Positions 1 to 64,000 of a stretch of 64,000 bases of DNA are shown one piece after another. The stretch comes from a phage, in the sequence record NC_101835.1; one strand, 5' to 3'. The translations under genes were made by a program, and so were the position numbers. How positions within the stretch are numbered: position 1 is the first letter of the stretch; every line of letters begins with the position of its first letter. Under the pieces are notes generated by a model that saw only the letters and a program-made list of their open reading frames with translations, did no database searches and had not been told where the DNA came from.

Positions 1-13
1 TTGGAGAGAAAAA

Positions 14-874
14 GTGAAAGTTGTAAAACGGGACGGTAGAGAAGAGGTCTATAACGGAATTAAGGTGATCAAGGCGGCAGAGTCCGCCTTACTTGAGTCT
101 GGACATACTGAAGAAGAAGCTTACCGGATCGCCTGCGCGGTTAATGAAGTTGTTGCTAACAATCTACCAACCGACCAGTGCACGATCTCTGTAAAAAATA
201 TCCATATCCTTGTTGAAGACGCTCTTATGGATATGGGTTTAAAATGTGCAGCCAGAGAATACATCCAGTATAGGCAGACAAGAGATAATAACAGAGAGGC
301 AGGTGGAAAACTGCTTGCAGATATTAGTGGCTTCTTGGATCGCACTTGTGATGAATTTACAAAAGAAAACGCAAATAAGCCTACCAATCATGTACACACT
401 CATCGTGACCTGCTTGCAGGCATCCTTAGCAAACACCTTGCATCAACACAGATCCTGCCAGACCGTGTCTCAGAAGAGCACAATAGAGGCTTCATCCATG
501 TGCATGATCTTGACTACTTGATCAGTCCGTTAACAAACTGTTGTTTGGTAAATTATCCAGATATGTTGGAAAACGGATTCAATATTGGTAACGCCCATGT
601 CAGTAAGCCGAAGTCAATAGGGGTTGCAACAACAATCCTTAGCCAAATCTCTAGTGCGGTAGCTAGTGCTCAATATGGTGGTCAGACTATGAGCCATATT
701 GATCATTATCTGGCACAGTATGCTGAAGCAACCTATGAGAAGAACCTTAAATTTTGCCAGGAACATTGGTTGCCAGATGCTGAGACTGTTGCAATGCAAA
801 TGACAGATAAGGACGTGTTTGACAGCATGCAGACGTTGCTTTATCAGATCAACACACTAACCTCGGTAAACGGT
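14..874 (+). CDS. nrdD: anaerobic ribonucleoside-triphosphate reductase NrdD, exon 1
   Basis: GTG start at 14 after GGAGAG; ATP-cone-like N-terminus and class III RNR core; reading frame hits a stop right after ...LTSVNG. Confidence 0.85.
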
Positions 875-1131
875 TAACAAACTGGCCGTTTTAAAACTCT
901 GCTAACCTCAGTATGAGGGGTCAGCTGATCGCTGGCTAACGGGGAACGCTAAGGCGAAAGCTATGCCAATCCCGTGACTAGCTTCACAAGGAGTGAGGCG
1001 GTTGTAACGACTAACCTTTTGGTGTAGGGATTATGGAAGATTCCGAAACGCAGAGGTCTGATTAATAATCACACGGTGTGATTTCAGGCAAGAGATAGTC
1101 TGGCCTTGTGGAAACATAAGGGTGGGGACCG
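875..1131 (+). mobile_element. group I intron in nrdD, no ORF
   Basis: Exon 1 ends on T(874), intron ends on G(1131); exon 2 resumes in frame (NG|QTPFITLSLGLDTS); P7-like agatagtctgg near 1093. Confidence 0.6.
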
Positions 1132-1431
1132 CAAACCCCTTTTATCACATTAAGTTTAGGTCTGGACACCTCAGTATTTGGTAGAATGATTACCAAAAAC
1201 TACTTGAAAGTCCACAAAATGGGTCTTGGTGAAGAACGTATCACACCTGTGTTCCCTAAAGTGCTGTTCTTCCTAGAAGATGGTGTCAACATGAACCCTG
1301 GAGATCCTAACTATGATTTGAAACGATTAGCTCTGGAATGCTCTGCAGAGCGGATTTATCCTGACTTTGTTTCTGTTCCACTAAATCGTAAAGTGACAGG
1401 CTCGACAGATGGTAAAGTAACGAGCATGGGT
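1132..1431 (+). CDS. nrdD: NrdD, exon 2
   Basis: Colinear with class III RNR (QTPF...GLGEERITPVFPK...NPGDPNYDLKRLALECS...VTSMG); frame closes 2 codons after MG. Confidence 0.8.
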
Positions 1432-2193
1432 AAACTATAACTGCTCATGTAAAATCTATCTAAACGGGGAAACTCCAGAACGGACAATCCCGTGCTAAAC
1501 GTAACAGAACTCCTGACCAAGAGGAGTCCTGAAATGAGAAAACAAATTCGTGATTTTGAAGGTTATGAAATTGACGAGATGGGCAATGTTTATTGCACCC
1601 GCTACGAAAATGAAAGAATTATTCATTCGTGGGAAGAGATAAACACAGGTTACCGTCTTGTTAGGATACGCAAGAACAAAAAGACTGTTTGCCTAAGGGT
1701 TCACAGACTTGTTGCTGAAGCGTTCTTACCAAATCCAGACAATTTACCCTATGTTAAGCACAAAGGGGACAACAGGAAAGATAACAGTGTATACAACCTT
1801 GAGTGGGGAGCTTGCCCAGACAATACGCAAGAAGGATACAACAACAACTGTTATGCTTTTTACACAAGATGCCACGGTGTGAAAGCCACCAACAAATTAA
1901 CTGGTGAGGTTTTCCACTTTAAAAGTCTGAGATGTTGTGCTGATGTTTTAGGAGTGGATAGAAAAAGAATATCTGCTATCCTGAAACGTGGTGCGCCTAA
2001 TAACTATGATTACGAGTTCTGTTACGAAATGCCTAACGACTAACCGTGATGAATGTAGCGGTGTAGGGTGTAAGCCGATGACACTCGAAATGGTAGACAC
2101 ACTAAGTGTGAAGATATAGTCTGATCTGCATGGGAACATGCAGCAGCACGTAAAGGTGCGGGGGTGGACTTGCGAACCACCCTGAACATAATG
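1432..2193 (+). mobile_element. group I intron in nrdD carrying an HNH homing endonuclease ORF
   Basis: 5' splice site after T(1431), last nt G(2193); exon 3 resumes MG|CRSFLSKY; aagatatagtc core motif at 2111-2121 downstream of the ORF. Confidence 0.6.
1492..2043 (+). CDS. intron-encoded HNH homing endonuclease
   Basis: HNH_3-type motif VHRLVAEAF...KHKGDNRKDNSVYNLEWG; lies wholly inside intron 2; true start may be the ATG near 1534. Confidence 0.75.
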   Translation: MLNVTELLTKRSPEMRKQIRDFEGYEIDEMGNVYCTRYENERIIHSWEEINTGYRLVRIRKNKKTVCLRVHRLVAEAFLPNPDNLPYVKHKGDNRKDNSVYNLEWGACPDNTQEGYNNNCYAFYTRCHGVKATNKLTGEVFHFKSLRCCADVLGVDRKRISAILKRGAPNNYDYEFCYEMPND

Positions 2194-3171
2194 TGTAGAA
2201 GTTTCTTATCGAAATATAGCGACCCTGTAACAGGCGAGGAGAAATACCTTGGCAGATTTAACTTAGGCGTTGTTAGCATTAACCTGCCAATGATTGCGGC
2301 AAAAGCTAAAACGGAAGGTGTTGATTTCTTTGCAGTTCTTGACGAATACCTGGATCTTGCATACGAGGCTCACCTTGTAAGGGTTAATCGTCTAAAAGGG
2401 GCAAAGGCAGGGCAGAACCCTATCATGTGGTGTGAAGGCGCTCTTGCTCGCCTGGATCCTGAAGAGAGTATTGATAAACTCTTCTATGACGGGTACGCTT
2501 CCATCAGTATTGGGTATATTGGTGTGTATGAAACCTGTCAGATTTTGGGCAGAGAGGGTGACAAGGCTTTAGCTCTTGGAATCCTTCAGCACATGAGAGA
2601 TGCTTGTGAGAGATACAAGAAGGAAAGTAGACTAGCGTTTAGCTTGTACGGCACCCCTTCTGAGAGTCTATGCTATAAAGCTGCAACCTGTCTGGATCGT
2701 GAATATCCTGAAGTGTTGAAGCACGAGCATGAATATCTCACCAACAGTTTCCATCAGCCAGTATGGATCAATAGCTCTCCTTTTGATAAGTGGAAGTATG
2801 AGGAAGGTTTTGCTATGATCTCCTCTGGTGGCAACATCGGATACGTAGAGACACCAAATCTGAAAAACAACTTAGATGCTTTGGAAGCTCTTGTTGATTT
2901 CGGATATAAACACATTATGTATTTTGGTATCAACCAGCCTGTGGATAAATGTCTTAAGTGTGGTTTCTCTGGTGAGTTCAGTGCAACAGCTAAAGGGTTC
3001 TGCTGCCCTGCGTGCGGATGCCACGATGAACAATATATCTCAGTGATCCGAAGAGTGTCTGGCTATCTCTCCAGCCCGAACAGTAGACCGTATAACACAG
3101 GTAAACAAGCAGAGGTTATCGAACGTGTTAAACATGTTGGGAATGTAGACTGGTGTCCGTTGAGTAAATAA
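2194..3171 (+). CDS. nrdD: NrdD, exon 3 (glycyl-radical domain)
   Basis: GRFNLGVVSINLP, C-terminal zinc ribbon CLKCG...CPACGC, glycyl radical motif RRVSGYL. Confidence 0.85.
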   Translation, partial: CRSFLSKYSDPVTGEEKYLGRFNLGVVSINLPMIAAKAKTEGVDFFAVLDEYLDLAYEAHLVRVNRLKGAKAGQNPIMWCEGALARLDPEESIDKLFYDGYASISIGYIGVYETCQILGREGDKALALGILQHMRDACERYKKESRLAFSLYGTPSESLCYKAATCLDREYPEVLKHEHEYLTNSFHQPVWINSSPFDKWKYEEGFAMISSGGNIGYVETPNLKNNLDALEALVDFGYKHIMYFGINQPVDKCLKCGFSGEFSATAKGFCCPACGCHDEQYISVIRRVSGYLSSPNSRPYNTGKQAEVIERVKHVGNVDWCPLSK

Positions 3172-3280
3172 GGAAAGAGATTGAGAGCAAGGATGCTCTC
3201 ATTTTTGTTTTTATTGACTTCTATTCCTCTTTTCTATAGTATGCAATATAAAGTGAATAGCGGAAGGGTCTGGTCTGGTA

Positions 3281-4213
3281 ATGAGGAGACTAACAACCGA
3301 AGAGTTTATAGAAAAAGCTCAGACTATACATGGTGACAAATATGATTACTTCAAAGTGGAGTATAAAAACAACAAGACACCTGTGTGTATAATTTGTCCT
3401 GAGCACGGTGAGTTCTGGCAAACCCCTGTGGCACATGCTTTCAAGAAGCATGGTTGTCCAAGGTGTGGTGGGTCAGCGAAAAAGAACACTGAAGAGTTCA
3501 TAAAAGAGGCTATGGTTGTTCATGGGGACAAGTACGATTACTCATTAGTCAAATATGCGAACATGAGAACGCCTGTAAAAATTGTTTGCCCTGAACACGG
3601 TGTGTTTGAACAATACCCTGAAAACCACTTATACCAAAGAAACGGCTGCCCAGAGTGCTATGACTTAAGACGTGGGCAAAGTCAAGCGTTAACCCATAAG
3701 GAGCATGCTGCAATTATCCACAAAGCCAACCCAGACATAGAAATATTAGAGAAAATTGCCAATGATAACACAAAAGTGCAATGTAGGTGCAAAATTTGTG
3801 GGTATAAGTGGTCTGCTAAACCTAATAACCTAAAAAGTGGTCGTGGCTGCTGTAAATGCGCACAAAATGGATTCTTATCTCATGAGTACGGTAAACTCTA
3901 CATTATGGTTGATGACTTAGAAGTGCCAACACTTATGAAAATCGGTGTATGCGTTAAAATGCACAGGAGGAAAAATGAGGTGCTTAACAGTGCTCGTAAA
4001 TCTGGCGCAGGTGTCCACACTCTTCACGTAGTAAAAACGTGGAGCGGATCAACTCAAAACATGGTAGACTTAGAAAAATCTGTGCATAAGGCCTTCAGCA
4101 AGTATAAAATAAACTTTCCTGTAAAATTTGACGGTAGCACTGAGTTTTTCTACTACAGGCCTGAAGTGTTTGACACGGTAGAAGAGGTATACAAGAAGAT
4201 TTGTGGTAAATGA
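3281..4213 (+). CDS. T5orf172 (GIY-YIG superfamily)-like endonuclease with three N-terminal zinc-ribbon repeats
   Basis: Three repeats HGDKYDY..V.Y.N..TPV.I.CP.HG.F.Q.P..H...GCP.C; C-terminal LYIMVDD..KIGV...GSTEFF resembles T5orf172. Confidence 0.5.
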   Translation: MRRLTTEEFIEKAQTIHGDKYDYFKVEYKNNKTPVCIICPEHGEFWQTPVAHAFKKHGCPRCGGSAKKNTEEFIKEAMVVHGDKYDYSLVKYANMRTPVKIVCPEHGVFEQYPENHLYQRNGCPECYDLRRGQSQALTHKEHAAIIHKANPDIEILEKIANDNTKVQCRCKICGYKWSAKPNNLKSGRGCCKCAQNGFLSHEYGKLYIMVDDLEVPTLMKIGVCVKMHRRKNEVLNSARKSGAGVHTLHVVKTWSGSTQNMVDLEKSVHKAFSKYKINFPVKFDGSTEFFYYRPEVFDTVEEVYKKICGK

Positions 4214-4265
4214 TCGTAGAAAGATACACATATCTTAAACATGCTATAAACTAAGGAGGTACAGT

Positions 4266-4382
4266 ATGTCTACAGGTATTTATAAAATTTGCAAGTGCGG
4301 CTGTAGTTGCAATCTTCGTTGGTGCAAGGCACTAGACGATTTTATCTGGCATTGCCCTAAATGTGATGCGGAGTATCTATGA
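4266..4382 (+). CDS. small Cys-rich zinc-ribbon protein (38 aa)
   Basis: AGGAGG RBS; CKCGCSC...HCPKC; stop overlaps the nrdG start (ATGA). Confidence 0.4.
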   Translation: MSTGIYKICKCGCSCNLRWCKALDDFIWHCPKCDAEYL

Positions 4383-4852
4383 ACATTGTCGGATACACAG
4401 AAATATCTTACACCGAAGGGCCAGGTATTAGAACTGCCTTGTGGGTATCTGGGTGCCCACACGCTTGCCCTGGTTGCTTTAATCAGGCATTTTGGTCAAA
4501 AGATAAGGGGAGGGAGTTCACTGAAGAAGACTTGCAAAAAATCTTGTCAGATTTAGATAACCCGTCTGTGTGCGGTATCTCTCTGCTGGGTGGAGAACCC
4601 TTAGCATACTATAATGAGCCAGATATTATTAGCCTGATGGAGAAAATTAAGGAAAAATTTGGTGACAAGAAAACTATTCTTGTATATACTGGGTTCACAT
4701 TTGACCATATCTCTAGTAATGTTCTTAAACTGGCTGATATCATCATTGACGGTAAGTATGTAAAAGATTTACCAACCAAGAAACCGTTCCGAGGTAGCGA
4801 TAACCAAAGAATGTTTAAAAAAGTAGCAGGCGGTTGGGTCCAGGTAGACTAG
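4379..4852 (+). CDS. nrdG: anaerobic RNR activating protein NrdG (radical SAM)
   Basis: GPGIRTALWVSGCPHACPGCFN and GISLLGGEP motifs typical of NrdG. Confidence 0.9.
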   Translation: MNIVGYTEISYTEGPGIRTALWVSGCPHACPGCFNQAFWSKDKGREFTEEDLQKILSDLDNPSVCGISLLGGEPLAYYNEPDIISLMEKIKEKFGDKKTILVYTGFTFDHISSNVLKLADIIIDGKYVKDLPTKKPFRGSDNQRMFKKVAGGWVQVD

Positions 4853-4855
4853 TTG

Positions 4856-4885
4856 TTGACAAAGCTTTGTTTAGATAGGTATAAT
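4856..4885 (+). promoter_or_regulatory. sigma70-like promoter (TTGACA-18-TATAAT)
   Basis: TTGACA at 4856-4861, TATAAT at 4880-4885. Confidence 0.6.
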
Positions 4886-4916
4886 TATCGTAAAATGAAA
4901 GCAGAGGAGGTGCCAA

Positions 4917-5030
4917 ATGGCTAAAAAAGCCTTGAAGAAGGCGTACAAGAAAGAGATTGCGCTTGAGCTTAAGAAAAAACACAAGCGTGAAAAGAAACAT
5001 CATGAAGATGAAGAGGGGGTGCAACAGTGA
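4917..5030 (+). CDS. small basic protein (37 aa)
   Basis: GAGGAGG RBS; MAKKALKKAYKK...; stop overlaps the next GTG start. Confidence 0.4.
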   Translation: MAKKALKKAYKKEIALELKKKHKREKKHHEDEEGVQQ

Positions 5031-5377
5031 CACAAGAACGTATCGATTTGGCTAATAAGTTTGTAGATCTCATTTTGCCACGGTTAGTTACTCAACATGC
5101 AGATGCTATTTCTACTAATCTTGATGGCTTACGTCTAATGCTGAATCGCACAGATGACCCTCGTATTCGGGCTGATTTAGAAGCCTCTGCCAACAAACTG
5201 GAAAAGTTCTTGCAAGTAGGTACGCAAGAAGCCTTACACAAGATTATGGTGGAAGGTTTCTCTAAAGAATTTACCATTAAAGAGCTTAAGGAGCTGATCC
5301 ACCAAGAAGAGATGAATATCCGAGTTCAGGCTGTTGCAAGCAGCATGGAAGCGGCTATTGAAAAACTGTTGCAGTAA
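5027..5377 (+). CDS. hypothetical protein
   Basis: Track ORF, GTG start coupled to upstream ORF. Confidence 0.5.
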   Translation: MTQERIDLANKFVDLILPRLVTQHADAISTNLDGLRLMLNRTDDPRIRADLEASANKLEKFLQVGTQEALHKIMVEGFSKEFTIKELKELIHQEEMNIRVQAVASSMEAAIEKLLQ

Positions 5378-5415
5378 AAGTTCCAGACACATCTCAATCT
5401 GAAAGGAGTCCCAAC

Positions 5416-6210
5416 ATGGGTCGAGCTAAAGAAACAAAACGCATGCGTGATGAAGCTAAAGAGGCTCGCAAATCTGATCGCCTGCGTAAAGCTGCTGAGA
5501 AATTTGCTGAAGAACGAGAGCACACAGCTCCAGCTCTCCGACCGATGAATAAAAAACAAGAGTATTATCTCCACCTTCTTAAAACTAAACAGTTAGTGAT
5601 CGCAACAGGGCTGTTTGGCACAGGCAAGTCGTTTATGGCTGCAGCTTATGCTGCAGACCTGCTTCGTAAGAACGAGATTGATAGAATTATTGTTTGCCGC
5701 CCAAATGTTGAATGTGGAAGCCATGGCACGGGGTTCAAACCTGGAGGTGTATTACAGAAAAACGAACCTTTCTTAAAATCAATTTTAGAAACTCTCAAAA
5801 AACGACTCGGACCTGGTGCTTATAGTACGTTATTGGGAGACGGTCAGACTGGGCGCATCGAGGTGCAAGAGGTTGCAACAATCCGAGGTCGAGATTTCTC
5901 TGATCGTTGCATCATCCTAGTTGATGAGTTTCAGTTGACAACCTGTGCAGAGGCTTTGGCAATTGCCACACGGCTTGGTGAGCATGCACAAATGATTTGC
6001 ATGGGAGACTTACGACAGAACGATCTCAAAGGCACCTCAGGACTTCAGTGGCTGATCGACTTTGTAACGAGGCACGAAATCAACGGTGTTGGTATCGTAG
6101 ATTTTGACGAGCCAGAAGATGTGGTTCGCTCAGGTATTGGTAGACTGTTTGCACTAGGCCTTATGACTGACCGTAATAAAGGTGTGTGGACCCCTGAGGC
6201 AGGTTTATAA
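5416..6210 (+). CDS. phoH: PhoH-like ATPase
   Basis: P-loop ATGLFGTGKSF, Walker B ILVDEFQ; PhoH-like architecture. Confidence 0.8.
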   Translation: MGRAKETKRMRDEAKEARKSDRLRKAAEKFAEEREHTAPALRPMNKKQEYYLHLLKTKQLVIATGLFGTGKSFMAAAYAADLLRKNEIDRIIVCRPNVECGSHGTGFKPGGVLQKNEPFLKSILETLKKRLGPGAYSTLLGDGQTGRIEVQEVATIRGRDFSDRCIILVDEFQLTTCAEALAIATRLGEHAQMICMGDLRQNDLKGTSGLQWLIDFVTRHEINGVGIVDFDEPEDVVRSGIGRLFALGLMTDRNKGVWTPEAGL

Positions 6211-6251
6211 TATATAGGAGAGAGGGTGATATTATTCACCCTCTATTTAAG

Positions 6252-7181
6252 ATGCGTTTAGGAGAACAGTTATCACGAGAAGAAGTGTTTATCAAGAAAG
6301 CTACTGATAAGCATGGTGACAAGTATGATTACTCCAAAGTTGTATACAAAAACAACACAACACCTGTGAATATAGTGTGCAACAAGTGTGGTACAGTTTT
6401 TAGTAAAACTCCTAAGTCTCACCTTATAGGCGCAGGATGCCCAGATTGTAAGAACAGGGAGTTAAGTGAGAGATTCCGAATGTCTAAGGAGGAGTTTGTA
6501 AAAAGGGCAACAGAACTGCACAAGGGGAAGTATGACTACTCTCTTGTAAAAAGTTTTTCTAACAGGAACGACACTGTTACTATTATTTGCCCCATCCACG
6601 GAGAGTTCAAGCAGACAGTTGCAAATCATTTAGCTGGTGGGTGCTACAAGTGTGGAAAAAGAGCGACAGCTAAAAAGATGAGGAAGTCTAAAGATAGATT
6701 CATAGAGGATGCTACTCAACTACACGGAGACATATATGACTATTCAGAAGTGAAGTATGTGAATACCCACACTCCTGTAACCATTATCTGCAAGTCTTGC
6801 GGGTGTAAGTTTCTTCAACAGCCTGCAAACCACCTGTGCGGTAACGGTTGCCCAGAATGCTCTACTTCAGGATTCAGGCAGAGTACTAAAGAGAGCTGTC
6901 TGTACCTTCTTGTTGATGATCTTACCATTCCCACGGTTATAAAAGTTGGGGTGACTATCAATCTACAGAGCAGACTATACAACATAAGAAGGAACACAAA
7001 TTTTCCTGTTCACGTGCTTAAAGTATTTACTTTCGAGCAGGGGTGTGCTACCATGCAGCTTGAAAAATTGGTGCATAAAGTCTTTGCAGATCGCAACTGC
7101 CACTTCGAAGGTTTCGACGGGGCAACGGAGTGGTTCTGGTACTCTCATGATATTGTAGAGTTTCTAGAAGACAATTGTTGA
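6252..7181 (+). CDS. T5orf172-like endonuclease with three zinc-ribbon repeats (paralog of 3281-4213)
   Basis: Same triple HGDKYDYS...CP.HG...GCP.C repeat; C-terminal LYLLVDD..KVGV...GATEWFWY. Confidence 0.5.
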   Translation: MRLGEQLSREEVFIKKATDKHGDKYDYSKVVYKNNTTPVNIVCNKCGTVFSKTPKSHLIGAGCPDCKNRELSERFRMSKEEFVKRATELHKGKYDYSLVKSFSNRNDTVTIICPIHGEFKQTVANHLAGGCYKCGKRATAKKMRKSKDRFIEDATQLHGDIYDYSEVKYVNTHTPVTIICKSCGCKFLQQPANHLCGNGCPECSTSGFRQSTKESCLYLLVDDLTIPTVIKVGVTINLQSRLYNIRRNTNFPVHVLKVFTFEQGCATMQLEKLVHKVFADRNCHFEGFDGATEWFWYSHDIVEFLEDNC

Positions 7182-7206
7182 CAAACAGATAAGCTTTAGG
7201 TATTAT
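7178..7206 (+). promoter_or_regulatory. sigma70-like promoter (TTGACA-17-TATTAT)
   Basis: Resembles the 4856 promoter (GTTGACAAA ... AGGTAT.ATTATCG). Confidence 0.55.
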
Positions 7207-7236
7207 TATCGGACAAAACAAGGAGAAGGAGATAGT

Positions 7237-7548
7237 ATGGCTACAATACAAGAGAGACTGAATAAAATATACTGCCTGTTTGTCTATAACGGCGAGACAA
7301 TTTTGGCAAATAAAGGATCCAAGAATGTGTGGATCAAGGACAGTGGTGGTAATATAATCAACTTAGCGTTGCTACGTGAGCGCCGACACAGATTCTTTAT
7401 CGAGTCTCGGATTATTGAAAGCAGCACCTGCTACAGAACAGGCGATAAAGTAATTGTTGACAATGATACGTGGTATGTGGTAGACTGGCAATCATTGAGC
7501 TGTGATGCTTCTGACAATCGTAAGTATTCCCTAGTGATTGCTAAATAA
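7237..7548 (+). CDS. hypothetical protein
   Basis: Track ORF downstream of promoter with GGAGAAGGAG RBS. Confidence 0.55.
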   Translation: MATIQERLNKIYCLFVYNGETILANKGSKNVWIKDSGGNIINLALLRERRHRFFIESRIIESSTCYRTGDKVIVDNDTWYVVDWQSLSCDASDNRKYSLVIAK

Positions 7549-7608
7549 AGGTAAATGTGAATCAGTTTTAAATAAATAGCTTTCAACTTCCAATATTAAG
7601 GATTTCTC

Positions 7609-8658
7609 ATGAATTTAACACCTCGCAGCACCATGGTACACGGCATGAAAGAAAAACAGAACGGTTTCGAACCTATGAGTAATAAAATGTTTGGTATGCC
7701 GGGTGGTATTATGGAAACATACAGCTACCCAACACCTGTTGTTGACCACGTTCTTTATATCGACGATTTGGAAGACTTACAAGATCATATGTCTCGTCTG
7801 CAGACGATCCGTATGGCTCAGCCAGAAGAAAGTATCCGTGTAATCATTAACAGTCCTGGTGGTTGCGTTCACATTGCTATGGCGTATTTGCAGGCATTCC
7901 GCGAGTCTCAGGCAAGCGTTGTTGCACATGCTGAAGGGATGTGCTGCTCTGCTGGAACAATCTTATGGCTTGGTTGTAAAGAACGTACTGTGGCTCCGGA
8001 CACAGAGTTTATGTTCCACTACTATCAAGGTGGCACTTATGGTAACGGTGTGAACATGAATACTCAGGTCAGCTACTGGAAAAAACGTTTTGAACGCCTG
8101 ATCGAAAAATACTACGGTGGGGTGCTGACAGAAGATGAGATCGCATCCATCACAGCTGGTGGCGAAGTGTGGTTGGACGGAGAAGAGCTGGCAGCACGCA
8201 CTGGAGCTATTATTCTGGATGAAGGCAACATACAACGCATCCAGAACGGACAAAAACCGAAAAAGCTTCTGGCAAAAGGTGATGAAGAAGGCGTGTTAGG
8301 TGAAGCAGGTCTTCCGGAGATTCACCAGTGCACATCTTTAGATGAGTTAGTTCATGCTGTTGAATCTGCAAAAGCGGGTGGTTCGAAAGGTGATGTTCAC
8401 ACTGTGTTCCTGAATCTGCAGATGGAAAGTGGCGAGACCGTCAGAATTGCCCTGAGTGAGATTACTTCAGAAGATCTGCAGAGATTCTCTGTCGTTGAAC
8501 TTCAGGATATTCTGTCTCAATTGAAGACTACTCTGAACGGCGGTGAAGAGGTTAAGGTGAAAGATAAGACTCGCAAGCGTCTGGTGGACAATATTATTAA
8601 AACAGCAAAAGAGCTCAATGAAAAAATCCTGGGTGCAGGAATTGTCGAAGAAGCTTAA
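7609..8658 (+). CDS. ClpP-like serine protease with long C-terminal extension
   Basis: INSPGGCVHIAMAY...AEGMCCSAGT resembles the ClpP/S14 core. Confidence 0.55.
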   Translation: MNLTPRSTMVHGMKEKQNGFEPMSNKMFGMPGGIMETYSYPTPVVDHVLYIDDLEDLQDHMSRLQTIRMAQPEESIRVIINSPGGCVHIAMAYLQAFRESQASVVAHAEGMCCSAGTILWLGCKERTVAPDTEFMFHYYQGGTYGNGVNMNTQVSYWKKRFERLIEKYYGGVLTEDEIASITAGGEVWLDGEELAARTGAIILDEGNIQRIQNGQKPKKLLAKGDEEGVLGEAGLPEIHQCTSLDELVHAVESAKAGGSKGDVHTVFLNLQMESGETVRIALSEITSEDLQRFSVVELQDILSQLKTTLNGGEEVKVKDKTRKRLVDNIIKTAKELNEKILGAGIVEEA

Positions 8659-8670
8659 ACATTAATTCTA

Positions 8671-8695
8671 AAGCCCTCTTCGGAGGGCTTTTATG
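8671..8695 (+). terminator. rho-independent terminator
   Basis: AGCCCTC-ttcg-GAGGGCT hairpin followed by TTTTAT. Confidence 0.65.
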
Positions 8696-8709
8696 ATCTG
8701 GAGATTTGC

Positions 8710-9243
8710 ATGACTTGTGCTAGAAAACCTGATGAACAACGTAACGCCTACGATGAGTATGTGACACCGGAGTGGTGTGCAGAAGGGCTGTATGACCTTA
8801 TTCCGTTCCCAGAAGACTGGACCTACTTAGAGCCTTGCAGGAATAGTGCCTCAGGTGTGTTCTACTCCCGTATGCCGTTAGGATCTGCATGGGGAGAAAT
8901 ACAAGAAGGTGTTGACTATCTGAATACAGAATACAACCATGTTGACTGTATTATCACCAACCCACCATACAGCCTGGCTCGTGAGTTTGTAGACAAGGCG
9001 TTGAAAGATGCTGACGTAGTTATTATGCTTTTGCGTCTTAATTTTCTGGAAAGCAAAGCCAGATTTGAATGGTGGCTTGATAATGCACCTACTACTGTGA
9101 TCACAATATCTAAGCGTCCATCATTTCAATCAAACGGCAGAACTGACGGGCAAGCATATGCGTATTTTGTGTGGGATAAGAAAAACCGTTTAGACTTGCC
9201 GCCGTTTATGTGGTTGGCACCCCCAGAGGTAGACCTGAAATGA
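8710..9243 (+). CDS. DNA N6-adenine methyltransferase (small phage Dam-like)
   Basis: Catalytic IITNPPYS motif; about 177 aa. Confidence 0.6.
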   Translation: MTCARKPDEQRNAYDEYVTPEWCAEGLYDLIPFPEDWTYLEPCRNSASGVFYSRMPLGSAWGEIQEGVDYLNTEYNHVDCIITNPPYSLAREFVDKALKDADVVIMLLRLNFLESKARFEWWLDNAPTTVITISKRPSFQSNGRTDGQAYAYFVWDKKNRLDLPPFMWLAPPEVDLK

Positions 9244-9524
9244 AAATGAGTGCTAAGGACAAATTACACCAGCTAGCGCTAAAACGCCCTGTAACGCTCC
9301 CTGACGAGCTTAACTCCATTTATGATGCGATTGTAGGGGAGATACAAAATAAAGCGTTAGCAGGCTTTCTGGGGTGCGGATTTTCGATAAATCTACCCTC
9401 GCATCTCTCAGATTACTTCCCGCACATTGTTGGAGATTTAAGGGCAGGAGGTCTGCAGGTAGATGTTGTTGGCATCTCCCCAGAGAAAAATAATACGGTT
9501 GCCTACTTGACAGTAACCTGGTAG
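9240..9524 (+). CDS. hypothetical protein
   Basis: In-frame ATG at 9240 overlaps upstream stop (ATGA); track ORF starts 9210. Confidence 0.5.
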   Translation: MKMSAKDKLHQLALKRPVTLPDELNSIYDAIVGEIQNKALAGFLGCGFSINLPSHLSDYFPHIVGDLRAGGLQVDVVGISPEKNNTVAYLTVTW

Positions 9525-9800
9525 TTGTGTATTGTTGTTTTCAACAAGAGGGGGTCATTTATGTACAAGTCATTTTCAATCTACTCAAGACAGGCGAAAC
9601 ACTACACAGAGATCCTGATCACTCAGAAAAAATCTGTGGAAGGTGAGTGGGAATATCACCATAAAATGTTGCGTCCAGACTGGGTTTTTGATAGACTTAT
9701 TGCTATGATCCCTCTCGGAGAAGTATACCCTCTGACAGCCCATCGCGATGCTTGGGATTTAATTGATTACATAGATTCATTTAAGGAGCCTAGATTATGA
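9525..9800 (+). CDS. hypothetical protein
   Basis: Track ORF; real start may be the internal ATG near 9561. Confidence 0.45.
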   Translation: MCIVVFNKRGSFMYKSFSIYSRQAKHYTEILITQKKSVEGEWEYHHKMLRPDWVFDRLIAMIPLGEVYPLTAHRDAWDLIDYIDSFKEPRL

Positions 9801-10195
9801 AGATTGAGATTACTAAAGAAGGTAAGAAAGTGTCCGGCAACTATGCAACAGTAATTCGGGATTTAATGTTTGAAGCCACCAAGATCGGTACATCTAAAGT
9901 TGGTCAAACTGTTAGTGTGAAAAGTAATATCTCCACAGGAGAGAAGGTATTCATTGTGGTCAAAGGGCAGGATCCCGTGGAAGGAACAGTGGGCCGAGGT
10001 GGCTACCTGTGCATTTCTGAAGAGCCGCGTATGTTAGTGGCTGACGCTACTATGGGTGGGAAACGTGTGTGCGAGGCGGATGAGGTAATGATTATCCAAC
10101 CTGTTGATCCAGATGACCCAGCAACTTGGGTGGTAGGAAATGAAATCTTCTCTTTAGAAGAGTTATCCTTCCCAGCACCGCGCTCTGTTCAGTAA
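9797..10195 (+). CDS. hypothetical protein
   Basis: Track ORF, start overlaps upstream stop. Confidence 0.5.
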   Translation: MKIEITKEGKKVSGNYATVIRDLMFEATKIGTSKVGQTVSVKSNISTGEKVFIVVKGQDPVEGTVGRGGYLCISEEPRMLVADATMGGKRVCEADEVMIIQPVDPDDPATWVVGNEIFSLEELSFPAPRSVQ

Positions 10196-10232
10196 TAATT
10201 TATCTTACCAGGGACGGTAGGTAGGAGGTAGC

Positions 10233-10466
10233 ATGAAAGTTAAATTTCTTACAGATTTAGGGTACCCTTCCTTGGTTGACTGTGTTGGTAAAATTGTGGA
10301 AGCAAAACGGCTATCTGCAAACGAGAATGTTGTCCTGGTTAAAGGGAAGGATTTACTAGCTGCAGGTGCAGAGTCTGGCAGGATCTCTCCTGATTATATG
10401 TATTACCTATCTTTAAGTAATCTGCCAGAGCGAGGCGGTAAAGGCCTTGAAGTTGTGGAGGAGTGA
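10233..10466 (+). CDS. small acidic protein, MKVK...VEVVEE family
   Basis: MKVKFL N-terminus, VKGKDLLAAGA core, C-terminal LEVVEE; paralog of 13792 and 14009. Confidence 0.55.
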   Translation: MKVKFLTDLGYPSLVDCVGKIVEAKRLSANENVVLVKGKDLLAAGAESGRISPDYMYYLSLSNLPERGGKGLEVVEE

Positions 10467-10996
10467 CAGGTATGCTTCTGATTAACTGGGAAGACCTCTA
10501 TGGGGACAAAGACCCTGTTGCGTTTGTTGATCGTAGGTGGAGATACACTGAAGAACAACTGGCGGCAAAAAATTTAACTGCAAAACGCAGAAAGATCATC
10601 CAGTGCAAGTACAAATACGCACAGTTTGCTGCAAAAGTGTCTCCACAAATCGAGAGCTTTGTGCTTAAATTGTATGACGAGTACCTCAAATTCAAATTGG
10701 ATTTTGTGCAGGTGTACCGTGCACAGGTACGACCAGATACCAACATATGTAGATGGAAGGTTGTTTGTGAAGGTAAAGATTTGCCGCTCAGCTTGACAAT
10801 TGAGTGGCGTTATGGGTATCATGAGTGTGGTCTGTATGATATTTGGGATGTCATTGTAGATCCTGCTAAGCATCTGAACACAGAGGAGCTGGAATATATC
10901 AATAAGGTTATTCTCGATATGTTTTTCAGCTACACACATGAAAACTCTGAGAAAGAACGGGATAATTTTCTTGACACCCTCAGCGACCATTTGTAG
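10463..10996 (+). CDS. hypothetical protein
   Basis: Track ORF, overlaps upstream stop. Confidence 0.5.
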   Translation: MTGMLLINWEDLYGDKDPVAFVDRRWRYTEEQLAAKNLTAKRRKIIQCKYKYAQFAAKVSPQIESFVLKLYDEYLKFKLDFVQVYRAQVRPDTNICRWKVVCEGKDLPLSLTIEWRYGYHECGLYDIWDVIVDPAKHLNTEELEYINKVILDMFFSYTHENSEKERDNFLDTLSDHL

Positions 10997-10999
10997 TAT
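10971..10999 (+). promoter_or_regulatory. sigma70-like promoter (TTGACA-17-TAGTAT)
   Basis: Consensus -35 with a reasonable -10, upstream of the 11027 gene. Confidence 0.45.
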
Positions 11000-11026
11000 A
11001 CAATTTAACCTACAAAGGGAGGACCA

Positions 11027-11254
11027 ATGAGTATAAATGTTGTGCTAATAGGTTACCTGGTAATGTCCGTTATAACAGCGGTATTCTTGACAGGTGTATG
11101 CATCGTGTCCAGACGAAGGGTGAAGTTTGATGATTTTATCACCATCATCACTGCTGCACCTTTTTGGCCTGTTGTTATCTTCATCGTAATAATGTGCCTA
11201 GTTGATTACTACAAGAATATCAGGAAGGAGAGTAGGGATGGAGACCGCACCTAA
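11027..11254 (+). CDS. small membrane protein (2 TM)
   Basis: GGGAGG RBS; two hydrophobic helices. Confidence 0.55.
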   Translation: MSINVVLIGYLVMSVITAVFLTGVCIVSRRRVKFDDFITIITAAPFWPVVIFIVIMCLVDYYKNIRKESRDGDRT

Positions 11255-11390
11255 AACTATCTATACTGTTCTTAAAGAGATTGCGTTCTACGCAGATCTT
11301 AGCCAGGCACCTTTATGGGAAAAGAGCATGTATTTAAAATGGTGCGTTAATTTAGGGAGACCTTCCAGTGTTTCAAGCCATGTTTATTGA
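11238..11390 (+). CDS. hypothetical protein
   Basis: ATG at 11238 with GGAAGGAG RBS; track ORF 11202-11390. Confidence 0.4.
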   Translation: METAPKTIYTVLKEIAFYADLSQAPLWEKSMYLKWCVNLGRPSSVSSHVY

Positions 11391-11487
11391 GATGCTATCT
11401 GGGATATTGTTACTGGTAGCCATCTTAGGTGGTGCAGTTCTGATGTATAACTATCTTGAAAAAGGAGACAGCAATGGTAAAAAATAA
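11380..11487 (+). CDS. small hydrophobic peptide (35 aa)
   Basis: MFIEMLSGILLLVAILGGAVLMYNYLEKGDSNGKK; below track cut-off. Confidence 0.3.
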   Translation: MFIEMLSGILLLVAILGGAVLMYNYLEKGDSNGKK

Positions 11488-11659
11488 ATCTTTAGAGCAG
11501 GCTGAAAACCTTCTCCACGAGCTGGTAAAGGAGTGGAAAGTTGAATACTCAGATTTTAATGCACGAGAGGGTGAAGATTATTGGCCTACGGAGCGCTCAG
11601 AGGGCGAATGGTATCAAGATTTTATAGAGTGGTTATATCAGACGTGCGATGAGGGGTGA
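11474..11659 (+). CDS. hypothetical acidic protein
   Basis: ATG at 11474 after AAGGAG; track ORF 11456-11659. Confidence 0.5.
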   Translation: MVKNKSLEQAENLLHELVKEWKVEYSDFNAREGEDYWPTERSEGEWYQDFIEWLYQTCDEG

Positions 11660-12126
11660 CGATGTTTGTTAAATATGTAAAAACGTGCCTCAACAGTCTT
11701 GGCAGAGAGCATTGGTACACCTTGCTTGAAAAAGGGGAAATTTTAACAAAATCTGGAAAGATAACTTTGATACCTCTTGATAGTAAAGGTAAAGACCCGT
11801 CACGACTTGTTATAGATGATTACGTTACAGGTGTGACGTTCGAGGTCTCTGTGGAGAGGTTAATACGCAGAGCTGGCGGCCCTTATGACCGAAGAGAGTA
11901 TGTTTTCGATTCCGTTACAGAGATGGGGGAGCATCCGTCTTTAATGTTCAGGATGGTAATCAGAGATATGAGGTCATCTATAGATAGGATCGTAAAGGAC
12001 ATTAAGGAACCTTTTAGAGTAAAAGTTAAGAAGTTTTTCGATTCTAAGATTAACATACTCGCCGTTGCACTAGGTGTAGTTCAACTTCTGTTAATTTTGC
12101 ACTATTTTGAACTGCTATTTAAGTAG
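11656..12126 (+). CDS. hypothetical protein with C-terminal TM helix
   Basis: Track ORF; hydrophobic C-terminus. Confidence 0.5.
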   Translation: MTMFVKYVKTCLNSLGREHWYTLLEKGEILTKSGKITLIPLDSKGKDPSRLVIDDYVTGVTFEVSVERLIRRAGGPYDRREYVFDSVTEMGEHPSLMFRMVIRDMRSSIDRIVKDIKEPFRVKVKKFFDSKINILAVALGVVQLLLILHYFELLFK

Positions 12127-12188
12127 TAGTTGAGATATGGCACAAAGGATGTGCCATAGTGAAATAAACTAAGAAAGAGGTAGAGAGA

Positions 12189-12536
12189 ATGCCAAAGATT
12201 AAAACGTTATTACTGTGGGTAGCTGTTTTAGCTTTTATAGGGTACTGGACTTGGGAAACTGAATTAAAAGATATCGGATATACCAGTCTTGAGAGCAAGG
12301 CGTGCATTGGCATAACCGATGCGTTCAGGCAAAATGCTATGGATCACGAATGTGTTGATGCAGATATAGATGAGAAACTGTCTAAGGACAAAGATTTTTA
12401 CCATGGGCATGCTTTACTTGATAGTGGTGACACTGTAGAGTTCTGGTCGTGGTTTCGTGAAGATGGAACAATAAAAACAGCAGTAAAGATCTCTAACAAA
12501 GAGTTAATGCTGTTGCAGCAAAAGGAGGCTCAATGA
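12189..12536 (+). CDS. membrane-anchored protein
   Basis: N-terminal signal-anchor (LLLWVAVLAFIGYW); RBS AAGAAAGAGG. Confidence 0.55.
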   Translation: MPKIKTLLLWVAVLAFIGYWTWETELKDIGYTSLESKACIGITDAFRQNAMDHECVDADIDEKLSKDKDFYHGHALLDSGDTVEFWSWFREDGTIKTAVKISNKELMLLQQKEAQ

Positions 12537-12820
12537 TCTGGATATCCTATGCTGATGGCACCATGCTGTATACTGCAGGTACCAGATATGAAGTTCAGGA
12601 GAACGATAAAAAATTTATCGTAAAAACATTTGACAAGGACGACAACCTTTTGCTAGAATTGACTTACAAAGTTGGAGAGGTATCCAATATCCAGTTGGAT
12701 TGTGGTCATAAAGATAATCCACTCAAAAAACCTGGAGTAGGTAAGGCTTCAGAAGAACGTCTGTCTCGTATTGCAGAAAGCGTTTCTCCCCAAAAATCTA
12801 AGAAGAGGACTAGAAAATGA
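12533..12820 (+). CDS. hypothetical protein
   Basis: Track ORF, coupled to neighbours. Confidence 0.5.
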   Translation: MIWISYADGTMLYTAGTRYEVQENDKKFIVKTFDKDDNLLLELTYKVGEVSNIQLDCGHKDNPLKKPGVGKASEERLSRIAESVSPQKSKKRTRK

Positions 12821-13011
12821 AAAACTTACGTTTTAACACTTATTACTACAACACATTGAATGATTTGTATTATATTGTTCGAAGTAAAAGTCCTGAAACA
12901 GTCCTATTCTGCCGCGAACCTTTCAAAGGGGAGGAAGTAGAGTCTGAGATGAATGTTAGCCAGATCACCTCTTTGTTGCTCTCAGGCGCAATGGAAGAAG
13001 CAATATTCTAA
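12817..13011 (+). CDS. hypothetical protein
   Basis: Track ORF, coupled to neighbours. Confidence 0.45.
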   Translation: MKNLRFNTYYYNTLNDLYYIVRSKSPETVLFCREPFKGEEVESEMNVSQITSLLLSGAMEEAIF

Positions 13012-13029
13012 ACCAGGCAGGAGGGTTTT

Positions 13030-13218
13030 ATGAAGCACTATTGCCTGTCTGGTAGAATGGGTGCAGATTGTGATTGGGTTTTCTTAAAACTTGTCAGCAT
13101 TCGAGAGTTCATCCCAGAGGAAGAGCAAGAAAGCGAGCTGATGTCATGGATCAACCATTACGGTAACACTTTTCGGCATGTTAAGGTAGAAGAGTTGCCA
13201 AGCGAGGCTGAATTATGA
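13030..13218 (+). CDS. hypothetical protein
   Basis: Track ORF. Confidence 0.45.
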   Translation: MKHYCLSGRMGADCDWVFLKLVSIREFIPEEEQESELMSWINHYGNTFRHVKVEELPSEAEL

Positions 13219-13511
13219 AACTTTTTGAGTGGTTTAAAAAGTTTAAATATAAAGCTGTAGCCATCGTGCCGTGGTCCATTCAGTGGGTTGATGAAGGTGG
13301 TCTACCGATACCTGGTGACAAAGATACTGGGTACTGGATTATGATGGAGAACGGGTTTGGAAAGCGAAAGTATACGTGCACAAACTCTACTCGATCTGCA
13401 CTTAATAGAGTGCCTGGTTACAAACTTATGGTTGTGTGGAAAATGTCAGGCGTGCCTCCAGCCAATGCTCAATTTCTTACTGACAATCCGACCACGGTAG
13501 AGGGAGATTGA
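13215..13511 (+). CDS. hypothetical protein
   Basis: Track ORF, ATGA overlap with upstream gene. Confidence 0.5.
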   Translation: MKLFEWFKKFKYKAVAIVPWSIQWVDEGGLPIPGDKDTGYWIMMENGFGKRKYTCTNSTRSALNRVPGYKLMVVWKMSGVPPANAQFLTDNPTTVEGD

Positions 13512-13795
13512 TAATGAAAAAGATTAACAGTAGTGAAGTAGAGTTTAAACTTGTCGGAAAAGGCACTTACTGGGAAGTTCGTCAAAAGGTATATTTGTTC
13601 GGTCTTATTCCCTACTGGTCTAAATTCTACTGGGGAGCTAACGAGTTGGGAAGATACGCCACCAAATCAATGGCACTTATTGGTATAGCAGAGTACATTG
13701 CAGCCCGAGACAGGGTTGGAACCACTTATTACTACACTGCTGACGATATTCGTAACAGTGTTTACGTCCCACAACCACCTGATGGAGACCGTTGA
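13508..13795 (+). CDS. hypothetical protein
   Basis: Track ORF, overlaps neighbours. Confidence 0.5.
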   Translation: MIMKKINSSEVEFKLVGKGTYWEVRQKVYLFGLIPYWSKFYWGANELGRYATKSMALIGIAEYIAARDRVGTTYYYTADDIRNSVYVPQPPDGDR

Positions 13796-14019
13796 TGAAA
13801 GTTAAAGTTTTAGATTCAAGCTTCTATATTGGTCAGGAGCCTTTAGTAGGAAAAGTGTTTACTGCTGTCCCTAACGAAGATTACCCTGACCTTTTAAAAA
13901 TAAAAGGAGCAGATCTTATTGCCGCTGGTGCATCTCAAGAATGCTTTGACAGTCAGTGGACCTATAACTTTGCCCTAGGTGAGGATGTAGAGGTAGTGGA
14001 GGACGATCATGAAGGTTAA
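13792..14019 (+). CDS. small acidic protein, MKVK...VEVVE family
   Basis: MMKVKVLDS...IKGADLIAAGA...GEDVEVVED. Confidence 0.55.
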   Translation: MMKVKVLDSSFYIGQEPLVGKVFTAVPNEDYPDLLKIKGADLIAAGASQECFDSQWTYNFALGEDVEVVEDDHEG

Positions 14020-14263
14020 AATTCTTGATTCTAACGTCTACTTGGGACAATCCTTCCTGAATGGAAAGGTCGTTCCTGCGGTATACTTTGAAGGGTTGCC
14101 GTGGGATGATCCTGTGCGGCAACATCACAGTTATGTAGGCCACAACGTGGTGTTTATCTTGGGATCAGACCTGATCACCGCTGGTGCACCTGAATATTAT
14201 TTCGGGGAAGAGTCCTACTATGCCTTTGGGGTAGGGTCAGATGCAGATATTGTAGAGCTGTGA
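14009..14263 (+). CDS. small acidic protein, MKVK family
   Basis: MKVKILDS...GSDLITAGA...SDADIVEL. Confidence 0.55.
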   Translation: MKVKILDSNVYLGQSFLNGKVVPAVYFEGLPWDDPVRQHHSYVGHNVVFILGSDLITAGAPEYYFGEESYYAFGVGSDADIVEL

Positions 14264-14275
14264 TGGGTAACCGTT

Positions 14276-14674
14276 GTGAAAAATAAACTGTTTAAAGTTA
14301 CAATGAAAATTCGCGGGGCTTGGAGCGTAAAGCAAGGGCGTATTCCAGAATTTGAGAAAGACTTCTACGTAGTCTCCACCTCGGAGGAGGCTGCATGCTG
14401 GCAGGCTGGCTATGCCTATGCAAGAACCTGGTACGAAGGATACCAGACTGGGGGCTATGACGGAGAAATTATCAGCAAGGGTGTAGAAGAAATTAATGTG
14501 TTGACAAGTGAAAAAGTTTTTGTTATAGTGCATCCAGATTCCAGAGTGAAGCATTACTGGAATGCCAGAACAAAAACTTGGACACCGTTTGCAGATTCTG
14601 CTACGCCACTTTTAAACCAGAAAGCTCTTGACTCTGCCCCAAGTTATGGGGTTGTTGAAGAAAAGCTAAACTGA
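14276..14674 (+). CDS. hypothetical protein (paralog of 16486-16881)
   Basis: Shared motif V.HP.S...YW.....WTP with the 16486 ORF. Confidence 0.55.
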   Translation: MKNKLFKVTMKIRGAWSVKQGRIPEFEKDFYVVSTSEEAACWQAGYAYARTWYEGYQTGGYDGEIISKGVEEINVLTSEKVFVIVHPDSRVKHYWNARTKTWTPFADSATPLLNQKALDSAPSYGVVEEKLN

Positions 14675-14691
14675 AACAGTGAGGTGTCACC

Positions 14692-14982
14692 ATGATGGAT
14701 TTAATTCTAAATATTGATAACGCAGGAGAGTTTAAAGACGATGGTGTAACAAGCATGGACAAACCCTGCTCTGCTAAGGTTGACTCAAAATGGACCTACA
14801 AGTTTGACGGAGAGATCTTCGCAAATGATGAGAAGGTTGTAGATGCTGCAGCCATTTTAAACGCTCTAGGGTACGACCCTGTGAATTCTTTGATCAAGGA
14901 TCCTGTTGAGTTTGCAGAGTATGTTCGAAAAATGGCAGATCTTGCTGTGGATATTTTAAAAACTATCGACAACAAGCTGTAA
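14692..14982 (+). CDS. hypothetical acidic protein
   Basis: Track ORF. Confidence 0.5.
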   Translation: MMDLILNIDNAGEFKDDGVTSMDKPCSAKVDSKWTYKFDGEIFANDEKVVDAAAILNALGYDPVNSLIKDPVEFAEYVRKMADLAVDILKTIDNKL

Positions 14983-14988
14983 AAACTG

Positions 14989-15017
14989 TTGACACAACGC
15001 TTCAGATTTAGTATCAT
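14989..15017 (+). promoter_or_regulatory. sigma70-like promoter (TTGACA-17-TATCAT)
   Basis: Upstream of the HPF gene. Confidence 0.5.
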
Positions 15018-15066
15018 TGTTTTCAAAGAGAGATAGTTATTCCCTCTTCCTTAAAAGGAACACGTT

Positions 15067-15387
15067 ATGCAAATTGAAATCACTGGCAACAATGTAGAAA
15101 TCACAGAAGGTATGGTATCTTTTATTTCCCGCAAAATGTCCAAGCTGGAGCGTTTACATCCCTCTGTTAACTATGCACGTGTGAGTGTAAAAGTTGAAAA
15201 TGATCACCAGGAAGTTATGGCGTTCATTTTTGACAATTCTGGAAAAGAAGTTATTGCCAAGGCTAAAGGCAGTGATGCTTACGAGGCAACTGACCGTATG
15301 GTAGATGTTGCAGCACGTCAGCTGGCTAAATGCGGTGGAAAGAAAGGTAAGGGGAAAGGCAAAGTAAAGATTGACTTTGGAGAATGA
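15067..15387 (+). CDS. hpf: ribosome hibernation promoting factor (HPF/RaiA family)
   Basis: MQIEITGNNVEITEGM...KLER...V.VKVE closely parallels E. coli HPF N-terminus as I recall it; Lys/Gly-rich tail. Confidence 0.8.
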   Translation: MQIEITGNNVEITEGMVSFISRKMSKLERLHPSVNYARVSVKVENDHQEVMAFIFDNSGKEVIAKAKGSDAYEATDRMVDVAARQLAKCGGKKGKGKGKVKIDFGE

Positions 15388-15396
15388 GGTGCTACA

Positions 15397-15498
15397 ATGG
15401 GTGTGATTAAGAAATTAGTCCCAAATGTAGAGATTGCATGCTTTGAAATTATGTTTGCAATCGCAGTTGTAGTTAATGTGTTAGGTTACGGCTATTAA
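15397..15498 (+). CDS. small hydrophobic peptide (33 aa)
   Basis: MGVIKKLVPNVEIACFEIMFAIAVVVNVLGYGY; below track cut-off. Confidence 0.3.
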   Translation: MGVIKKLVPNVEIACFEIMFAIAVVVNVLGYGY

Positions 15499-15524
15499 TA
15501 TCAAATAATTGAGGAGACCTCTAA

Positions 15525-15794
15525 ATGAAAATTAAATTATTCCAAACTGAGCTGGCAGACAAAAATTGTGGACTGGTTGAAGGCATGATTGTTGAAGCAC
15601 AACCAGTGGACTATATGAAGGTGGTTCGTGATGCCCTAGGTGAAGGTTTTGATCTGATGGAGCCAGCTCTGCGAGAAGATGTTATCGAGATGGCTAAAAA
15701 GCACACACCTGAAGGTTTGGTGGTGTTTGTTGCACCGGGTAACGGAGAAGAGTTGATTGTAACTCCTGATGTGTATGAGATTGTAGAGGAATAA
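15525..15794 (+). CDS. small acidic protein, MKIK...YEIVEE family
   Basis: MKIKLF N-terminus, C-terminal VYEIVEE. Confidence 0.55.
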   Translation: MKIKLFQTELADKNCGLVEGMIVEAQPVDYMKVVRDALGEGFDLMEPALREDVIEMAKKHTPEGLVVFVAPGNGEELIVTPDVYEIVEE

Positions 15795-15885
15795 TCCTGC
15801 TTGGATTAGCATACTTCCTCGCTAAGGAAGATTTGTAATTATTTGTGGGAAAGGAGTCCCAATCTCTTACCAGAGGTGATACTAT

Positions 15886-16149
15886 ATGATTGTTTATTTT
15901 AAAACTTCAGGTGGATACCCTGATTCTCAAAGCTTGATCGGAAAAACGTGCACAGCATACTCACCTCTTGATGAGGAGGTAAGCGATATTTTACGAAATA
16001 TGTATCGGATTGACCCCCAAGAAGCCTTTGATCAAAACCTTGTATTTGTCAAGGGCTCAGATATGAAGTCTTTGGGAGCATTCCCTGAAGCAGATGATGA
16101 TGCCGTTTATTCGTTCATGACTCCTTTTGAAGCTATGGTTGTTGGGTGA
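15886..16149 (+). CDS. small acidic protein (counterpart of 13792 in duplicated module)
   Basis: LIGKTCTAY..VFVKGSDMKSLGA parallels LVGKVFTAV..LKIKGADLIAAGA. Confidence 0.5.
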   Translation: MIVYFKTSGGYPDSQSLIGKTCTAYSPLDEEVSDILRNMYRIDPQEAFDQNLVFVKGSDMKSLGAFPEADDDAVYSFMTPFEAMVVG

Positions 16150-16153
16150 TAAT

Positions 16154-16486
16154 ATGAAAGTACGCTTTATTGGTGAAACAATTCCTGTGCATCTCCGGTC
16201 GCCTGAGGATTCTGCAGATCTTGCATCTCAAAAGGCGAGAGGTTATGATAAGAAAGTAACCTCAACCGATGTAGTGCTTGAGGCTACTAGTCTACCTGAC
16301 CCTGCTGCATTCTTTAATCATTATGGGTACTATTTCAGCAATCTGATGAATATCGGTGAGCTTGTGTTTATTAGTGGTGGAGAAATTGTTAGCAAGCTTG
16401 GCGGCGATCCGGATATCTTTCATGAAACCTGTCCTTTTGCATTTGTGGTAGGTTCAGATGTGGAAGTTATTGAGGAGGTGCGGTAA
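16154..16486 (+). CDS. small acidic protein, MKV...VEVIEE family (counterpart of 14009)
   Basis: In-frame ATG at 16154 (track 16127); C-terminal FVVGSDVEVIEE. Confidence 0.5.
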   Translation: MKVRFIGETIPVHLRSPEDSADLASQKARGYDKKVTSTDVVLEATSLPDPAAFFNHYGYYFSNLMNIGELVFISGGEIVSKLGGDPDIFHETCPFAFVVGSDVEVIEEVR

Positions 16487-16881
16487 TGGTAAGCCTATAC
16501 CGTGTTGAGTATAGCTCAGATACTGTATACAACGTAAGAAGCAAAGATCGCAGCGACAGAGTGCAAGAAATGTATGTTCTTGCCGACAGTCCGTTATCTG
16601 CAGCGTTCAAGGCAGGGGCTCTTGCATCTCGTTGGAAATTTGAAGGTGGATCTTTCTATGAAGAAACCCTTGAAGATTCTGTTGTTATTTCTTCTGTAGA
16701 GGTTTCAGATGACTACGAAGGGAAAAAGTTCGTAATGCGGCACCCACACAGCAACATTGCGTACTACTGGGATGTTCTGAACAACGAGTGGACCCCAGAT
16801 CTTCAGAAGGCTACTGTGCTAACACCGTTTTTGGCAGATAAGTTCCCACCAGAAGGTAATTTATCCGCACTGTTTCAGTAA
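16486..16881 (+). CDS. hypothetical protein (paralog of 14276-14674)
   Basis: FVMRHPHSNIAYYWDVLNNEWTP vs VIVHPDSRVKHYWNARTKTWTP. Confidence 0.55.
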   Translation: MVSLYRVEYSSDTVYNVRSKDRSDRVQEMYVLADSPLSAAFKAGALASRWKFEGGSFYEETLEDSVVISSVEVSDDYEGKKFVMRHPHSNIAYYWDVLNNEWTPDLQKATVLTPFLADKFPPEGNLSALFQ

Positions 16882-16957
16882 TTTTCTTGCACACAGGTGT
16901 TGACAACGCCAACCCTGTGTGAAATAATACCTTCATCTTAATAAGACAGGGGACCGA

Positions 16958-17218
16958 TTGATGAAGATTAAATTGAAAAACCTTGAAACGGCAGAGATTC
17001 AGGACGGTGTTGATTTCCGTTCTAAAGATGGTGACATCTTAGAGGTAAATATTCCAACCTACGAGCTGATTAAAGGTTTTGGCAACGTTCCGGAAGAGGA
17101 TATTACAGAAATTCTTATGATGTTGATTCTTGACGGAACTGTGTTTGTAGGTGAAGGTGAGAACGCTATTGCAATCCCAGGCCATTTTTATGAAGTAGTT
17201 GACGAAGAGGTGCTGTAA
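16958..17218 (+). CDS. small acidic protein, MKIK...YEVVDEE family
   Basis: MMKIKLKN...FYEVVDEEVL. Confidence 0.55.
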   Translation: MMKIKLKNLETAEIQDGVDFRSKDGDILEVNIPTYELIKGFGNVPEEDITEILMMLILDGTVFVGEGENAIAIPGHFYEVVDEEVL

Positions 17219-17569
17219 ATGAAAGTAGAAATTACCGGTTTTGATGTGAATGTGGTTCCGGAAGATATTTTAGCTAAACTTCCAGAAGGTTTTGGTAACG
17301 GCGTTGTGGTGGATGCTGTTCCTCCTACCAAAGACATTCTGCTGCAGTATGGTGTAGCAGAGGAAGATGTCGATAAAGTTCTTACAATGATGGCAATCGA
17401 TCGTGTTGTCGTTGTTAAAGGTCTCGATAATTTTGAGAGTGATCCCTTGATTATTCGTGGAGATGACTACAAAATCATCGATAATGAAGGCCAAGAGTTC
17501 TATGAACCTTGTGCAGAAGATATTCTTAACTTATTACTGGAAGCAGGTACCGAAGAGGAGGACGAATAA
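17219..17569 (+). CDS. small acidic protein
   Basis: MKVEITG N-terminus; very acidic C-terminus. Confidence 0.5.
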   Translation: MKVEITGFDVNVVPEDILAKLPEGFGNGVVVDAVPPTKDILLQYGVAEEDVDKVLTMMAIDRVVVVKGLDNFESDPLIIRGDDYKIIDNEGQEFYEPCAEDILNLLLEAGTEEEDE

Positions 17570-17898
17570 TGAAGATTGACCCGTTACTGAAGGCTCGTGC
17601 AGAAAAAGCGTACACCATTAAGCTGACCAACCTGGTTCCTACTTGTCATCCAGATGTAGGTTGGCCTGAAGGTCTGGTAGAGGGGACTGTAACAGCTGCA
17701 TACCTCCCTAACATCAAATACCTCATGGAAATCTTGGAGCTGGATGAGGAAACGGCAGAAGAGTTCCAGTTGGACATGAAACAAAGTGGGACTCTGGTTA
17801 TTCACGGGTGGTACAATACTAGAGATGCAGAAGACCCTCTGGTAACTTCTAATCTGGCATATGAAATCTTAGGGCCTTTGAACCTGGAGGAAGACTAA
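17569..17898 (+). CDS. hypothetical acidic protein
   Basis: Track ORF, ATGA coupling. Confidence 0.5.
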   Translation: MKIDPLLKARAEKAYTIKLTNLVPTCHPDVGWPEGLVEGTVTAAYLPNIKYLMEILELDEETAEEFQLDMKQSGTLVIHGWYNTRDAEDPLVTSNLAYEILGPLNLEED

Positions 17899-18185
17899 TG
17901 AAAGATCTGGTTAAGATTAAGATTAAAGATACCAATGGAGAACTCAGTCATTTTGGAATTAATGATGGTGACGAGCTGATCGCACACCTGCCTACCAAGG
18001 AGGTTGTAAGCAAAGCAGTTGCCGGAGAAGAAGCTGCAATGCAGGCTGCAGGTGTGGATGAAAACTATGTAGCTATGTGCATGTGCCGAGATCAGGTTGT
18101 TCTGTATAAAGCGTATCGACCAAACGGAGCCACGGAGTGGCTTGTATTCCGACCCGAAGGATATGAAATCTTAGAGGCACTATGA
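17898..18185 (+). CDS. hypothetical protein
   Basis: Track ORF, ATGA coupling. Confidence 0.5.
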   Translation: MKDLVKIKIKDTNGELSHFGINDGDELIAHLPTKEVVSKAVAGEEAAMQAAGVDENYVAMCMCRDQVVLYKAYRPNGATEWLVFRPEGYEILEAL

Positions 18186-18265
18186 TAAATCTTGCCAAGG
18201 TTGCAACGGCACTGTTAGTTATTTGCTGGTCTGTAACCTTAACACTGTGTCTTGTATTTCAGTGA
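18182..18265 (+). CDS. small hydrophobic peptide (27 aa)
   Basis: MINLAKVATALLVICWSVTLTLCLVFQ; ATGA overlap with upstream stop. Confidence 0.3.
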   Translation: MINLAKVATALLVICWSVTLTLCLVFQ

Positions 18266-18274
18266 GGTGCTTGT

Positions 18275-18538
18275 ATGAACATCCTGATGTGGGTTATAGC
18301 AGTGGCGTTTGTTGCATGTTTTTGCTGCTGGGTTGCGGTGAGGATTTCTGTAGCTACCCTTCGGAAGTTGGGGTTCTCAGAATGGGATATTAATATCCTT
18401 TCTTTTCGCAATGAAACAATCTCAGCCGCCCTGCTTTGTAAGAAATTTAAGTGGGAACCTTGTGAGGTCATGAGCTATCTAAGAACAGGCGATATCCCTG
18501 AAAGATTTAAAAAAGTTCTTGACGGCAAGGATAAATGA
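18275..18538 (+). CDS. small membrane protein
   Basis: N-terminal TM (ILMWVIAVAFVACFCCWVAV). Confidence 0.5.
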   Translation: MNILMWVIAVAFVACFCCWVAVRISVATLRKLGFSEWDINILSFRNETISAALLCKKFKWEPCEVMSYLRTGDIPERFKKVLDGKDK

Positions 18539-18566
18539 CAGTATAGTGACTAACAAGAGGTGAGGA

Positions 18567-18707
18567 ATGACTGATTTTACTGAAGCTTTAATGATGGCCT
18601 TGTCTGTTTTAGCGCTATCGGTGTGTTTTGGGGCGTTATTCACATCTCTGGTTAAAGTTTTACATACAGTATTATTACCCAAGGAGCGCAGTAATGACGA
18701 AGATTGA
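18567..18707 (+). CDS. small membrane peptide (46 aa)
   Basis: TGAGGA RBS; hydrophobic core; below track cut-off. Confidence 0.35.
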   Translation: MTDFTEALMMALSVLALSVCFGALFTSLVKVLHTVLLPKERSNDED

Positions 18708-18945
18708 CTTAAATGCTGGAGACCATGTTGTTGTCAAATGCATCGGAGATTATCTTGGATTCACAATCGGCAATACTTACGAGGCGGTAGTGGCGAAGGT
18801 TTACCATGATAAAGTCCTCAGTCTTGTATTTGACTGCGATGATGATGGGGATGACCGATACGTCTGTGAGGTGCTGGCACGAGACGATAGTGAAGACCAG
18901 AAATTCCTGGTTATTGAACTGAACGGTATTTTTGTAGAACGTTAA
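18694..18945 (+). CDS. hypothetical acidic protein
   Basis: ATG at 18694 after AAGGAG (track ORF 18628-18945). Confidence 0.5.
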   Translation: MTKIDLNAGDHVVVKCIGDYLGFTIGNTYEAVVAKVYHDKVLSLVFDCDDDGDDRYVCEVLARDDSEDQKFLVIELNGIFVER

Positions 18946-18973
18946 TTTAAAACAACATAAGGAGACTCTTACT

Positions 18974-19279
18974 ATGGCTAAATCTAAAGTTGAACTGTTC
19001 ACCTCTCTTCCTTCTGACACTGCAGAGCGTGATCGCCTTCGCAAAACAATCGAAGAACTGGTAGAACTCCAACTTCAGATTAAAGATCTGAAAGATGCCA
19101 TTAAGGATATCATTCTCGTTGAGAAGCAGGATCACCTGTATTCTCCTAAATTCATCAAATCTCTGGTGGCTACCGAGTTCGATATTCGCTATGAGGCTGA
19201 AAAACGTCGCGCTAAAATCGAAGAAGAGGTTGAGCACATGTCTGAGGCAGACATTCTGTTCAAACGCTCTGTAGAATAA
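18974..19279 (+). CDS. hypothetical protein, coiled-coil-like
   Basis: AAGGAGA RBS; charged heptad-like sequence. Confidence 0.55.
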   Translation: MAKSKVELFTSLPSDTAERDRLRKTIEELVELQLQIKDLKDAIKDIILVEKQDHLYSPKFIKSLVATEFDIRYEAEKRRAKIEEEVEHMSEADILFKRSVE

Positions 19280-19285
19280 TGACAA

Positions 19286-19312
19286 AGAGGGGGGCTTGGG
19301 CCCCTCTTTTTA
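19286..19312 (+). terminator. rho-independent terminator
   Basis: AGAGGGG...CCCCTCT hairpin followed by TTTTT. Confidence 0.7.
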
Positions 19313-19334
19313 CTATCTATGAAGGAGATTTGAG

Positions 19335-19661
19335 ATGGGTATACCGATTACTGTAAAAGAGCTAAATGAACGTGATGCAGGTGGTCTATGGCCTGCACGA
19401 AAAATCCGCTGCGTCTATATGAAAGAGAATCTTGAACATCTTGATCAACAGATAAAGGTCGGCGATATTTTCGAGGTCTTCTATTCCAATCGGCGCAACT
19501 GGGAAACCATTCAGCCTTCTGGTTTTGTTCTTGCCAAACTTGACACTGGAGAAGTGATTATCCCTGGGTTGGATATTGTCTTCGAAATTATCCAAGAGTG
19601 GGATCCGGATAAGATTAGATACGAAGAATTATTCGGTAAAGGTATTATCAAACCTGTGTGA
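19335..19661 (+). CDS. hypothetical protein
   Basis: GAAGGAG RBS. Confidence 0.55.
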   Translation: MGIPITVKELNERDAGGLWPARKIRCVYMKENLEHLDQQIKVGDIFEVFYSNRRNWETIQPSGFVLAKLDTGEVIIPGLDIVFEIIQEWDPDKIRYEELFGKGIIKPV

Positions 19662-19669
19662 GGTGGATT

Positions 19670-19969
19670 ATGTCTACAAAGGCGGCTAAATACTCCTATA
19701 TGCCATCAACCTCTGCAGAGGTAGACTTTAGTTTCGATGTGTTTCCACTGTTTGAGGTGGTTCTGGCATACCCAACAATACTAACTACTCCTGAATCACT
19801 TGTGCCTGTTAAGTTGCAGAACGCTATGCATTCTATGCACTACAACAATAAATGTAGGCACAGATGGTGTCAGGACGAGGAAAAAGATTTGGATAGTTTG
19901 AGAGATTTTGACAGTCACCTTTTGACACCTTTTAGCTACTCCAACCTTGATAAGCCCTCATGGGTATAG
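19670..19969 (+). CDS. hypothetical protein
   Basis: In-frame ATG at 19670 after GAGGTGG (track 19658-19969). Confidence 0.45.
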   Translation: MSTKAAKYSYMPSTSAEVDFSFDVFPLFEVVLAYPTILTTPESLVPVKLQNAMHSMHYNNKCRHRWCQDEEKDLDSLRDFDSHLLTPFSYSNLDKPSWV

Positions 19970-19993
19970 CAAAATATCAAATTTAAGACACCT

Positions 19994-20022
19994 AGGACGC
20001 TCTGTGGCGTCCTTTTCTTTGT
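19994..20022 (+). terminator. rho-independent terminator
   Basis: AGGACGC-tctgtg-GCGTCCT followed by TTTTCTTTG. Confidence 0.65.
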
Positions 20023-20183
20023 CTGGTGCACGATTGCATACCTTGGACAGATAATCTCGTTACAGAGCGTTTAAGAGCTTCCTACAAACAACTCCATATT
20101 TCGAGCGTAGCGAGAACGCACGTCCGTTTTGACCCAAATCACCATACGCTCGGATTTTAACCAAACCCTCGCGGCGTTTCTAT

Positions 20184-20212
20184 TGACACATTACAGCTCC
20201 AGTGATAATATC
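20184..20212 (+). promoter_or_regulatory. sigma70-like promoter (TTGACA-17-TAATAT)
   Basis: Consensus -35/-10 about 20 nt upstream of the 20232 ORF. Confidence 0.5.
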
Positions 20213-20231
20213 CACACATCATTTGGAGAAT

Positions 20232-20333
20232 ATGGAATACACTATGAGAACATTGTCCGAAGTTTTAGTGGTGATCCTGATGATCATTACGTCCATAGCG
20301 GCTGTTGCCGGAATACTCACAGGTGGAACATGA
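20232..20333 (+). CDS. small hydrophobic peptide (33 aa)
   Basis: GGAGAA RBS; MEYTMRTLSEVLVVILMIITSIAAVAGILTGGT; ATGA coupling to next ORF. Confidence 0.35.
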   Translation: MEYTMRTLSEVLVVILMIITSIAAVAGILTGGT

Positions 20334-20542
20334 TCAACACACATGCATCTGAAGAGACATCCGAAGGAGTGACCATATGTCCCTTGGATGAGCCAGTTAA
20401 AGAGGAAAACTTAGATTCTGAGGACTCTTCATCTTCGTCCCAGACAGATCCTGAGGCTGATGACCTGACGTGGGAGGACATCGTAGATATCTGGTTCTCT
20501 ATTATGCCTGAGCACGAAGAGTTCAGAGGTGGTAGACTATGA
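20330..20542 (+). CDS. small acidic protein
   Basis: In-frame internal start of track ORF 20129-20542, whose 5' part overlaps the promoter. Confidence 0.4.
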   Translation: MINTHASEETSEGVTICPLDEPVKEENLDSEDSSSSSQTDPEADDLTWEDIVDIWFSIMPEHEEFRGGRL

Positions 20543-20661
20543 AGCACCGAGCCCACACAGGTTCCTCATGCTAAAGCATGGCCTGAAGAGGCAAACGTGC
20601 ATAATTCCTGCGCATTTGGACGTATAATCCTGTTCACACTCTCATTTCCAGAGGAGATTTT

Positions 20662-20877
20662 ATGAAGATAGAGATATTTGGTGGAGCTGACAACACTCGT
20701 GGCCTGATTTACCTTGAATTCGATGAATCATACCTGCCAGAGGTGTTAAATATAGACTCTGTTGCTGAGGCTTTGGGAGTAAACCCTAAAGAACTCCACT
20801 CTTGTGCTGAGATCGATGGTTGGGAAGAGACCATGAACATTGATTTCAGTGAAGTAGAGGATGAACCGCTGGACTGA
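20662..20877 (+). CDS. small acidic protein
   Basis: GAGGAG RBS; MKIEIFGG...SEVEDEPLD. Confidence 0.55.
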   Translation: MKIEIFGGADNTRGLIYLEFDESYLPEVLNIDSVAEALGVNPKELHSCAEIDGWEETMNIDFSEVEDEPLD

Positions 20878-21079
20878 CACACAATTAGCTGCCCGGCTAA
20901 AGTGCTGGAAGCACCTATAACACATCTTTCAACTAAATTTCCTACCACCACAATCACTTACCTCCCACACATGACTGTTTGCTTGTTTAGTGAGCAGTCA
21001 TGCCTTGACATTCTTGCCTATCCTGATAAAATTAAGTTCTTCTCTTTTCTTTTACCGAGTAATTCGGGTTTTCTGTTCT

Positions 21080-21300
21080 CTTCGGTTTGAAGGGGTATGG
21101 AGATACACCTGAGTGAACAGGGTGAACAACCGAACCTTTGGCTATGGCATTAGCATGGCGAAGCGGACGGGTGACGAAAGAGGGGCCGGAGGACACCAGT
21201 CACTGCCATATGATATATGGGTGATAACCTGAAGAGTCTGAATAAGTGTTTAAGTACCAGTCAGAGGAAAAGGTGAATGGTAGCCGAAGGGGGGAGGGGG
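21080..21300. other. GC-rich structured island in ORF-free region (possible ncRNA)
   Basis: Several short hairpins with GAAA/GCGAAG-type loops, ends in GGGGGGAGGGGGGG; no ORF. Confidence 0.3.
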
Positions 21301-22439
21301 GTTTCTTGTATCTTTAATTTGTATATTATGTATACACTTGTAAACCAATCTAATCTGAATCTGTTTACCACACAAAGCGGATAGAGACAAATATTGCCTA
21401 TTAAACTTGAATTATTTATAGAAAATACCACAACACTACTTAAGTCTTTGATTTTACACACAAATCCTGCAGATATTCACCCTCCATATTTAACATACTT
21501 GTAACATATTCCATACTCTACCTGCCCGATCAATTCACCCAACTACATCCCCATATTTTCCCTGTCTGTACTACCCCTGCCCCGCCGGGAGTCCCATCAT
21601 ATCTGGCTTTCCAGCAAATATCACACCCACAAATATCATTGCCTGAAGAGGGTTTCATCCCATAATACCTGCCTTACCTGAAGAGCGCTTCATACACCAC
21701 GTAAATTTTTTAATTGACCTCCCCCTGCCCCGCCGGAGAGGTTGGCTTTTCCCACACAGACCTGAAGAGTCAGCCAGAAATATCTGAATAGGCCCAATTC
21801 TACCACGATTTTGACCTGACCTACAGGGAGGCCCGAAGGGTCTAGCTTTCAGCTAGAGTCCTTGCAGGACCTACAGGAGCGCTGCCAGGCGGACGGAATG
21901 GGAATACTTCTCATTCTTATAACAATTCTCAAATATCGAGGCAGTGAGAGAAATTAATAGGCCAGGCCGTTCACACAGTGGCACAACATTTGCAACCTAT
22001 TTTGTGTGGATGAATGAGAATACCTATCATTATGAGAATAGTTATCATTACTGGCAATTTAACATAATACCCATTATGCGCACCACTGGCGATCCATACA
22101 GGGATTGATAACATGAGTTACTGTTTACGCATATAACAATTATATTTATTACTATTTGTGTTGGGTATAGTTAGCAGCCGATAGATTAGATATTGACCTG
22201 CAGACTTCCAACTGTCTAGACGTCTAAACGCCCACACAGCAAGGATTATACATACACAACTGAATGTAAACAGGGCCGCAAAAATGCTACCATACCAGAT
22301 TGTAAATTTTTCATGCAGCACTTGACAAAGAGGAGGAAAACTTGTCTGACATACTGTGACATAATATGACATAATAGTGACACACTGGGCATACTCAACA
22401 CTGGATACAATAACAATTGTTACTATTGCATGCCTCACT

Positions 22440-22750
22440 GTTCACGCATAGATGATAAGCCATGCCATTCGTTTGCATGACAATAATTAACTTGTTTACA
22501 ATCTTTCACTGGCTATGCCAGGTGACCTTTGGTCACCCCTTCGGGTGTTTCTATGACATAATATAAAAGCAGGGCAACTATTAGAAGATCTATAGTTGCC
22601 TTGCTTGTTATGTCATGATTAACTAAATACAAGGCAACTATGATCTGATTAATAGATTGCAGACAAACTATCACGGGGGTGATGGTTACTGCTTTTATAT
22701 TATGTCGCGACTCCGTCGCGCCATGCCATTCGTTTGCATAGTTGCCTTAT
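22440..22750. repeat. nested palindrome and direct-repeat complex
   Basis: GCCATGCCATTCGTTTGCAT twice (22459, 22720); GGCAACTAT/ATAGTTGCC arms four times; GACATAATATAAAAGC inverted at 22555 and 22691. Confidence 0.6.
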
Positions 22751-23351
22751 TGTTACAGGTAAAATAATTACATTATTAATTATTTCTTATCTTTCTCTTA
22801 GTCATCTAATGATTCCAGTCAGTATAGTAATGTACAGTAAACATTAGACGACTAAATATTTCTCTGTTTATGATAACTCACCGTGACAATTTCGGACTGT
22901 TTACGAAAAATGTTGACACCTAAGCTGATTTATGTTATGCAGTTTACACGAATAATTATTTTATGCAGGTATTGACTATTCCGTTATTCTGTGGTTGGAA
23001 TAAATACTTTGCAGGCTATAGAATGGCGTGCGTACATGAATTCTGAGATCTGGCGGCTATAGTTATACTCGATTTTTCACGTAGAACACGCTTTTTAGTT
23101 TGTGTAAGTGTATGACTTATAAGAATTTTTACTTGTTGACAAGATATTGAAGATCTGCATCAGGTTAAAATTTGTGCAATAGCTGCATTACGTGCAATTT
23201 TGGAAGGGAAAACGGGTAAAAATAGCCCTGCTACCACACAATGAAAAGTTATGCAATAGTTATTTTACATGTATATTTGTACAGTGTGTGGGGTTGATGG
23301 CTCGTCAATTATTCCACTTGCCAGGTAGGGCCGTTTATGGTAGGAGAAGAG

Positions 23352-23381
23352 CAGACAAAAAGAAAGGGGCCTAAGCCCCTT
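23352..23381 (-). terminator. rho-independent terminator closing the leftward array
   Basis: On minus strand AGGGGC-tta-GGCCCCT followed by TTCTTTTTGTC, just after the stop of 23400-23819. Confidence 0.6.
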
Positions 23382-23399
23382 GATAATTCAGTTAAAAAA

Positions 23400-23819
23400 T
23401 TATAATGATTCGTATATTTCAAAAATCCGATTTGCCAGGTCGTTACGGTAGCGGAATTTTTCCTCACGTTTGATCATAAGATCTTTATAGCCGTACTCTT
23501 TAAGCACTTCATTAACTTTATGGCGGCATACTTTCATATTATCCTGCGCGTCACCAATAAATCTGTTGCTATGGTGCATGGCTTTAATTTCTTCTTCCAG
23601 GACCAGGGCAACTATGCGGACCGGATCAAGCTGATAGGCGGTAACATCCATGCGGCATTGTAAACGGCTTTTTACGTCTGCCACCGGATATACTGCAACC
23701 TCTTCCCCGTCAACATTGACAATAATTAGTTTACCATCGATTTCGAATCCTTTCGCCGCCGGACCGTGACAAAAAGCGTTATCAAAGCTATATGCCGGAT
23801 TATTAGATTTAATGTTCAT
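23400..23819 (-). CDS. hypothetical protein
   Basis: Own promoter (TTGACA-17-TATATT on minus strand near 23890-23862); RBS AAGAGG. Confidence 0.55.
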   Translation of the reverse strand: MNIKSNNPAYSFDNAFCHGPAAKGFEIDGKLIIVNVDGEEVAVYPVADVKSRLQCRMDVTAYQLDPVRIVALVLEEEIKAMHHSNRFIGDAQDNMKVCRHKVNEVLKEYGYKDLMIKREEKFRYRNDLANRIFEIYESL

Positions 23820-23963
23820 GGTGTTTTTACCTCTTAGTTAATTTTCTTACAACTTCCCTTCAAAAAAGAATATAGCAAAACTGCCGATCCCTGTCAACCA
23901 GGGATAGCATAATTTTTATGTGATCAAGGGGCTTTATTGCCCCTGACCATGTAACTTGTTGTA

Positions 23964-24227
23964 TTATTTGTTGCTCATCCAGTTTTCCCAAGCTGCCTGA
24001 TAATCTGCCTCACTACGGCGGATCTCTTCTTGCTCTTCAAGGCGGATCTCTTCTTCCAGGTACCCCAAGATGTCAGCCTTTTTAGTCTGGCGCAGCATCC
24101 AGTCATCTTTTTTGCGAGTGAAGATCTTATAAGCTTTCTCGCAAACCTCTTTTTTGCTACCTTTCTGGACTTCAAGAACACGATAAGCCATATATTGAAC
24201 TAATTTGAGCTGATCAAGACGTTTCAT
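23964..24227 (-). CDS. hypothetical protein
   Basis: Leader hairpin GGGCC-aaaa-GGCCC (24260-24273) then cacaaagaggtaaacatc-ATG. Confidence 0.55.
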   Translation of the reverse strand: MKRLDQLKLVQYMAYRVLEVQKGSKKEVCEKAYKIFTRKKDDWMLRQTKKADILGYLEEEIRLEEQEEIRRSEADYQAAWENWMSNK

Positions 24228-24287
24228 GATGTTTACCTCTTTGTGCGGTTCTGATTAGTGGGCCTTTTGGCCCGTGTCATTATCTTA

Positions 24288-24560
24288 TTACTTATGGCGG
24301 CAGAATTCAAGCGTTTTTAATTGATAATCTTCCTCAGCTTGGAGTACGACCGCCTCGATCATTTCGTTGGCATTGTTAAAGCCATAACCTTTAGCGAACT
24401 CATCCGCGCCACCTTCGTGATCATGTTCTGCGTTCATCGCTTCCACAAAATGGAATTCCAAATTGTTGAGGTAGGGGCTTGATGTTCCGTCCTCTTTTTC
24501 GATGAGATCCCAAATAGCATTAAAACGTGATTCGACTTCTTGATTAATCCAGCTTGACAT
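24288..24560 (-). CDS. hypothetical acidic protein
   Basis: Leader hairpin GGGCA-aaag-TGCCC then RBS. Confidence 0.55.
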   Translation of the reverse strand: MSSWINQEVESRFNAIWDLIEKEDGTSSPYLNNLEFHFVEAMNAEHDHEGGADEFAKGYGFNNANEMIEAVVLQAEEDYQLKTLEFCRHK

Positions 24561-24668
24561 AGTGTTTTCCTCTCTCCTGGTTGTTGTGTGGGCACTTTTG
24601 CCCCTTCAAGATAAATGTTACCCCACCCCATGGCAGATGTCAACGGTTTTTATAGTTCTTATATGACA

Positions 24669-24711
24669 GGCAGGCCCGGTGATTGTCTCCCCCCGTCGCC
24701 AGGTGCCTGCC
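24669..24711 (-). other. conserved 43-nt stem-loop element, copy 1
   Basis: GGCAGGC...GCCTGCC imperfect hairpin just after a TTGCAA-16-TATACT promoter; related copies at 33658 and 33809. Confidence 0.5.
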
Positions 24712-24771
24712 GTGAAACAAGTATAACAAAAAACAGGACCATTGCAAGCCCTGTTTTGTAGTTTATAAATA

Positions 24772-24963
24772 TTATATTTTTTCGCCTATGTAGTCCGGTC
24801 GGTTTTTCTCTGTCATGCGCTTTAGCAATTCTTGCATGTTGCTTATGGCTTGTAGTGTATCCCCTTCCAGGCTTGAATCGACATAATCAGGATCGTCTAT
24901 GACCTTTCTATGATTATGATAACGCAGTACCGCCAATACCTTTCTGACTTGTTCGATATTCAT
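24772..24963 (-). CDS. hypothetical protein
   Basis: Track ORF. Confidence 0.5.
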   Translation of the reverse strand: MNIEQVRKVLAVLRYHNHRKVIDDPDYVDSSLEGDTLQAISNMQELLKRMTEKNRPDYIGEKI

Positions 24964-24975
24964 TTTTACCGCTCT

Positions 24976-25110
24976 TTAAAACAAGGTGCCAACCGTTTCC
25001 AATAGATCACTGACTGCCAGGACAATACCGATCAGCACATATCTAACCATAAGGGGAAAGAGCGCCAATATTGCCACCACAATCCCCAAGGTGATAATTA
25101 TCTTTCTCAT
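24976..25110 (-). CDS. small membrane peptide (about 44 aa)
   Basis: MRKIIITLGIVVAILALFPL...; below track cut-off. Confidence 0.3.
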   Translation of the reverse strand: MRKIIITLGIVVAILALFPLMVRYVLIGIVLAVSDLLETVGTLF

Positions 25111-25112
25111 GG

Positions 25113-25406
25113 TTAACGGTTCACGTAAGTTTTCCCGTTCACGGTTATGGGCAGATCCTCCAGGTCTGGATCTTCCTTAAGGTCGCGAGCAAGCTCACCG
25201 CACCGGATACCCTCGAATCCGTAGTACTCTGTTGTGCCGTCCTTAAAAGTTTTAGCGGCAAGGCATAAGCGATAAGTAACCCCGATTTGATTGACGGCAT
25301 GAATATCCGTTAGATTAACCTCTTTTGCCAGCTCTTTAGCCATTACAGGCGCATTAAGTCCAACAACCAGGGCAACCACTGCGATCATCTTTTTCATTGT
25401 GTCCAT
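25113..25406 (-). CDS. secreted protein (signal peptide)
   Basis: MKKMIAVVALVVGLNAPVMA signal-peptide-like N-terminus. Confidence 0.55.
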   Translation of the reverse strand: MDTMKKMIAVVALVVGLNAPVMAKELAKEVNLTDIHAVNQIGVTYRLCLAAKTFKDGTTEYYGFEGIRCGELARDLKEDPDLEDLPITVNGKTYVNR

Positions 25407-25488
25407 CCTCTTTCTGCTACGTTTAAGGCGGCGGTAACCGCCTGTTTATGCTTTGTTGGTTAATTTTCGGGTATAGGTATAAATTAAA

Positions 25489-25704
25489 CTATGCTGTACG
25501 CTCAACTATAACAACGGCTTGAGGGATCTCACCTTCAACCACTATCAAGGCTTTTTTCTGCGTGATAGATATCTTTACCCGCTTCAGCGTGGCGGTAAAA
25601 TCTTTCATTTCGTCACGTGGTGTTTTAGTGCAATACCAGATCTCAGGCTTGCCGATCTGTAAGTTGCGTAAAAATTCTGTTTTGCCTGTTTTGTTAGTGA
25701 TCAT
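25489..25704 (-). CDS. hypothetical protein
   Basis: Track ORF. Confidence 0.45.
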   Translation of the reverse strand: MITNKTGKTEFLRNLQIGKPEIWYCTKTPRDEMKDFTATLKRVKISITQKKALIVVEGEIPQAVVIVERTA

Positions 25705-25713
25705 TTGGCAACC

Positions 25714-25818
25714 TCACCCGATACCGTTGGAAGACAAGATCGCATTAGCCATGGTTGCAATCAGGCCAATACCCAGGGCAATAACCAAGATCACTGCATC
25801 GATTAATTTCTGTTTCAT
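25714..25818 (-). CDS. small membrane peptide (34 aa)
   Basis: MKQKLIDAVILVIALGIGLIATMANAILSSNGIG; leader hairpin 25854-25873. Confidence 0.3.
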   Translation of the reverse strand: MKQKLIDAVILVIALGIGLIATMANAILSSNGIG

Positions 25819-25895
25819 GGTGTTTATTCTCTTCTGTTAGTAACCTTATTCATGGGGCCGCTACCACAGCCCCAAGGTAAGGCAGCTATGTGCTT

Positions 25896-26141
25896 TTAGT
25901 GTTTCATTCCAACCATCGCGGCACGGATCGCCGTAGTGCTGTACTTGAAGCCGTCCGGGGTCTTATCTTGTCCGGTTAGCTCCAGAAAAAGCATCATATC
26001 CCGCGCCGCATCATTACGATTAGCATTGGCGTTAATAAAGCCTTGGGCCAACCGGTACAATGACTCATCGTTATTAATCCAAAGGCTTACATTCCAATGA
26101 GTTTTGTTTTTGTAACCGTTATAACCTTTATTGCTTTTCAT
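25896..26141 (-). CDS. hypothetical protein
   Basis: Leader hairpin GGTGG...CCACC then AAGAGG RBS. Confidence 0.55.
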   Translation of the reverse strand: MKSNKGYNGYKNKTHWNVSLWINNDESLYRLAQGFINANANRNDAARDMMLFLELTGQDKTPDGFKYSTTAIRAAMVGMKH

Positions 26142-26232
26142 GGTGTTTACCTCTTCTTTGTTCCAGGTGGCGGATCATTCTACCACCTTATGTATTATGC
26201 TTTGTTAGATGGTTGTTTGTTGTCAAACTATT

Positions 26233-26412
26233 TTACCGATAATCATCATATGCTTTATTTACCTGGCGAATATAACATTCAAAAGCCAAATCAATAGATT
26301 TATATTCACGGATATACTCACCATAGGAAACCACATACATTTCTATAGCTTCCTCATATGCGAGGAGAATAGAATCTAAGCCTACGATCTCAGTCTTTGC
26401 AATAATAGCCAT
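26233..26412 (-). CDS. hypothetical protein (59 aa)
   Basis: MAIIAKTEIVGLDSILLAYEEAIEMYV...; just below track cut-off. Confidence 0.35.
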   Translation of the reverse strand: MAIIAKTEIVGLDSILLAYEEAIEMYVVSYGEYIREYKSIDLAFECYIRQVNKAYDDYR

Positions 26413-26487
26413 GATTTTTTATCCTCTTTGTGGTTGGTGGGGTTCGTTGCCCCTTTGATTTATATATTACAGTCTTATATGGTCATG

Positions 26488-26721
26488 TCAACTATTTTCA
26501 AAAAATTTTTCTGCTGTGATATTCTTCCCGGTAGGGTTCGCTACTTTCAAAATTTTATCATGCACTGGACGCCCAAAAGAATAAGCGCCGTACACAGTAA
26601 ACCAATAATCGCCGTCAGGTTGTACTATTACTGCCGCATATGGTACGCCTTTTTCGTTTTTGCTGACAAAATAGATCACGTTGCCATTAATAGCCTCGGC
26701 GCGTTTAATTTGTTCCATCAT
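26488..26721 (-). CDS. hypothetical protein
   Basis: Track ORF. Confidence 0.5.
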   Translation of the reverse strand: MMEQIKRAEAINGNVIYFVSKNEKGVPYAAVIVQPDGDYWFTVYGAYSFGRPVHDKILKVANPTGKNITAEKFFENS

Positions 26722-26777
26722 GATGATTTGCCTCTCTTTATTTTCATAATTGGGGGGCCTTTTCGGCCCCGCCAGGT

Positions 26778-27062
26778 TTATTTATTGATAGCGTGCAGCG
26801 GGAAAGGTACGCCAGGTTGATAGATAACCTTTACAACCTCATCAGGACAAAAGAAGTTGCAGAACTCACCGCAATAGGCCTCATCCTCTTTCAACTCTTC
26901 ATCAACATACTCAAAAAAGTAGTCGATGCTTGGATAATCTTGACCAGGGTTATAATCAACCATAGTGAGGACCAGTTCAAGATCATTGCGGATGATATGC
27001 ATACCAGCTTTTAAATACTTCGCTTCCATTTTTACTACATCGCCAGCGGTAACAATAGCCAT
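26778..27062 (-). CDS. hypothetical protein
   Basis: Internal ATG (MAIVTAGD) with GGAG RBS; track ORF extends to 27128. Confidence 0.5.
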   Translation of the reverse strand: MAIVTAGDVVKMEAKYLKAGMHIIRNDLELVLTMVDYNPGQDYPSIDYFFEYVDEELKEDEAYCGEFCNFFCPDEVVKVIYQPGVPFPLHAINK

Positions 27063-27293
27063 GGTTTTAACTCCTGTTTCTGTTAATGATTGGAGGCATA
27101 ACCCCCCTCGACAACTCTTATTATCCATATTGTAGGGCTTGATGCAAGTACTTCTTTAAAAAAAAAAATTTTTTAAGTGCCTTGGAGGCCGCTGTAACGC
27201 CAAAATAATAAAGGCCATGCAACCGCATAGCCTTTATGTGATTATATCGCTGCAGGCCCTGCTAGGGGCCTTATTTTGCATCATTTGCCGGAA

Positions 27294-27602
27294 CTATACA
27301 GAGAAAACATCGTTCACAATAGCGATCACAATGCCGCCCACCTTGTCACGGTCAACAATGCACAAATCACCATAGATCATGTGGTAGTCTGGATGATCTT
27401 TCACGGAATAGTCAATGAGCGTTTTCTTGTCGTCCAGCTTTGTAACTTCCATTCTCATAACGATATGAGAATCATCAAAGGCATTATTCCGAAAAGTCAT
27501 AGCCTGACCACCAGGGCACCCAGTGATCTCCACTTCCACACCGTCTACGATCTGACCATCAAAGAAATAAAGATTATTAGCCAGGATAAACATGTTTATC
27601 AC
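27294..27602 (-). CDS. hypothetical protein
   Basis: Directly downstream of conserved 45-bp element copy 1; RBS AAGGAG. Confidence 0.55.
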   Translation of the reverse strand: MINMFILANNLYFFDGQIVDGVEVEITGCPGGQAMTFRNNAFDDSHIVMRMEVTKLDDKKTLIDYSVKDHPDYHMIYGDLCIVDRDKVGGIVIAIVNDVFSV

Positions 27603-27639
27603 TCCTTGTTAACTGCGTGTTATTTTACCACGATTAAAA

Positions 27640-27685
27640 TTTACTTTACTGATGGCCCTGGCGTCAAGGCCATCTAAAAATAAAT
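27640..27685 (-). promoter_or_regulatory. conserved 45-bp promoter/hairpin element, copy 1
   Basis: Minus strand TTTATTTTTAGATGGCC-TTGACGCCAG-GGCCATC...TAAATT: 7-bp stem flanking a -35-like TTGACG, then a -10-like hexamer. Confidence 0.45.
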
Positions 27686-27886
27686 TTACAGGCCTACAAT
27701 CTCTTTGATTCGTTTAACTGCTGCCTCAGCGCCTTGGGGGTAGAAATTATGGTAACCGATCACGCGAGTGATACTAATCGCAGTTTGATGATCTTCATAA
27801 TAGCCCTTGAAGATTTCTTGACCGTCAATCAGCACGGCAATTTTTTCTTCTTTTTTGAAGTTAATAACGCGGATATTGTTGCTCAT
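27686..27886 (-). CDS. hypothetical protein
   Basis: Leader hairpin GGGGA...TCCCC then AAGGAG RBS. Confidence 0.55.
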   Translation of the reverse strand: MSNNIRVINFKKEEKIAVLIDGQEIFKGYYEDHQTAISITRVIGYHNFYPQGAEAAVKRIKEIVGL

Positions 27887-28027
27887 TTTGTTTCTCCTTT
27901 CTGGTTTTTGTGTTGGTGGGGATTAGCTCCCCGTTGATTATTATTATCCATATTTCGGACCGGATTGCAACACCCCGGAAGAAAAATTTTTTGAAAAAGT
28001 TAGGCCCCCAGGGATCGGGGGCCGTTA

Positions 28028-28147
28028 TCAGTTACTTACAGCGATAAAATACATCCCTACGCCTAACAATATTTCAAGGGCGATGATCTCAAGCCATACC
28101 ATAACCCGGCGCACCTTATCGGTGCGGGGCTTATCCTTGGTTGTCAT
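28028..28147 (-). CDS. small membrane peptide (39 aa)
   Basis: MTTKDKPRTDKVRRVMVWLEIIALEILLGVGMYFIAVSN; below track cut-off. Confidence 0.3.
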   Translation of the reverse strand: MTTKDKPRTDKVRRVMVWLEIIALEILLGVGMYFIAVSN

Positions 28148-28407
28148 CGTCTCCCCCTTTCATCCTGGTAGTAGTGACGTGGTTTACAATGGCCCCCAGG
28201 AGTACCATCACCACGCACATCACAAGAAAAATTATCTCTGTCGTTGTTCGATCCATTGTTATAAAATTCCTTAAGATCAGGCCTGAAAATAAAGCGTTCG
28301 TTATTGAATCCATCACGCCAGGCGGCTGGCTTCAAATCTTCATCAAAGGGATTAATTAACGTGGTATTATTTAAACGGCTGGCCCACATATTTTCTATTC
28401 CTCTCAA
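28144..28407 (-). CDS. hypothetical protein (start uncertain)
   Basis: Track ORF; overlaps neighbouring ORF in another frame. Confidence 0.3.
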   Translation of the reverse strand: MRGIENMWASRLNNTTLINPFDEDLKPAAWRDGFNNERFIFRPDLKEFYNNGSNNDRDNFSCDVRGDGTPGGHCKPRHYYQDERGRR

Positions 28408-28738
28408 ATAGGCGATCCGCCTCAGTTAAACAAATCTCATGGGCGTGATCTCTGGTTTTAGCTTCATCGAAAACCTGTTGTGCAAGGCTGCAGCGTAGGG
28501 AGACTGGAAGATCACTATAATAGGCGTTGACAAATGTTTGCGCGTCATACAGGTCGGAAAATACTTTACCCTTTCTATTATCGCCTTTGTCAACAATTGC
28601 AAGGATAACAAGTACAATAGTTGCAACCACCCCCAGGAAAATAGATATAATAAACCATAAAAAGGCGGATCTACCCATCTTGCCAGCGATCCAGGCGTTA
28701 AACAAGGCAACTAATACGGCCAAAATAATAAATTCCAT
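28367..28738 (-). CDS. membrane protein (2 TM)
   Basis: Internal start MEFIILAVLVALF...; two hydrophobic helices. Confidence 0.5.
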   Translation of the reverse strand: MEFIILAVLVALFNAWIAGKMGRSAFLWFIISIFLGVVATIVLVILAIVDKGDNRKGKVFSDLYDAQTFVNAYYSDLPVSLRCSLAQQVFDEAKTRDHAHEICLTEADRLFERNRKYVGQPFK

Positions 28739-28802
28739 TCTATGTACCTCTTTTGCAGTTCTGTTTAACAATAAGGCGGCAAATATGCCGCCTGTTACCT
28801 GA

Positions 28803-29183
28803 TTAAAAATTATCGCCGTAAATCTTTCCGCTTTCTGCCCACACCACCACGCGGGGCATACTATCCCACACGTCTTGTTTTAGATTGAGCGCGTGCAATT
28901 CTTCGGTGGTGCCCATACCAGGCACGGGCTGATTGTATACTGCAAAACGACCACCCGCATAGTCATAGGCCAGAGTTAAATCACACTGGATCATCTTTTT
29001 GATCATGGCATTAAGCATGGCGTTAGCCGCATACTGATCACGTTTTAAAGGCAACTCTTTGATTAGTTTGCGATAGTTTTCAATGTGATCGCACACTGTT
29101 TCACGTGGAAGATCTTTCATATCCTCGCGAAAGGTAACCAGGTTAAACATGACGGTGTCAATAGCTTTAGTAGTGTTTTTCAT
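28803..29183 (-). CDS. hypothetical protein
   Basis: Internal ATG at 29183 preceded by AAGAGG and leader hairpin. Confidence 0.55.
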   Translation of the reverse strand: MKNTTKAIDTVMFNLVTFREDMKDLPRETVCDHIENYRKLIKELPLKRDQYAANAMLNAMIKKMIQCDLTLAYDYAGGRFAVYNQPVPGMGTTEELHALNLKQDVWDSMPRVVVWAESGKIYGDNF

Positions 29184-29207
29184 GATGTTTTCCTCTTTGT
29201 TTTGTGT

Positions 29208-29228
29208 GGGGGGCAAACGTCTTGCCCC
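29208..29228 (-). promoter_or_regulatory. 5' leader stem-loop (example of a recurring class)
   Basis: GGGGCAA-gacg-TTGCCCC about 8 nt after a TTGCAA-16-TATATT promoter and 25 nt before the ATG. Confidence 0.5.
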
Positions 29229-29273
29229 TTGAGTTTTAATATAGCAGGTTTTTAGATTATTGCAACACTTTAT

Positions 29274-29897
29274 TTATGAAAAACTCATCTCTCCATATTC
29301 ATCCACATCAAACCGCCAATCATTGGCCTCGATAAGGCCGATCAGGTTTTCGGTAGTAAATTGTTCAAGATAAGCTTGCTCCAGGTCTACGTAAACCTTG
29401 CGGGATAGTTCCCGTACGTTCTCGGTGATCAACTCTTCCAGCTCTTCAACCTTACTTTCTTGCTTGGCTGTCAGGTCTAGCCATGTAGTATCGATGTACC
29501 CGCTTACAGTGTTTTCGTGACTATAGCGGCTATATGGATCACGCTCAACACTTGCGGATAGCTCGCCATCGTGCATTGTGCCGAACAAGTGACGAATTGA
29601 GCGGAATTTAGTCAGAGACTTGACTTTACGCAAGAATTTTTCTAAATCCACGTTTTCCGCACTGATTGACGCGCCGTCGCCCTGGCACCAAAAGCCGGAC
29701 CAATGTACCTTGGTATCTTCAAGGCCATACTCTGGAAAGATATGTTCTTTATAGTCTTCAATTACACTTTCTGCAAAAAAGTTATCCCCGCTGTGTTCTT
29801 CTCTTTCGCGGACCATTTCAATAGCTTTTTCTTTTTGTTCATCGGTCAGCACGTCGAAAGATAAATTGTAACCTGTGGTAATGTTAACGGTGGTCAT
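29274..29897 (-). CDS. hypothetical protein (207 aa)
   Basis: Leader hairpin GGCGGGAA...TTCCCGCC at about 29925-29945. Confidence 0.55.
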   Translation of the reverse strand: MTTVNITTGYNLSFDVLTDEQKEKAIEMVREREEHSGDNFFAESVIEDYKEHIFPEYGLEDTKVHWSGFWCQGDGASISAENVDLEKFLRKVKSLTKFRSIRHLFGTMHDGELSASVERDPYSRYSHENTVSGYIDTTWLDLTAKQESKVEELEELITENVRELSRKVYVDLEQAYLEQFTTENLIGLIEANDWRFDVDEYGEMSFS

Positions 29898-29971
29898 GAT
29901 ATTTTCTCCTATTTTCTTTGTTAGTGGCGGGAAGTTTTCCCGCCTGTGTGTTTAAGTATACTTATCGAGAT

Positions 29972-30232
29972 TTACTTGTCAACACTATTTTTTAAATTAT
30001 TGTGGCGCAAAATGCTTAAAATCTCTTCAACGTCATCAACACGGCGGCAATTTTTAAACGCTACCAATTGCCCCATGATTTTAATCACTGGACGGCCTTG
30101 CCAGTGCCCCTGGAGAAAGCGCGCCTTGACTTTATCGGTGGAACTATCACGCCACCAAATGGCCTTGTTATTGCAGTAGTAAAAATTATTCAGGACAACA
30201 TCAACTTTATCAAAATTTTTTAATTTACGCAT
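29972..30232 (-). CDS. hypothetical protein
   Basis: Track ORF. Confidence 0.5.
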   Translation of the reverse strand: MRKLKNFDKVDVVLNNFYYCNNKAIWWRDSSTDKVKARFLQGHWQGRPVIKIMGQLVAFKNCRRVDDVEEILSILRHNNLKNSVDK

Positions 30233-30478
30233 GGCGTTTACTCCTTCCTTCTTGCTTTGATGTGGTTAGTATATCCGGACTATTCCAAGGTGTCAAGCTT
30301 TAAATAAAATCACTGTCAATGATATTTTTTAACACCATAAAACGGCCCTGGGTGATGTTTTCAGGTTAATAAAGGGGATTGCATAGGTAGGGGCTTTTGT
30401 GGCGTTTGTGGGGCCAACCAGGGGCGCTATTCGTAGGATAGAAATAAAAAACCCCGCACAATGGCGGGGCGTTGGTTG

Positions 30479-30676
30479 CTATTTGTCTTTGTGGCGGTAT
30501 CGTTCCGCTTGTCGTTCACGTTCCAAAAGCAGGCTGGGTAATTTGCGATCATAGTGATTTCGCCAGATCTTCCCAAATCTTTTCGGCTTATTCAGTTTAT
30601 TGTTACGCTGGCGTCGTTCCGGCAGCTCTTCGGAATCATGAGATCGCTTTACAATCTTCTCAAAATTAATCTTCAT
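30479..30676 (-). CDS. small basic protein
   Basis: Internal start MKINFEK; Arg/Lys-rich. Confidence 0.45.
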   Translation of the reverse strand: MKINFEKIVKRSHDSEELPERRQRNNKLNKPKRFGKIWRNHYDRKLPSLLLERERQAERYRHKDK

Positions 30677-31019
30677 ATATTCCCCCCTTGCTAACTTCAA
30701 TATTGGCCTGAATAGCCCGGATACGGCGCTTTATAACCTCCTGATCCTTGCAATCATATCCCCAAAAGTCTACGATTTTTGCGCCTCCAGCCTTTAGGCG
30801 GTATAGTGTTTCTTGCATCTTGTAAGCCGGGATCGGTCGCGGTGTTACCTGGTCGCCCTTCTCATTCTTGTACTTGATAATGTAGTCTTCATTGTCGTTG
30901 AATACCCAAAATGGGTATTCTGTGAGCGCGTTGCTCTCTTTTTCGTTTTTAGATTGGATCTTGTTTACAATTAAAGCCGTAGCAATAGCGCCAATAATAA
31001 AACTTGCCCCGCTGATCAT
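30666..31019 (-). CDS. membrane-anchored protein
   Basis: Internal start MISGASFIIGAIATALIV (TM). Confidence 0.5.
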   Translation of the reverse strand: MISGASFIIGAIATALIVNKIQSKNEKESNALTEYPFWVFNDNEDYIIKYKNEKGDQVTPRPIPAYKMQETLYRLKAGGAKIVDFWGYDCKDQEVIKRRIRAIQANIEVSKGGIYED

Positions 31020-31094
31020 GTACTTTCTCCTTTCATTGTGTTGATAAACTATCTTTATAGATGGCCCTGCTACCAGGACCACCGAAAAAACAGC

Positions 31095-31340
31095 TTATTT
31101 GACGATACCGACAAAACAGATCCCGCCTTCCCCTATATAGGCAATATCGGTAATTTTATAATTTGTCAAGATCCGCGTGTTCAGATCATTAATAAAATCG
31201 GTCATCGCGTTGGTGTGGTTGTCTTCCGTGTCTAAGGCATAATCCCAGGTGTAAACCTTTTTACGTCCGAAGCCTTTTACCATGATACGGGCGCTTTTGG
31301 TGTTGGTAGGGGCATAATATTTGGTGATTAGTGCTGCCAT
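31095..31340 (-). CDS. hypothetical protein
   Basis: Downstream of conserved 45-bp element copy 2; RBS GAGGAG. Confidence 0.55.
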   Translation of the reverse strand: MAALITKYYAPTNTKSARIMVKGFGRKKVYTWDYALDTEDNHTNAMTDFINDLNTRILTNYKITDIAYIGEGGICFVGIVK

Positions 31341-31382
31341 GGTTTTAACTCCTCTGAATTAGTTCAGTGTTAACAGTATAAA

Positions 31383-31427
31383 GTTTACTTTATTGATGGC
31401 CCTGAAGTCAAGGCCATCTAAAAATAA
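31383..31427 (-). promoter_or_regulatory. conserved 45-bp promoter/hairpin element, copy 2
   Basis: GTTTACTTTATTGATGGCCCTGAAGTCAAGGCCATCTAAAAATAA, near-identical to copy 3. Confidence 0.45.
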
Positions 31428-31429
31428 TC

Positions 31430-31771
31430 TTACTCGTTTTCTTCCAGCTCCGCAAGCTCTTCTTTTGCTTCTTCTAACTCTGTCTGTAGTTCCTGGTATT
31501 CTTCATCGTCCTCAATATCCAGGCTGTCGATGTAGTCGCTAAATCCGCAGCGGTAAGCGATAGGATCTAGCTCCTTGAGGATACGCGACGGAAGAAAAGA
31601 AATGTTTCCGATCATAATTTCGCCGTAGATCTCGTCTAACCATTCATCATAGTTTTCGTCGTACTTGTCCTCGTCGATTTCAAAGTTATCGATCTTGTTC
31701 TCAAGGTCTGCGATCTGTTTTTTCAGCGCGGCGATCTGCATAGCTTTTTCTGCGGCGGTCATAGTAGTCAT
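31430..31771 (-). CDS. hypothetical acidic coiled-coil protein
   Basis: Leader hairpin GGGAA-gtt-TTCCC then RBS. Confidence 0.55.
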   Translation of the reverse strand: MTTMTAAEKAMQIAALKKQIADLENKIDNFEIDEDKYDENYDEWLDEIYGEIMIGNISFLPSRILKELDPIAYRCGFSDYIDSLDIEDDEEYQELQTELEEAKEELAELEENE

Positions 31772-31850
31772 GGTGTTTTCTCCTTTTGTGTGCTCTGGGA
31801 AGTTTTCCCGTTTACGTGTTTAAGTATATCGATCTAAGTTAGTTTGTCAA

Positions 31851-31970
31851 TTAAAAATTTAAGAAAAATTTTGCAAAACTGTTAGCGCTACTCATTAACA
31901 TTTGCGCCAGGATGTAACCGACAACGCAAACGATAATAGTTACCTTTGTGTATTGGCGTGTAGTGCTCAT
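31851..31970 (-). CDS. small membrane peptide (39 aa)
   Basis: MSTTRQYTKVTIIVCVVGYILAQMLM...; follows element copy 3. Confidence 0.35.
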   Translation of the reverse strand: MSTTRQYTKVTIIVCVVGYILAQMLMSSANSFAKFFLNF

Positions 31971-32004
31971 CTTAAAGCCCCCTTTTTTCGCTTAGTTGAG
32001 ATTA

Positions 32005-32049
32005 GTTTACTTTATTGATGGCCCTGAAGTCAAGGCCATCTAAAAATAA
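32005..32049 (-). promoter_or_regulatory. conserved 45-bp promoter/hairpin element, copy 3
   Basis: Same sequence as copy 2; directly after the stop of 32052-32546. Confidence 0.45.
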
Positions 32050-32051
32050 AC

Positions 32052-32447
32052 TTAGTAAGTTTTCAGTACTTTACCGTCCAACCTGTCAAGCTGGATCTCG
32101 ATAGCTGCAGAAAACCTATTGTAAACCACATCGCCCATAGAATCCAACCAGTCTATGACATTATACACCTGCTCTTTATTCTTGCAAGTCCGGATCCGTT
32201 TCATTACGTAAGACGGATCAATATTAGTGCTCCCGTTGTTGTGGTCATGCGCCTGGCCTGCTGCACTGGTTATAGATTTTACAACCACCTGAAAGGGCTT
32301 TAAGGTGCCTTTTGCGTTCATCTCACGCGCTTTTGCGGCGCGGTTGTTATATGTTACACAACGGCGGCAAATGTTGACTAAATGCATGTCAATAATTTTT
32401 TCATCGTTTGCCAGTTCGTTCATGATGCGGCGTACGTTCTTATTCAT
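32052..32447 (-). CDS. hypothetical protein
   Basis: Internal start MNKNVRRIMNE after leader hairpin GGCGGGAA-aca-TTCCCGCC. Confidence 0.5.
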   Translation of the reverse strand: MNKNVRRIMNELANDEKIIDMHLVNICRRCVTYNNRAAKAREMNAKGTLKPFQVVVKSITSAAGQAHDHNNGSTNIDPSYVMKRIRTCKNKEQVYNVIDWLDSMGDVVYNRFSAAIEIQLDRLDGKVLKTY

Positions 32448-32530
32448 GATCTTTTTTCCTTTGTGCTGGCGGGAAACATTCCCGCCTTTTGTGTCTAGTT
32501 TACTTAAATTTTGCAGCGTGTCAATGATTT

Positions 32531-32929
32531 TTATTCGTGGGCGCATGTCACAATGTGCTTTTTATAGCCCAGGTGGTCAGCAAGTGCCGACAAAAACTCT
32601 TCTTCGTAGATCCAGCCGTCGGCAGTGATCCCCATAGCATTTAATGCGCTCTCAAGTGCTGCGTTAGCTTTATCGTAACCGTGACCGCTAGCCTTGCCGC
32701 CAGTATAACCGTACTTATTGTTCTTGTTGTCGTGAATCCAAAACACGCAGTAGTGAGTGTTACCACTGGCGGCGGCATAATACCGGATCTCAGCTACTTC
32801 GTGCAAATTATTGTCATCGTCCAGGCCCACCAGATTATAAGCCTTGTAAAATCCACGATCACGGCGGCAGTTCTTGACATCAGAAAAAGAAAAGTCGGCA
32901 TTATCAAAATTAAAGGTTGTGGTTTTCAT
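32531..32929 (-). CDS. hypothetical protein
   Basis: Track ORF; RBS AAGAGG. Confidence 0.55.
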   Translation of the reverse strand: MKTTTFNFDNADFSFSDVKNCRRDRGFYKAYNLVGLDDDNNLHEVAEIRYYAAASGNTHYCVFWIHDNKNNKYGYTGGKASGHGYDKANAALESALNAMGITADGWIYEEEFLSALADHLGYKKHIVTCAHE

Positions 32930-32993
32930 GATTTTATCCTCTTAGTGTCTTTTGTGATTTCAGTATATTTTGTGTCAGACTACATGTCAATAT

Positions 32994-33191
32994 TTATTTT
33001 TTATTAAACCAGTGGTTGATCTGACCTTTTGTCAGGGCGCAACGATTAAGCTGTTGCAGGGTATAGCTATGACCGCGACGAAATTTATAAAGGCCTTGCC
33101 CGTTGTTGATGGTTACATCCACCCGGCAAATCACTTGATTGGTGACCACCTGGCGAGTGTTGCGACGTACTTTAATTCCGTAGGCGTTCAT
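32994..33191 (-). CDS. small basic protein
   Basis: Internal start MNAYGIKVRRNTRQ; RBS AGAGAGGA. Confidence 0.45.
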   Translation of the reverse strand: MNAYGIKVRRNTRQVVTNQVICRVDVTINNGQGLYKFRRGHSYTLQQLNRCALTKGQINHWFNKK

Positions 33192-33277
33192 GATTTTTTT
33201 ATCCTCTCTGTTAATTGGTGTGGTGTTGTTCACCTTGCGAGGATAAGAATAACAAGAACTGTCCGAGCTGTCAACCA

Positions 33278-33454
33278 TTAGTTAAAATTATTTTTTGGGT
33301 AGAATTCTCCAGCCGCCGCCCCTGCCAGGTTAACCATCATTTTTTCGTACTCTTCTTTATGTTCCAACGCTCCCGCCATAGCCTTTTCAACCAGGGCGAT
33401 AGCCTCAGCGTCATTAATAGCTACATTTTCCAGGGGGATCATATTACCTTCCAT
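33278..33454 (-). CDS. hypothetical protein (58 aa)
   Basis: MEGNMIPLENVAINDAEAIALVEKAMAGALEHKEEYEKMM...; RBS GAGGAGG. Confidence 0.35.
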   Translation of the reverse strand: MEGNMIPLENVAINDAEAIALVEKAMAGALEHKEEYEKMMVNLAGAAAGEFYPKNNFN

Positions 33455-33657
33455 TTTTGTACCTCCTCTTCAATTGTTACCTATCCTATAGCATAGGCCC
33501 ACCAGGTTTACAAGCCTTCATTCTCCCCTACCTGGTCAGTTAGGTCCTGCCAGGCTGGCCCCGCCAGGTTGCAGCGGTTAGCGCATCAGGTTAGAAAAAT
33601 TTTTTGAAAAGTGTTGACAGCGGCCCCGCCAGGTGGCACAATATACCTATCGAAAGG

Positions 33658-33693
33658 ACGGCAGGCACTGGTGACGGGGGAGACAACCACCGG
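33658..33693 (+). other. conserved stem-loop element, copy 2
   Basis: GGCAGGCACTGGTGACGGGGGAGACAACCACCGGGG, homologous to the reverse complement of 24669-24711. Confidence 0.45.
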
Positions 33694-33808
33694 GGATGGG
33701 CGCTGCATAAAATGAGAACGATTATCATTATCATTTAAAAATTTATGCAAAAAATCCTTGCTTTCTTTGTCCTGTGTGATACTATAATAACAAGCCGGGG
33801 CAACAGGG

Positions 33809-33832
33809 GCCGGGAGACAATCACCGGGCCTG
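33809..33832 (+). other. conserved stem-loop element, partial copy 3
   Basis: CGGGAGACAATCACCGGGCCTGCC matches the 3' half of the 24669 element. Confidence 0.45.
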
Positions 33833-33949
33833 CCCGTTATTCTGCAAACGAGAATGATTATCATTCAAAATTCTAAATGAGAACTCCTCGCATTTAATAA
33901 ATTTAATTAGCACGCTAATTACCTACCGTGACAATTATATATAAAATAA

Positions 33950-34440
33950 TACCTCCTAAAATATTTCCATATACAAATTTTAAAAATCCATTTCTGAAAA
34001 CGAAAAATCGATTTCGTCCCCAAAAATTTCAGGTCGAGATCCGGAACGATTTCCAGAAAATCCGATTTAGAAAACGAAAAACAGATCGAGTACTGAGAAA
34101 TTTATCGAGAAAAATTTTCAGAAAATCCAAGCCATGAAATGAAAAGTAGATCGAGTACTGGAAAAATTGTACCGCAACCCACTGATAGTGATGGGTTTTC
34201 CGTCATAAATCACTAAGAGTGAGTGGAGAAAGGTATGGTGGAGAGGTGTGTATGTGTGGGAAATCTGTAATGGTGGCCTGAAATATGGTGCAAACGGCTA
34301 GATAGATTGGCACAATTTTCCGCGCCTGTGTTGAAAAAATCCATTTTAGTTTTCGATCCATTTTCTGATTTTCTAAGGATTTTAAAATATCCTGGTAGGT
34401 AAAATATCAAAAGGAGGAAATCCATTTTAGAAATCCCCCT
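33950..34440. repeat. AT-rich iteron region
   Basis: GAAAATCC(A/G)(A/T)TT five times, AGATCGAGTACTG twice (34083, 34148), palindrome TAATTAGC-ac-GCTAATTA near 33903. Confidence 0.55.
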
Positions 34441-34470
34441 TATACTTGATATGCCAGGAATTTTCAAGTA

Positions 34471-34800
34471 TCAGTTGTCTTTGTTTTTAGGTTTGTACAT
34501 GCGCAGAGGTATGGTCTTTGTAACATTCCATTTCCTCAACCCTTCCCAGCTCCAGTTGTGGGCGTGGTATCCGGTTATGCATGCACTACTGGAGTGATCG
34601 TAAGCATAAGAGAACGCTAAGCGCACCAGGTGGGGCCAGTCCTTCCATGGTTGTGGACCGTAAGCTTTTCTCCAACACCGACACAAACTAAATGTCTCAA
34701 GGATAGGAAGGATAACAAACCCATACACTGTCACCAAAATAGTCAGTGCAATGATTGTCAGGAACACATACCCTGCAGTTGAAATGATGATCTCTGTCAT
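34471..34800 (-). CDS. membrane protein
   Basis: N-terminal TM; ATGA coupling. Confidence 0.5.
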   Translation of the reverse strand: MTEIIISTAGYVFLTIIALTILVTVYGFVILPILETFSLCRCWRKAYGPQPWKDWPHLVRLAFSYAYDHSSSACITGYHAHNWSWEGLRKWNVTKTIPLRMYKPKNKDN

Positions 34801-35000
34801 TTGTCGTCCCCTTTCTTACGGATATAAATGTGAGAACCTGCCTGTATATAAATTTCTCGACCATCTTCTGCGAAGATGTGGAATACACGGTCACCTTCGT
34901 ACTCAATACGAGATATCTTCATAGTGGTCTTCCCACCGGGGATACGGATCTCATCACCCACAGCAATGTTCCATGCGGATTTAAGCTTAAACATCAGCAC
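34797..35000 (-). CDS. hypothetical protein
   Basis: Track ORF. Confidence 0.5.
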   Translation of the reverse strand: MLMFKLKSAWNIAVGDEIRIPGGKTTMKISRIEYEGDRVFHIFAEDGREIYIQAGSHIYIRKKGDDK

Positions 35001-35232
35001 CCTCCTTTGGGAACTTAAACTCTGGCATAGCCATGTACGCTACAACAGGGTTGTGATCAAAGTAGAACTGACCGTTAATTATCCCGGTTTTGTCCACATA
35101 GTTACCAGATCCTGCAAGAACAACCTCGCAAGCTCCGAAATCCACATTGCCATCCTCATCAGCCATGGCTACGATATACTTTCCAAGAGGCATGTTTTTA
35201 ACGCCGTCTACAAATGTCCACTCTGTGTTCAT
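34987..35232 (-). CDS. hypothetical protein
   Basis: Track ORF. Confidence 0.5.
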   Translation of the reverse strand: MNTEWTFVDGVKNMPLGKYIVAMADEDGNVDFGACEVVLAGSGNYVDKTGIINGQFYFDHNPVVAYMAMPEFKFPKEGADV

Positions 35233-35241
35233 ACTTTACCC

Positions 35242-35574
35242 TTAAGGTAGCCAGTAAACAATCTCGCCTTTCAGCTTCATGTCGTTTCCAACATAAATTT
35301 CCCAGCCATCCATCTTAGCCACTGCAGGAGTGAAGTCCGTAGAACCACTAACCTCTTTCCAAGTCCCGTAGTCAGGTTGCCAGATATAGAATCCACCTTC
35401 CTTGTCCCATGCTCCATATACCACATCGAGCAGGTTGCCCATTGCAACAATAATAGGCCGTGGGAATAATACATCTACAGATGCGCCACAATTTCGGGTA
35501 TCTTTTAAGTTGCAATCCCAAAAGATGTCTGCCAGTGTGGCGGCGATAGCTTTACGTCTTTCCAATGTTACCAT
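35242..35574 (-). CDS. hypothetical protein
   Basis: Track ORF. Confidence 0.5.
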   Translation of the reverse strand: MVTLERRKAIAATLADIFWDCNLKDTRNCGASVDVLFPRPIIVAMGNLLDVVYGAWDKEGGFYIWQPDYGTWKEVSGSTDFTPAVAKMDGWEIYVGNDMKLKGEIVYWLP

Positions 35575-35581
35575 ATCATAC

Positions 35582-35773
35582 TCACTTGTTGTTAAGAAGT
35601 TCTAAAACTTTCTGTTTTACTTTATCAAGATCTGTTGATTCAAAAACTGTGCGATATCCCCAACTTTGCCCGTAGGAGTGACTGCAATCCCCGTAGCACC
35701 ATTGCTCAATTTGATAGTATTCAAGGAACGGGTGCTGTCTAACTATGATACCATCCCGGTTAAAAATTACCAT
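35582..35773 (-). CDS. hypothetical protein
   Basis: Track ORF. Confidence 0.45.
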   Translation of the reverse strand: MVIFNRDGIIVRQHPFLEYYQIEQWCYGDCSHSYGQSWGYRTVFESTDLDKVKQKVLELLNNK

Positions 35774-35836
35774 AATACATCACTCTCTGTTAGTTTATGC
35801 ATATATTATACACTGCAGTTTTCAGATGTCAATCTT

Positions 35837-36031
35837 TTACAGGTTACTCCAGTATAATCGGCATTTACATTTTGGGCAATGAGGTTCTTTTATGTAATAA
35901 CCATCAGTCTTTGGAACACTTTTTGGTGCAGTTTTAAGATTGTACCTGGTAAAACATCGGAAGCAGGTTACCTCTCCCACCTGTTGATCGTTGATCCACT
36001 CACCAGAGTAAAGCTCTTTCTTGTTTCTCAT
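35837..36031 (-). CDS. small zinc-ribbon protein
   Basis: Internal start MRNKKELY; CFRC...CPKCKC. Confidence 0.45.
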   Translation of the reverse strand: MRNKKELYSGEWINDQQVGEVTCFRCFTRYNLKTAPKSVPKTDGYYIKEPHCPKCKCRLYWSNL

Positions 36032-36282
36032 AATTCTCTCCCAAATCCTCTGCAATCTTATACCAAAATCTCCAGCCAGAAAGCACACGGGAACACTTTG
36101 AGGATTGAATCTTTACTTGGCTCGGAAGTTCTTTTTCCGTATGGTAGGTAGAAATACCCTCCTGCAGATTCGAATATAGCTCCTTCGGTTGTATCTACCA
36201 CAGCAAGAATTAAGATTTTAGTCTCCACAGTGCTCTCCTCTCTTAGTTGTTGTGGAGACTATATCACCTCAGAAGATGGTCG

Positions 36283-36681
36283 TCAACACTTTTTGTACTC
36301 TACTACAACCACATCAATATCTGTGGTTGCAAGATTAATTACATCTTCTACATGTTCCCACTTTAGACCGCCAATACCGCATCCGATTTTAGGAATGTAG
36401 AACGGCAATGACACACCTTTGAATACCTCGTTGACTCGCTCAAAACCTTTCATGATTGAGAAGTATTCAGCATTGGGCCCTGGGTAGAACTGGGTATACA
36501 GGTTGATTCCATATACGACCCTGTTCTTGGCAAAATGCTCCCAACAAGAAAACATACCCAGCTTGCCTAGATCACCATAAGCAGTCTCTTTGTCGGCTGC
36601 CAGTGCTTGAGGGAACTCACGGGCAATATCTTTCGCTATGCCTGCACCCATTGTGTGAAAGCAGTTACAACCGTGGATCAT
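36283..36681 (-). CDS. putative macro-domain-like (ADP-ribose binding/processing) protein
   Basis: N-terminal HGCNCFHTMGAGIAKDI pattern resembles macro-like domains; from memory only. Confidence 0.35.
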   Translation of the reverse strand: MIHGCNCFHTMGAGIAKDIAREFPQALAADKETAYGDLGKLGMFSCWEHFAKNRVVYGINLYTQFYPGPNAEYFSIMKGFERVNEVFKGVSLPFYIPKIGCGIGGLKWEHVEDVINLATTDIDVVVVEYKKC

Positions 36682-36731
36682 GTGGCCCGACCCTTTCTTG
36701 AAAAGAGAGATTAGATCTCCCCCCTATAGTA

Positions 36732-37157
36732 TCAATAATCACGGTATGCCAGCTCCTCTTCCGCAATTTCAAAAAACTCAGTCCAGCACTGTGGCATATT
36801 GGAGTTACCGAAGTGGCTTTCATAGTAAAGGTTCTCACCGCTCGGGAGGTAGAAATCTGTTACCTCGTAGAATCCACAATCGTCGCACTCACCTTCTTCA
36901 AACTTGGCCTCAACCTTAATACCGAGGAAGGTGAAAAGTTTATGGATATCTTCAGTTTCGAACTCCCAGCAAATATTGTTTTCCGCATCGGTATAGAACT
37001 GGATCAGCAGACCATTGTCCAGTTTACCAAAATACTCTGTGAAGTAACTTCCTTCCCAGAAATCTTTATGACAAATAATATCCATGCGTTTGCCCATAAT
37101 AATGGTGTGAGCGTTTTGGGCATCGTCACGAATCAGTTTTGGCATTTCATAGATCAT
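36732..37157 (-). CDS. hypothetical acidic protein
   Basis: Track ORF. Confidence 0.5.
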   Translation of the reverse strand: MIYEMPKLIRDDAQNAHTIIMGKRMDIICHKDFWEGSYFTEYFGKLDNGLLIQFYTDAENNICWEFETEDIHKLFTFLGIKVEAKFEEGECDDCGFYEVTDFYLPSGENLYYESHFGNSNMPQCWTEFFEIAEEELAYRDY

Positions 37158-37225
37158 CTTAGTTCTCCGGGTTCAACAGGTGGTGGTGCTACAGGAAGAT
37201 CATAAAACATGGCTATCACAGTCTC

Positions 37226-37423
37226 TTACACAGGAATTGCTTCAAATAGACCGTTATCTATACCGTCCTTCAGATAGAGATTATATTCTATGTCGGTATC
37301 TGTATAAAGGGCAGCATCCAGCATTCTATCTGTGAGTCCATCCATCGGGTGGAGAAACCACCACCCACGCCAGTCAAAGTAACAGCCTGGTGCATCTTCT
37401 CTTACACGGATTCGATAAATCAT
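37226..37423 (-). CDS. hypothetical protein
   Basis: Track ORF. Confidence 0.45.
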   Translation of the reverse strand: MIYRIRVREDAPGCYFDWRGWWFLHPMDGLTDRMLDAALYTDTDIEYNLYLKDGIDNGLFEAIPV

Positions 37424-37519
37424 GGGCAGTGGCCTCCTGTTAGTTATACATCCCAGTTTTCTTCGTTCATCACGTCCTCCCGTTTTATGAAGTTATAATT
37501 GCACACCTTTCAACCTGTG

Positions 37520-37936
37520 TCAACAGAAAACTTCAACAAATTCTTCCACAGTTTTAATGTCATGGGAAAAAGGTTTACGGCTATAACGGGCAATAGCACT
37601 ATCAACCACCGCCCGATACTCAAGATCTTCAGAATATTTCATGAAGCATTGCAGCGTCTCTGGGCAGATAGCTAAATAGCTCCACCACCCTTCTTCAGAT
37701 TGGTAGTCGAATCCCATACTCTCCAACCATGAAGCATATACTCCAGCACCCTCAAGCCAGTGAGTATTTTCATCCAGAAACTTGTTAACAGACATGTGAG
37801 CTTCTAAGCACTTGTCCAGCTCTTTTCCGTTAACCAGCCACGCACTAACTGTGGCGCATCCAAGGTCTACAGATTGAGTTGACAGGTTGTATTGGTCATA
37901 GTTCTCAGGTTTAACAATGATATCTTCTAATGTCAT
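37520..37936 (-). CDS. hypothetical protein
   Basis: Track ORF. Confidence 0.5.
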   Translation of the reverse strand: MTLEDIIVKPENYDQYNLSTQSVDLGCATVSAWLVNGKELDKCLEAHMSVNKFLDENTHWLEGAGVYASWLESMGFDYQSEEGWWSYLAICPETLQCFMKYSEDLEYRAVVDSAIARYSRKPFSHDIKTVEEFVEVFC

Positions 37937-37998
37937 TTTTCAGATCTCCTTATACAAAAATGCCCCACCCTTTCGGGCAGGGCTATGTCAGTTAGGTG

Positions 37999-38577
37999 CT
38001 AAAAGTATTCATAGAGGTATCCATCGGGAGCTGGAATTTTTTCATGAATGTAGTAACCAACATATATTCCGGTTTCTCTGCTGCAAGAGTTGTGGGATAC
38101 CCATTCTTTAAGAACGTTGCCATTCATGTCCAACCTCCTTACATTTTTGCACCGTCTACCGCTGGTGCTTCTATGTAACAGAATATCCTCTGTCTGCTTG
38201 TCTTTATTTTCTCCCCAAGTCGTTAAACGGATATTATCAAAAGAGTATCCTTTGAAATCGTCTATCCTGTCACAAGAAGGCTTTTTCCTTTTGTCGTATC
38301 CGCTGGCTACCCATTGGTCATACAACTCTTTGTAACCGTTTAGGTATAGCCACTCTTTAAACTCTTTTTTGGTGTAAGTCGGAGGAGGGTGACCTCTTTG
38401 CTTGCTGTTGCACTTTTGAGTCTTGTACAACACACGTATTACACCTTTTTCTGAAGAGTCTTTAGCAAATTGGTCAGCCTCCCTGCTGGCCTTCTTACAG
38501 CACTCTTTGCACGTTGATTTGTTGCTGGTGTAGAAGTCGGAGGCCTCCTTGTCCTCCCCACAACGTTTGCATTTCAT
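37999..38577 (-). CDS. zinc-ribbon plus HNH-like protein with substituted catalytic His
   Basis: N-terminal CKRCG...CKEC; CDRIDDFKGYSFDNIRLTTWGEN follows the HNH_3 pattern with H replaced by R. Confidence 0.35.
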   Translation of the reverse strand: MKCKRCGEDKEASDFYTSNKSTCKECCKKASREADQFAKDSSEKGVIRVLYKTQKCNSKQRGHPPPTYTKKEFKEWLYLNGYKELYDQWVASGYDKRKKPSCDRIDDFKGYSFDNIRLTTWGENKDKQTEDILLHRSTSGRRCKNVRRLDMNGNVLKEWVSHNSCSRETGIYVGYYIHEKIPAPDGYLYEYF

Positions 38578-38585
38578 AACTGACC

Positions 38586-39812
38586 TCAGAAAGGGATCGA
38601 GTCATCAAAGGCGTACTGTGCTGGATTCTGATCCATCGGGTCATCTTCCTCATCATTTACAGGAGGAGCGTCTACAGTGTTTTGCTGTGGAGCTGCTTCC
38701 TGTTTGGCAGCCTGAGGTTCTTGATGGTCAGTTGACCCAGCACCGTTCTTGATCCAATCGTACAACGGCTCAGCCAGATTAGTCAAGACATCTTTTGCTT
38801 CTGCAGTAATTGCCACTGCAAAATCATCAACTTTCGTTTTCTTGTCAATACGGCGACAAGCGTTCAACACCGCATTACCGACACTGGCACCTACTTCATC
38901 TTCAGTTCGGTTGGTGGCTTGAGCATACTCTTTCTTAAGCTCAATAGTGACTACGTGTAGTGTTTTAGCCACTCCTAATGGGTCGTCTACCTTAAACCCG
39001 CGATCCAGGATGATCTGCAACGCATTGATGCTATGCCCCGTTTCCACACCGATAGGGTCGTAAGAGGATTTACGCTTGCCACCGGAGCCTTGAGTGCCGT
39101 TCTCTGCCTTAGGAGGATAGGCCTTGAAACCACTGATAATGTTTCCAGTGTCTTTGTCAACAATGGCTGCAACACGACCACCTACCACCAGGTCTTTAAG
39201 CTGCTCATCAGTGACAACCATAGCACCTTCGCCAATCTTGTGGTCATTAACAGTAACCACGTTGCCAACAATCTGAGTCACATCACCATAGATGCGTAAA
39301 ACGTCCTGATTGGCATTCTGCTGAGGTTTCTGCTTCTGGCCTTGTGATTGTGCACCTTGTTGCTGTTTTTGCTGCTGAGTCGCTGCTGGAGCCTCTCCTG
39401 CACCCAGCTTGACCATCTTAGCCAGTGAGCCTTTGTAATAGGTCTTACCGTTATGCTCGTTTGCCTTCAAAGGGATATTTACGATCCATCCTGGCGTTAC
39501 GGTTTCCCACTTGTCATCAATTTTAACAGAGACAGAGTCTTGATGACCCGGTTTAAGCAACTTATCGCCCATACTGATCCAAACTTCTTCACCACCTTGA
39601 AGCAGGTTATCAGAGGAATCCAGTTCAGAAATCAGTAAAGAGATGGTGTGGCTGGATTCAATTTTCTTACCTTGCCACACAGTGGTTTTAATACCTGTTG
39701 TAGGATCAGCACCTTTGATAGGCTTGATGCTGACACGTTTAATCATGCCGTGAGCCAGTAAAACAGTTTCACGCGGATTCATCGGGTTAGCGAATTGTTG
39801 AATAACGCTCAT
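38586..39812 (-). CDS. putative ssDNA-binding protein with host-SSB-like C-terminal tip
   Basis: Gln-rich linker, acidic tail ending AFDDSIPF (cf. bacterial SSB DDDIPF); sits at the head of the replication module. Confidence 0.4.
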   Translation of the reverse strand: MSVIQQFANPMNPRETVLLAHGMIKRVSIKPIKGADPTTGIKTTVWQGKKIESSHTISLLISELDSSDNLLQGGEEVWISMGDKLLKPGHQDSVSVKIDDKWETVTPGWIVNIPLKANEHNGKTYYKGSLAKMVKLGAGEAPAATQQQKQQQGAQSQGQKQKPQQNANQDVLRIYGDVTQIVGNVVTVNDHKIGEGAMVVTDEQLKDLVVGGRVAAIVDKDTGNIISGFKAYPPKAENGTQGSGGKRKSSYDPIGVETGHSINALQIILDRGFKVDDPLGVAKTLHVVTIELKKEYAQATNRTEDEVGASVGNAVLNACRRIDKKTKVDDFAVAITAEAKDVLTNLAEPLYDWIKNGAGSTDHQEPQAAKQEAAPQQNTVDAPPVNDEEDDPMDQNPAQYAFDDSIPF

Positions 39813-40177
39813 TATTTGTCTCCTTGTTCTTCGTTAGTGTTTGCCGTGTGTGCAAACCCTGCTTGAATTAATTTGTCCTGAACTTGAGCCAACAGGCCCA
39901 TTGCAAAACTTGTAGTCCCAGAGAGGGCCATTAGCATATCTCGTTGTTGAGCTACCCAACCTAAGGCATAGTCCAAACGACGATATTTTTCTTCTTCACG
40001 CAGAGCCTGAAATAATTGTTCAGCCTCCGGTTGTTGTGTGAGCTCCTGAAGTCTTCCCATGAAAGAAGAAAGCACTAGCAGAAGAGACACTTGATCTTTA
40101 CTTAACCCTAAGAAAAATTCTTGAGGTTGTTCTTGCTCGTTCATCGCAACCGACGCTTGATCGTTCATTTGTTCCAT
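39812..40177 (-). CDS. hypothetical protein
   Basis: Track ORF. Confidence 0.5.
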   Translation of the reverse strand: MEQMNDQASVAMNEQEQPQEFFLGLSKDQVSLLLVLSSFMGRLQELTQQPEAEQLFQALREEEKYRRLDYALGWVAQQRDMLMALSGTTSFAMGLLAQVQDKLIQAGFAHTANTNEEQGDK

Positions 40178-40260
40178 TATGGAATCTCCGATTTTATTTG
40201 AACAACATAGAAGGAGACACTATTTTAGCATCCCCTTCTGTAAATTACAATAGGTATTTG

Positions 40261-40506
40261 TTAGCCAATCACTTCGAAAGTTCCCCAATTCCCGTCCAGC
40301 AGGCAGGTGATCGGATCTCCATCGTCGTCAAAGATTTCAAAGTTTTCAGCATCCAGGATGTGGCCCTCGAACACAATACTCTCGTCGCCACCACCAGAAA
40401 TAACAGCGTATTCCTTACCTTGAGTCAAGTTTTGACACCCTTTGCCACCAAAACCTACTTCCACACAACGTACTTTCTGTCCTGCGCGAGCAACTACTTC
40501 AGCCAT
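40261..40506 (-). CDS. hypothetical protein
   Basis: Track ORF. Confidence 0.5.
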   Translation of the reverse strand: MAEVVARAGQKVRCVEVGFGGKGCQNLTQGKEYAVISGGGDESIVFEGHILDAENFEIFDDDGDPITCLLDGNWGTFEVIG

Positions 40507-40523
40507 CTTAAGGTCTCCTGATA

Positions 40524-40844
40524 TTAATCGTCAAGTTCAAAATAGATTTTAACAGCTTCATCAAAGATTGGAATCCCGACGTTGTTGATAAGCTGCCAAA
40601 CTACCATATCTTTACCTGGATCTGGGAGAATGTCAACCTTTCTCCATGCGCTGTATATCCAGTTCGGACCACCTTCTGCACTAACTGGCAGATTTTCACC
40701 AGCTTCCTGTAGATACTTATACAGCAAAAGATATTCTGGATACTCTAGAACACTGTCCTCTGTAGTATATAGCAGTTCACGGTATACTTTTAAGAACCCT
40801 GCTGGGGTAATGTTTTCAGTCTTCATTTGCCGCTTCTCCTGCAT
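40524..40844 (-). CDS. hypothetical protein
   Basis: Track ORF. Confidence 0.5.
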   Translation of the reverse strand: MQEKRQMKTENITPAGFLKVYRELLYTTEDSVLEYPEYLLLYKYLQEAGENLPVSAEGGPNWIYSAWRKVDILPDPGKDMVVWQLINNVGIPIFDEAVKIYFELDD

Positions 40845-41205
40845 TCATCAGGTCTGCCATAGCGTCACCCACGAAGAGAACAACCACATCGTTGACAGCG
40901 TCAGCATCATCTTTGTTGACGTTGCTGAATTTAGGACACACAGCAATGATCATATAGACACCGTTACCAACCTGGACTGTCCGTGTGGTGCACATCATGG
41001 CGGTATTTGTGCCTTCTTTGAAGGCGAAGCCTTGAAGACGCTCCTCTAAAGTGTTACCGGTAGACTTCAGAAGCGCCAGCTCGTCCAAGGCATAGATGAT
41101 ATCTCCGGAAGTTAGTGTTGCCTTGCCATCAGACACCATAATCACTCCATCAGTACCGTCAAGCTTAGAGGCTTCAAAGATATCAATATCCCAAATATTT
41201 TTCAT
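40816..41205 (-). CDS. hypothetical acidic protein
   Basis: Track ORF. Confidence 0.5.
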   Translation of the reverse strand: MKNIWDIDIFEASKLDGTDGVIMVSDGKATLTSGDIIYALDELALLKSTGNTLEERLQGFAFKEGTNTAMMCTTRTVQVGNGVYMIIAVCPKFSNVNKDDADAVNDVVVLFVGDAMADLMNAGEAANED

Positions 41206-41537
41206 TACGCTTCCTCGTCGTCTAAGTAATCATCAAGAGAGGCGAAGATTTCACCGAAGTATTCTAAGATTTCTAGCTCACGTGTGGTGCAGCAAACATA
41301 ATCGCCTTGGTCGTCCTTAATAGTGGCCTCTTTACCCAGAATATCTACTTCAAGTTCATCGTTCAACAGGACGGCCCCTGTGTAAACTTTGTCAGCTGTG
41401 CAGTCCCGAAAAGCAGAGTCCTTCTCCAGATAGTCTGGCTTAACCTTGGCTTTAATTCGTTGGTATTGTTTGGTCATTGCTGTGGTCCCCTTTCGTTTTG
41501 ATAGGGCCATTATATTAGGCCCTATCACTGTTGTCAA
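41205..41537 (-). CDS. hypothetical protein (tandem paralog of 41541-41795)
   Basis: Shared KP(D/E)..A(F)(K/R)DCT...KDD(Q/E)GD..(C)T motifs. Confidence 0.5.
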   Translation of the reverse strand: MTTVIGPNIMALSKRKGTTAMTKQYQRIKAKVKPDYLEKDSAFRDCTADKVYTGAVLLNDELEVDILGKEATIKDDQGDYVCCTTRELEILEYFGEIFASLDDYLDDEEA

Positions 41538-41540
41538 GTA

Positions 41541-41795
41541 TTAATGTTCAGGTTTTACAAAAACGACTTCATTAACAGTGCACCAGACAGAGTCTCCTTC
41601 ATCATCTTTAAAGGTAAGGCACTGTGCTGAGTTTTCCAGCTCATCGATCTCTTCTTGTGATAAAGGGGCCCCTTCTTCCAGAAGGGCTTTTACCAGAGGG
41701 TTCTCACAAAACTCTGCTTCATAAATTGCACCGACTGTGCAATCTTTAAAAGCTCGGTCATTTGCAACGCATTCTGGCTTCAAAGTAATTTTCAT
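41541..41795 (-). CDS. hypothetical protein (tandem paralog)
   Basis: See 41205-41537. Confidence 0.5.
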   Translation of the reverse strand: MKITLKPECVANDRAFKDCTVGAIYEAEFCENPLVKALLEEGAPLSQEEIDELENSAQCLTFKDDEGDSVWCTVNEVVFVKPEH

Positions 41796-41871
41796 CTTGG
41801 CAGTCTCCTCAGTTATTTAAAAATCAACGCTCTGTTTGTGTGAAGCATCTTATATCTAATCTTACTTCTTG

Positions 41872-42270
41872 TCAATGGCTATTTTCAATCAGCCACACAG
41901 GGTCGAGGTAAATTTGTTGGCGTGTTGCCCAATGACAAACTTCATTGTACATCTGAATCTCTTTGTCTGTCAATTCACGAATAGGCTCATCTATACCCTC
42001 ATTTTTGTGGTAATCCCAGTCGGCATCGATTTCCCACAGCCATGACTTGTTGTCACCACGCTTACGCACACAGAAGTCACCAGGACGGCCTGCCAATGCA
42101 TTTAAGAACTCGTTCTCCGCTCGCTCTTGGAGAATACTAAGGAGCAAAACGTTAGAACATGACCGTAGAATATGCTTCAGCTCACAATCATCAATCTCAA
42201 CTTCAATACGTTGTTTGACTGTGTGGGTACCTTTTACTAACATCCTACCTCCTCTAAACGAACTCTGCAA
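41872..42270 (-). CDS. hypothetical protein
   Basis: Track ORF. Confidence 0.5.
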   Translation of the reverse strand: MQSSFRGGRMLVKGTHTVKQRIEVEIDDCELKHILRSCSNVLLLSILQERAENEFLNALAGRPGDFCVRKRGDNKSWLWEIDADWDYHKNEGIDEPIRELTDKEIQMYNEVCHWATRQQIYLDPVWLIENSH

Positions 42271-42448
42271 GGGTTGTGTTGTTCACTGCACCGCAGTAAA
42301 TGGAGTATCCCAGCCCATTAGAGTGCAGAAACCACGGCGTGCCGAAATTATCTTTCACGTAGACATCGCCGTTGCTTGTAAAGGGCCAATATTCTTCACC
42401 AAGGGTGAAATACCTACTCATACCCTCAGCCAGATACTTTACTTTCAT
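42254..42448 (-). CDS. small protein, G..W(F/Y)L family
   Basis: KDNFGTPWFLHSNGLGYSIYCGAV; related to the next two ORFs. Confidence 0.5.
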   Translation of the reverse strand: MKVKYLAEGMSRYFTLGEEYWPFTSNGDVYVKDNFGTPWFLHSNGLGYSIYCGAVNNTTLAEFV

Positions 42449-42672
42449 AGGCCCTCTTCAACAGCTACAAACTTGGCAAGCAGGGTGGTTCCGTAGATAT
42501 GATACTCACCGTTTGCCAGATGGGAGATAAACCAGGAAATCCCTTCCTCGTCTTTAATCATCTTGTTTGCACGATTTTTATCGTAATAAACCTCGTAGGT
42601 CTTTCCTTCTTTAAAGAATGACAGGTCTGTCATCTTTTCTTCTACAAAAGTAGCTTTAACCAAAGTTGTCAT
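42445..42672 (-). CDS. small protein, G..W(F/Y)L family
   Basis: KDEEGISWFISHLANGEYHIYG. Confidence 0.5.
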   Translation of the reverse strand: MTTLVKATFVEEKMTDLSFFKEGKTYEVYYDKNRANKMIKDEEGISWFISHLANGEYHIYGTTLLAKFVAVEEGL

Positions 42673-42986
42673 TGATCGGTCTCCTTCTTGTTAAGTCTGA
42701 ATACTGCAATAATAGCATTCCCAAGGTGCAGTGTCAAATCATTTCCAAGATACCACAACATTCCACGGTCATCTTTAATGAAAGGGTAACAATCTGGTGC
42801 CTTCCAGACATTGTACACTTTCCCAACCTGAAAGAAATCAGGCCCTGTTGGGATTTTGGTGCCAGGCCACACTTGGGATGCCTGAACACACTCCACCTGC
42901 ATAATAACAGGGATAGTCATAGATGTAAATGTTTTTGTTGGTTCTACTACCATAAAAGTCTCCTCTTTGCTCAACAACACTTCCAT
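42669..42986 (-). CDS. small protein, G..W(F/Y)L family
   Basis: KDDRGMLWYLGNDLTLHLGNAII; internal start MEVLLSKEE chosen to clear the polymerase exon. Confidence 0.45.
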   Translation of the reverse strand: MEVLLSKEETFMVVEPTKTFTSMTIPVIMQVECVQASQVWPGTKIPTGPDFFQVGKVYNVWKAPDCYPFIKDDRGMLWYLGNDLTLHLGNAIIAVFRLNKKETDQ

Positions 42987-43002
42987 GTGTTGATAGTTTA
43001 CA

Positions 43003-43356
43003 TTAGTGACAATCACCCCAATTACGACCACACAAGTATTCACCTGTGATCTGGAACGGGACTCCCATCATTTTAGAAGCTTGCCAGAAGCAATGTACCA
43101 CCATTTCGCCCACAGGACTCCAGATAAGTTCAAGCTTTCCGTCATCGTTCAAGATAGGATCGTACACCGTGTTTCCGTTTCTGTCAACCACTTCGTTTCC
43201 GTTTTCATCCTTGCGTGCCTTTTTGTACTTATGACCGTCGAACACATGAAGTTTGGCCTCCTGCTCTGCCTTAAATGCTTCCAATTCTTCAATTGTGTCG
43301 AAGGTGTACACAGTCTTATACTTAGGTGTGTCAGGGACCTGAAGTTGGTACTCATC
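43003..43356 (-). CDS. DNA polymerase A, exon 2 (motif C to C-terminus)
   Basis: Begins DEYQLQV (motif C acidic pair after splicing to ...YYH), ends GRNWGDCH as in T7/Pol I C-termini. Confidence 0.7.
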   Translation of the reverse strand, partial: DEYQLQVPDTPKYKTVYTFDTIEELEAFKAEQEAKLHVFDGHKYKKARKDENGNEVVDRNGNTVYDPILNDDGKLELIWSPVGEMVVHCFWQASKMMGVPFQITGEYLCGRNWGDCH

Positions 43357-43632
43357 CAATAGTTCAGGTAGGTCGTTAAGCTACCCCGCACCATTACGTG
43401 CATAGCCATACGTTTTCACGTAGGATCGGACCATCTCATATTCCTATGATAAGCAACCACAGGAATCCTCCCATTTCGACCGCACTTGCTGGTCTACTTC
43501 CTTTCGGAATGGCCTCTGAGCGTTCGCTCTTTTGAGCGCTTCGTTGCGGATTACCTTGCCATAAGGTTTAGGCTTCCCGCAGTTAAAGAGGTTATTCGAC
43601 ATAGATTACTCTATGAAGCCACAATGTTATTT
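43357..43632 (-). mobile_element. group I intron in DNA polymerase gene, no ORF
   Basis: Exon 1 ends on U after ...IIYYH, intron ends on G before DE; splicing rebuilds the YYH|DE motif; 276 nt. Confidence 0.6.
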
Positions 43633-46056
43633 ATGGTAATAAATAATACGACGAACACCTTCATCGTACCACCCACGCTTCACCATTTGGTGGTGCATAA
43701 GTATCCCAACCAAGTCACACAGCGATGCACCACCATTCTGTTGATATGCATTAAGTAAAGAGTGTTTAGATCGGGTCCAGATGGCATGACCATCAAAAGA
43801 GTAGATAAACTTCTTACCCGTTGCTTCCCAGAATTTCTCCAGATCCTCTTTACGGCCCTTAAGACCAGGGTTGGCATCCCAAAGCGCATCGATTACCCTT
43901 TGTCCCAACTCTGGAGAGATGTCCAGCATATCTGCAACTTTATCTTTTTGTGCCCCGTACATAACCCCATACGTGATAGGTTTACCGTCGTTACGGGACA
44001 CCTCTCTACCTGCTACTTTTGTATATGCCTCAGCATTGTTTTGGTGTGCGTCCCCGTTACTTACAACATCGTAATACAGGCCGTTGTCGAACTCAAAGGC
44101 ACCCCAAGCCCCGATAAGCTGCTCTAAGTTGGACCCGTCAATACCGATCTCAAAGTATCCCGGAGGAACACCCCACAGACTACGCATCTCTTTACCCATA
44201 ACCACTTTAGGAGATGGTTTAGGCATGTTTGCACAAATACTGTGTTTCTGTCTGGAAGTGTTTGTTAATCCAGAGCTTTTAGCAGGAAGCTTATGGTCAA
44301 TCTTCAAACGTGGGTGATTAAGAAGACCAGTGTCAACCTTATCCTCCTTGATTGGATCAAGTACCGATCTGCGGTTTCGCAATGATAACCATAAGACGAT
44401 ATCTTTAGCCATCTCTCCGTTCAATTTTTCAAGATTCGGACACAGGTGTCCAAACGTATCTTTCAGTTGCGGAGAAGTAATAAGTGCCCTAGCTTTTCTA
44501 CGTATTTTCCCGAATACTTCCTTTTTAATCCTTTCGGAGTTAGGAAAGCTTCGGAACTTGTGCACTGTTGTCTGAAACTTAGCATCAGTTTTGTTCCAGA
44601 AGTTGATAATTAGGTCACAATACTCTGACTCTAAAAGCTCGTCCATGTATGCATATACTCGTGCATCAACATCTGCATCAGGTAGAGCTTTCTTCTTGCT
44701 GTCTTTAGTTACATCCTTAGTTCTCCACATTGTCGGAAGCCAACCAGCACTGATCAGGTATCGCTTAATGTCGTCCTGATTGCTGATTTTCATAGGTATC
44801 TTGCAGTCAGGCATTCGCTTCTGCTGCAGATCGCTTATTGCCTGATCCATCAGCTCTTTAGGCAAAGGTTGTGGTGTGGAGGTGCCCTTAATATAACCTC
44901 TCAAGAAATCAGCCATCTTGTCGGGGTCTTTGCAGCCCATCTCTTCACACCATTTTATCCCCATCTTACTGACATCTCCTGTGGAGGTAAATGCTCTCTT
45001 AGGCGGGGCTTTGAACTCTAGAGCGCTCATGTCTACAGGATAGCCAAGCTTATCTTTTAACCATTTCCAACCATTATTAGAGATTGTCCCGTCTTGGTTA
45101 AACGGCTTTTCAGGGAACTTGGGCCGCTGAGACATTGACAGCTCTTTTAAAGGCAGTTGTGGTTCAACACGATCAGCGATTTCTTTCATCCACGCATCGC
45201 AACGGTCACGTAAAGCAATAGCTCCATCTATGTCGAAGTATACACCCTGACGGGCCTGCAGCTCCATCAGGAAGTGCTGCAGCATGCCTCGACGTAATGC
45301 GTTCTTCCAGGTGATCTTCTTGAACCCTTTCGGCTTCTCTTTGGCAGGATCGTACATAAAGTTCTGCATGTCAGATTTGCCGTAGAATACACCTTTTGAT
45401 TCCGCTACCAGTTCTTTCCAGAGCAGCTCCTGGATGATAACGTCCTCAAATACACGATCCACATACTTCCACAACGGAAGATCGCGCCAGTCATCAATTT
45501 GAACTTTCTGGTTACCAAGGGCATAGCCCCATGCCATAAGGCCGTGGGGACCAACAGGCTGCATTTTCTTAGTAACCGGGTTGAATACAGCGTCCGGACA
45601 ACCTTTTGGTAAAGGGCGATCAGGCCACAAGATTCGGCTCATCGCCAACGTATCAAACAGGTTAACCTGGTGGTCGTTGATAGTCCCCATGCATTTAGGA
45701 TCACGGAACATATCAAAATGAATACCGGATAATCTTTCCATCAGCATAAAGTCATAACTGTAGCAGTTATGGCAGTTCAAAGCTGTTGGTGACCAGTCGG
45801 AATTGCCTGTAAGCCAACCTTCCAACTCCGAAAAATCTGCTATGCGAACTTCAAAACCTTTATAAAGAGTTTTCTTTGCCAGAATGAAGTTCTTAGCCTT
45901 TTCTATATCCTCCTCGGAGTAGTGTGTGCGGTCATTTAGAGGAAGGAACAGCATAAAACGGTTCTTATTCAGCTCTTTAAACAGGCCGCAGTGATAATAA
46001 AGATCTGGATCTTCCAAAAGCCCTGAGGCCTCCAGATCGAAGCACCAATTACTCAT
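43633..46056 (-). CDS. DNA polymerase A, exon 1 (3'-5' exonuclease and polymerase motifs A/B)
   Basis: Exo I FDLEASGL; motif B RNDGKPITYGVMYGAQ; upstream of motif C colinear with T7 gp5. Confidence 0.8.
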
Positions 46057-46787
46057 ACTGTCTCCTCCTGTGTCTTCTCAGCATTCTTTCTTGCAGCTAT
46101 TGCATCGTCCCTGTTCTTGAAATACCCAAGGCATTTCCTTTTACCATCTACATAAATTCTGGCTACCCATCTTTCATGGGTTTTATCCCAATTCACCCCT
46201 GAGCAACCGCTGGTGTTATTATACTGCACGGCTCTTCCACTCTTGTGCGAAAAACCATTATCTTCGAAGAACTTTCTTGCCCACTCTGCCTCTTCAAAAG
46301 TTCTGTACTGGCCTAGCCAGACCCTTTCACCTACAGAGTCTGTGCCTTGAGCTACCCATGCCCCTCTTTCTTCAGAATAGTGCACCCCGACCCTGCCAGA
46401 TTTGTTGTTGCTACGAGGTATCTTGCAACTTTTCTTTTTGTTATCTGTAGGTTCGAGTAGTTGCAAATTTTGAATACTGTTGTCAGCCACACCACCTGTT
46501 TCCCTTATCTCCTTGATGTGGTCAACCTCATACCCTTCCGGTACAGGACCGTTAAACATTTCCCAGATTATAACGTGGGCACCTTTAGTGCAATGCTTTC
46601 CTAGACTAACCACAGGCCTGCCATCAGCATCTTGCCCCTTGTCAGCTCTGGAGCCTGCTGAAGTTTTAACATATCCTACACCGCTGCCTGCCAGAATGTC
46701 TATCTTCCAAAAAAGATTTTGACCGTCATACTCCAATATTTCTGACCACAAGTGATTAGCTACACAGTGATCTCTGAACTCGTTCAT
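46053..46787 (-). CDS. HNH-AP2 homing endonuclease (free-standing)
   Basis: HNH motif HVIIWEMF...EVDHIKEIRETGGVADNSIQNLQLL; two AP2-like repeats (GVHYSEERGAWVAQ, GVNWDKTHERWVARI). Confidence 0.75.
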   Translation of the reverse strand: MNEFRDHCVANHLWSEILEYDGQNLFWKIDILAGSGVGYVKTSAGSRADKGQDADGRPVVSLGKHCTKGAHVIIWEMFNGPVPEGYEVDHIKEIRETGGVADNSIQNLQLLEPTDNKKKSCKIPRSNNKSGRVGVHYSEERGAWVAQGTDSVGERVWLGQYRTFEEAEWARKFFEDNGFSHKSGRAVQYNNTSGCSGVNWDKTHERWVARIYVDGKRKCLGYFKNRDDAIAARKNAEKTQEETV

Positions 46788-46845
46788 AAAGTGTTCTCCT
46801 TAAAGGGGAGGCGGTTGTACTACCCCTCCCACTCTTTGTTAAACA

Positions 46846-48924
46846 TTAAAAAGGCGTTTCATCATCCTCAAAACCAGGGACCGGGTCAGAGGATGGATCA
46901 TCGTACTGGAGGTCTTCCTGCGTGTCAACAGGCTTAACAGTAGGAGTTACAACCTTATCAGCCACAACCTTGCCCATAGGTGTTTCTACAACTGCATGCT
47001 CCTGATCCTCAAACATAGCCTGAGGTCTCCAAACAACCTCCCCACCTTCTCCGTCTGTAAACATTTGCATTTCTTTGTCCCAGTACCAATTACTGGCATC
47101 ATGGAACTTACCTGTATGTGGGTCCATAACTAAAGTGTCAGCAATACCTAAAGTTTTTGCTGGACGGTTTTTAAGACCTACCAGACGGACACGCCCACGA
47201 GAACGATCCACCATTTCTTCGGCCTCGACACCTATGACTACCCAACTCAACTGTTCAAGCCCAGCCGATCCTCGCAAATTCTCTTTTCGCACAGGATACC
47301 AGAAAGGTAATGGGTTACCATCCTTGTCCTTAGGGGGCACAATCTCTGTACGTTTGAGGTGAGCGATCACCAAGATAAACACGTTAAACTGCTTACAAAA
47401 CGCAGCCAGCTGAGTCATAGCCATGTCCAGTTCTTTTCGCTCATCTTTAACATTAAGCCCTGAAATTACCATAGACAGGTGATCCAGCACAATATAGCGA
47501 CAATGGTACAGGCAGACCATTTGCTTAAGCTTGGTAATCAACTCGTCCACTGGAATAGACCCGAAATGTTTGAACACTTTGATTTTTCCAGCTTTTGCCC
47601 ATGATTGGTGAATCTCTGCATGTTCTTGATCAGTTAAAAACTGGCTAGGATCTTCAACAAACTCTTTAACATCAAACCCTAACTGGTTTGCATACAAGGA
47701 GTTAATTGCTTCCTCTGGGTCCTCCTCAAGATGAATCATGCATAGACGATCATCCTCTTCGTAGTCATCGGCCTTTGGACATGTCGGGTCCATTAGGTAT
47801 CTTGCAATACAGTGTTCCAGTTTTTTGGCTACAGTTGTTTTACCACCTCCTGATGGACCTGTAAGCATTACGAGTGTCCCTTTGTGCAAGCCTTTTAGCA
47901 TTTTTTGCAGTTTTGGAAACTCTGCGCTGATATCTACCCCGTTGGAAGTCTTTTTCCGCAAAGATTCGATAGAGAAGTCTTCTAAATCCGACACAGCATC
48001 AGGCACATACTTAACAGGATGCCGGAACATGTTTACAATATCTTCCAGCTTTTTAGCCTTCAGCATGTCACGGATATCTTTTACACCATCAGGGTCGTTT
48101 ACCTCGCCAGGATATTCCACGTGGTAAACGTTGTCAGCCATCAAAAATGCTGCAATATTATGTGTGGCTTCAACACCTTTGATAACGTGTTTTTGCTTCT
48201 CTACCTCGTTAGCCGCATCGTTGTCCATTGCAAGGACCACTGTTCCGTAGCTACGGATAAATTTCTCATTGTTTGCAAAAGTATCTACTGCGTTTGCACA
48301 TCCACAGTTAATTCCAACAAAAGGTAGGCAGGGTTTTCCTGCCAGATCACCCCCGTTGATAACTGCATCGATCCCGTCCTGGACCTCTTTAGCCCACTGT
48401 TTCACCTTTGCCGGGGCTTTAGCGTTGGTGAGAATCCCTTTTACTTGTATCTGATATGCAGCCTGCCATGCTGCAATAACATCACCTTCCCCCTCACAAA
48501 CGTTAATCTGCTTACGGTTGTTAGAAGATGCACACAGCTTTTGCCCAAACATTTGGGAGTTAGCCTTTACGATCCCAACCGTCGTAAAGTGCCCACGTTG
48601 CTCTTTGGGGATCGTCCAGTCACGCTTTTTGAAACCGGACAGATTCCCGTAGCGGTCGTAATATGGGAAATATGTTGCAGTAACTGTCACACCGTCTTCT
48701 TGGGACAATGCTGATCGCACACCAAAATATTGTGCAGCCATCAGACCGATATTTTGTTGTGGGACAGGGACGATTTTAGTATTTTCTAAAACAGTCTCTA
48801 CAGTTTCAACTTCTTTTTCATCACGATAGTCTCGTTTCACACTTCCCCCACTTTTATACTTAGTTGCTTTCGGGTTTGGCTCACCGAAACGGTTGTATGC
48901 AGATGCCATAAATTTACTTCCCAT
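46846..48924 (-). CDS. primase-helicase (TOPRIM primase fused to DnaB-like helicase)
   Basis: TOPRIM VCEGEGD; Walker A GPSGGGKT; acidic C-terminal tail ...FEDDETPF. Confidence 0.8.
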   Translation of the reverse strand: MGSKFMASAYNRFGEPNPKATKYKSGGSVKRDYRDEKEVETVETVLENTKIVPVPQQNIGLMAAQYFGVRSALSQEDGVTVTATYFPYYDRYGNLSGFKKRDWTIPKEQRGHFTTVGIVKANSQMFGQKLCASSNNRKQINVCEGEGDVIAAWQAAYQIQVKGILTNAKAPAKVKQWAKEVQDGIDAVINGGDLAGKPCLPFVGINCGCANAVDTFANNEKFIRSYGTVVLAMDNDAANEVEKQKHVIKGVEATHNIAAFLMADNVYHVEYPGEVNDPDGVKDIRDMLKAKKLEDIVNMFRHPVKYVPDAVSDLEDFSIESLRKKTSNGVDISAEFPKLQKMLKGLHKGTLVMLTGPSGGGKTTVAKKLEHCIARYLMDPTCPKADDYEEDDRLCMIHLEEDPEEAINSLYANQLGFDVKEFVEDPSQFLTDQEHAEIHQSWAKAGKIKVFKHFGSIPVDELITKLKQMVCLYHCRYIVLDHLSMVISGLNVKDERKELDMAMTQLAAFCKQFNVFILVIAHLKRTEIVPPKDKDGNPLPFWYPVRKENLRGSAGLEQLSWVVIGVEAEEMVDRSRGRVRLVGLKNRPAKTLGIADTLVMDPHTGKFHDASNWYWDKEMQMFTDGEGGEVVWRPQAMFEDQEHAVVETPMGKVVADKVVTPTVKPVDTQEDLQYDDPSSDPVPGFEDDETPF

Positions 48925-49708
48925 TAATTCTGCTCCTTACTACAGGCTCGTTTGCTAAGAATACGGCTTTTGCCCAGCCACGTGGTGTGAGGCTTCGGAT
49001 CATCTTCGTTCTTGCACTCTTTCCACCCAGCTTGGCGTGTTGCATGGAATACCCGCTAACCGCGTCAACTATTTGCGGGACAGGTTTTGTGGCCGGGATT
49101 ATAAATCCATTACCTATCCAGCCGCAAGTTATTTTTGGATAGGCATCACGTGGAGCTATAAATTCAGGAAACCAAGGGTTTACATCATCCTCCGGTAAAT
49201 ACCCTCCATAGTCAGAAGGATGAAAACGGTAATCAGGTTTGCGCCACAGTGTGGACATAACACCAACAGGATTCTCTACATGCCACGGGCAATCGTAAAT
49301 CTCTCCCAGCTCTTCCGCAACCCGAGCATCCTTTACAGCATTAATTTGGATCATGGGGTCCTTAGCCAGCTTTTTCTTAAAATGTGCAGCACCTGATACC
49401 GCTAAATGCGTGCACGGAGGAAATGCAAGAATAAAGTCTGGGGCTGGGTACATGCAAAAAGTTTCCTGAGGGAACCATGGGTCAATCCAATAATCCACAT
49501 AGTGGATGTTGGGATGATCGGTTATCACCTCTGCATAACTGCCGTGATCAGCACCTTCTGCATTGAAGCATAGGCACAGGTACCCAGCTTTTGCCCAGTC
49601 AATGACTGCACCACCAGACCCGTCAAATAGACTCCACACAACACCTTTGTGGTAGTGTTCTTTGTAGATAAATTTCAATTTGCTGTCTCCTAATGCAAAA
49701 AGCCCCAC
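48914..49708 (-). CDS. DNA cytosine-C5 methyltransferase-like protein
   Basis: Motif I LFDGSGG, motif IV-like AFPPCTHLAVSG, motif VI HVENPVG. Confidence 0.55.
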   Translation of the reverse strand: MGLFALGDSKLKFIYKEHYHKGVVWSLFDGSGGAVIDWAKAGYLCLCFNAEGADHGSYAEVITDHPNIHYVDYWIDPWFPQETFCMYPAPDFILAFPPCTHLAVSGAAHFKKKLAKDPMIQINAVKDARVAEELGEIYDCPWHVENPVGVMSTLWRKPDYRFHPSDYGGYLPEDDVNPWFPEFIAPRDAYPKITCGWIGNGFIIPATKPVPQIVDAVSGYSMQHAKLGGKSARTKMIRSLTPRGWAKAVFLANEPVVRSRINGK

Positions 49709-49729
49709 CCTTTCGGGCAGGGCCTAGTG

Positions 49730-50212
49730 TTAAACCCGGATACCTATTGTATACTCGGTGGATACCAATGTCAAATCTAAATTTAAAATTTCTTGCATCT
49801 CATAGTATGCGTCCAGGGTGAGATACATTTCCCCATCCTTTTCTACATACTTGTCCAAGTGCTTGAGGCATTTCGGATAACTATCGAGCGCAGCTTTCAG
49901 ACACTCAAACTCTGTGCTGTTGATGAGTCCTTCCATCTTGGCTACCCGTTCTGGGGTAACGATAGCACTGTAGTGAGATTTAGCTTCCTGAATGCAATGG
50001 GTCCAAGCATCAACTTTCTCTTCGAAAAGTCCGAAGAATTTCTTTTTGGTGAGCTTCAGATTCTTTAAGTGCTTAAGCACTCGGTTGCCGATCACAGCCA
50101 CATCACGAAACTTAAGGATCACTTTGTCGATATCTTCGCGACCTATTTTCACAAAACAGGCCTTACACATTTCAGGGGAGGAATAACCAACTTTCCACAT
50201 AAAATCTGACAT
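49730..50212 (-). CDS. hypothetical protein
   Basis: Track ORF. Confidence 0.5.
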   Translation of the reverse strand: MSDFMWKVGYSSPEMCKACFVKIGREDIDKVILKFRDVAVIGNRVLKHLKNLKLTKKKFFGLFEEKVDAWTHCIQEAKSHYSAIVTPERVAKMEGLINSTEFECLKAALDSYPKCLKHLDKYVEKDGEMYLTLDAYYEMQEILNLDLTLVSTEYTIGIRV

Positions 50213-50224
50213 ACCACCCTCTCC

Positions 50225-50620
50225 TTATTCCTGAAAAGCAACGATATCATATGAACTTGCAGACGATCCTAGTGAAGAATGACTCCAGTCCAGGTTATCA
50301 GAGTAGTCAGCGTACTGTGCACCACTACGTAGTTTATATTTTACCCACTTACCTGGTGCAGGGTTTTCACCACCTTCCCATACTTCCCAGTCTTCTGGCA
50401 GGCCGTCCTGAGGGTAGTCATCCACCTCACTAATAATCTTAGGGTTTGGCACCAAGACCCATGCAGGCTCTTCCTTCCGGGTAAGTGTCCACACAGCGTA
50501 GGTATCTGAGCAGGCGCATGATAGCAAAGTATATCCACTATTCAGAACTTCTGCAAGCTCTTTTTCAGCATCTCCCAATTTGGTTAAGTGGTATTGGATA
50601 ATCTTCACACCTGTAATCAT
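50225..50620 (-). CDS. hypothetical protein
   Basis: Track ORF. Confidence 0.5.
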   Translation of the reverse strand: MITGVKIIQYHLTKLGDAEKELAEVLNSGYTLLSCACSDTYAVWTLTRKEEPAWVLVPNPKIISEVDDYPQDGLPEDWEVWEGGENPAPGKWVKYKLRSGAQYADYSDNLDWSHSSLGSSASSYDIVAFQE

Positions 50621-50922
50621 CAGAAACCTCCCACTTCTTCAGCAAATGCAGCTGCTGTCGTCGCTGCATCCAGATAGGACTCTAGTTCACGGGCTGCACG
50701 TTTGTAAATTGAGTGGCGCATATCGTTTGGCAGTTGGTGGAAGTCCACCTCTTCACCGTTGTGGTAAACACGCACATCGGTAATTTGTCTAAATCCGTAA
50801 TAGTCAACATCAGAGTCACGGCACTCCGAGTCTGGCAGCTGGACAACTGCTTGAGCTTCCACAGTAAACATATCGTCAAGTTCGAAATCGATTTCAAAAG
50901 TGTATGGTTTATAACGTTTCAT
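50620..50922 (-). CDS. hypothetical protein
   Basis: Track ORF. Confidence 0.5.
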   Translation of the reverse strand: MKRYKPYTFEIDFELDDMFTVEAQAVVQLPDSECRDSDVDYYGFRQITDVRVYHNGEEVDFHQLPNDMRHSIYKRAARELESYLDAATTAAAFAEEVGGF

Positions 50923-50982
50923 CGTTTAGTGCTTCCTTAGTTTTTGTGGGGAGGAGTGCCTCCCCTTTAGACTAACATCTTA

Positions 50983-51324
50983 CTACTGAAGGTCTTCAGA
51001 GTCAAGCTCAAAAAGAATCAAACTGTGCATGCCTGCAGAGAGATCAACGCACCCTGCAATAATAAGGGTCTGATAGTAAGGTTCAGCACCATCAATGTCT
51101 TCGTTAAAATCTACAACAAGATAGTCACCTTTGTTAAAGGTGTATTTGTCCGATGTAAACGCAAAACCTACCCAGTCCCCTACTGCAGGATCTTTATCAG
51201 TCACCTTTGTTAGCAGTAGATCTTTTTCACGAGATCTTTTAGTAAAATCGTGAATCACAACATCCTTCTCTTCAGGAGTTGGATTGCCGCACACGTAGTT
51301 AACTATATTTCTCCACAAACTCAT
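50983..51324 (-). CDS. hypothetical protein
   Basis: Track ORF. Confidence 0.5.
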   Translation of the reverse strand: MSLWRNIVNYVCGNPTPEEKDVVIHDFTKRSREKDLLLTKVTDKDPAVGDWVGFAFTSDKYTFNKGDYLVVDFNEDIDGAEPYYQTLIIAGCVDLSAGMHSLILFELDSEDLQ

Positions 51325-52691
51325 ACGTCCCCCTCTTCGGCTCTGGTTTCAAAATCTTTCCTGACAATTTTGTCTAAGTCAGGGAATGTTGTATTGTAAA
51401 ACTCTACGACTCGCGGGTCAACAATAATGTCAACTTCTCTTAGTGGACGCAACAAGTTTATTCCTTGTATTGTCTTAACTCGACTCAAAGCAACATACGT
51501 CATCCCCGGAGAGAAAGCTCCGTTCTTTCCAAGGTCTAGGTTGTAACAATCTAGCGTAAGTCCTTGACTTTTATGAGATGTTACGGCGTACCCAGATTTC
51601 AGAGGAAGTTGCTTGTATGACCCAATCACTACCCTCTCTATAAACTTCTCCATCTTCCTTTCTGCAATATTGTATCTCTGAGAGGGCTTATACTCGTTAT
51701 TCTCCCACAACCTCTGCTCTATGTCAACCTGTGTTCCATCTTCAAGCTCTACCACCACCGCCTTGTTCTTAAATTTAACAATTGTGGCACGTGTTCCGTT
51801 AACATAATAAGGTACTTTGTGCGTCGGGTCAACATCGTTGGCGGTTATCATAACTTTCATGCCAATTTTCAACTTCATCTCCTGCTCAACTGGCAGGGTG
51901 GAGGGAAACTTACCCTTCATTTCACCAGTGTATACCTTCTCTGGGGCGTTGATGGCATCATAGAACCTTCTGTTTACTTCCTCTGCTTGTTTGTTGGTGG
52001 CGCAAATTGTGAGAGCATCTGTTGGTACACCACCTTTGTAACAGCGAGCATTAAGTTCTGCTACAACCTCTTTTATGCGACGACCCTCACGAACACAGTT
52101 GAGCATTGTGGCAAATCGAATAGACTCCTGTCGGAACTGATCTATTAGGGCTATGTTGTGGAGGTCAAGCTCTTTCCAAGATTCGGTATAGCAACACAGG
52201 TCCGTATGGTAGAAGTTGAAGTAGGCTTCCTTCTCCATAGAAGAGACAACAGGAGGTGCCTGGTAAAAATCGCCAAACAATATGACCTGTATGCCCCCGA
52301 AAGGTTTGTCATTTTTTCGAAGGAAGCGGAGTTTCCTATCCATCTCTATAAACTTATCAGCACGAATCATAGAGATTTCATCGATAATTAGGATGGTAAA
52401 TGCCTTGCTTTTCAAAGGCTTTGCTGTTTTTGCCCTTATTGCGGTCCAGTCCGACTCCATGCTCACACCTGCTGCAAGATCGAAGGTTCGGTGTGCTGTT
52501 GCTCCATTAACGTTTAAAGCGGCTACCCCTGTCGGGGCAACCGTTATGCAAGAGTCTCCATACATTGACTGGATCATGTTGATGAGGTACGTCTTCCCAC
52601 AACCTGCGGGTCCTGAAACGAAGACATTCTCACCGCTCATGATTGCAACGAGGGCAGCATCTGTGCCTACATCATACTGCCCTTTTTCCAT
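51321..52691 (-). CDS. SF1 DNA helicase (Dda/RecD/PIF1-like)
   Basis: Walker A GPAGCGKT, Walker B ILIIDEISM, C-terminal VTSHKSQG.T...ALSRV. Confidence 0.8.
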   Translation of the reverse strand: MEKGQYDVGTDAALVAIMSGENVFVSGPAGCGKTYLINMIQSMYGDSCITVAPTGVAALNVNGATAHRTFDLAAGVSMESDWTAIRAKTAKPLKSKAFTILIIDEISMIRADKFIEMDRKLRFLRKNDKPFGGIQVILFGDFYQAPPVVSSMEKEAYFNFYHTDLCCYTESWKELDLHNIALIDQFRQESIRFATMLNCVREGRRIKEVVAELNARCYKGGVPTDALTICATNKQAEEVNRRFYDAINAPEKVYTGEMKGKFPSTLPVEQEMKLKIGMKVMITANDVDPTHKVPYYVNGTRATIVKFKNKAVVVELEDGTQVDIEQRLWENNEYKPSQRYNIAERKMEKFIERVVIGSYKQLPLKSGYAVTSHKSQGLTLDCYNLDLGKNGAFSPGMTYVALSRVKTIQGINLLRPLREVDIIVDPRVVEFYNTTFPDLDKIVRKDFETRAEEGDV

Positions 52692-53896
52692 TACGCCTCC
52701 TCGTAAAGAATGTCGATAGTATTACCGTCACGATCAACTACATATTCAATAGGGTCTCCATCTTTGCGTGCTTCCGGAGCTACCACAATCTCATAGCGGC
52801 ATGCACGGCACTTAGCGCTATTGTGTTGGTATGGCACACTAACCACATCTGCAGGATCAACCATAACAGTCATTACAGTGCCGTAGCTCTTTGCATACTC
52901 TTTGCTGGCGCAGTGTAAGCCATAGGAGCACGCAGCTTCCGGATCATCCTCTACAAAGTTACGAGGCATGGATACAAAAGCACCCTGGTATTGTGGAACT
53001 TTACCACTGTGCCAATCCACCCACTTGCTGCCGTTAAACTGAACCCCTTTGTAGCAAATGATTCGACCATCTTCTGCAATCTGGATATCGTTGGCCTGCA
53101 TAAAATCGTAGAGCATGTTTACAGATTTTGCAGAAGGATTGCGTAGCAGGCGAACGAGGAATTTCACATAGCGGTCATCCAGCGTTCCGTCTGCATAATC
53201 TTTCTCAATTTTCTTTGCAATGGTGGATCGCATCTCTACACCGTAGTAGTAGAGCTTACCATCTTTCATGATCAGGTTGTCTGCAAGTGTGGTGAACTCA
53301 TTCTTGCGTTCCAGCCAGACAAGGATTTCACCAATTGCCTCATCATATTCCTGAACAGAGATATGGTCGAAGACTTTCTGGTAAACTTCCTCACTTTCGC
53401 TGCGGCGAATTTCAAAAATGCCTTCGTTGCAGGTGATCTGGAGGAGTTCACCACAAATAACTACCAAAGGCTCGATGCTTCGAGTCTGTTGCTGAGACAC
53501 ACTGCTCACCACCTCCAGCACCGGGTCTTTGACTTCTACTAAAGGTTCTTCTGACTTGATTGCCACCCCAGTGAACCCCACACCGTGAACAACACACAGT
53601 GGGTATACCACGCCCCAACGTTTAACGGAACCTTCGCCTAAGTCTAAGATCATGGCGTACTTACCATTATCTTCCAGCCCATATCGAAATAGACGGGCCT
53701 CTTCACGGGTTTCAAAATCCTCACGGGTGTAGCAGACGCTGTCACGGTCAGGATCGAACAATTCTGGGGCACCCACTGCCAGTGTCCAGGTTGTGTCACC
53801 TTTCTCAATGGCACATGTGAAACCCTTCTTCTCAAGTTCTGCACGGCGGTCGCGTGCTTCTTTACGAGTTTTGAAATGTTCGTAGATGAAAATCAT
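52691..53896 (-). CDS. hypothetical protein (possibly rIIB-like, speculative)
   Basis: Immediately downstream of and coupled to the GHKL protein; no motif recognised. Confidence 0.3.
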   Translation of the reverse strand: MIFIYEHFKTRKEARDRRAELEKKGFTCAIEKGDTTWTLAVGAPELFDPDRDSVCYTREDFETREEARLFRYGLEDNGKYAMILDLGEGSVKRWGVVYPLCVVHGVGFTGVAIKSEEPLVEVKDPVLEVVSSVSQQQTRSIEPLVVICGELLQITCNEGIFEIRRSESEEVYQKVFDHISVQEYDEAIGEILVWLERKNEFTTLADNLIMKDGKLYYYGVEMRSTIAKKIEKDYADGTLDDRYVKFLVRLLRNPSAKSVNMLYDFMQANDIQIAEDGRIICYKGVQFNGSKWVDWHSGKVPQYQGAFVSMPRNFVEDDPEAACSYGLHCASKEYAKSYGTVMTVMVDPADVVSVPYQHNSAKCRACRYEIVVAPEARKDGDPIEYVVDRDGNTIDILYEEA

Positions 53897-53906
53897 CTTG
53901 GTCTCC

Positions 53907-55889
53907 TTATTTGATGTTATTCTTTGTATCGATCAGTTCACGGTATTCAATCATAGCAGGAGTGTCCCAATATTTCAAGCCTACATGCTTCAAAAGTGGG
54001 TATTTCTTTTCCAATCTTGCAATATAGGCCTTCCCGCATTTAACTCGGTTGGCGATTAAGATTTTGGCACGATGATTTAGCTCACTGTGCTTCCACGTGG
54101 TGTTACCTTCCCACTTGTGGAAATGTGGCCGATAATTTCCAAAATCTTGCATGGGAATAATTTTCCCTAATTGTCTATACAGGCTGTCATAAGAAGTCTC
54201 ATTTGCTGCACGGGTCAGTAAGAATTTCCAAGCATCCTCTTTCAACAGGTGCTCCACATTCTTCTCTGTAACATACTGGCAATCAGGATCAGTCCAAAGC
54301 AGACGAGATTCAGATACCAGATACAGATCTTCACCTTCAGGAATCTGAAGTGCCGCACGTACACGGTCATAATCTTGCTGGTAGATGTTACTCATCTGCC
54401 CCAGCCAACAACTTCCACGTTGGATATCACCCTCATAAGGGATGCAGTGTTTAATCTTCCGGAACTCTGCCTTAGTAATACGCTCACGGCGGAAGTAACC
54501 ATCCTTCTCAAGTTTTTTAACCCAATAGCCTGGCTCATAACGAGTTTTTGTTTCACCTTTCTTGGCAGGTCGGCGAGGGAGCTCCGATAACAATTTGACC
54601 GTATCTGCAAAGAACGGGTGGTGTGCCGCTTCTTTAAACTCTTCCACCAGATCCGTGGTACGGCAATAGAAAACGTTGCGTCCGGTGATCTCGCTTAAGT
54701 AGTTACACTTATTTCGGTTATATTTGCCGTCTCCGTCGTTAAATACTAAATAGACTCCCCGTAAGAACTCTGACTTTCCATAACGAGCATAGCCTATGCG
54801 GCCTTTATTTAAGCCGCCAGCGAAAATTTCACAATCGCCTAAGTCTCCAAGTCCTGTTTCTTCCCAACGGTTCCACATAAAGTTTTTGCCGAAGATGTGT
54901 CCGAACACCCCACTATTCTTCATCATTTCACGTGCTTCTGAGGATGTTTTTGCTGTTTCCAATTCCGCAACAACTTCTGCCCCACGAAGACGGATACCTT
55001 CTTTGACAAAGGCCTCCAGGCGATCCTGGAATCCACCGTCGTCATGGCCCTCTATGGTCCATTCACGCCCAGGGTTAATATTGCAATCCCCAATAGGAAT
55101 TTCCACGCAGATTGCAGGGTAATCGGTCAATGTCTCCAGGAACTTGGAGCGGTAAGGTTGGTGACCCATCACAACACGGCTCTCATCAGAACTGGTATAA
55201 CCTTTCAGGATGGTCATTTTCCAGCCATCCTTCTCGTAATGATACTGTGCCTCAACCTTGTCACCTTCTAACATCTTACTGGTCATAGGATCGGTGACGA
55301 TGAACGGAAACTTCGCATAGCGTAAGCACGATGCAATAGCAGTGCGATATTTCAGGACATGCTCTTTCTTAACATGGAACTGAACTTTTACCCCGTTGTG
55401 CTCTTCAGTCTTCCGCTCACGGATCTTGGTAACGTTTGGGATACCCTGATCCAAGAACAATAGATATGTGCTTTCAACACCATTGTGCACACTGATAACA
55501 TCGAAAGTGTCCACCATACTGAACGGAGCCTTTGAACCAACACCTTTATTACCTACCAGAGCGTTGCTGTTGCGCTTGGTTGACTCCCCGAGATTCATGA
55601 AAGTGTTGCGGACCATCTCTTCTGACATGCCCAATCCAACGTCCTGCACAAAGAAGTATGGTTCAAGGTCTGTAGGGGAGTGAATGATGATCGGTACATC
55701 ACCCCGTCCAGACTCAACATGGGAGTCCACAGCATTGAAGATTGGTTCACGGCAGCTTGCCAGCACCTTATCTTCGTAAATCCCTTTAATGATTAGCCCA
55801 AAAGTCTCTTTGTTCAGAGAAATTGAGCCCCTGGTGACCTCCATATTTCCGGTTAGTACTGCTTTAGTTTCATTACTGTTTACAATCAT
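53907..55889 (-). CDS. GHKL-family ATPase (possibly rIIA-like)
   Basis: Bergerat-fold boxes: N-box REPIFNAVDS, G1 DVGLGM, G2 GNKGVGSKAPF. Confidence 0.5.
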   Translation of the reverse strand: MIVNSNETKAVLTGNMEVTRGSISLNKETFGLIIKGIYEDKVLASCREPIFNAVDSHVESGRGDVPIIIHSPTDLEPYFFVQDVGLGMSEEMVRNTFMNLGESTKRNSNALVGNKGVGSKAPFSMVDTFDVISVHNGVESTYLLFLDQGIPNVTKIRERKTEEHNGVKVQFHVKKEHVLKYRTAIASCLRYAKFPFIVTDPMTSKMLEGDKVEAQYHYEKDGWKMTILKGYTSSDESRVVMGHQPYRSKFLETLTDYPAICVEIPIGDCNINPGREWTIEGHDDGGFQDRLEAFVKEGIRLRGAEVVAELETAKTSSEAREMMKNSGVFGHIFGKNFMWNRWEETGLGDLGDCEIFAGGLNKGRIGYARYGKSEFLRGVYLVFNDGDGKYNRNKCNYLSEITGRNVFYCRTTDLVEEFKEAAHHPFFADTVKLLSELPRRPAKKGETKTRYEPGYWVKKLEKDGYFRRERITKAEFRKIKHCIPYEGDIQRGSCWLGQMSNIYQQDYDRVRAALQIPEGEDLYLVSESRLLWTDPDCQYVTEKNVEHLLKEDAWKFLLTRAANETSYDSLYRQLGKIIPMQDFGNYRPHFHKWEGNTTWKHSELNHRAKILIANRVKCGKAYIARLEKKYPLLKHVGLKYWDTPAMIEYRELIDTKNNIK

Positions 55890-56386
55890 TTATTGCGCTC
55901 CTTGTAGTAGATATGACTCCCGAATTGAGCTGTCCTCTGCATCTTTTTTGCCCATTTCGGTCGTACTTTGGTTGTATGGTAGTGTGTTGCTCCACCTGTT
56001 ATATCCATAGCCATGTATGCAACATGGTTGTTATTATAGACCTTTAGAAGCATCTTTGCAAGACTTTTAGCGTGATCCCATGAATCTTTTTCTGTCACCT
56101 TAAAAGTTTTGCCGTGGTTTGTCCACGAAAACTGGTTGGGTTGGTAGACAATCTTTCTTATAGTGTCTGGGTATTTAGGGTGAGATTTCCTGTTTAATGT
56201 GGCAAACCCAGATGCCAGCATACCCATCGTGCCATCCCCTCTAGCTTCCCTGTAGATATTACATGCCAAAATGTTTTCCTTAGTATCTGAGGGCTTGCAA
56301 GTATGATATACTTTTTGTTTTGGTGCTGCAACAACAGGCAGCGATAAAAATGCGCTCAAAATAATAGCAAAGATCTTAATTTTCAC
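55886..56386 (-). CDS. secreted SleB-like cell wall hydrolase
   Basis: Signal peptide MKIKIFAIILSAFLSLPVVAA; Hydrolase_2-like NIYREARGDG...LNR...YP. Confidence 0.6.
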   Translation of the reverse strand: MKIKIFAIILSAFLSLPVVAAPKQKVYHTCKPSDTKENILACNIYREARGDGTMGMLASGFATLNRKSHPKYPDTIRKIVYQPNQFSWTNHGKTFKVTEKDSWDHAKSLAKMLLKVYNNNHVAYMAMDITGGATHYHTTKVRPKWAKKMQRTAQFGSHIYYKERNK

Positions 56387-56434
56387 AATAACTCCAAATA
56401 GAAAATCCCCGCCGAAGCGGGGTGGTATTAGAAA

Positions 56435-56815
56435 TTAATCGTAGTGTGCCAAAATCTCTCCATCGTTGCAAGTTCCCTCTACAAAGTTATGAAGATTCAT
56501 GCACTCATCTTGATAGAAGAATTTACCGCTTTTCAGCCGTAAGCCAAACAACTCCGCATCTCCACGATGGCAAGCCTCTACAAGTTCATAGATTTCATAC
56601 GGCAACTCTCCGTCGTCATGGAAGAACCCAGCCTTATCGTTGACATAGATGAAGAAATAATCACTGCTATCGCAAGCGTCCAATATTTTAAACCAGATTT
56701 CATCTACATCTTTTTCTCGGATATCGATCACGCAAGTGGAGCTGCATTCGTACTCCTTCTCCGGCTCCTCGGTCAATACCACCAGGTAGTTTCCCCGCTT
56801 ACCTACTTTAGCCAT
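56435..56815 (-). CDS. hypothetical acidic protein
   Basis: Track ORF. Confidence 0.5.
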   Translation of the reverse strand: MAKVGKRGNYLVVLTEEPEKEYECSSTCVIDIREKDVDEIWFKILDACDSSDYFFIYVNDKAGFFHDDGELPYEIYELVEACHRGDAELFGLRLKSGKFFYQDECMNLHNFVEGTCNDGEILAHYD

Positions 56816-56824
56816 ACAACCTCC

Positions 56825-58009
56825 TTAAGCTTTAGCCAAAATGGCGCTAAACTCTTCACCAAACTCTTTTACAATCTTCATCAGGTTTGGGTATGCTTTG
56901 ATCAGCTGAGCAACAATCTTGTCACGACCTTTACCGATAAGCAAGGCATTTCCTAAGGCATTAGGTTTCATCATCGCCATAAAGACTGAGAATACAAAAT
57001 CTCGGTTCTCGTCCTTGAAGTTTTCCCAAAGGAAATCGAGGAAGTTTGCCACACAGCTAACAAGATCTTCGTCGGAGATACTTGCATTTTCCATCATATT
57101 ACGAATAGCGATACAACCTTCAGATCCAAGAATCCACAAGATGTCTGGCTGTTTAGGGCCTACGTATTCTTTGCAACCTCCTGCCATAATCCGACCTATT
57201 TCCGGTAAGTTGCGTTTCTTGGTGTGGTAAGTCCAGATCTCTACCGCTGCAGTGTGACCAATAGCACCTTGTAGAAGAACACGGGCCATAGCGTCAGAAA
57301 TAATACCGCTGTCAAAATCGTGCAAGATATCAGATGCAGCAACCCAAGATCGCGGTGTGGCAAAAGATGGACAATTAATCTCAGCCATGGCCTCATAATT
57401 ATCAATAGCTGATGGAACTCTTTTCAGATATCCAATTACAGAGGAGTGCACCCCATTAAGGAATGCGTAGTCCTCAATAAACACCTCTGCGTTGCTTGTA
57501 ACTTCTACAATGATAAAGCGGTTAGCCAGAGGGGCTTCGAGCGCCGAAAGAACAGCACCATCTGTAGAACGGTTACCTGCAGCTACAAAAACAGAGCCCT
57601 TAGGGAATGCATAGGTGCCACACTTGTGGTCGAGCATAATCTGCATTGCAACCTTTTGCAGGTAGTTATCTGCATGAGTGAGCTCATCCAGAAAGACAAT
57701 TCCGCTCCAGTCAGGATCCGCAGGCCAAAATTCTGGGATTGCAAACACTGTACGTGTAGTCCCATCCGCTTCTACAGGGATAGGTAGCCCAGATAAGTCG
57801 GCAGGATCTTTATCTGACAGCCGCACGTCAACCAGGTTGTCATCTCTCTCACCGAACATATTATCAGCGATCTGCTTCATCACCTGACTCTTTCCCACAC
57901 CCATTGGTCCTAAAATCAGGACAGATCGGTTATGACGCTGGGCAAACTGAATGATAGCTGGCAACTCACGGACAGTGATTTGACCACTTTCAAATACGTT
58001 TCTTGACAT
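56825..58009 (-). CDS. MoxR/CbbQ-type AAA+ ATPase
   Basis: Walker A LILGPMGVGKSQ, Walker B IVFLDELTHAD. Confidence 0.7.
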   Translation of the reverse strand: MSRNVFESGQITVRELPAIIQFAQRHNRSVLILGPMGVGKSQVMKQIADNMFGERDDNLVDVRLSDKDPADLSGLPIPVEADGTTRTVFAIPEFWPADPDWSGIVFLDELTHADNYLQKVAMQIMLDHKCGTYAFPKGSVFVAAGNRSTDGAVLSALEAPLANRFIIVEVTSNAEVFIEDYAFLNGVHSSVIGYLKRVPSAIDNYEAMAEINCPSFATPRSWVAASDILHDFDSGIISDAMARVLLQGAIGHTAAVEIWTYHTKKRNLPEIGRIMAGGCKEYVGPKQPDILWILGSEGCIAIRNMMENASISDEDLVSCVANFLDFLWENFKDENRDFVFSVFMAMMKPNALGNALLIGKGRDKIVAQLIKAYPNLMKIVKEFGEEFSAILAKA

Positions 58010-58311
58010 TAGTAAAAGTCCTCTACTTGTGTGTAAGTGTTTTCAAAGTTTTCCAAAACAGATATCACATCGGATCTGTCAATATCGTACACAACTTCCC
58101 AGTTGTATGCAACCCTTTCTGCTGTTGCCTCTTCTGGCGCTAGTCGTCTGCTGGCATAAAAGAGTGTTGGAGTACACTTTCTTGCTTGCCCTCTAACTTT
58201 CCCATAATAATATCTGTGAATATCTTTGTCAAAATTTAACTCTTTTTCTGCACGAAGTTCATATTGCTGGTATAACATGTTTATTACTCTTTTAAGTGGC
58301 ATCCTTGCCAC
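58009..58311 (-). CDS. hypothetical protein
   Basis: Track ORF. Confidence 0.5.
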   Translation of the reverse strand: MARMPLKRVINMLYQQYELRAEKELNFDKDIHRYYYGKVRGQARKCTPTLFYASRRLAPEEATAERVAYNWEVVYDIDRSDVISVLENFENTYTQVEDFY

Positions 58312-58317
58312 TACCTG

Positions 58318-58698
58318 CTAGAATACGGTCCGAATCCAGACAAGGTTCTTATCTGCCCAATCATAGAGGCAAGTCATTGCACTGTTGAATTGCTCACACG
58401 GAGGATAATCTTCTTCCATCTGGCGCATAGCAGAGCCTTGTGGGTAAAGCTCCTGTGCTGCAAACCACGCGTCGTAGTCATCAACGGTGTCGAAGTAGTA
58501 TACAACATCCTCCAACTCAGGATCGAACTTTGAACTATCAGGATCCAGTTGTTCAGGGAACTTGGAGCGTAACTTGCCAGCCACAATACTTGCCAACTCG
58601 CTAACATGCTTATTGTCCCACTCCACTAGCTTCCCGCCTTCAGTGATGCGTCCTAACCACTGATCATGAAGGTCAACTGTTGTCTTCCACTGGGCCAT
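58318..58698 (-). CDS. hypothetical protein
   Basis: Track ORF. Confidence 0.5.
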   Translation of the reverse strand: MAQWKTTVDLHDQWLGRITEGGKLVEWDNKHVSELASIVAGKLRSKFPEQLDPDSSKFDPELEDVVYYFDTVDDYDAWFAAQELYPQGSAMRQMEEDYPPCEQFNSAMTCLYDWADKNLVWIRTVF

Positions 58699-58700
58699 TA

Positions 58701-58958
58701 TCAGTCCACCTCTTCTTCTCGTTGTAGTTCAAGATACCCGTAGGTCTGGACATCTTCAAGGGTGTGGAACTCCTCATCTGCCGCTAATGCACGAACAACT
58801 TGGCACAAAACCTTATGAGGAACTTCATCCAGACCAAGATTCAGTGCAGGGAACACCTTATCTAAGTCAACAAAATAAATGAACTGTAGCTCACCAGCTT
58901 CAAAAGGTGTATCTTCAATAAACATCTTCTCGGCATTAGTCAAGATCTGCACTTTCAT
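58701..58958 (-). CDS. hypothetical protein
   Basis: Track ORF. Confidence 0.5.
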   Translation of the reverse strand: MKVQILTNAEKMFIEDTPFEAGELQFIYFVDLDKVFPALNLGLDEVPHKVLCQVVRALAADEEFHTLEDVQTYGYLELQREEEVD

Positions 58959-59335
58959 TATTCTACCTCCTCTTCTTTTTCTTCGGCATTAGTTTCATGG
59001 CTACCCCACTCTGGAGTTTCCACCTCGATAGTAAACTCACGCACTACACGGTAATTACCCATGAAGCGCTCCACTTCGTCAAGGCTTACGGAGAAGCCAT
59101 TGGCAACCAGGTCTGCAGCACCCTCTTCTACCAGGTAGTCCAGATTGGCTTCCAGAGCTTCAGGCTCAAACCCTGTCAATGCAATCAGATAACCTTCCCC
59201 TTCATCAGGTAGGACAATACAGCCCAACTGATTTTCTTTAAAAAGGCAGTGACCATCATTATTGATCGGGTGTTCATTGCAGTAAATAGCTGCACGATAA
59301 GTAACTTTAGACATAGGTAAGGTCTCCTTAGGCAA
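58958..59335 (-). CDS. hypothetical acidic protein
   Basis: Track ORF. Confidence 0.5.
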   Translation of the reverse strand: MPKETLPMSKVTYRAAIYCNEHPINNDGHCLFKENQLGCIVLPDEGEGYLIALTGFEPEALEANLDYLVEEGAADLVANGFSVSLDEVERFMGNYRVVREFTIEVETPEWGSHETNAEEKEEEVE

Positions 59336-59606
59336 TTGTCATTTTACATTCTTGAAATTTTAACACAAGACGGTGATTGTGCCTAGTGTCTAAAAAGATT
59401 TTCTCAACCATCAGGCACACGGTATAACCGTCCATCTTGTTGATAACAAAATCTCCAGGGTGAGGGAGGATGTCTCCCGGATTGGGGAAACATAGTCCAC
59501 TCAGAAAGGCATCGTCAGTGGTGGACTTAATAGATTTCCACACACTGTCTGCCTGAACATGTTCACCGACGTAATATACATTACCACATGCCTTCATCAT
59601 AGTCAA
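59328..59606 (-). CDS. hypothetical protein
   Basis: Track ORF. Confidence 0.5.
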   Translation of the reverse strand: MTMMKACGNVYYVGEHVQADSVWKSIKSTTDDAFLSGLCFPNPGDILPHPGDFVINKMDGYTVCLMVEKIFLDTRHNHRLVLKFQECKMTIA

Positions 59607-60502
59607 ACCCTCGCATAAATTAAACTTGTATCAGTATACTTCTTTAATGGGTAAATATCCTGTCCATAGATGCAATCATTAAACACCTCATCTACCCAAA
59701 GGCTACACTTATATCCCATCATTTCTAAAACACCCATCTCTTCTTCGGTAAACTTATCACCGCTCTTGCAAGATGTCAATACCTCATTCTGAACTCTTGC
59801 TACCTCGAAGCGGTTATTGGCAATATCGCTATTGGCGATCAAATACTCACCTAGAGGGTGTGCGGCATTAAAGATGCACAGTGGACGGCTGACGTAATAG
59901 TCTCCGGGTGTATAAAAATTGTTGAGGTCTTTCACTAGAACATTCTTATCAGTCACTTCATTTATAACATCATGCATATCGCACATCTTTATATGTTTGA
60001 GGATTCCATCCCCCATCACAAAATAAAAACTTGCTGAGACACTTTCGGCATAGATCTTACTAGATCCGTTGTAGTTGTATTTTACTCGGATGCTAACGGG
60101 GGTTTTTCCTGTCGCGTTAGCCATCATCCAAAGAAATGGCAGCTCATACTTCTCCTCTGAGGAAACAAAAGGTGAGGTAGCCAGAGATCGAAAACCTCCA
60201 GAGAAGTTGAAAGTTACAGAACCGCTCCGGCGGTATGATACCGCGTATTCTACTTTTATATCGACATACCCATTGGAATAGGTGTGTCCTTCATTATCTA
60301 AATATGTCCACTTATCAGACCCAGATACCAATCTACGCTCAATAACCTTCATCACTATAGGAATTAATGGGTTGGTACAAACCGCTTTTGAAGTAGCTTT
60401 ATCATCTAAAGCCTCGTAAATTGCAGAAAGGATGTCTCCAGCTGAAAGATTGGTTGTTATATCCTGTTGCCACCGCGTACTAAAACTGTTAAGATTTGCC
60501 AT
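59603..60502 (-). CDS. hypothetical protein (299 aa)
   Basis: First gene of the leftward operon that ends with the MoxR ATPase. Confidence 0.55.
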   Translation of the reverse strand: MANLNSFSTRWQQDITTNLSAGDILSAIYEALDDKATSKAVCTNPLIPIVMKVIERRLVSGSDKWTYLDNEGHTYSNGYVDIKVEYAVSYRRSGSVTFNFSGGFRSLATSPFVSSEEKYELPFLWMMANATGKTPVSIRVKYNYNGSSKIYAESVSASFYFVMGDGILKHIKMCDMHDVINEVTDKNVLVKDLNNFYTPGDYYVSRPLCIFNAAHPLGEYLIANSDIANNRFEVARVQNEVLTSCKSGDKFTEEEMGVLEMMGYKCSLWVDEVFNDCIYGQDIYPLKKYTDTSLIYARV

Positions 60503-60584
60503 GAGTGAGTGCTCCTATGTTAGTTTTCTTTCGAATGGGTGCACTATATCGGAGATTTAGAGTAAAGTCAACACGTTTTTGATG

Positions 60585-60625
60585 TTGACATCTGTTGAGA
60601 CAATTGATAAGATTTCTTCACTTAC
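60585..60625 (+). promoter_or_regulatory. promoter with palindromic operator-like site
   Basis: TCAACA-N9-TGTTGA inverted repeat overlapping TTGACA-17-TAAGAT. Confidence 0.4.
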
Positions 60626-60644
60626 AGAGCACGAGAGACAACTC

Positions 60645-61622
60645 ATGAATCTTGAAAAATATTATACACCAGAAGAGTTAGAGCGCCTGCTCAAAAAATA
60701 TAGACGCAAACAGAATAATGCACGGAAACGAGATATAGAGTTCGACCTGTCGTGGGAAGAATACCTACTATTTGGTAAAAAACTTTTAGGGGAAGGGGTA
60801 TGCGACTACACCCTTATACCTTTCGACATGCACACAGATGAAAACGGACTGGGAAATCCTTTCTATCCATCTCTGGAGCGGATAGATGATGAAGGTCCTT
60901 ACGCAATTGATAATTGTTGTGTGGTAGGGTTGAGGTGCAACGCTCTGAAGGACTGTCTGGTAGATAAAAAGACTGCAATATTGATAAAAGACAAAACTGA
61001 TCGAAAAATTGTCCAGCAGATGATGCTCCACCTGAGCGAAGAGCGTATGGAGAAATTGAAAGGTGATTATACTTTCGAAGATTTCATCTTGCAATACGGG
61101 ACAGAAGAAGATAAACTAGCACTTTTTGACGAAGAGGAAGAAGATATGTCACCAATGCAGGACTTTAAAAATTTCATGGCTGATCGTGCAGCCAACAAAC
61201 ACATTTCAGATATCGTAAACGAAACTGTGACAGAAGAAATTGAAGAACAGAACTCTGAAGAGGAAAAAGAGCCTCAGGAGGTCGAAGAGGAGATTGCAGA
61301 AGAGGTTCCTGCACTGCCTGATGATGTTGAGGTTGCTAAGGCTTACACTTTCTATTGTCAAACGTTCTACGATGCAGGTATGAAAGTTGATCTGTCGTTC
61401 AGCCAATTTAAGAGTTCATATATTCGCAAATGCTGTGCTTTAACTGGTGAACGTCTCGGAGCTGGACTTAAACCGCTGTTGGTGACCGACTGGAATAAAG
61501 GTTTCACTAAAGGAAACTTTATGGTAGTATCTCCAATTATGGAAAAAGCCATGACAGATCTTATGAAGACCACTCGCATGACAATGACTGAGTTGGCAGG
61601 TATTTTCAAACACGTTAAATAA
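60645..61622 (+). CDS. endonuclease VII/HNH-like His-Me finger domain protein, acidic C-terminal half
   Basis: SLERIDDEGPYAIDNCCVVGLRCNALK resembles the endo VII core with His positions substituted; start placed downstream of the promoter. Confidence 0.4.
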   Translation: MNLEKYYTPEELERLLKKYRRKQNNARKRDIEFDLSWEEYLLFGKKLLGEGVCDYTLIPFDMHTDENGLGNPFYPSLERIDDEGPYAIDNCCVVGLRCNALKDCLVDKKTAILIKDKTDRKIVQQMMLHLSEERMEKLKGDYTFEDFILQYGTEEDKLALFDEEEEDMSPMQDFKNFMADRAANKHISDIVNETVTEEIEEQNSEEEKEPQEVEEEIAEEVPALPDDVEVAKAYTFYCQTFYDAGMKVDLSFSQFKSSYIRKCCALTGERLGAGLKPLLVTDWNKGFTKGNFMVVSPIMEKAMTDLMKTTRMTMTELAGIFKHVK

Positions 61623-61634
61623 TGACAGGGGCCA

Positions 61635-63116
61635 ATGGCCCCTTCTGGAGTTTTAATGGATAGCAGAAGTTCAGAAATCGTTGCCTCACAGAAAGATGAT
61701 GCCCTGAGAATGTTGCAGGCTGCACGTATGTATCTCCTTGAAAAGCTGCCGTTTTATGGCACACTGCTGTCAGGGTTGCAGTTCGTAGAAAACCACACAT
61801 GGTGCTCCACCATGGCAACCGACCATAAACGCATCTATTACAGCCCTGAGTTCATTATGGGATTGGCTGATGAACGCAAGGCTATTCTTAAGGCCTCTCT
61901 AACTGACAAGCAGTTTGAGATGGCTGAGGTTTTCTATTCCCCCAAATCTGTGAAAGAGGTGGCCTTTCTTCTGTCGCATGAGGTGGGGCATATTATCTGT
62001 GATCACCTGGTCCGTGGTAAAAGCTTTGAGCCGGAACTGTTCAATATTGCTTGTGATCACGTTATCAACACAGGCCTTGTGGTTGACTTTAGCAAACCTC
62101 CTTGTGTTTTCTTCTCGAAGGGGAAAAGCACTACGTTCGTGAAAGGTAAGCCTTTTGGCTTCTTAGCCAGCTGCTACTGCGACATGAAGTTTCATGGATG
62201 GATTGCTGAGAACGTTTATGCAGTTCTTGATAAGCAAAGAGATCAGAATAACGGTAAAAGTAAGAGCGGTAAAGGTGAGAACTCTCAAGAAGATAAGCGA
62301 CAAACCGATGATCACATGAGTGGTAACGGTGGCACCAGTGATGATCTTGGAAAGGCTATGGGGTATGATCAGCCACAACCTGTAATCAGTCAATCTGATA
62401 AAGATCAGGCCATGCAGGACTCTGGTGACATGCTGGAGGCAGCAATGCAAGCTTCCGGAGGTCGTTGCCCTGAGGCGGTTCGTGAGTTTGTCAAGAATAG
62501 AGGTAAGCCTGTAATTAATTATATAGACATCATCAAGCAACGCATGTTGTCTAAACGAAAGGCTGAACTGACCTACAGAAAACCTGGTCGCCGATCTGGG
62601 TCTTTGACCAGCACAATGCGAAAAGTTGGGGCTATAAACAAGAACCAGCACGTTATTGTTCCTGGTCGTAATCCGGAAAACACCATAGATATTGTGGTAG
62701 CTTTAGACGTTTCTGGCTCGATCTCTCAAAGAACTTTAAAGAAAATGTTCAATGAAATCACCGGATTGTGCAATCTGTATAAAGAGTTTAAGGTTACAAT
62801 GTTCTGTTGGTCAACTGAAGTCGGAGAGGTTAAAGTATACACTCGCGGCAACATAGACGAGATGATCAACTATGAGGTACACTCAACATGGGGCACAACA
62901 GCTGCTTGCGTGTTCGAGTATCTGGATGCCAACATACCGAATGCAAAAGATGTCATCGTCCTGACCGACCTATACTTTGAGCATAACTTTGAACAAAAGG
63001 CTGTTGACAACAAGTGGAAAAAGTACGATACTTTATGGGTTCTCACCGAAGGGTATAATAAAAATTATATCCCTAGCTTTGGGAAAACTGTGGAATTAAT
63101 CGAGTACGCTAAGTAA
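61635..63116 (+). CDS. VWA-domain protein with N-terminal HExxH metallopeptidase-like domain
   Basis: HEVGH zinc motif; MIDAS motif DVSGSIS; typical partner of MoxR ATPases. Confidence 0.65.
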   Translation: MAPSGVLMDSRSSEIVASQKDDALRMLQAARMYLLEKLPFYGTLLSGLQFVENHTWCSTMATDHKRIYYSPEFIMGLADERKAILKASLTDKQFEMAEVFYSPKSVKEVAFLLSHEVGHIICDHLVRGKSFEPELFNIACDHVINTGLVVDFSKPPCVFFSKGKSTTFVKGKPFGFLASCYCDMKFHGWIAENVYAVLDKQRDQNNGKSKSGKGENSQEDKRQTDDHMSGNGGTSDDLGKAMGYDQPQPVISQSDKDQAMQDSGDMLEAAMQASGGRCPEAVREFVKNRGKPVINYIDIIKQRMLSKRKAELTYRKPGRRSGSLTSTMRKVGAINKNQHVIVPGRNPENTIDIVVALDVSGSISQRTLKKMFNEITGLCNLYKEFKVTMFCWSTEVGEVKVYTRGNIDEMINYEVHSTWGTTAACVFEYLDANIPNAKDVIVLTDLYFEHNFEQKAVDNKWKKYDTLWVLTEGYNKNYIPSFGKTVELIEYAK

Positions 63117-63122
63117 GAGAGG

Positions 63123-63389
63123 ATGTTATTTATGGCAACAGAGGTAGTAATTAAAGCTGAACGCCCAGTTAAAAAAGCTATCAACACGTTCCCTGTGGGA
63201 ACCATTGTGAGCATGATCACAGAGTCAGGTCGTGTATCTACGCTGCTGATTGTGAAATCTGCATGTTCTTCTTGTGTGTGGGCTTACGATCTGGACAAGA
63301 AAGAACTAAAATATTTTGTTGGGGAGCTGAAAGCAACCGAGCTCGATGCTCGTATCGAAGTATTTGGTGAAACTATGGAGGAAGAGTAA
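63123..63389 (+). CDS. hypothetical protein
   Basis: Track ORF. Confidence 0.5.
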   Translation: MLFMATEVVIKAERPVKKAINTFPVGTIVSMITESGRVSTLLIVKSACSSCVWAYDLDKKELKYFVGELKATELDARIEVFGETMEEE

Positions 63390-63652
63390 TGACCACGAAA
63401 ATCACTATTGCAGAACCGAAAGCTAACACGCAACCTATCGAAAAATTTAAATGTGGTGAGGTGGTAACATTTACACCAGATAATGAAGATGCTAAGATTT
63501 TCGCCATGGTCACAGCTGAGTGGATGTGCGACAATACCACACAGGTTCTGCGTTTTGACACCTATCTTACCGATGAAATCAGGAACGACAAGATCGTGAC
63601 TGGTGTTGATACTGAAATTATTTTCTACAAGAGCTTTTTAGAGGGTTTCTGA
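63389..63652 (+). CDS. hypothetical protein
   Basis: Track ORF, ATGA coupling. Confidence 0.5.
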   Translation: MTTKITIAEPKANTQPIEKFKCGEVVTFTPDNEDAKIFAMVTAEWMCDNTTQVLRFDTYLTDEIRNDKIVTGVDTEIIFYKSFLEGF

Positions 63653-63653
63653 T

Positions 63654-63887
63654 ATGGAAAAAATTCGTAAATTATCCAGCAATCAGGTTGTGAAAGACTT
63701 TGAATCTGGAGAGATTCTGTATGTTCGTGATGCAGATGACGAAGGTGAAGATCTTGTTATGTTGGTGGGGCACGCTGAGGACGGATGCATCCAAGCTGTT
63801 TTTCTTGAAACAGCTATGGTGCACTGGATAGAGCTGGACTTGAAAGCACGAAAACCTAAAGCAGAAATCCTGATTTACGAAGATTAA
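63654..63887 (+). CDS. hypothetical acidic protein
   Basis: Track ORF. Confidence 0.5.
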   Translation: MEKIRKLSSNQVVKDFESGEILYVRDADDEGEDLVMLVGHAEDGCIQAVFLETAMVHWIELDLKARKPKAEILIYED

Positions 63888-64000
63888 CAAAAAGGAGATA
63901 GCCGTGTTGAGCAAGCGTGAATGCGACAGCATTAGCCTGAATTCTTATAAGAAACAATGGTTTGGGGTAGAAGTTTGCCGACTGCGGCTAGGCTCCTACC

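Follow-up and report, generated by a model that had tools for sequence, protein, structure and literature searches.

The window, by which we mean the whole 64,000-nucleotide stretch of DNA analysed here, comes from a phage whose sequence identifies it as an rV5-like coliphage of the genus Vequintavirus; many GenBank records match it at 92–96% identity. Some 18–20 records labelled 'Campylobacter phage' (GenBank MG0656xx) are 93–96% identical to this E. coli Vequintavirus and are probably mislabelled or contaminating coliphages. The array of repeats that is our subject sits in a gap of ∼2.5 kb without genes (∼20878–23400), bounded by convergent gene blocks, with plus-strand genes to the left and minus-strand genes to the right. 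The records of relatives annotate no genes within this gap, and the switch in GC skew found there is explained by the convergence of transcription. In the rV5 paper the gap is drawn as a box labelled 'non-coding' in a genome called circularly permuted, and no terminators were found in it; according to the same paper, the phage has a family A polymerase and a primase-helicase resembling gp4 of T7.

On the right, a canonical terminator at 23364–23381 closes the minus-strand block, 650 bp from the array. We rejected the array as a set of terminators for the convergent blocks because the minus-strand block is already terminated at this point, and rejected a terminator-like hairpin at 22534–22547 as a gene-block terminator because it is absent from half of the relatives. 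The minus-strand gene that adjoins the gap (23400–23819, 139 aa) is an indel polymorphism, missing from roughly one relative in two. The left part of the gap (20878–21887) is non-coding, to judge from the relatives' annotation and the conservation profile, and lies at the right end of the unique part of the genome. It includes a stretch, 20911–21300, that is ∼100% identical in 12 relatives, a conservation above that of the flanking genes; this stretch carries a strong sigma-70-like promoter (TTGACA-16-TAAAAT with TG, 21005–21032) and a terminator-like hairpin (21055–21067), is GC-rich to ∼21300 and has no match in Rfam. It may be a small RNA or leader. Elsewhere in the window, a group I intron (RF00028, 64.7 bits, E = 4e-14) lies on the minus strand at 43407–43642.

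The direct terminal repeat and its flanking iterons

The terminal repeats of related phages map within the gap. Gotham is annotated with a 459-bp repeat_region at both ends of its record (1–459 = 136567–137025), HdK5 has an exact 459-bp terminal duplication, and both map to 21888–22346 of the window; Korf et al. (2019) give the terminal redundancies of EdH4 and HdK5 as 458 bp. From this mapping we conclude that the gap corresponds to the junction of the physical genome ends, with the direct terminal repeat (DTR) placed by homology at 21888–22346 and present in the window as a single copy, as in a concatemer or a circularised assembly. The left end of the genome reads ...GCTGCCA/GGCGGACGG and the right end TTGACAAAGAGGAGGAAAACTTGTC/, where a slash marks the boundary.

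The same kind of convergent gap holds the DTR of Klebsiella phage KPP-1 (genus Mydovirus), which is 514 bp long, is classed as 'T7 type' by PhageTerm and read coverage, and has left and right boundary motifs homologous to those of the window. The sequence of one isolate contig in IMG/VR opens exactly at /GACGGACA, and the repeat is found at either end of it. The left boundary, ...GYGCYA/GRCGGAC, is kept across genera. The right-boundary motif, TTGACA-N19/, is also conserved, yet the record of Shigella phage CM1 implies a right end further in: an exact tandem duplication of 523 bp (record positions 1289–2334) begins at the start base of the DTR and ends ∼62 bp further right, at ∼22408. This is the terminal repeat, which appears two times in succession because the record has been opened elsewhere. 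The lineage closest to the window would accordingly have a longer repeat (523 vs 459 bp), and the right end of the DTR thus appears to be lineage-dependent or imprecise. DTR lengths in the Vequintavirinae range from 435 to 523 bp. By homology to these relatives, the repeat of the window would be of the T7 type, that is, an exact repeat at both ends with fixed boundaries.

Inside the DTR, at 22015–22049 and 22162–22176, there are two to three copies of an operator-like palindromic box, TGAGAATAGTTATCA, that resemble four TGATAA-N4-TTATCA boxes of the KPP-1 terminus region; a dimeric protein may bind DNA at these boxes. Immediately outward of the left boundary is a hypervariable patch (21811–21860, 44% identity to relatives) in which a direct repeat, GACCTACAGG(G)AG, occurs twice, together with small hairpins. 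The patch mirrors the hypervariable iteron zone beyond the right boundary.

Short iterated repeats lie on both sides of the DTR. On the left, CCTGAAGAG occurs four times (21228, 21642, 21677 and 21761), and phage A5-4 has the same motif, as CCTGAAGAG or CCTAAAGAG. On the right, directly past the DTR, is a hypervariable zone of 107–220 bp with two kinds of iteron. Type-1 iterons, TGACAYAMT at ∼10-bp spacing (22347–22386, with units at 22347, 22357, 22367 and, in degenerate form, at 22378), start on the base that immediately follows the DTR boundary. They repeat the outer part of the left arm of the inverted repeat described below, and their copy number and sequence are hypervariable among relatives. 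The first three are the tandem TGACATA(A/C)T units noted in the preliminary description, which also read them as extended −10 elements. That reading is weakly borne out by a sigma-70-like site (CTGACA-18-CATAAT with TG, 22346–22375) formed from two type-1 units 20 bp apart; across the lineages compared below, no sigma-70 promoter was found at a consistent place, and four lineages yielded none. The type-2 iteron, ACTGTTYACRC with a ∼13-bp period, is present as one copy in the window phage (CTCACTGTTCACGCATA, 22429–22450) and as up to ∼12 in relatives. Counted with at most one mismatch, TGACATAAT is not enriched window-wide (19 found, 21.5 expected), and 6 of the 19 cluster at 22347–22707. At the KPP-1 DTR boundary, GACA-type iterons are absent.

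Repeats and hairpins of the array

The array (22440–22750) follows directly on the DTR, 0–400 bp inside the physical left genome end. It had been proposed to be an origin, a pac site or an operator cluster bound by a dimeric protein, and the pac or terminus part of that proposal agrees with this position.

The repeats first described in the array are present, in part with adjusted coordinates. A perfect 20-nt direct repeat, GCCATGCCATTCGTTTGCAT, confined to Vequintavirus, occurs at 22459–22478 and 22720–22739, its second copy overlapping the fourth ATAGTTGCC (22720–22746). The reported 65-bp imperfect palindrome spans 22552–22616, with its centre at ∼22584. Copies of GGCAACTAT/ATAGTTGCC lie at 22573, 22592 (minus), 22633 and 22738 (minus); the second and fourth are in the reverse orientation, and the extra copies previously put at 22634 and 22740 are thus real but displaced by 1–2 nt. 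The far inverted repeat, earlier given as 22555/22691, had been understated: its arms, GACATAATATAAAAGCAG at 22555–22572 and CTGCTTTTATATTATGTC at 22689–22706, form a perfect repeat of 18 nt and stand 116 nt apart.

Between the arms, in the inner region 22573–22688, the GGCAACTAT/ATAGTTGCC copies at 22573, 22592 and 22633 permit nested or alternative hairpins, a further hairpin, AACTATCAC-GGGG-GTGATGGTT, lies at 22666–22687, and a conserved unpaired GTTA precedes the right arm. The two small hairpins of the preliminary description are both in the sequence. One, the 3′ GC hairpin CGCGAC-tcc-GTCGCG (22706–22720), follows the right arm and is itself followed by CC (to 22722). The other, GGTGACC-TTT-GGTCACC (22521–22537), belongs to an optional, terminator-like cassette at 22509–22551 that consists of CTGGCTATGCCAG, the hairpin and CACCCCTTCGGGTG followed by TTTCT; this cassette (GGTGACC...GGTCACC / CCTTCGGG) is missing in about half of the relatives. 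GGCTATGCC is common to small GC-rich hairpin cassettes that are inserted, in different phages, at differing positions (22509–22552 in the window, within the core in rV5, after the first copy of the 20-mer in SYGMH1), placed as if moved or copied by template switching. The array can also be described as five units of ∼30 bp (TGACATAAT, ∼10 nt, GGCAACTAT) in both orientations.

These repeats are beyond chance, since 1000 dinucleotide-preserving shuffles of 22440–22750 gave no exact direct repeat longer than 14 nt and no inverted repeat longer than 13 nt, compared with the 20 and 18 nt observed. Elsewhere in the 64-kb window, no stretch of 311 bp has an inverted repeat of more than 12 nt, against the 18 nt found here. 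GGCAACTAT occurs six times in the window, against 0.46 expected, and four of the six are inside the array.

Conservation of the arms in related genomes, which had been suggested as a check on the array, is found at both levels of comparison: arm symmetry is kept across genera, and 117 of 119 Vequintavirus records keep the core, at 95–100% identity or at ∼85% where an insertion is present. Motif order and spacing over 22552–22746 are identical in 13 of 14 relatives, in contrast to the variable iterons alongside. A 33-bp insertion lies within the right arm of the 65-bp palindrome in rV5 and some nine further records, and for this reason we do not regard that palindrome as the conserved unit. Within the genus, variable sites show no significant association with pairing (Fisher p = 0.33), variation here being too sparse. 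An exact scan of IMG/VR with the 20-mer found two contigs only.

Phage FV3 has a single copy of the 20-mer, with the left flank of copy 1 joined to the right flank of copy 2, and we interpret this as an exact loss of the core, by deletion from one 20-nt direct repeat to the other, with the endpoint in the second copy. The close relatives of FV3 keep the core. FV3 may be a genuinely viable mutant, or its palindrome may have been lost in cloning or assembly; if the FV3 sequence is real, the element is not essential, since this phage is without the core. Elsewhere the element occupies a syntenic site in all genera examined, FV3 alone being without it, by way of repeats specific to Vequintavirus. 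On this synteny we rejected a MITE-like insert for which FV3 would be the empty site. An invertible segment between the 18-nt arms was likewise rejected, because the orientation of the element is the same in all 15 Vequintavirus sequences.

Covariation across the Vequintavirinae

A motif internal to the DTR, ATTTAACATAAWAC-N3-TTATRCGCAC, retrieved 21 loci from IMG/VR on contigs of 120–153 kb, and the IMG/VR loci, KPP-1 and A5-4 together make up 15 lineages. A perfect inverted repeat is found in all 15, at 410–704 nt downstream of the motif, with arms of 16–22 nt that stand 71–204 nt apart and enclose hairpins; in most lineages it is followed by GC(N)GCGCC. The arms themselves comprise 14 distinct sequences. 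Examples other than that of the window are GACACTATAAAACGAG in A5-4, AGCGACACAATAACACGGGAG in KPP-1, GACCAATAGAAAACAGGT in CR3-like lineages and CCGCCATAGTCAGTTATGGAG in a further lineage (L026). Complementarity between arms is 100% inside each genome and averages 63% between lineages, and the arm sequence is semi-conserved only over its outer ∼9 nt (GACMMWATA). Between the DTR end and the left arm there are ∼5 to ∼400 nt, depending on the lineage. The left arm of A5-4 begins ∼5 nt past the predicted repeat end, with no iterons between, which suggests that slippage copied the outer portion of the arm to give the type-1 iterons of Vequintavirus.

Compensating changes extend to the smaller stems. 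The inner hairpins are formed by CGATCACGC/GCGTGATCG in some genomes and by CGATCAAC/GTTGATCG in others, and the 3′ GC hairpin of the window is homologous to, and covaries with, GCGCC-tac-GGCGC-GCC of other genera (GCGAC/GTCGC vs GCGCC/GGCGC). The 3′ flank, GTCGCGCC, is kept also in genera that do not have the 20-nt repeat. Seven long-form elements could be aligned, with a consensus fold of 62 pairs in which 96.1% of cells pair. Both-sided changes are seen at 16 of the 62 pairs, against 5.6 ± 1.6 in shuffled controls, none of which reached 16 in 500 trials; sliding the partners gives only 1–5 both-sided pairs. A covariance model built from the short forms outside Vequintavirus was discarded, as one clade dominated the alignment and the A5-4 arm was misregistered.

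We conclude from these comparisons that the array represents a compound inverted-repeat, or fold-back, element that is kept with compensating changes across the Vequintavirinae. Its conserved unit is a perfect outer stem of 16–22 bp enclosing 70–200 nt that form two to four hairpins, followed by a small GC hairpin. The preliminary description had taken the symmetry to point to an operator for a dimeric protein. An operator of this kind is expected to be a short-spaced dyad of conserved sequence; the arms found here are 71–204 nt apart, are free to vary in sequence between genera and are fully complementary within each genome. Since the conserved feature is a set of covarying, long-range, nested stems, a dimeric operator is not the best reading, and these stems appear to fit intrastrand pairing better.

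Possible role of the element at the genome ends

Arms that stand so far apart cannot extrude as a cruciform, so pairing would require a single strand. Under DNA parameters the two strands fold almost equally well, at −45.4 and −43.4 kcal/mol with z of ∼−10.5 for each. Starting from what is observed, namely the element's place at the termini, its architecture, the covarying pairs and the hypervariable iterons, we tentatively favour a cis-acting fold-back DNA element that serves in processing of the concatemer junction or in duplication of the DTR, a reading that we hold to be credible but somewhat short of probable. The element would act in single-stranded form, while head-to-tail concatemers are being replicated or processed. 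By folding back there it would prime, or set in place, the steps in which the junction is cut and the second DTR copy is restored, and the outer bases (GACAYWATA), like the TGACAYAMT iterons at the boundary, may be recognised by the terminase or by an end-processing protein.

Several observations favour such a role: the element is tied to the repeat boundary across genera, its outer motif is common to the element and the boundary iterons, the replisome of rV5 is T7-like and the KPP-1 termini are of 'T7 type'. There is also a T7 precedent, in that a DNA hairpin has reportedly been implicated in duplication of the T7 repeat.

The likeness to T7 is considerable. In both, the direct terminal repeat is short, has precise ends and is bordered on either side by short iterated units, and the replisome is gp4-like with a family A polymerase. 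In T7 the iterated units are CCTAAAG(AG) arrays, which flank its 160-bp terminal repeat at the junction; in the window they are CCTGAAGAG, which resembles the T7 unit, on the left and TGACAYAMT on the right. A hairpin DNA species in T7 terminal repeat processing is mentioned in a passage that cites Chung and Hinkle (1990). There are also clear differences. The genes of T7 all run rightward, whereas here the flanking genes converge on the ends, and the phage is a myovirus with a genome of ∼137 kb. Within 250 bp of the T7 junction there is no perfect inverted repeat of at least 9 nt, in contrast to the conserved multi-hairpin element of 120–260 nt, closed by a perfect stem of 16–22 bp, that is found here. 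Since the T7 junction has no large perfect inverted repeat, we regard the element as a more elaborate variant and not as a T7 feature.

A branched fold-back, with an outer stem around smaller internal palindromes, is also reminiscent of the parvovirus-type inverted terminal repeats, which form T- or Y-shaped fold-backs that prime DNA synthesis, and a priming role for the present element is suggested by this analogy. The parvovirus hairpins are at the very ends of single-stranded genomes and occur in flip and flop orientations; the element described here belongs to a double-stranded genome, lies internally (∼0.2–0.9 kb from the end) and keeps one orientation in all relatives.

The FV3 deletion, which counts against the fold-back role, is the main evidence against essentiality. 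The T7 junction offers no comparable large perfect inverted repeat, and the T7 hairpin precedent is a loose one. The DTR-to-arm distance is variable, the KPP-1 boundary is without GACA-type iterons, and the pairing statistics cannot tell single-stranded DNA from RNA. The perfection of the arms, moreover, could be kept by template-switch homogenisation and not by selection.

A bolder version, to which we assign only a small chance of being correct, is that the element is self-templating, acting as primer or template for regeneration of the second repeat copy, with the perfect arms rewritten in each cycle, or else that it represents a new class of structured phage RNA, in which case the transcript would be made from the first DNA to enter the cell.

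A replication origin or priming element, at which the T7-like primase-helicase would be loaded, or synthesis primed, as the linear genome comes in, seems to us unlikely. The two kinds of iteron at 22347–22450, with their variable copy number, would be in keeping with an origin, as would the AT-rich tract that follows the element (22755–22800), which has counterparts in KPP-1 and the CR3-like lineages, the T7-like replisome, and fold-back structures, which act in single-stranded DNA. The iterons, however, are not DnaA boxes: the type-2 units do not match, and no DnaA box (TTWTNCACA, at most one mismatch) is found in 22347–22460. The 219-bp iteron zone of one relative has two DnaA-like boxes at this threshold, where the window background is 2.8 per kb. 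Nor does an initiator gene adjoin the element; the GC-skew switch is accounted for by convergent transcription, and the FV3 deletion weighs against an origin as well.

We think it rather unlikely that the conserved product is a structured non-coding RNA read rightward, on the plus strand, starting at the end of the genome; such an RNA could, for instance, be the earliest transcript once the DNA has entered. With RNA parameters the plus strand is the more stable in all 15 lineages, by a mean of 8.5 kcal/mol, with 59 G.U pairs against 25 for the other strand; shuffle z-scores are equal for both strands, however, so that this asymmetry may be compositional. Wherever a pair in the alignment has changed on one side only, G.U results on the plus strand, with a conserved U.G among these cases, which hints at RNA or a plus-strand-specific form. 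A strict, strand-neutral mismatch count gives two G.U against no A.C, and we abandoned strand assignment from the G.T versus A.C count because informative sites are too few. As to expression, the iterons create the sigma-70-like site already described, and TTGAC(A/T) stands ∼30 nt upstream of the left arm in five lineages; against this, promoter placing is inconsistent between lineages, and a promoter 30 nt upstream would start transcription within the arm, leaving the outer perfect pairs unexplained. No conserved terminator was found after the element across lineages, and no Rfam family matches within the element at gathering thresholds or at E ≤ 1. A protein product was also considered and rejected: a 53-aa open reading frame on the minus strand of the window (22513–22674) gives no alignment at E ≤ 100 with the 52-aa CDS that overlaps the element in KPP-1.

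That the repeats are instead duplex sites for a phage protein, such as the small terminase, an end-binding protein or a repressor-like dimer, strikes us as improbable. In phage lambda, cosB contains R sites for the terminase small subunit in both orientations, around an IHF bend and beside the nick site, and looped sites of this kind could be envisaged here. Both systems have direct and inverted repeated sites immediately beside a packaging cut. The semi-conserved outer 9 nt of the arms, the iteration of the arm motif at a ∼10-bp phase at the DTR boundary and the five ∼30-bp units in both orientations are consistent with protein sites. The lambda R sites, in contrast, are degenerate, lie at cohesive ends and have no covarying stems. 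Protein sites are rarely identical over 16–22 nt within each genome while diverging freely between genomes. The inner hairpins show stem-like covariation, as do the variable inner halves of the arms, and the centre-to-centre spacing of the arms (87–226 bp) shows no helical phasing.

The least probable reading, which we consider very unlikely, is functionless repeat debris or a selfish palindromic insert produced by slippage and template switching near DNA ends: the flanking zones are indeed hypervariable and built of slipped short repeats, the GC-hairpin cassettes are found at different places in different phages, and FV3 is without the core exactly between the direct repeats, which would then be a target duplication, but the element is ancestral, with the same position and 3′ flank in genera that have no 20-nt repeat, its orientation is identical in all relatives, and palindromes are unstable, yet this architecture persists with compensatory change.

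As a descriptive analogue, the untranslated repeat regions of phage T5 appear to be the closest. Those of the T5 left terminal repeat have been put forward as a candidate injection-stop signal, a function that is not proven. As in T5, a large gene-free region lies at or across the terminal repeat boundary, holds nested palindromes, spaced far inverted repeats and tandem repeats, and is more conserved among relatives than neighbouring ORFs. The T5 repeats differ in having paired DnaA boxes and a fixed 52-bp spacer, where the present element has no boxes and variable spacing, and the T5 terminal repeat is ∼10 kb long and contains genes, compared with ∼0.46–0.52 kb of non-coding DNA here. Two-step injection is not suggested for the present phage.

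We found no description of the element in the searchable literature on rV5, PVP-SE1 and Septuagintavirus, and no transcriptome that covers the region. Regeneration of the second copy of a short DTR from concatemers is, to our knowledge, still only modelled, even for T7. If the self-templating view were true, the device would be a mechanistically new way to duplicate T7-type terminal repeats. The element also offers a compact cis-acting sequence, of 120–260 nt and with covariation, as a defined target for deletion and compensatory-mutation work. For annotation, the 2.5-kb 'non-coding' box of rV5, once placed in a circularly permuted genome, becomes a terminus region. The subfamily is large and therapeutically used, including rV5, PVP-SE1, CR3 and the Klebsiella Mydovirus relatives, and true ends and cis-acting elements matter for phage engineering, for genome rebooting and for correct genome start positions.

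Follow-up and report, generated by a model that had tools for sequence, protein, structure and literature searches.

Probable PeSL-type promoter and stem-loop cassettes in the early ORFan array of a Vequintavirus

Between positions 23400 and 37936 of a 64,000-nt stretch of phage record NC_101835.1 (the window), a leftward array of short genes raises the question of why a promoter and a GC-rich hairpin recur in its intergenic gaps, and whether the hairpins are structured mRNA 5' ends, as originally predicted, or elements of another kind. The window belongs to a Vequintavirus, an rV5-like E. coli myovirus. The gene call on the minus strand gave 43 short ORFs of 34–207 aa, in agreement with the roughly 40 claimed from a first reading, and the same span in annotated relatives contains 40–43 proteins, mostly hypothetical. 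The array has 31 gaps of at least 40 nt and 10 of less than 25 nt, and 10 of its genes are tightly coupled. A suspected macro-like protein was identified as a Macro domain at 36286–36681 (Pfam PF01661, E 6e-6; phrog_335), a homologue of T4 Tk.4. The other array proteins scanned matched PHROGs of unknown function only or had no match, and no assignable function was found among the proteins scanned except the Macro domain. These data support the reading as a leftward array in which the early genes are small ORFans with sigma70 promoters close to consensus.

Eleven intergenic gaps share a layout in which a sigma70-like promoter is followed by a GC hairpin 8–13 nt (mode 10) past the -10, an A/C-rich leader, an SD and an ATG (class A; Table 1). 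The layout is complete upstream of the genes starting at 32447, 31771, 29897, 29183, 27886, 27062, 26412, 24560 and 24227; the promoters of the genes at 26141 and 25397 are doubtful. Two leaders quoted in the original prediction are indeed located at 29207–29184, before the ATG at 29183, and at 24245–24228, before the ATG at 24227. Pre-SD leaders consist of 56% A, 28% C, 10% G and 6% T, compared with 31, 19.5, 23.6 and 25.7% in the region, and all 11 predicted class A UTRs fold into a single hairpin close to the 5' end, with the SD region downstream left open. In the cassette at 29895..29982 the upstream gene has its stop codon inside the promoter spacer, and the cassette at 27884..27978 has a second hairpin (27978–27960) whose loop carries the -35.

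An automated scan detected 10 composite sites on the minus strand of 23300–43300, versus 0.23 ± 0.44 (at most 2) in 100 shuffles that preserved dinucleotides; the plus strand of that span had almost none. Promoter-like sites numbered 72 versus 38.5 ± 5.4 in shuffles, these statistics and the tight gap distribution being non-independent samples because the cassettes are paralogous (repeat families D1 and D4). GC hairpins are 4.6 times denser in intergenic than in coding DNA (6.67 versus 1.46 per kb). The cassettes are present far beyond chance. Folding energies of the single hairpins run from -5.5 to -14.6 kcal/mol, with z < -2 relative to shuffles in about half only, and several are weak (4–5 bp, z > -1.5).

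Table 1. Cassettes, terminators and the gene array in the window (for class A, the distance after the promoter is that from the -10 to the hairpin)
Position	Strand	Feature	Basis
23400..37936	-	Hyperplastic ORFan region, 43 short early ORFs	Gene call, gap list, relatives' annotation, PHROGs, one Macro domain
32445..32524	-	Class A, TTGACA-16-TAAACT, 10 nt, hairpin 32486-32468 (GGCGGGAAtgtTTCCCGCC), leader agcacaaaggaaaaaagatc, ATG 32447	Fold -14.6 kcal/mol, z -3.2
31769..31850	-	Class A, TTGACA-16-TATACT, 13 nt, hairpin 31809-31797 (GGGAAaacTTCCC), ATG 31771	Weak hairpin, -5.9 kcal/mol, z -1.1
29895..29982	-	Class A, TTGACA-16-TATACT, 10 nt, hairpin 29944-29926, ATG 29897	z -5.2
29181..29265	-	Class A, TTGCAA-16-TATATT, 9 nt, hairpin 29228-29210, leader ccacacaaaacaaagaggaaaacatc, ATG 29183	Scan, fold, orthologues
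27884..27978	-	Class A, TTGCAA-16-GATAAT, 10 nt, hairpin 27932-27918, ATG 27886	Scan, fold
27060..27146	-	Class A, weak hairpin 27107-27092, ATG 27062	z -0.2 in window
26410..26491	-	Class A, TTGACA-16-TAATAT, 10 nt, hairpin 26453-26439, ATG 26412	Scan, fold
26139..26226	-	Class A-like, hairpin 26188-26165, ATG 26141, atypical promoter spacing	Gap reading, fold
25395..25470	-	Class A-like, hairpin 25443-25426, ATG 25397, no convincing -35	Gap reading, fold
24558..24643	-	Class A, TTGACA-17-TAACAT, 11 nt, hairpin 24603-24590, ATG 24560	Scan, fold
24225..24310	-	Class A, hairpin 24273-24260 (GGGCCaaaaGGCCC), leader ...cacaaagaggtaaacatc, ATG 24227	Gap reading, fold
50920..51005	-	Class A beyond 23400-37936, TTGACT-17-TAAGAT, 11 nt, GGGGAGGCACTCCTCCCC, acaaaaactaaggaag	Composite scan
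32004..32049	-	Class B, hairpin GATGGCC-TTGACTTC-AGGGCCATC with -35 in loop, -10 TAAACT next; upstream copy of 46-nt identical pair	Repeat and indel comparison
31382..31427	-	Class B, downstream copy of 46-nt pair	Comparison with ECP26, ECP32
27638..27688	-	Class B, third copy of family D1, 88% identity	Repeat search
31047..31097	-	Diverged class B, family D1, 69% identity	Repeat search
24730..24757	-	Hairpin with -35 (TTGCAA) in loop and T-rich tail	Gap reading
23887..23905	-	Hairpin with -35 (TTGACA) in loop, promoter of gene 23819	Gap reading
41499..41527	-	Class C beyond 23400-37936, hairpin loop is -10 (TGATAGGGCC-TAATATAAT-GGCCCTATCA), 12/12 consensus promoter	Gap reading
37962..37983	-	True intrinsic terminator, hairpin and T tract	Strand-specific G-U signature
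30470-30451, 28793-28774, 28023-28003, 23381-23364	-	Further true terminators	Hairpin and T tract

The promoter-hairpin-leader layout, predicted for at least ten gaps, thus holds for eleven, but not for every message: about six or seven gaps have a promoter without a hairpin, in about eight the hairpin covers or precedes the -35, and five to seven contain real terminators. GC hairpins cover the -35 at 32040, 31418, 27674, 24757 and 23905 and the -10 at 41527, and therefore are not 5' leaders of their own promoter's transcript. At 24730..24757, a -35 in the loop and a T-rich tail indicate overlap of terminator and promoter; this hairpin is also an indel junction, where relatives have a 354-nt insertion. 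Like intrinsic terminators and REP-like 3' stabilisers, the hairpins are GC-rich intergenic stem-loops downstream of genes. However, those of classes A and B lack a terminator U tract (0–3 T of 9), so that efficient termination is unlikely by established rules, and T-tailed true terminators occur separately in the same array.

Comparison of G-U pairs in the minus and plus sense revealed a strand-specific signature in the true terminators (20 versus 0), which is shared by class B (35 versus 12, p 5e-5). For class A the signature is weak (G-U 21 versus 28; mean dG -10.7 versus -10.1, p 0.016, with non-independent variants). The minus-sense signature of class B shows that hairpins 5' of their own start still act in RNA, namely in upstream read-through transcripts. 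Across 10 relatives, the hairpin is kept in every orthologue; loop columns change at 0.21 and stems at 0.072 per site (Fisher p 8.5e-13, sequences not independent). In orthologues of the cassette at 29181..29265, it persists despite a changed sequence, G-U pairs and a flipped loop, and relatives of the weak cassette at 27060..27146 have stronger G(n)/C(n) stems than the window. The stem-loop is conserved as a structure, with the loop sequence free to vary.

Two alternatives bear on this RNA reading. The hairpins could be plus-strand terminators against antisense transcription into the array, or mere DNA palindromes, i.e., recombination or replication hot spots without an RNA role. Class A stems are mostly perfect palindromes, two loop inversions between relatives (tgt/aca and CAAGACGTTTG/CAAACGTCTTG) demonstrate template switching of the palindromes in DNA, and five hairpins of class A were called as terminator-like in the plus-strand reading, since the A-rich sequence from -10 to stem is T-rich in that direction. 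The plus-strand T tracts are, however, inconsistent (e.g., GTTGATTATT, CTTCAAGATA, GTGTCATTAT) and missing in phage Av-05, the array is faced by neither genes nor strong promoters on the plus strand, and class B as well as several class A variants are far more stable in the minus sense (e.g., -11.5 versus -4.2 and -14.1 versus -7.8 kcal/mol), which makes this explanation improbable. Recognition by a sequence-specific factor, as in boxB/nut-like antitermination, translational repression or a DNA operator palindrome, appears extremely unlikely. Some promoter-proximal stems resemble boxB of the lambda nut sites in size and A-rich loop (GGGCCaaaaGGCCC at 24273–24260; GGGGCCgaaaaGGCCCC at 26770–26754), but stem and loop sequences vary between cassettes, loops evolve about threefold faster than stems and even invert, no boxA-like element adjoins any hairpin, and no Rfam family matches; G-U variants stable in minus-sense RNA only argue against a double-stranded DNA operator. 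The short hairpins (5–8 bp, often with a 3-nt loop) near starts are also reminiscent of N4 virion-RNA-polymerase promoters, and a recurring hairpin 20-mer in the phAPEC8 record is annotated as a putative "PHIRE phage-specific promoter". Unlike such promoters, each hairpin follows a good sigma70 -35/-10 pair at a distance of 10 nt, and the sequences are not conserved between window cassettes; the rV5 genome paper describes host-type promoters throughout.

If the main task of the class A hairpins were control of mRNA stability or processing, in line with the original proposal, they would protect the 5' triphosphate against RppH and RNase E in the manner of the ompA leader hairpin. The layout indeed resembles ompA-type leaders, with a stable GC hairpin near the predicted 5' end, after which come an unstructured leader and the SD; the position of the hairpin relative to the -10 recurs in Av-05 and phAPEC8 with unrelated stems, and the U-depleted leader is consistent with avoidance of RNase E sites. 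Protection, however, tolerates at most 1–2 unpaired 5' nucleotides, whereas RppH with RNase E needs at least two and prefers at least three, RppH also favoring a purine at position 2 (PMC8833179). With a start 7–8 nt past the -10, the predicted overhang is about 2–5 nt, typically 3, and A-rich (many cassettes have C7-A8, and Y7-R8 was the start context used), which disfavors strong protection. Simple or orthogonal stem-loops are, moreover, readily bypassed by RNase E (PMC9943677), in about half of the gaps with a promoter a 5' hairpin is missing or the hairpin lies upstream of the start, and RB49 has the same cassette type with the stem outside its own transcript. A hairpin at or near the predicted 5' end of about 11 transcripts stands, but is not the common principle, as the same hairpins also cover -35 or -10; a dedicated role in mRNA stability or processing is a possibility that we regard as rather unlikely.

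The array elements are probably cassettes of the PeSL (promoter-early stem-loop) type, an assignment made by shared features, PeSLs being defined only in the T4-like phages RB49/phi1, T4/PST and KVP40/nt-1 (Arbiol et al. 2010, PMC2839356; Comeau et al. 2014, PMC4122927). Common to both are an A/T-rich stretch that includes the stop codon of the preceding gene, an early sigma70 promoter near consensus, an SD and ATG within about 60–100 nt, a concentration among ORFans, and cassettes bounding gene-sized indels of close relatives. The G(n)-loop-C(n) stem, typical of RB49/phi1 (PMC4122927), can sit at any of several discrete positions relative to the promoter hexamers; all PeSL subclasses, with the stem after the -10, over the -35, over the -10 or upstream (PMC2839356), were found in the window. 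The arrangement is thus not undescribed but covered by the PeSL spectrum: the pattern is real, and while lineage and geometry are new, its kind was already known. RB49, read as a positive control for the intergenic regions, showed the same design with A/C-rich leaders and one cassette with the stem after the -10 (10-nt gap). In RB49 the stem usually spans the -10 (offset -14) or falls within the spacer, and the transcript of its own promoter therefore begins past it, in contrast to the window, where the dominant stem, at +10/+11 after the -10 in 11 of about 27 cassettes, is therefore transcribed. The lineage likewise differs, being Vequintavirinae and also Stephanstirmvirinae rather than Straboviridae: Av-05 (Avunavirus) and phAPEC8 (Stephanstirmvirinae) share the architecture with gaps of 10–12 nt. 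Descent alone, with duplicated genes and upstream regions and hairpins as degenerating terminators, would agree with the paralogous cassettes of D1 and D4; yet in three genera stems of wholly different sequence share one position and the G(n)-loop-C(n) form, and hairpins are retained while loops drift, so this explanation is very improbable. A role purely as boundary or in recombination does not predict the tight +10/+11 offset common to the three genera, which hints at a start-linked function.

Taken as a whole, the locus is likely a Vequintavirus ORFan region with PeSL-type cassettes, the hairpin being an RNA-level gene-boundary element. Each cassette has four parts: an A/T-rich stretch in which the upstream gene stops; a strong sigma70 promoter of the host type; a short stem-loop of the G(n)-loop-C(n) form; and a leader, A/C-rich and poor in U, that contains the SD and the start codon. 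Host RNA polymerase would start about 7–8 nt past each -10, which would make the class A stem-loop the first structured mRNA element, after about 3 unpaired nucleotides; it would also lie in the 3' part of any read-through transcript of the upstream gene. In that upstream message the hairpin would attenuate read-through and/or block 3' exonucleases, while in its own it may add modest 5'-end protection, and the U-poor leader would leave the ribosome-binding site accessible and offer few RNase E sites. Promoter, terminator and mini-circle activities were established by experiment in RB49/phi1, where one RB49 stem-loop, in the PeSL paper, is the sole experimental support for termination by a PeSL hairpin; in the array, promoter use, start sites and any termination are predicted from the sequence.

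Genes 31970..31851 and 31771..31430, located between the 46-nt cassette copies, are absent in ECP26 and ECP32, which retain a single chimeric copy. Two more indels among close relatives have their junctions in cassette leaders. ECP26 has the cassette at 26139..26226 joined to another ORF, and ECP32 carries an additional gene directly after the leader of the cassette at 24225..24310. Families D1 and D4 emerged independently, the cassettes at 31769..31850 and 29982 being D4 paralogues (76% identity). Since the cassettes are paralogous repeats and gene-sized indels start and end in them, they qualify as recombination modules. The early ORFan array could plausibly be an anti-defence island, in which, as read from the comparison of relatives, the cassettes shuffle ORFans along with their own predicted expression signals.

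Gene calling between 23400 and 37936 gave 43 minus-strand ORFs of 34-207 aa, in agreement with the original prediction of about 40 short genes including one macro-like protein. The Macro domain (36286-36681) is the sole Pfam match in the array and belongs to a homologue of T4 Tk.4; the remaining array proteins tested fall into PHROGs families of unknown function. A database sequence search returned about 300 phage records matching this span, with Escherichia phage JES2013 as top match (100% coverage, 95.5% identity). All full-length matches are rV5-like myoviruses of the genus Vequintavirus, in which the span is annotated as 40-43 proteins, nearly all hypothetical; the same sequence is also found under records naming Campylobacter as host. 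Relatives for comparison were drawn from GenBank phage records, and IMG/VR gave only two close relatives. At 36283-36741, the Macro-domain ORF comprises 132 aa in the window, whereas its counterparts in relatives have 152 aa and overlap the upstream gene; an N-terminal indel or frameshift is suggested by the intervening stop and the 50-nt gap with a G run that precede the ATG in the window.

Upstream gaps of at least 40 nt precede 31 of the array genes, and 10 gaps are shorter than 25 nt. Reading of every minus-strand gap bore out the predicted succession of promoter, GC hairpin, A/C-rich leader, ribosome-binding motif (SD) and ATG, and both leaders quoted in the prediction were recovered in place. 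The gaps, mostly 56-96 nt long, have an A/T-rich 5' side with the upstream stop codon and a 3' side with SD and start codon, as exemplified by 'gaaTAAaaatcaTTGACA...'. The claim of a structured 5' end on every message proved too broad, since ten array genes are translationally coupled or tightly packed, 6-7 gaps have a promoter without a hairpin, 5-7 of the hairpins are true terminators with T tails, and other hairpin positions occur as well. Cassettes with the GC hairpin 8-13 nt after the -10 (class A) are listed in the table.

A composite-motif scan of the minus strand from 23300 to 43300 found 10 sites, compared with 0.23 on average and 2 at most in 100 dinucleotide-preserving shuffles, a figure which, like all cassette and orthologue statistics given here, involves related sequences. 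The motif is essentially missing from the plus strand and nearly absent from the remaining window, and the stringent sites were confined to gaps of 9-11 nt even when the allowed gap was widened to 0-30 nt. Intergenic GC hairpins (n = 28) occur at 6.67 per kb versus 1.46 per kb in coding sequence (4.6-fold), with stems such as GGGG..CCCC or GGCGGG..CCCGCC and energies of -5.5 to -14.6 kcal/mol, some being weak. Promoter-like sites number 72 versus 38.5 ± 5.4 in shuffles, about twice the expectation, and the eleven top sites, matching the consensus at 10-12 of 12 positions, are all on the minus strand. The leader between stem and SD has an A+C content of 84% versus 51% for the region, and all 11 predicted UTRs combine one 5'-proximal hairpin with an open ribosome-binding site, only about half of them being individually significant versus shuffles. 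An A/T palindrome (minus strand, CTTTTTCAAAAAATTTTTCTT) recurs just upstream of several promoters (27979-28003, 33592-33616, 26486-26512 and others) and was recovered as both a direct and an inverted repeat family; it could be an UP-element-like or factor-binding site.

Cassettes and other sequence elements of the window, and annotated features of phage phAPEC8
Feature	Location	Strand	Remarks
Class A layout, hairpin 8-13 nt past the -10	before genes 32447, 31771, 29897, 29183, 27886, 27062, 26412, 24560, 24227	minus	
Class A-like layout, doubtful or weak promoter	before genes 26141, 25397	minus	
Hairpin with the -10 as loop	41527-41499	minus	
PHIRE 'putative promoter' features in phAPEC8	7078-7097, 8493-8512, 9343-9362, 9724-9743		recurring GC hairpin GTAGGGCGGCAATGGTGCCG
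Group I intron	43407-43642	minus	Rfam RF00028, 64.7 bits, E 4e-14, full-length model match
Three imperfect tandem copies of a 65-nt T/A-rich unit, 62-100% identity	33965-34168		within ORF-free gap 33751-34212 (462 nt)
Short tandem repeat in ~20000-23400	22014-22050		18-nt unit
Short tandem repeat in ~20000-23400	22347-22395		10-nt unit TGACATACTG, 4.9 copies

The layout resembles that of the promoter-early stem-loop (PeSL) cassettes, first described in the T4-like phages RB49 and phi1, with the T4/PST and KVP40/nt-1 pairs added later (PMC2839356, PMC4122927). PeSLs have been divided into five subclasses by stem position, 'downstream of the -10' among them (PMC2839356); they end with the SD and start codon of the next gene, are enriched among hyperplastic-region ORFans, and shuffle modules by recombination (PMC2839356, PMC4122927). 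Reporter assays and inverse PCR indicated that the stem-loop lowers downstream transcription, that the cassette gives strong expression, and that mini-circles form (PMC2839356). The window cassettes likewise consist of an intergenic sigma70-consensus early promoter, here predicted from the hexamers, and an adjacent stem-loop, here of the G(n)-loop-C(n) type with some weak stems, within a unit of ~60-100 nt that has its A/T-rich stop-codon side 5' and its SD and start codon 3'. They sit among ORFans (the 43 small ORFs, with PHROGs of unknown function), and indels between close relatives are bounded by cassettes. Their stems occupy alternative positions, namely after the -10 (11 cassettes), over or before the -35 (about eight GC hairpins), over the -10 (at 41527), and upstream or terminator-like; such mixed positions are the signature of PeSLs. 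PeSLs as originally defined belong to T4-like genomes (Straboviridae), whereas the window phage is a Vequintavirus, and the cassettes are therefore classed as a variant in another lineage rather than as members by descent.

In RB49, of which 40 kb were read as positive control, the intergenic regions follow the same plan, A/C-rich leaders such as 'ataccaaaacaactaaggag' included; in one cassette, the stem lies after the -10, at a gap of 10 nt. The dominant geometry differs: with identical scan settings, the stem lies over the -10, at offset -14, in 6 of 16 strong RB49 promoters, but after the -10, at +10 to +13, in six of the 12 strongest promoters of the window. What appears to be new here is that another lineage uses the PeSL design and that its dominant geometry would put the stem within the transcript, at a fixed offset. 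This fixed offset is the one feature for which the known PeSL model has no explanation.

Megablast comparison with eight relatives revealed about ten gene-sized indels or replacements with breakpoints at gene boundaries or cassettes, three of which were checked at the nucleotide level; one breakpoint (25760) falls inside a 34-aa ORF. Genes 31970..31851 and 31771..31430 lie between two identical 46-nt cassette copies (32049-32004 and 31427-31382). Both genes are missing from ECP26 and ECP32, which retain a single chimeric cassette that joins one repeat's left flank to the other's right flank, the same topology as in the ORF192 example of RB49. A crossover in the leader has joined the class A cassette of gene 26141 to a different ORF in ECP26, and ECP32 has an extra gene after the class A cassette of gene 24227. 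Cassette families were also recovered independently by a repeat finder (D1, four copies; D4, two copies).

At orthologous class A sites of ten relatives (~90-95% identity), a hairpin of similar stability is kept at every site, despite substitutions, indels in G/C runs, extra G-U pairs, and two loop inversions. Structure conservation was judged by folding each orthologue separately and by comparing substitution rates of stem and loop; a by-column count of compensatory changes was dropped because alignment slippage in G and C runs dominated it (64 'broken' cells, mostly gaps). Differences from the window per site, from counts that are not phylogenetically independent, amount to 0.21 in the loop, 0.072 in the stem, 0.061 in the promoter, 0.077 in the leader, and 0.045 in coding sequence. 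The loops of hairpins 32486-32468 and 29228-29210 are exactly inverted in some relatives (AATGTTT to AAACATT, and CAAGACGTTTG to CAAACGTCTTG), which marks strand switching on a hairpin template in the DNA.

Sequence-specific recognition, of the boxB/N or operator type, is unlikely, because loops and stems vary among cassettes and loops drift or invert in relatives. A nut site combines a conserved boxB loop and stem with a nearby boxA and is absent from the window cassettes; no boxA within one mismatch adjoins any hairpin. Rfam searches at gathering and permissive thresholds gave no match in the region apart from a lone chance hit to snR9 (E 0.56).

Cassettes with the stem after the -10 also occur in other genera. 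Av-05 (Avunavirus) has such cassettes with gaps of 10-12 nt, besides stems over the -10, and phAPEC8 (Stephanstirmvirinae) has at least seven, most with a 10-nt gap; in both phages the stems are unrelated to those of the window. Pure paralogy cannot explain unrelated stems at the same position in three genera. The recurring stem 20-mer of phAPEC8, GTAGGGCGGCAATGGTGCCG, located 10 nt downstream of a sigma70-type -10, carries the GenBank label 'putative promoter determined with PHIRE'; the labelled features are this hairpin rather than separate promoters.

Host RNA polymerase would start at each cassette, given the near-consensus hexamers and the host-type promoters described in the rV5 genome paper. 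The hairpins are located downstream of good sigma70 promoters, and N4-type hairpin promoters were therefore rejected. RNase III sites were likewise rejected, since the stems comprise only 4-10 bp and RNase III needs about two helical turns. A strand test, based on the premise that G-U pairs are tolerated only in RNA from the functional strand, gave 20 such pairs in the minus sense versus none in the plus sense for true terminators, and 35 versus 12 for hairpins with the -35 within the loop (class B), whose minus-sense form is the more stable by ~2 kcal/mol (p 5e-5). Most class A hairpins are perfect palindromes, and their strand bias is weak, but several variants are stable in the minus sense only. 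Plus-strand terminators were dismissed, as T tracts are inconsistent on that side and the strand test favours the minus sense. Class B hairpins lie outside the transcript of their own promoter yet bear this RNA-level signature, so that they must function in transcripts reading through from the gene upstream, which supports a common hairpin function as gene boundary, i.e., as attenuator or 3'-exonuclease barrier. An intrinsic terminator is expected to have a U tract right after its GC hairpin; the 9 nt past the stem contain 0-3 T in class A and B hairpins versus 5-8 in the true terminators of the array, so that on established rules efficient intrinsic termination at class A and B hairpins is doubtful. 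The termination claim has its support in a single RB49 stem, tested by others.

The proposal, made in the original prediction, that the hairpins stabilize the 5' ends of messages is limited to class A, and the protection expected from the predicted geometry would be weak at best. In a 5'-terminal stabilizing stem-loop, the stem begins within 0-1 nt of the 5' end, whereas the 8-13 nt between -10 and stem in class A predict an overhang of ~2-5 nt; a pyrimidine-purine step at positions 7-8 past the -10 in many cassettes predicts a 5' end with ~3 unpaired, A-rich nucleotides. At least two unpaired nucleotides are required by RppH and RNase E, which prefer three or more, and RppH favours a purine at position 2 (PMC8833179); under this rule the predicted overhang is unfavourable. 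Moreover, orthogonal stem-loops are readily scanned past by RNase E (PMC9943677). The U-poor leader might keep the ribosome-binding site open and offer few RNase E sites. We consider it unlikely that class A, instead of being a PeSL terminator that has changed its place, represents a dedicated 5' signal of early mRNAs conserved in both rV5-like and phAPEC8-like phages. Such a module would comprise a transcription start ~3 nt ahead of a GC clamp, held at +10/+11 from the -10, and then an A/C-rich spacer depleted in U. It could, for example, control promoter escape or pausing so as to couple translation, label phage transcripts so that a host or phage RNase spares them, or promote a non-canonical 5' cap.

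Several other elements were observed in the window. Two 29-nt arms 9.1 kb apart (24663-24691 and 33812-33840; 93% complementary) form an inverted repeat. Each arm sits in a long gap of the minus-strand array that has no ORF, and two minus-strand RNAs would therefore be mutually complementary. Arm A is situated ~30 nt downstream of the promoter 24757-24730, within a predicted hairpin of -25 kcal/mol. ECP26 and ECP32 have a matching 3-nt change in both arms, which keeps arm-to-arm complementarity and breaks the local hairpin of arm A; two other phages have the change in arm B alone. The repeat could represent an sRNA-target pair or gene conversion between repeats. The group I intron probably interrupts a replication or nucleotide-metabolism gene, as an 809-aa ORF that ends at 43627 lies on one side of it and a small ORF (43245-43003) on the other. 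The 65-nt tandem copies resemble iterons and could have a role in regulation or replication. The stretch from ~20000 to 23400, between the converging plus- and minus-strand gene blocks, has no convincing ORF on either strand and corresponds to the 'non-coding' box on the rV5 map.

No account of PeSL-like cassettes or of 5' hairpins in rV5-like or phAPEC8-like phages, and no transcript mapping for Vequintavirus, turned up in the searchable literature; papers mentioning PeSLs concern T4-like or jumbo phages, and the rV5 genome paper lists just 33 promoters and 20 terminators. Existing records label some of the stems as terminators (Murica) or PHIRE promoters (phAPEC8), and the present reading corrects such annotations of hairpins as terminators or 'phage-specific promoters'. 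The transcribed hairpin at a fixed position offers a clean, testable case for PeSL stem-loop function, and the cassettes, with their predicted strong promoters and leaders, are ready-made parts and predict safe insertion spots for engineered genes. PeSL-type mobile regulatory cassettes are extended beyond T4-like phages to two more subfamilies of large E. coli myoviruses, providing a concrete mechanism for the fast turnover of ORFans, possibly genes for host takeover or anti-defence, in phages that are widely used for therapy and typing.

What the first reader, a model, noticed from the sequence alone, without database searches (positions are those of the whole stretch)
24669..33832. Conserved 43-nt GGCAGGC...GCCTGCC stem-loop at three sites
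The reverse complement of 24669-24711 (GGCAGGCACCTGGCGACGGGGGGAGACAATCACCGGGCCTGCC) is homologous to 33658-33693 on the plus strand and to 33809-33832 (3' half). Each can fold into an imperfect hairpin of about 12 bp with a purine-rich loop. Copy 1 sits just after a promoter -10 in the leader of gene 24288-24560. This could be an RNase processing site, a riboregulator or a protein-binding RNA.
Basis: seen in the sequence. Interest (0 to 1): 0.55.

Follow-up and report, generated by a model that had tools for sequence, protein, structure and literature searches.

The report
Conserved promoter-proximal phage leader RNA motif
The three GC-rich "stem-loops" are real copies of an apparently undescribed ~44-nt element that sits right after promoters in rV5-like coliphages and in unrelated metagenomic phages; it consists of a small hairpin followed by an almost invariant 12-base sequence, and it most likely acts in the nascent transcript, though its partner is unknown.

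Summary
The window is an rV5-like (Vequintavirus) phage. The three copies are real: c1 24665-24709(-), c2 ~33660-33700(+), c3 33790-33838(+). They are the only three in the ~137-kb genome. The conserved feature is not the 43-nt hairpin. It is a short 5' hairpin (P1), directly followed by GAGACAAHCACC, then GGnnCnGCCYGY.

Each copy lies a few bases downstream of a sigma70-type promoter. c1's promoter is embedded in an intrinsic-terminator hairpin. c2 and c3 are orphans, antisense to all neighbouring genes, inside a 1-kb non-coding region.

The element also occurs in other Vequintavirinae (Seuna-, Certre- and Mydovirus) and in phAPEC8. Unrelated 42-47-kb and 215-kb metagenomic phages carry at least 6 copies per contig in a fixed cassette: terminator, -10 box, element. 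A covariance model built only from the metagenomic copies recovers exactly the window's three copies.

No Rfam family matches. It is not put, nut, ops, a RegB site or pseudo-ToxI. Pairing potential is conserved, but covariation support is weak.

Best guess (about 0.3): a co-transcriptional recognition or pause signal that modifies the elongation complex. The main rival is a trans-acting small RNA or decoy.

The parts
24665..24709 (-). Copy 1 (c1) of the element: P1 hairpin + core + 3' segment
   Evidence: CM R1, built from metagenomic phages only, scores 33.9 bits, E~1e-7. Sequence read.
24678..24689 (-). c1 invariant core GAGACAATCACC
   Evidence: Exact pattern match. Invariant in about 60 instances, apart from position 8, which is A, C or U and never G.
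24692..24703 (-). c1 P1 mini-hairpin CCUG-GCGA-CGGG, directly 5' of the core
   Evidence: Folding. The equivalent hairpin has other sequences in relatives: CUUG/CAGG, CACUA/UAGUG, CACCG/CGGUG, CGG/CCG.
24666..24710 (-). c1 long imperfect hairpin: outer stem GCAGGCA/UGCCUGU, a 2-nt bulge, and inner CCUGG/CCGGG. This competes with P1.
   Evidence: MFE -23.8 kcal/mol, z -2.4. In 12 rV5-like c1/c2 sequences, 81% of cells pair against 24-49% when slid, with one compensatory pair A-U<->G-C.
24720..24747 (-). Promoter of c1 (TTGCAA-16-TATACT, with TG)
   Evidence: Promoter scan. The same T-run + TTATAMT layout appears in relatives.
24730..24757 (-). Intrinsic-terminator-like hairpin of the upstream gene. 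It contains the -35 of the c1 promoter.
   Evidence: Terminator scan. The terminator-then-promoter layout is seen in 27 of 35 metagenomic instances.
24615..24643 (-). Second promoter-like site (TTGACA-17-TAACAT) between c1 and gene 24288-24560
   Evidence: It is analogous to the P2 promoter ~98 nt downstream of the element in the metagenomic cassette.
33614..33642 (+). Promoter of c2 (TTGACA-17-CACAAT, with TG)
33660..33700 (+). Copy 2 (c2): P1 CUG-GUGA-CGG (33668-33677) and core GAGACAACCACC (33680-33691). It is antisense to all neighbouring genes.
   Evidence: CM R1 scores 18.9 bits, E~8e-3 over 33668-33695. Gene orientation.
33758..33788 (+). Promoter of c3 (TTGCTT ... TGa-TACTAT / TATAAT)
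   Evidence: Read from the sequence. Orthologues have TTGACA-16-TATTAT. The consensus scan did not list it.
33790..33838 (+). Copy 3 (c3): P1 CCGG(33795-33798)/CCGG(33810-33813), core GAGACAATCACC (33814-33825), and 3' segment GGGCCUGCCCGU
   Evidence: CM R1 scores 29.1 bits, E~4e-6. L258 carries a compensatory CCAG/CUGG in P1.
33836..33858 (+). Second hairpin after c3 (GUUAUUCU / AGAAUGAU) followed by a U-rich tail. Its 3' strand is the first half of a Fur-box-like palindrome.
   Evidence: RNAfold. Equivalent pairings occur in phAPEC8, KpS8 and CR3, and with a different partner in L258.

Best explanation
What is shown. The three sites are members of a phage-specific family of promoter-proximal elements about 44 nt long. 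The layout is a short hairpin P1 beginning 3-5 nt after the inferred transcription start (c1, c3; ~10 nt in c2), immediately followed by a single-stranded, nearly invariant GAGACAAHCACC, then GGnnCnGCCYGY. Each is driven by its own sigma70-type promoter, which typically sits directly behind an intrinsic terminator.

What is inferred. The element probably works co-transcriptionally, as nascent RNA and/or as the exposed non-template strand of a paused complex. The P1 hairpin plus the 12-nt spacer would place RNA polymerase at CACC^G, which matches a hairpin-stabilised consensus pause (G at -10, C at -1, G at +1). There the invariant 12-mer would be read by a conserved component of the elongation machinery: RNAP itself, a Nus-type factor or S1. 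That would change the processivity or fate of transcripts started at these re-initiation promoters, in the manner of put, nut or ops.

In this window, c1 would mark the early transcript entering gene 24288-24560. c2 and c3 would mark two tandem antisense transcripts that run into the iteron-containing non-coding region.
For: Position and orientation are constant. The core lies 23-37 nt after a -10 box in all ~60 instances and is always in sense.

27 of 35 metagenomic instances have a terminator hairpin and T-run immediately upstream. About 24 of 35 have a second promoter at a near-constant ~89-99 nt downstream, and then a gene. This is a leader context rather than a free-standing gene.

The window's c1 has the same layout: terminator 24757-24730, promoter, element, second promoter, gene.

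The 12-mer is invariant across unrelated phages, apart from one position that is never G. No protein is shared between the phage groups except an HNH endonuclease. This points to a conserved host partner.

In 31 of 35 instances a G follows CACC, and the G at -10 is invariant.

The hairpin abuts the core in every type, with different stem sequences. The sense strand folds better than the antisense strand.

A CM built from other phages finds exactly the three copies.

Precedent: HK022 putL lies just downstream of PL and acts without a phage protein (PMC9378689).
Against: No pausing, antitermination or binding has been measured; the mechanism is entirely inferred.

Covariation for P1 and for the long hairpin is weak. 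Slid controls and shuffles partly reach the observed values.

At least 5-7 metagenomic instances are followed within 40-60 nt by a strong terminator and no ORF, including a convergent pair in L264. These look like stand-alone small RNAs, unless the terminators are regulated gates.

c2 and c3 have nothing obvious to express downstream on the + strand.

There is no sequence similarity to put, boxA or ops. No NusG, N, Q or RegB-like domain was found among 58 early-region ORFs.

A consensus pause does not by itself explain why 11 of 12 positions are invariant.
Confidence: 0.3

Rival explanations
1. Trans-acting small RNAs or decoys. Each promoter makes a short non-coding RNA, and the exposed 12-mer is its business end. 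It would be a sponge or decoy for a conserved host RNA-binding protein or defence effector or, less likely, a base-pairing seed.
For: Stand-alone units (promoter, element, strong terminator, no ORF) occur in L266, L274, L288, L269 and L280, and as a convergent pair in L264. The element is multi-copy, with at least 6 per contig. c2 and c3 are orphan, tandem and antisense in a non-coding region. There is precedent for an anti-defence ncRNA in an intergenic region of an rV5-like phage: pseudo-ToxI of phiTE (PMC3475682).
Against: About 70-80% of instances have no terminator before the next promoter and gene, and sit at a fixed distance from them. No consistent terminator hairpin precedes the U-run after the element. 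c1-c3 lack U-tracts and were not flagged as terminators. Position 8 is A, C or U, which does not fit pairing to one fixed target. No complementary site was found in the phage genome, and only 8-11 nt of imperfect, G-U-tolerant complementarity in the rrn operon.
Confidence: 0.25
2. An mRNA-fate element. The 5'-terminal hairpin would protect against 5'-end-dependent decay. The GGAG plus A/C-rich tract would bind S1 or the 30S subunit, or a phage endoribonuclease. The result would be a stabiliser, translational enhancer or processing site, which is the first reader's RNase idea.
For: P1 starts within about 3-5 nt of the predicted 5' end. The core begins with an invariant GGAG followed by an A/C-rich single strand. 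The T4 RegB/S1 target is likewise an 11-nt single-stranded GGAG + A-rich site (PMC1702504).
Against: In T4 RegB sites, C is almost completely excluded from the 7 nt after GGAG, whereas the core has invariant Cs there (PMC1702504). No RegB-like domain was found in 58 early ORFs. A generic stabiliser would not need 11 invariant bases across unrelated phages. No start codon follows at a usable distance. The stems are too short for RNase III.
Confidence: 0.15
3. A DNA-level site. The 12-mer would be a binding site on double-stranded DNA for a regulator or replication protein, or a G-rich R-loop/primer-forming sequence feeding a nearby origin. The hairpins would be incidental.
For: c2 and c3 point into a non-coding region with iterons carrying GATC, and are flanked by Fur-box-like palindromes. 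In Seunavirus-like phages c1 is also followed by Fur-box-like and iteron-like sequences. In the metagenomic cassette the element is followed by operator-like TGTAAC/ATAACA repeats. Sequence is conserved much more strongly than structure.
Against: The site is asymmetric and always co-oriented with an immediately upstream promoter. Its distance to the downstream promoter varies (31 to ~98 bp). The adjacent hairpin relies on G-U pairs and is strand-specific. At 6 or more copies every 1-3 kb there are too many for origins. No shared DNA-binding protein was found.
Confidence: 0.12
4. No specific function: a recently duplicated GC-rich palindromic repeat or terminator remnant, or a chance similarity.
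For: Individual fold z-scores for c2 and c3 are unremarkable. Covariation is not significant.
Against: No shuffle reached 3 matches. The element is conserved across genera of Vequintavirinae, Stephanstirmvirinae and unrelated metagenomic phages while the flanks diverge. An independent CM recovers the copies. The context is constant.
Confidence: 0.03

Closest known systems
HK022 put RNA (putL/putR), a cis-acting antiterminator RNA
   Same: It is encoded just downstream of an early promoter, acts in the nascent transcript, needs no phage protein, and is present in more than one copy per genome (PMC9378689).
   Different: put is ~70 nt with two long stem-loops and an RNA triplex. No sequence similarity exists to the HK022 put regions. 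Here the conserved feature is a 12-nt single strand beside a 4-6-bp hairpin. Activity is untested.
ops element / RfaH recruitment (GGCGGTAGnnTG)
   Same: It is a 12-nt, sequence-invariant leader element that contains consensus-pause determinants (G at -10, pyrimidine at -1, G at +1) and is read as single-stranded nucleic acid in a paused complex (own knowledge). In the metagenomic copies the 3' segment GGRGnAGCSUG even resembles ops.
   Different: The core sequence is unrelated to ops. The ops-like 3' segment lacks C3 and T6, and in the window reads GGGCCTGCCTGT. The ops pause is not hairpin-dependent. No RfaH-like protein is implicated.
nut / rrn antitermination leaders (boxB hairpin + boxA 12-mer + boxC)
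   Same: The order is the same as in rrn leaders: a small hairpin, often with a GNRA-type loop, then a conserved ~12-nt single strand, then a GU-rich segment. The rrn leader was verified.
   Different: There is no boxA consensus (GCUCUUUAACAA). Only the 8-mer AGACAAUC is shared with the rrn leader, and that lies outside boxA. No N-like protein was detected.
T4 RegB/S1 target site
   Same: It is an 11-nt single-stranded site that starts with GGAG and is followed by an A-rich tract in early-transcript leaders (PMC1702504).
   Different: C residues are excluded from the T4 site but invariant here. The degenerate T4 consensus contrasts with near-invariance here. No RegB homologue was found.
pseudo-ToxI ncRNA of rV5-like phage phiTE
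   Same: It is a non-coding RNA locus in an intergenic region of a Vequintavirinae phage with an anti-defence role (PMC3475682).
   Different: It sits at a different locus, next to tRNA genes and structural genes. It consists of tandem 36-37-nt ToxI-like repeats. Only the reverse complement of the core vaguely resembles the ToxI 5' end, on the wrong strand relative to the promoters.

Membership tests
Any Rfam 15 family | Covariance-model score at or above the gathering threshold, or at least E<=1 | tested here: not met
   window; phAPEC8, CR3, KpS8, Aeromonas phage; metagenomic phages. There is no hit on the element. Only sub-threshold noise, tRNAs and a group I intron appear elsewhere.
HK022 put RNA | Located just downstream of an early promoter | tested here: met
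   The core lies 23-37 nt after a -10 box.
HK022 put RNA | Sequence or structure homology to putL/putR (two ~30-nt stem-loops, ~70 nt) | tested here: not met
   no core-like sequence in the HK022 PL/PR regions. The fold here is one short hairpin plus a single strand.
HK022 put RNA | Suppresses termination and pausing through the RNAP beta' zinc-binding domain | not testable with these tools
   Requires in vitro transcription or genetics.
lambda-type nut site | boxA consensus CGCUCUUA next to a boxB hairpin bound by an N protein | tested here: not met
   No boxA-like sequence in or near the element. P1 loops are often GNRA-like but variable. No N-like family was found among 58 early ORFs.
ops / RfaH | 12-mer GGCGGTAGnnTG in the leader | tested here: not met
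   The core is GAGACAAHCACC. The ops-like GGGGTAGCGTG occurs only in some metagenomic copies.
ops / RfaH | Consensus pause (G-10, Y-1, G+1) at the element | tested here: inconclusive
   The sequence pattern is present (G invariant at -10, C at -1, G at +1 in 31 of 35). Pausing itself was not measured.
T4 RegB/S1 cleavage site | GGAG followed by a 7-nt A-rich tract almost devoid of C, with a RegB nuclease encoded | tested here: not met
   The core has invariant C at positions 6 and 10, counted from GGAG (PMC1702504 rule). No RegB domain was found; only the early region was scanned.
Type III antitoxin mimic (pseudo-ToxI) | Tandem ~36-nt repeats similar to ToxI, transcribed in the ToxI sense | tested here: not met
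   phiTE pseudo-ToxI is a different sequence at a different locus. The element is not tandemly repeated.
Intrinsic terminator | GC-rich hairpin immediately followed by a U-tract | tested here: not met
   flags the hairpin upstream of c1 (24757-24730) but none of c1, c2 or c3. The tails are GUCAUAUAAG, AUAAAAUG and GUUAUUCUGC.
RNA anti-CRISPR / solitary CRISPR repeat | Near-identity to a host CRISPR repeat (hairpin plus 8-nt handle) in the crRNA sense | not tested
   Only a comparison from memory with the E. coli I-E and I-F repeats was made. The resemblance (CUGGCG.CGGGG) is on the wrong strand. P1 is not sequence-conserved between copies.

The most novel reading that the evidence does not exclude
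The element is a new class of elongation-complex-modifying signal used by virulent phages. It is a minimal hairpin plus 12-mer, read as nascent RNA or non-template DNA, that reprogrammes host RNA polymerase or a universal Nus/S1-type factor without a dedicated phage protein. It is spread horizontally as a terminator-promoter-leader cassette between unrelated phages of Gamma- and probably Betaproteobacteria.
Probability: 0.2. Interest if true: 0.85.

Novelty: new variant of a known kind. Interest (0 to 1): 0.62.

Why it matters
Transcriptional control in rV5-like phages and their relatives is essentially uncharacterised. Only sigma70-like promoters and terminators have been catalogued (PMC7344957).

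A ~44-nt element that is nearly invariant across distinct phage lineages, always sits at the 5' end of transcripts started just behind terminators, and matches no curated RNA family gives a concrete, easily testable handle on how these phages steer host RNA polymerase, or which host RNA-binding factor they capture.

If it acts on the elongation complex, it would be only the second protein-independent phage antiterminator-type RNA after put. If it is a decoy, it would identify a conserved host target.

It would also be a compact, portable regulatory part.

Tried and rejected
- **Rfam:** searched at gathering and permissive thresholds on the window, relatives and metagenomic phages. Nothing was found.
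- **HK022 put:** fetched the PL/PR regions. No similarity.
- **Pseudo-ToxI:** the reverse complement of the core resembles the ToxI 5' end. However, phiTE's locus is elsewhere and differs, and the strand is wrong.
- **T4 RegB/S1 site:** the concept is similar, but the C-exclusion rule is violated.
- **rrn leader mimicry:** only AGACAATC is shared.
- **Pairing to rRNA or operon tRNAs:** the best run is 8-11 nt of imperfect complementarity.
- **E. coli chromosome homologue:** none by BLAST.
- **Bacterial genomes:** 7 chance-level hits.
- **Cognate protein shared between phage groups:** only an HNH endonuclease.
- **Known RNA-binding or antiterminator domains in 58 early ORFs:** none.
- **Small ORF within the element:** indels between copies are not multiples of three. 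ORF 33586-33864(-) is not conserved in relatives.
- **sigma70-dependent pause via GACAAT:** rejected, because the critical T is the variable position.
- **G-quadruplex:** the G-tracts are not conserved.
- **tRNA-Asp anticodon-arm resemblance (CCUGCCUGUCA):** noted from memory only, and not conserved in relatives.
- **Terminator at the U-run after the element:** no consistent hairpin.
- **First IMG/VR scans:** swamped by a coincidental match inside a lambdoid prophage gene and by random coding hits.
- **More distant relatives of the metagenomic phages (DUF932 neighbours):** they lack the element.
- **Literature string search for the core:** only unrelated primers.

Full report
**Context**

The window is about 96% identical to Escherichia phage JES2013, an rV5-like Vequintavirus. 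From about 19 kb to 64 kb, essentially all genes lie on the minus strand.

**The observation**

The shared 17-mer GGGAGACAAYCACCGGG occurs three times without mismatch: 24675-24691(-), 33678-33694(+) and 33812-33828(+). None of 100 shuffles reached three matches. A regex over the window plus the remaining 73 kb of the JES2013 genome found no other intergenic copy.

- c1 folds into a 12-13-bp imperfect hairpin (-23.8 kcal/mol, z -2.4).
- c3 is less remarkable (z -1.5).
- c2 is weak (z -1.0).

So the copies are real, but the 43-nt hairpin is not equally good in all three.

**Anatomy in the window**

c1 is sense to the genes. On the minus strand the order is:

1. an intrinsic-terminator-like hairpin (24757-24730);
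2. a promoter whose -35 lies in that hairpin (TTGCAA-16-TATACT, 24747-24720);
3. the element (24710-24666);
4. a second promoter-like site (TTGACA-17-TAACAT, 24643-24615);
5. gene 24288-24560.

c2 and c3 lie in a ~1-kb gap (33455-34470) without conserved ORFs. They are antisense to every neighbouring gene. Each sits behind its own promoter: TTGACA-17-CACAAT at 33614-33642, and TTGCTT...TATAAT at ~33758-33788. Each is followed by Fur-box-like palindromes. Further on lie iterons containing GATC.

**Relatives**

The element, rather than its flanks, is conserved in:

- phAPEC8 (Stephanstirmvirinae);
- Cronobacter phages CR3 and EspYZU08;
- Klebsiella phage KpS8;
- Salmonella phage SSBI34;
- Pectobacterium phage DU_PP_I.

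In all of them the c1 type is sense and the c3 type is antisense in a ~1-kb gap.

Pattern scans of IMG/VR and of metagenomes then revealed the same motif in unrelated phages. These are a family of 42-47-kb contigs (e.g. Ga0255090_1000022), a 215-kb contig, a 130-kb contig and a few small contigs, giving about 50 distinct true instances and at least 6 per contig. These phages have no nucleotide match in GenBank phages. With the rV5-like genome they share only an HNH endonuclease. Their DUF932 protein's closest named relative is from Ferrovum, a betaproteobacterium. More distant relatives of these phages lack the element.

A scan of one genome per bacterial species gave only chance-level hits, so the element appears confined to phage and metagenomic contigs.

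**What is actually conserved**

All instances share three parts:

1. A small hairpin P1 of 3-6 bp, with a loop of 4-11 nt that is often GNRA-like. Its 3' strand ends 0-3 nt before the core.
2. The core GAGACAAHCACC. It is invariant except position 8, which is A, U or C and never G, and is usually followed by G.
3. A 3' segment GGnnCnGCCYGY.

In the metagenomic phages the cassette is strikingly regular:

- terminator hairpin with a T-run, ending TTTTTTCATTTATAAT;
- 6 nt;
- the element;
- about 98 nt carrying TGTAAC/ATAACA repeats;
- a second promoter (TTTACA-17-TATAAT);
- the gene.

A covariance model built solely from 26 metagenomic instances recovers the following from 221 kb of test sequence: c1 (33.9 bits), c3 (29.1 bits) and c2 (18.9 bits) in the window, nothing else in that genome, and the copies of SSBI34, EspYZU08, DU_PP_I, CR3, KpS8, L258 and L058. 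This is an independent demonstration that the three sites belong to one cross-lineage family.

**RNA or DNA, and is there structure?**

Several points favour a sense-strand RNA, or single-stranded non-template DNA.

- The orientation relative to the upstream promoter is constant.
- P1 depends on G-U pairs. The 23 nt ending at the first base of the core fold to -4.1 kcal/mol on average in sense against -2.0 in antisense.
- P1 exists with different stems: CCUG/CGGG, CUUG/CAGG, CACUA/UAGUG, CACUA/UGGUG, CACCG/CGGUG, CGG/CCG, CCGG/CCGG and CCAG/CUGG.

Formal support is modest, however.

- In one register, two pairs carry compensatory changes (6 cells; 4 of 500 shuffles reach this), but a slid control scores similarly.
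- In the majority register the stem never covaries.
- For the long hairpin of rV5-like c1/c2, 81% of cells pair against 24-49% when slid. There is only one compensatory pair, and shuffles reach it.
- P1 hairpins are individually weak (about -4 kcal/mol, mean z -0.5).
- The outer stem is absent from the metagenomic copies.

I conclude that the sequence of the 12-mer, presented next to a small hairpin, is the functional core.

**Comparison with known systems**

| Candidate | Result |
|---|---|
| Rfam 15 families | No match, even at E<=1-10 |
| HK022 putL/putR | No similarity; different architecture |
| boxA, ops | Not present |
| rrn leader | Shares only AGACAATC |
| T4 RegB/S1 site | Conceptually close, but excludes C where the core has invariant C |
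| phiTE pseudo-ToxI | Lies at another locus |
| Known RNA-binding or antiterminator domain in 58 early ORFs | None |
| Literature search for the core sequence | Only unrelated primers |

**Mechanism**

I commit, with about 0.3 confidence, to a co-transcriptional signal.

- The element is made at the very start of transcripts initiated just behind terminators.
- P1 plus the 12-nt spacer places the polymerase at CACC^G. That position carries G at -10, C at -1 and G at +1, which is the consensus elemental pause (own knowledge). The hairpin is at the distance used by hairpin-stabilised pauses.
- An invariant 12-mer with one free base is what one expects for a single strand read by a protein surface, as with ops, boxA and NusA-KH ligands.
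- Cross-lineage invariance without a shared phage protein suggests a host partner.

The main rival (about 0.25) is a trans-acting small RNA or decoy. It is supported by stand-alone promoter-element-terminator units, including a convergent pair in L264, and by the orphan c2 and c3. Those units could also be terminator 'gates' of the lambda PR'-tR' kind, so they do not decide the matter. A stabiliser/processing role (0.15) and a DNA-level role (0.12) remain possible.

**Verdict**

This is a genuine, conserved and apparently undescribed phage element.

Noticed in passing
window 33714-33732, 33850-33868, 33875-33895: Fur-box-like palindromes. GAGAACGATTATCATTATC matches the E. coli Fur 19-mer consensus at 16/19 and GAGAATGATTATCATTCAA at 14/19 (consensus from own knowledge). 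They flank the c3 promoter. They are the most widely conserved piece of the gap, also present in phAPEC8, CR3, KpS8 and Aeromonas phage 2L372D, and after c1-type copies in SSBI34 and DU_PP_I. The Rfam PrrF model's Fur-box flank aligned weakly there.
   Followed up: partly
window ~33990-34420 (read on the minus strand); L123 2690-2800; L125 2650-2790: Arrays of short direct repeats, many containing GATC (cagtactcgatct..., aaatggatttt; CGATCGAGACC in CR3). They lie in the ~1-kb non-coding gap among early genes. This is a candidate replication origin or control region into which the c2 and c3 promoters fire.
   Followed up: no
L123 ~2290-2420, L122 ~2345-2470, L125 ~2280-2400: In CR3, phAPEC8 and KpS8, the position held by c2 in the window is occupied by a different conserved ~95-nt GC-rich RNA-like element behind a sigma70-like promoter (GACGCCACCCCACGGCGAAAAGGCGGGGCTAAC...GGAAGGTGGATCGCCGGTAG). 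It has an internal hairpin whose sequence differs between phages while staying paired. It has no Rfam hit.
   Followed up: partly
window 43407-43642 (-): Group I intron (Rfam RF00028, 64.7 bits, E 4e-14) on the minus strand, immediately downstream of the large ORF 43630-46056(-) and overlapping its 3' end.
   Followed up: no
window 33559-33573 and 33623-33637: Two copies of GGCCCCGCCAGGT. The reverse complement, ACCTGGCGGGGCC, resembles the 5' half (P1) of the element. One copy lies in the spacer of the c2 promoter. These may be degenerate inverted half-copies.
   Followed up: no
window 33586-33864 (-): A 92-aa ORF spans c2 and c3 on the opposite strand and is annotated as a hypothetical protein in several GenBank relatives. 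It is not conserved as an ORF in inoa, CR3 or KpS8 and is probably a mis-call over non-coding DNA.
   Followed up: partly
window 14-877, 1492-2043, 2164-3171: The ORF at 2164-3171 matches only the C-terminal part of anaerobic ribonucleotide reductase NrdD (Pfam positions 263-562). An HNH/NUMOD homing-endonuclease ORF (1492-2043) lies just upstream. This looks like a gene split by a homing endonuclease. The HNH protein is the only protein shared with the metagenomic phages.
   Followed up: partly
L266, L274, L264, L288 (metagenomic phages), intergenic cassettes: Between the element and the next promoter lie conserved operator-like repeats (AAATGTAAC, TGTAAA, ATAACATTC, ATAACAWTT) at fixed spacing. 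mRNA leaders from the second promoter start with AUCAAGACAAC, which partly resembles the core. In some copies the 3' segment reads GGGGTAGCGTG, close to ops GGCGGTAGCGTG.
   Followed up: partly
L264 1215-1400: Two element-bearing promoters face each other across a single bidirectional terminator hairpin (GCATCCTATAATTTATAGGATGC). They would give two convergent transcripts of about 70 nt.
   Followed up: no
L251, L252, L254-L257: The 90-aa protein encoded downstream of c1 (24288-24560) has ~80% identical homologues in 33-56-kb prophage-like contigs that lack the element. The element is therefore not tied to that gene.
   Followed up: partly
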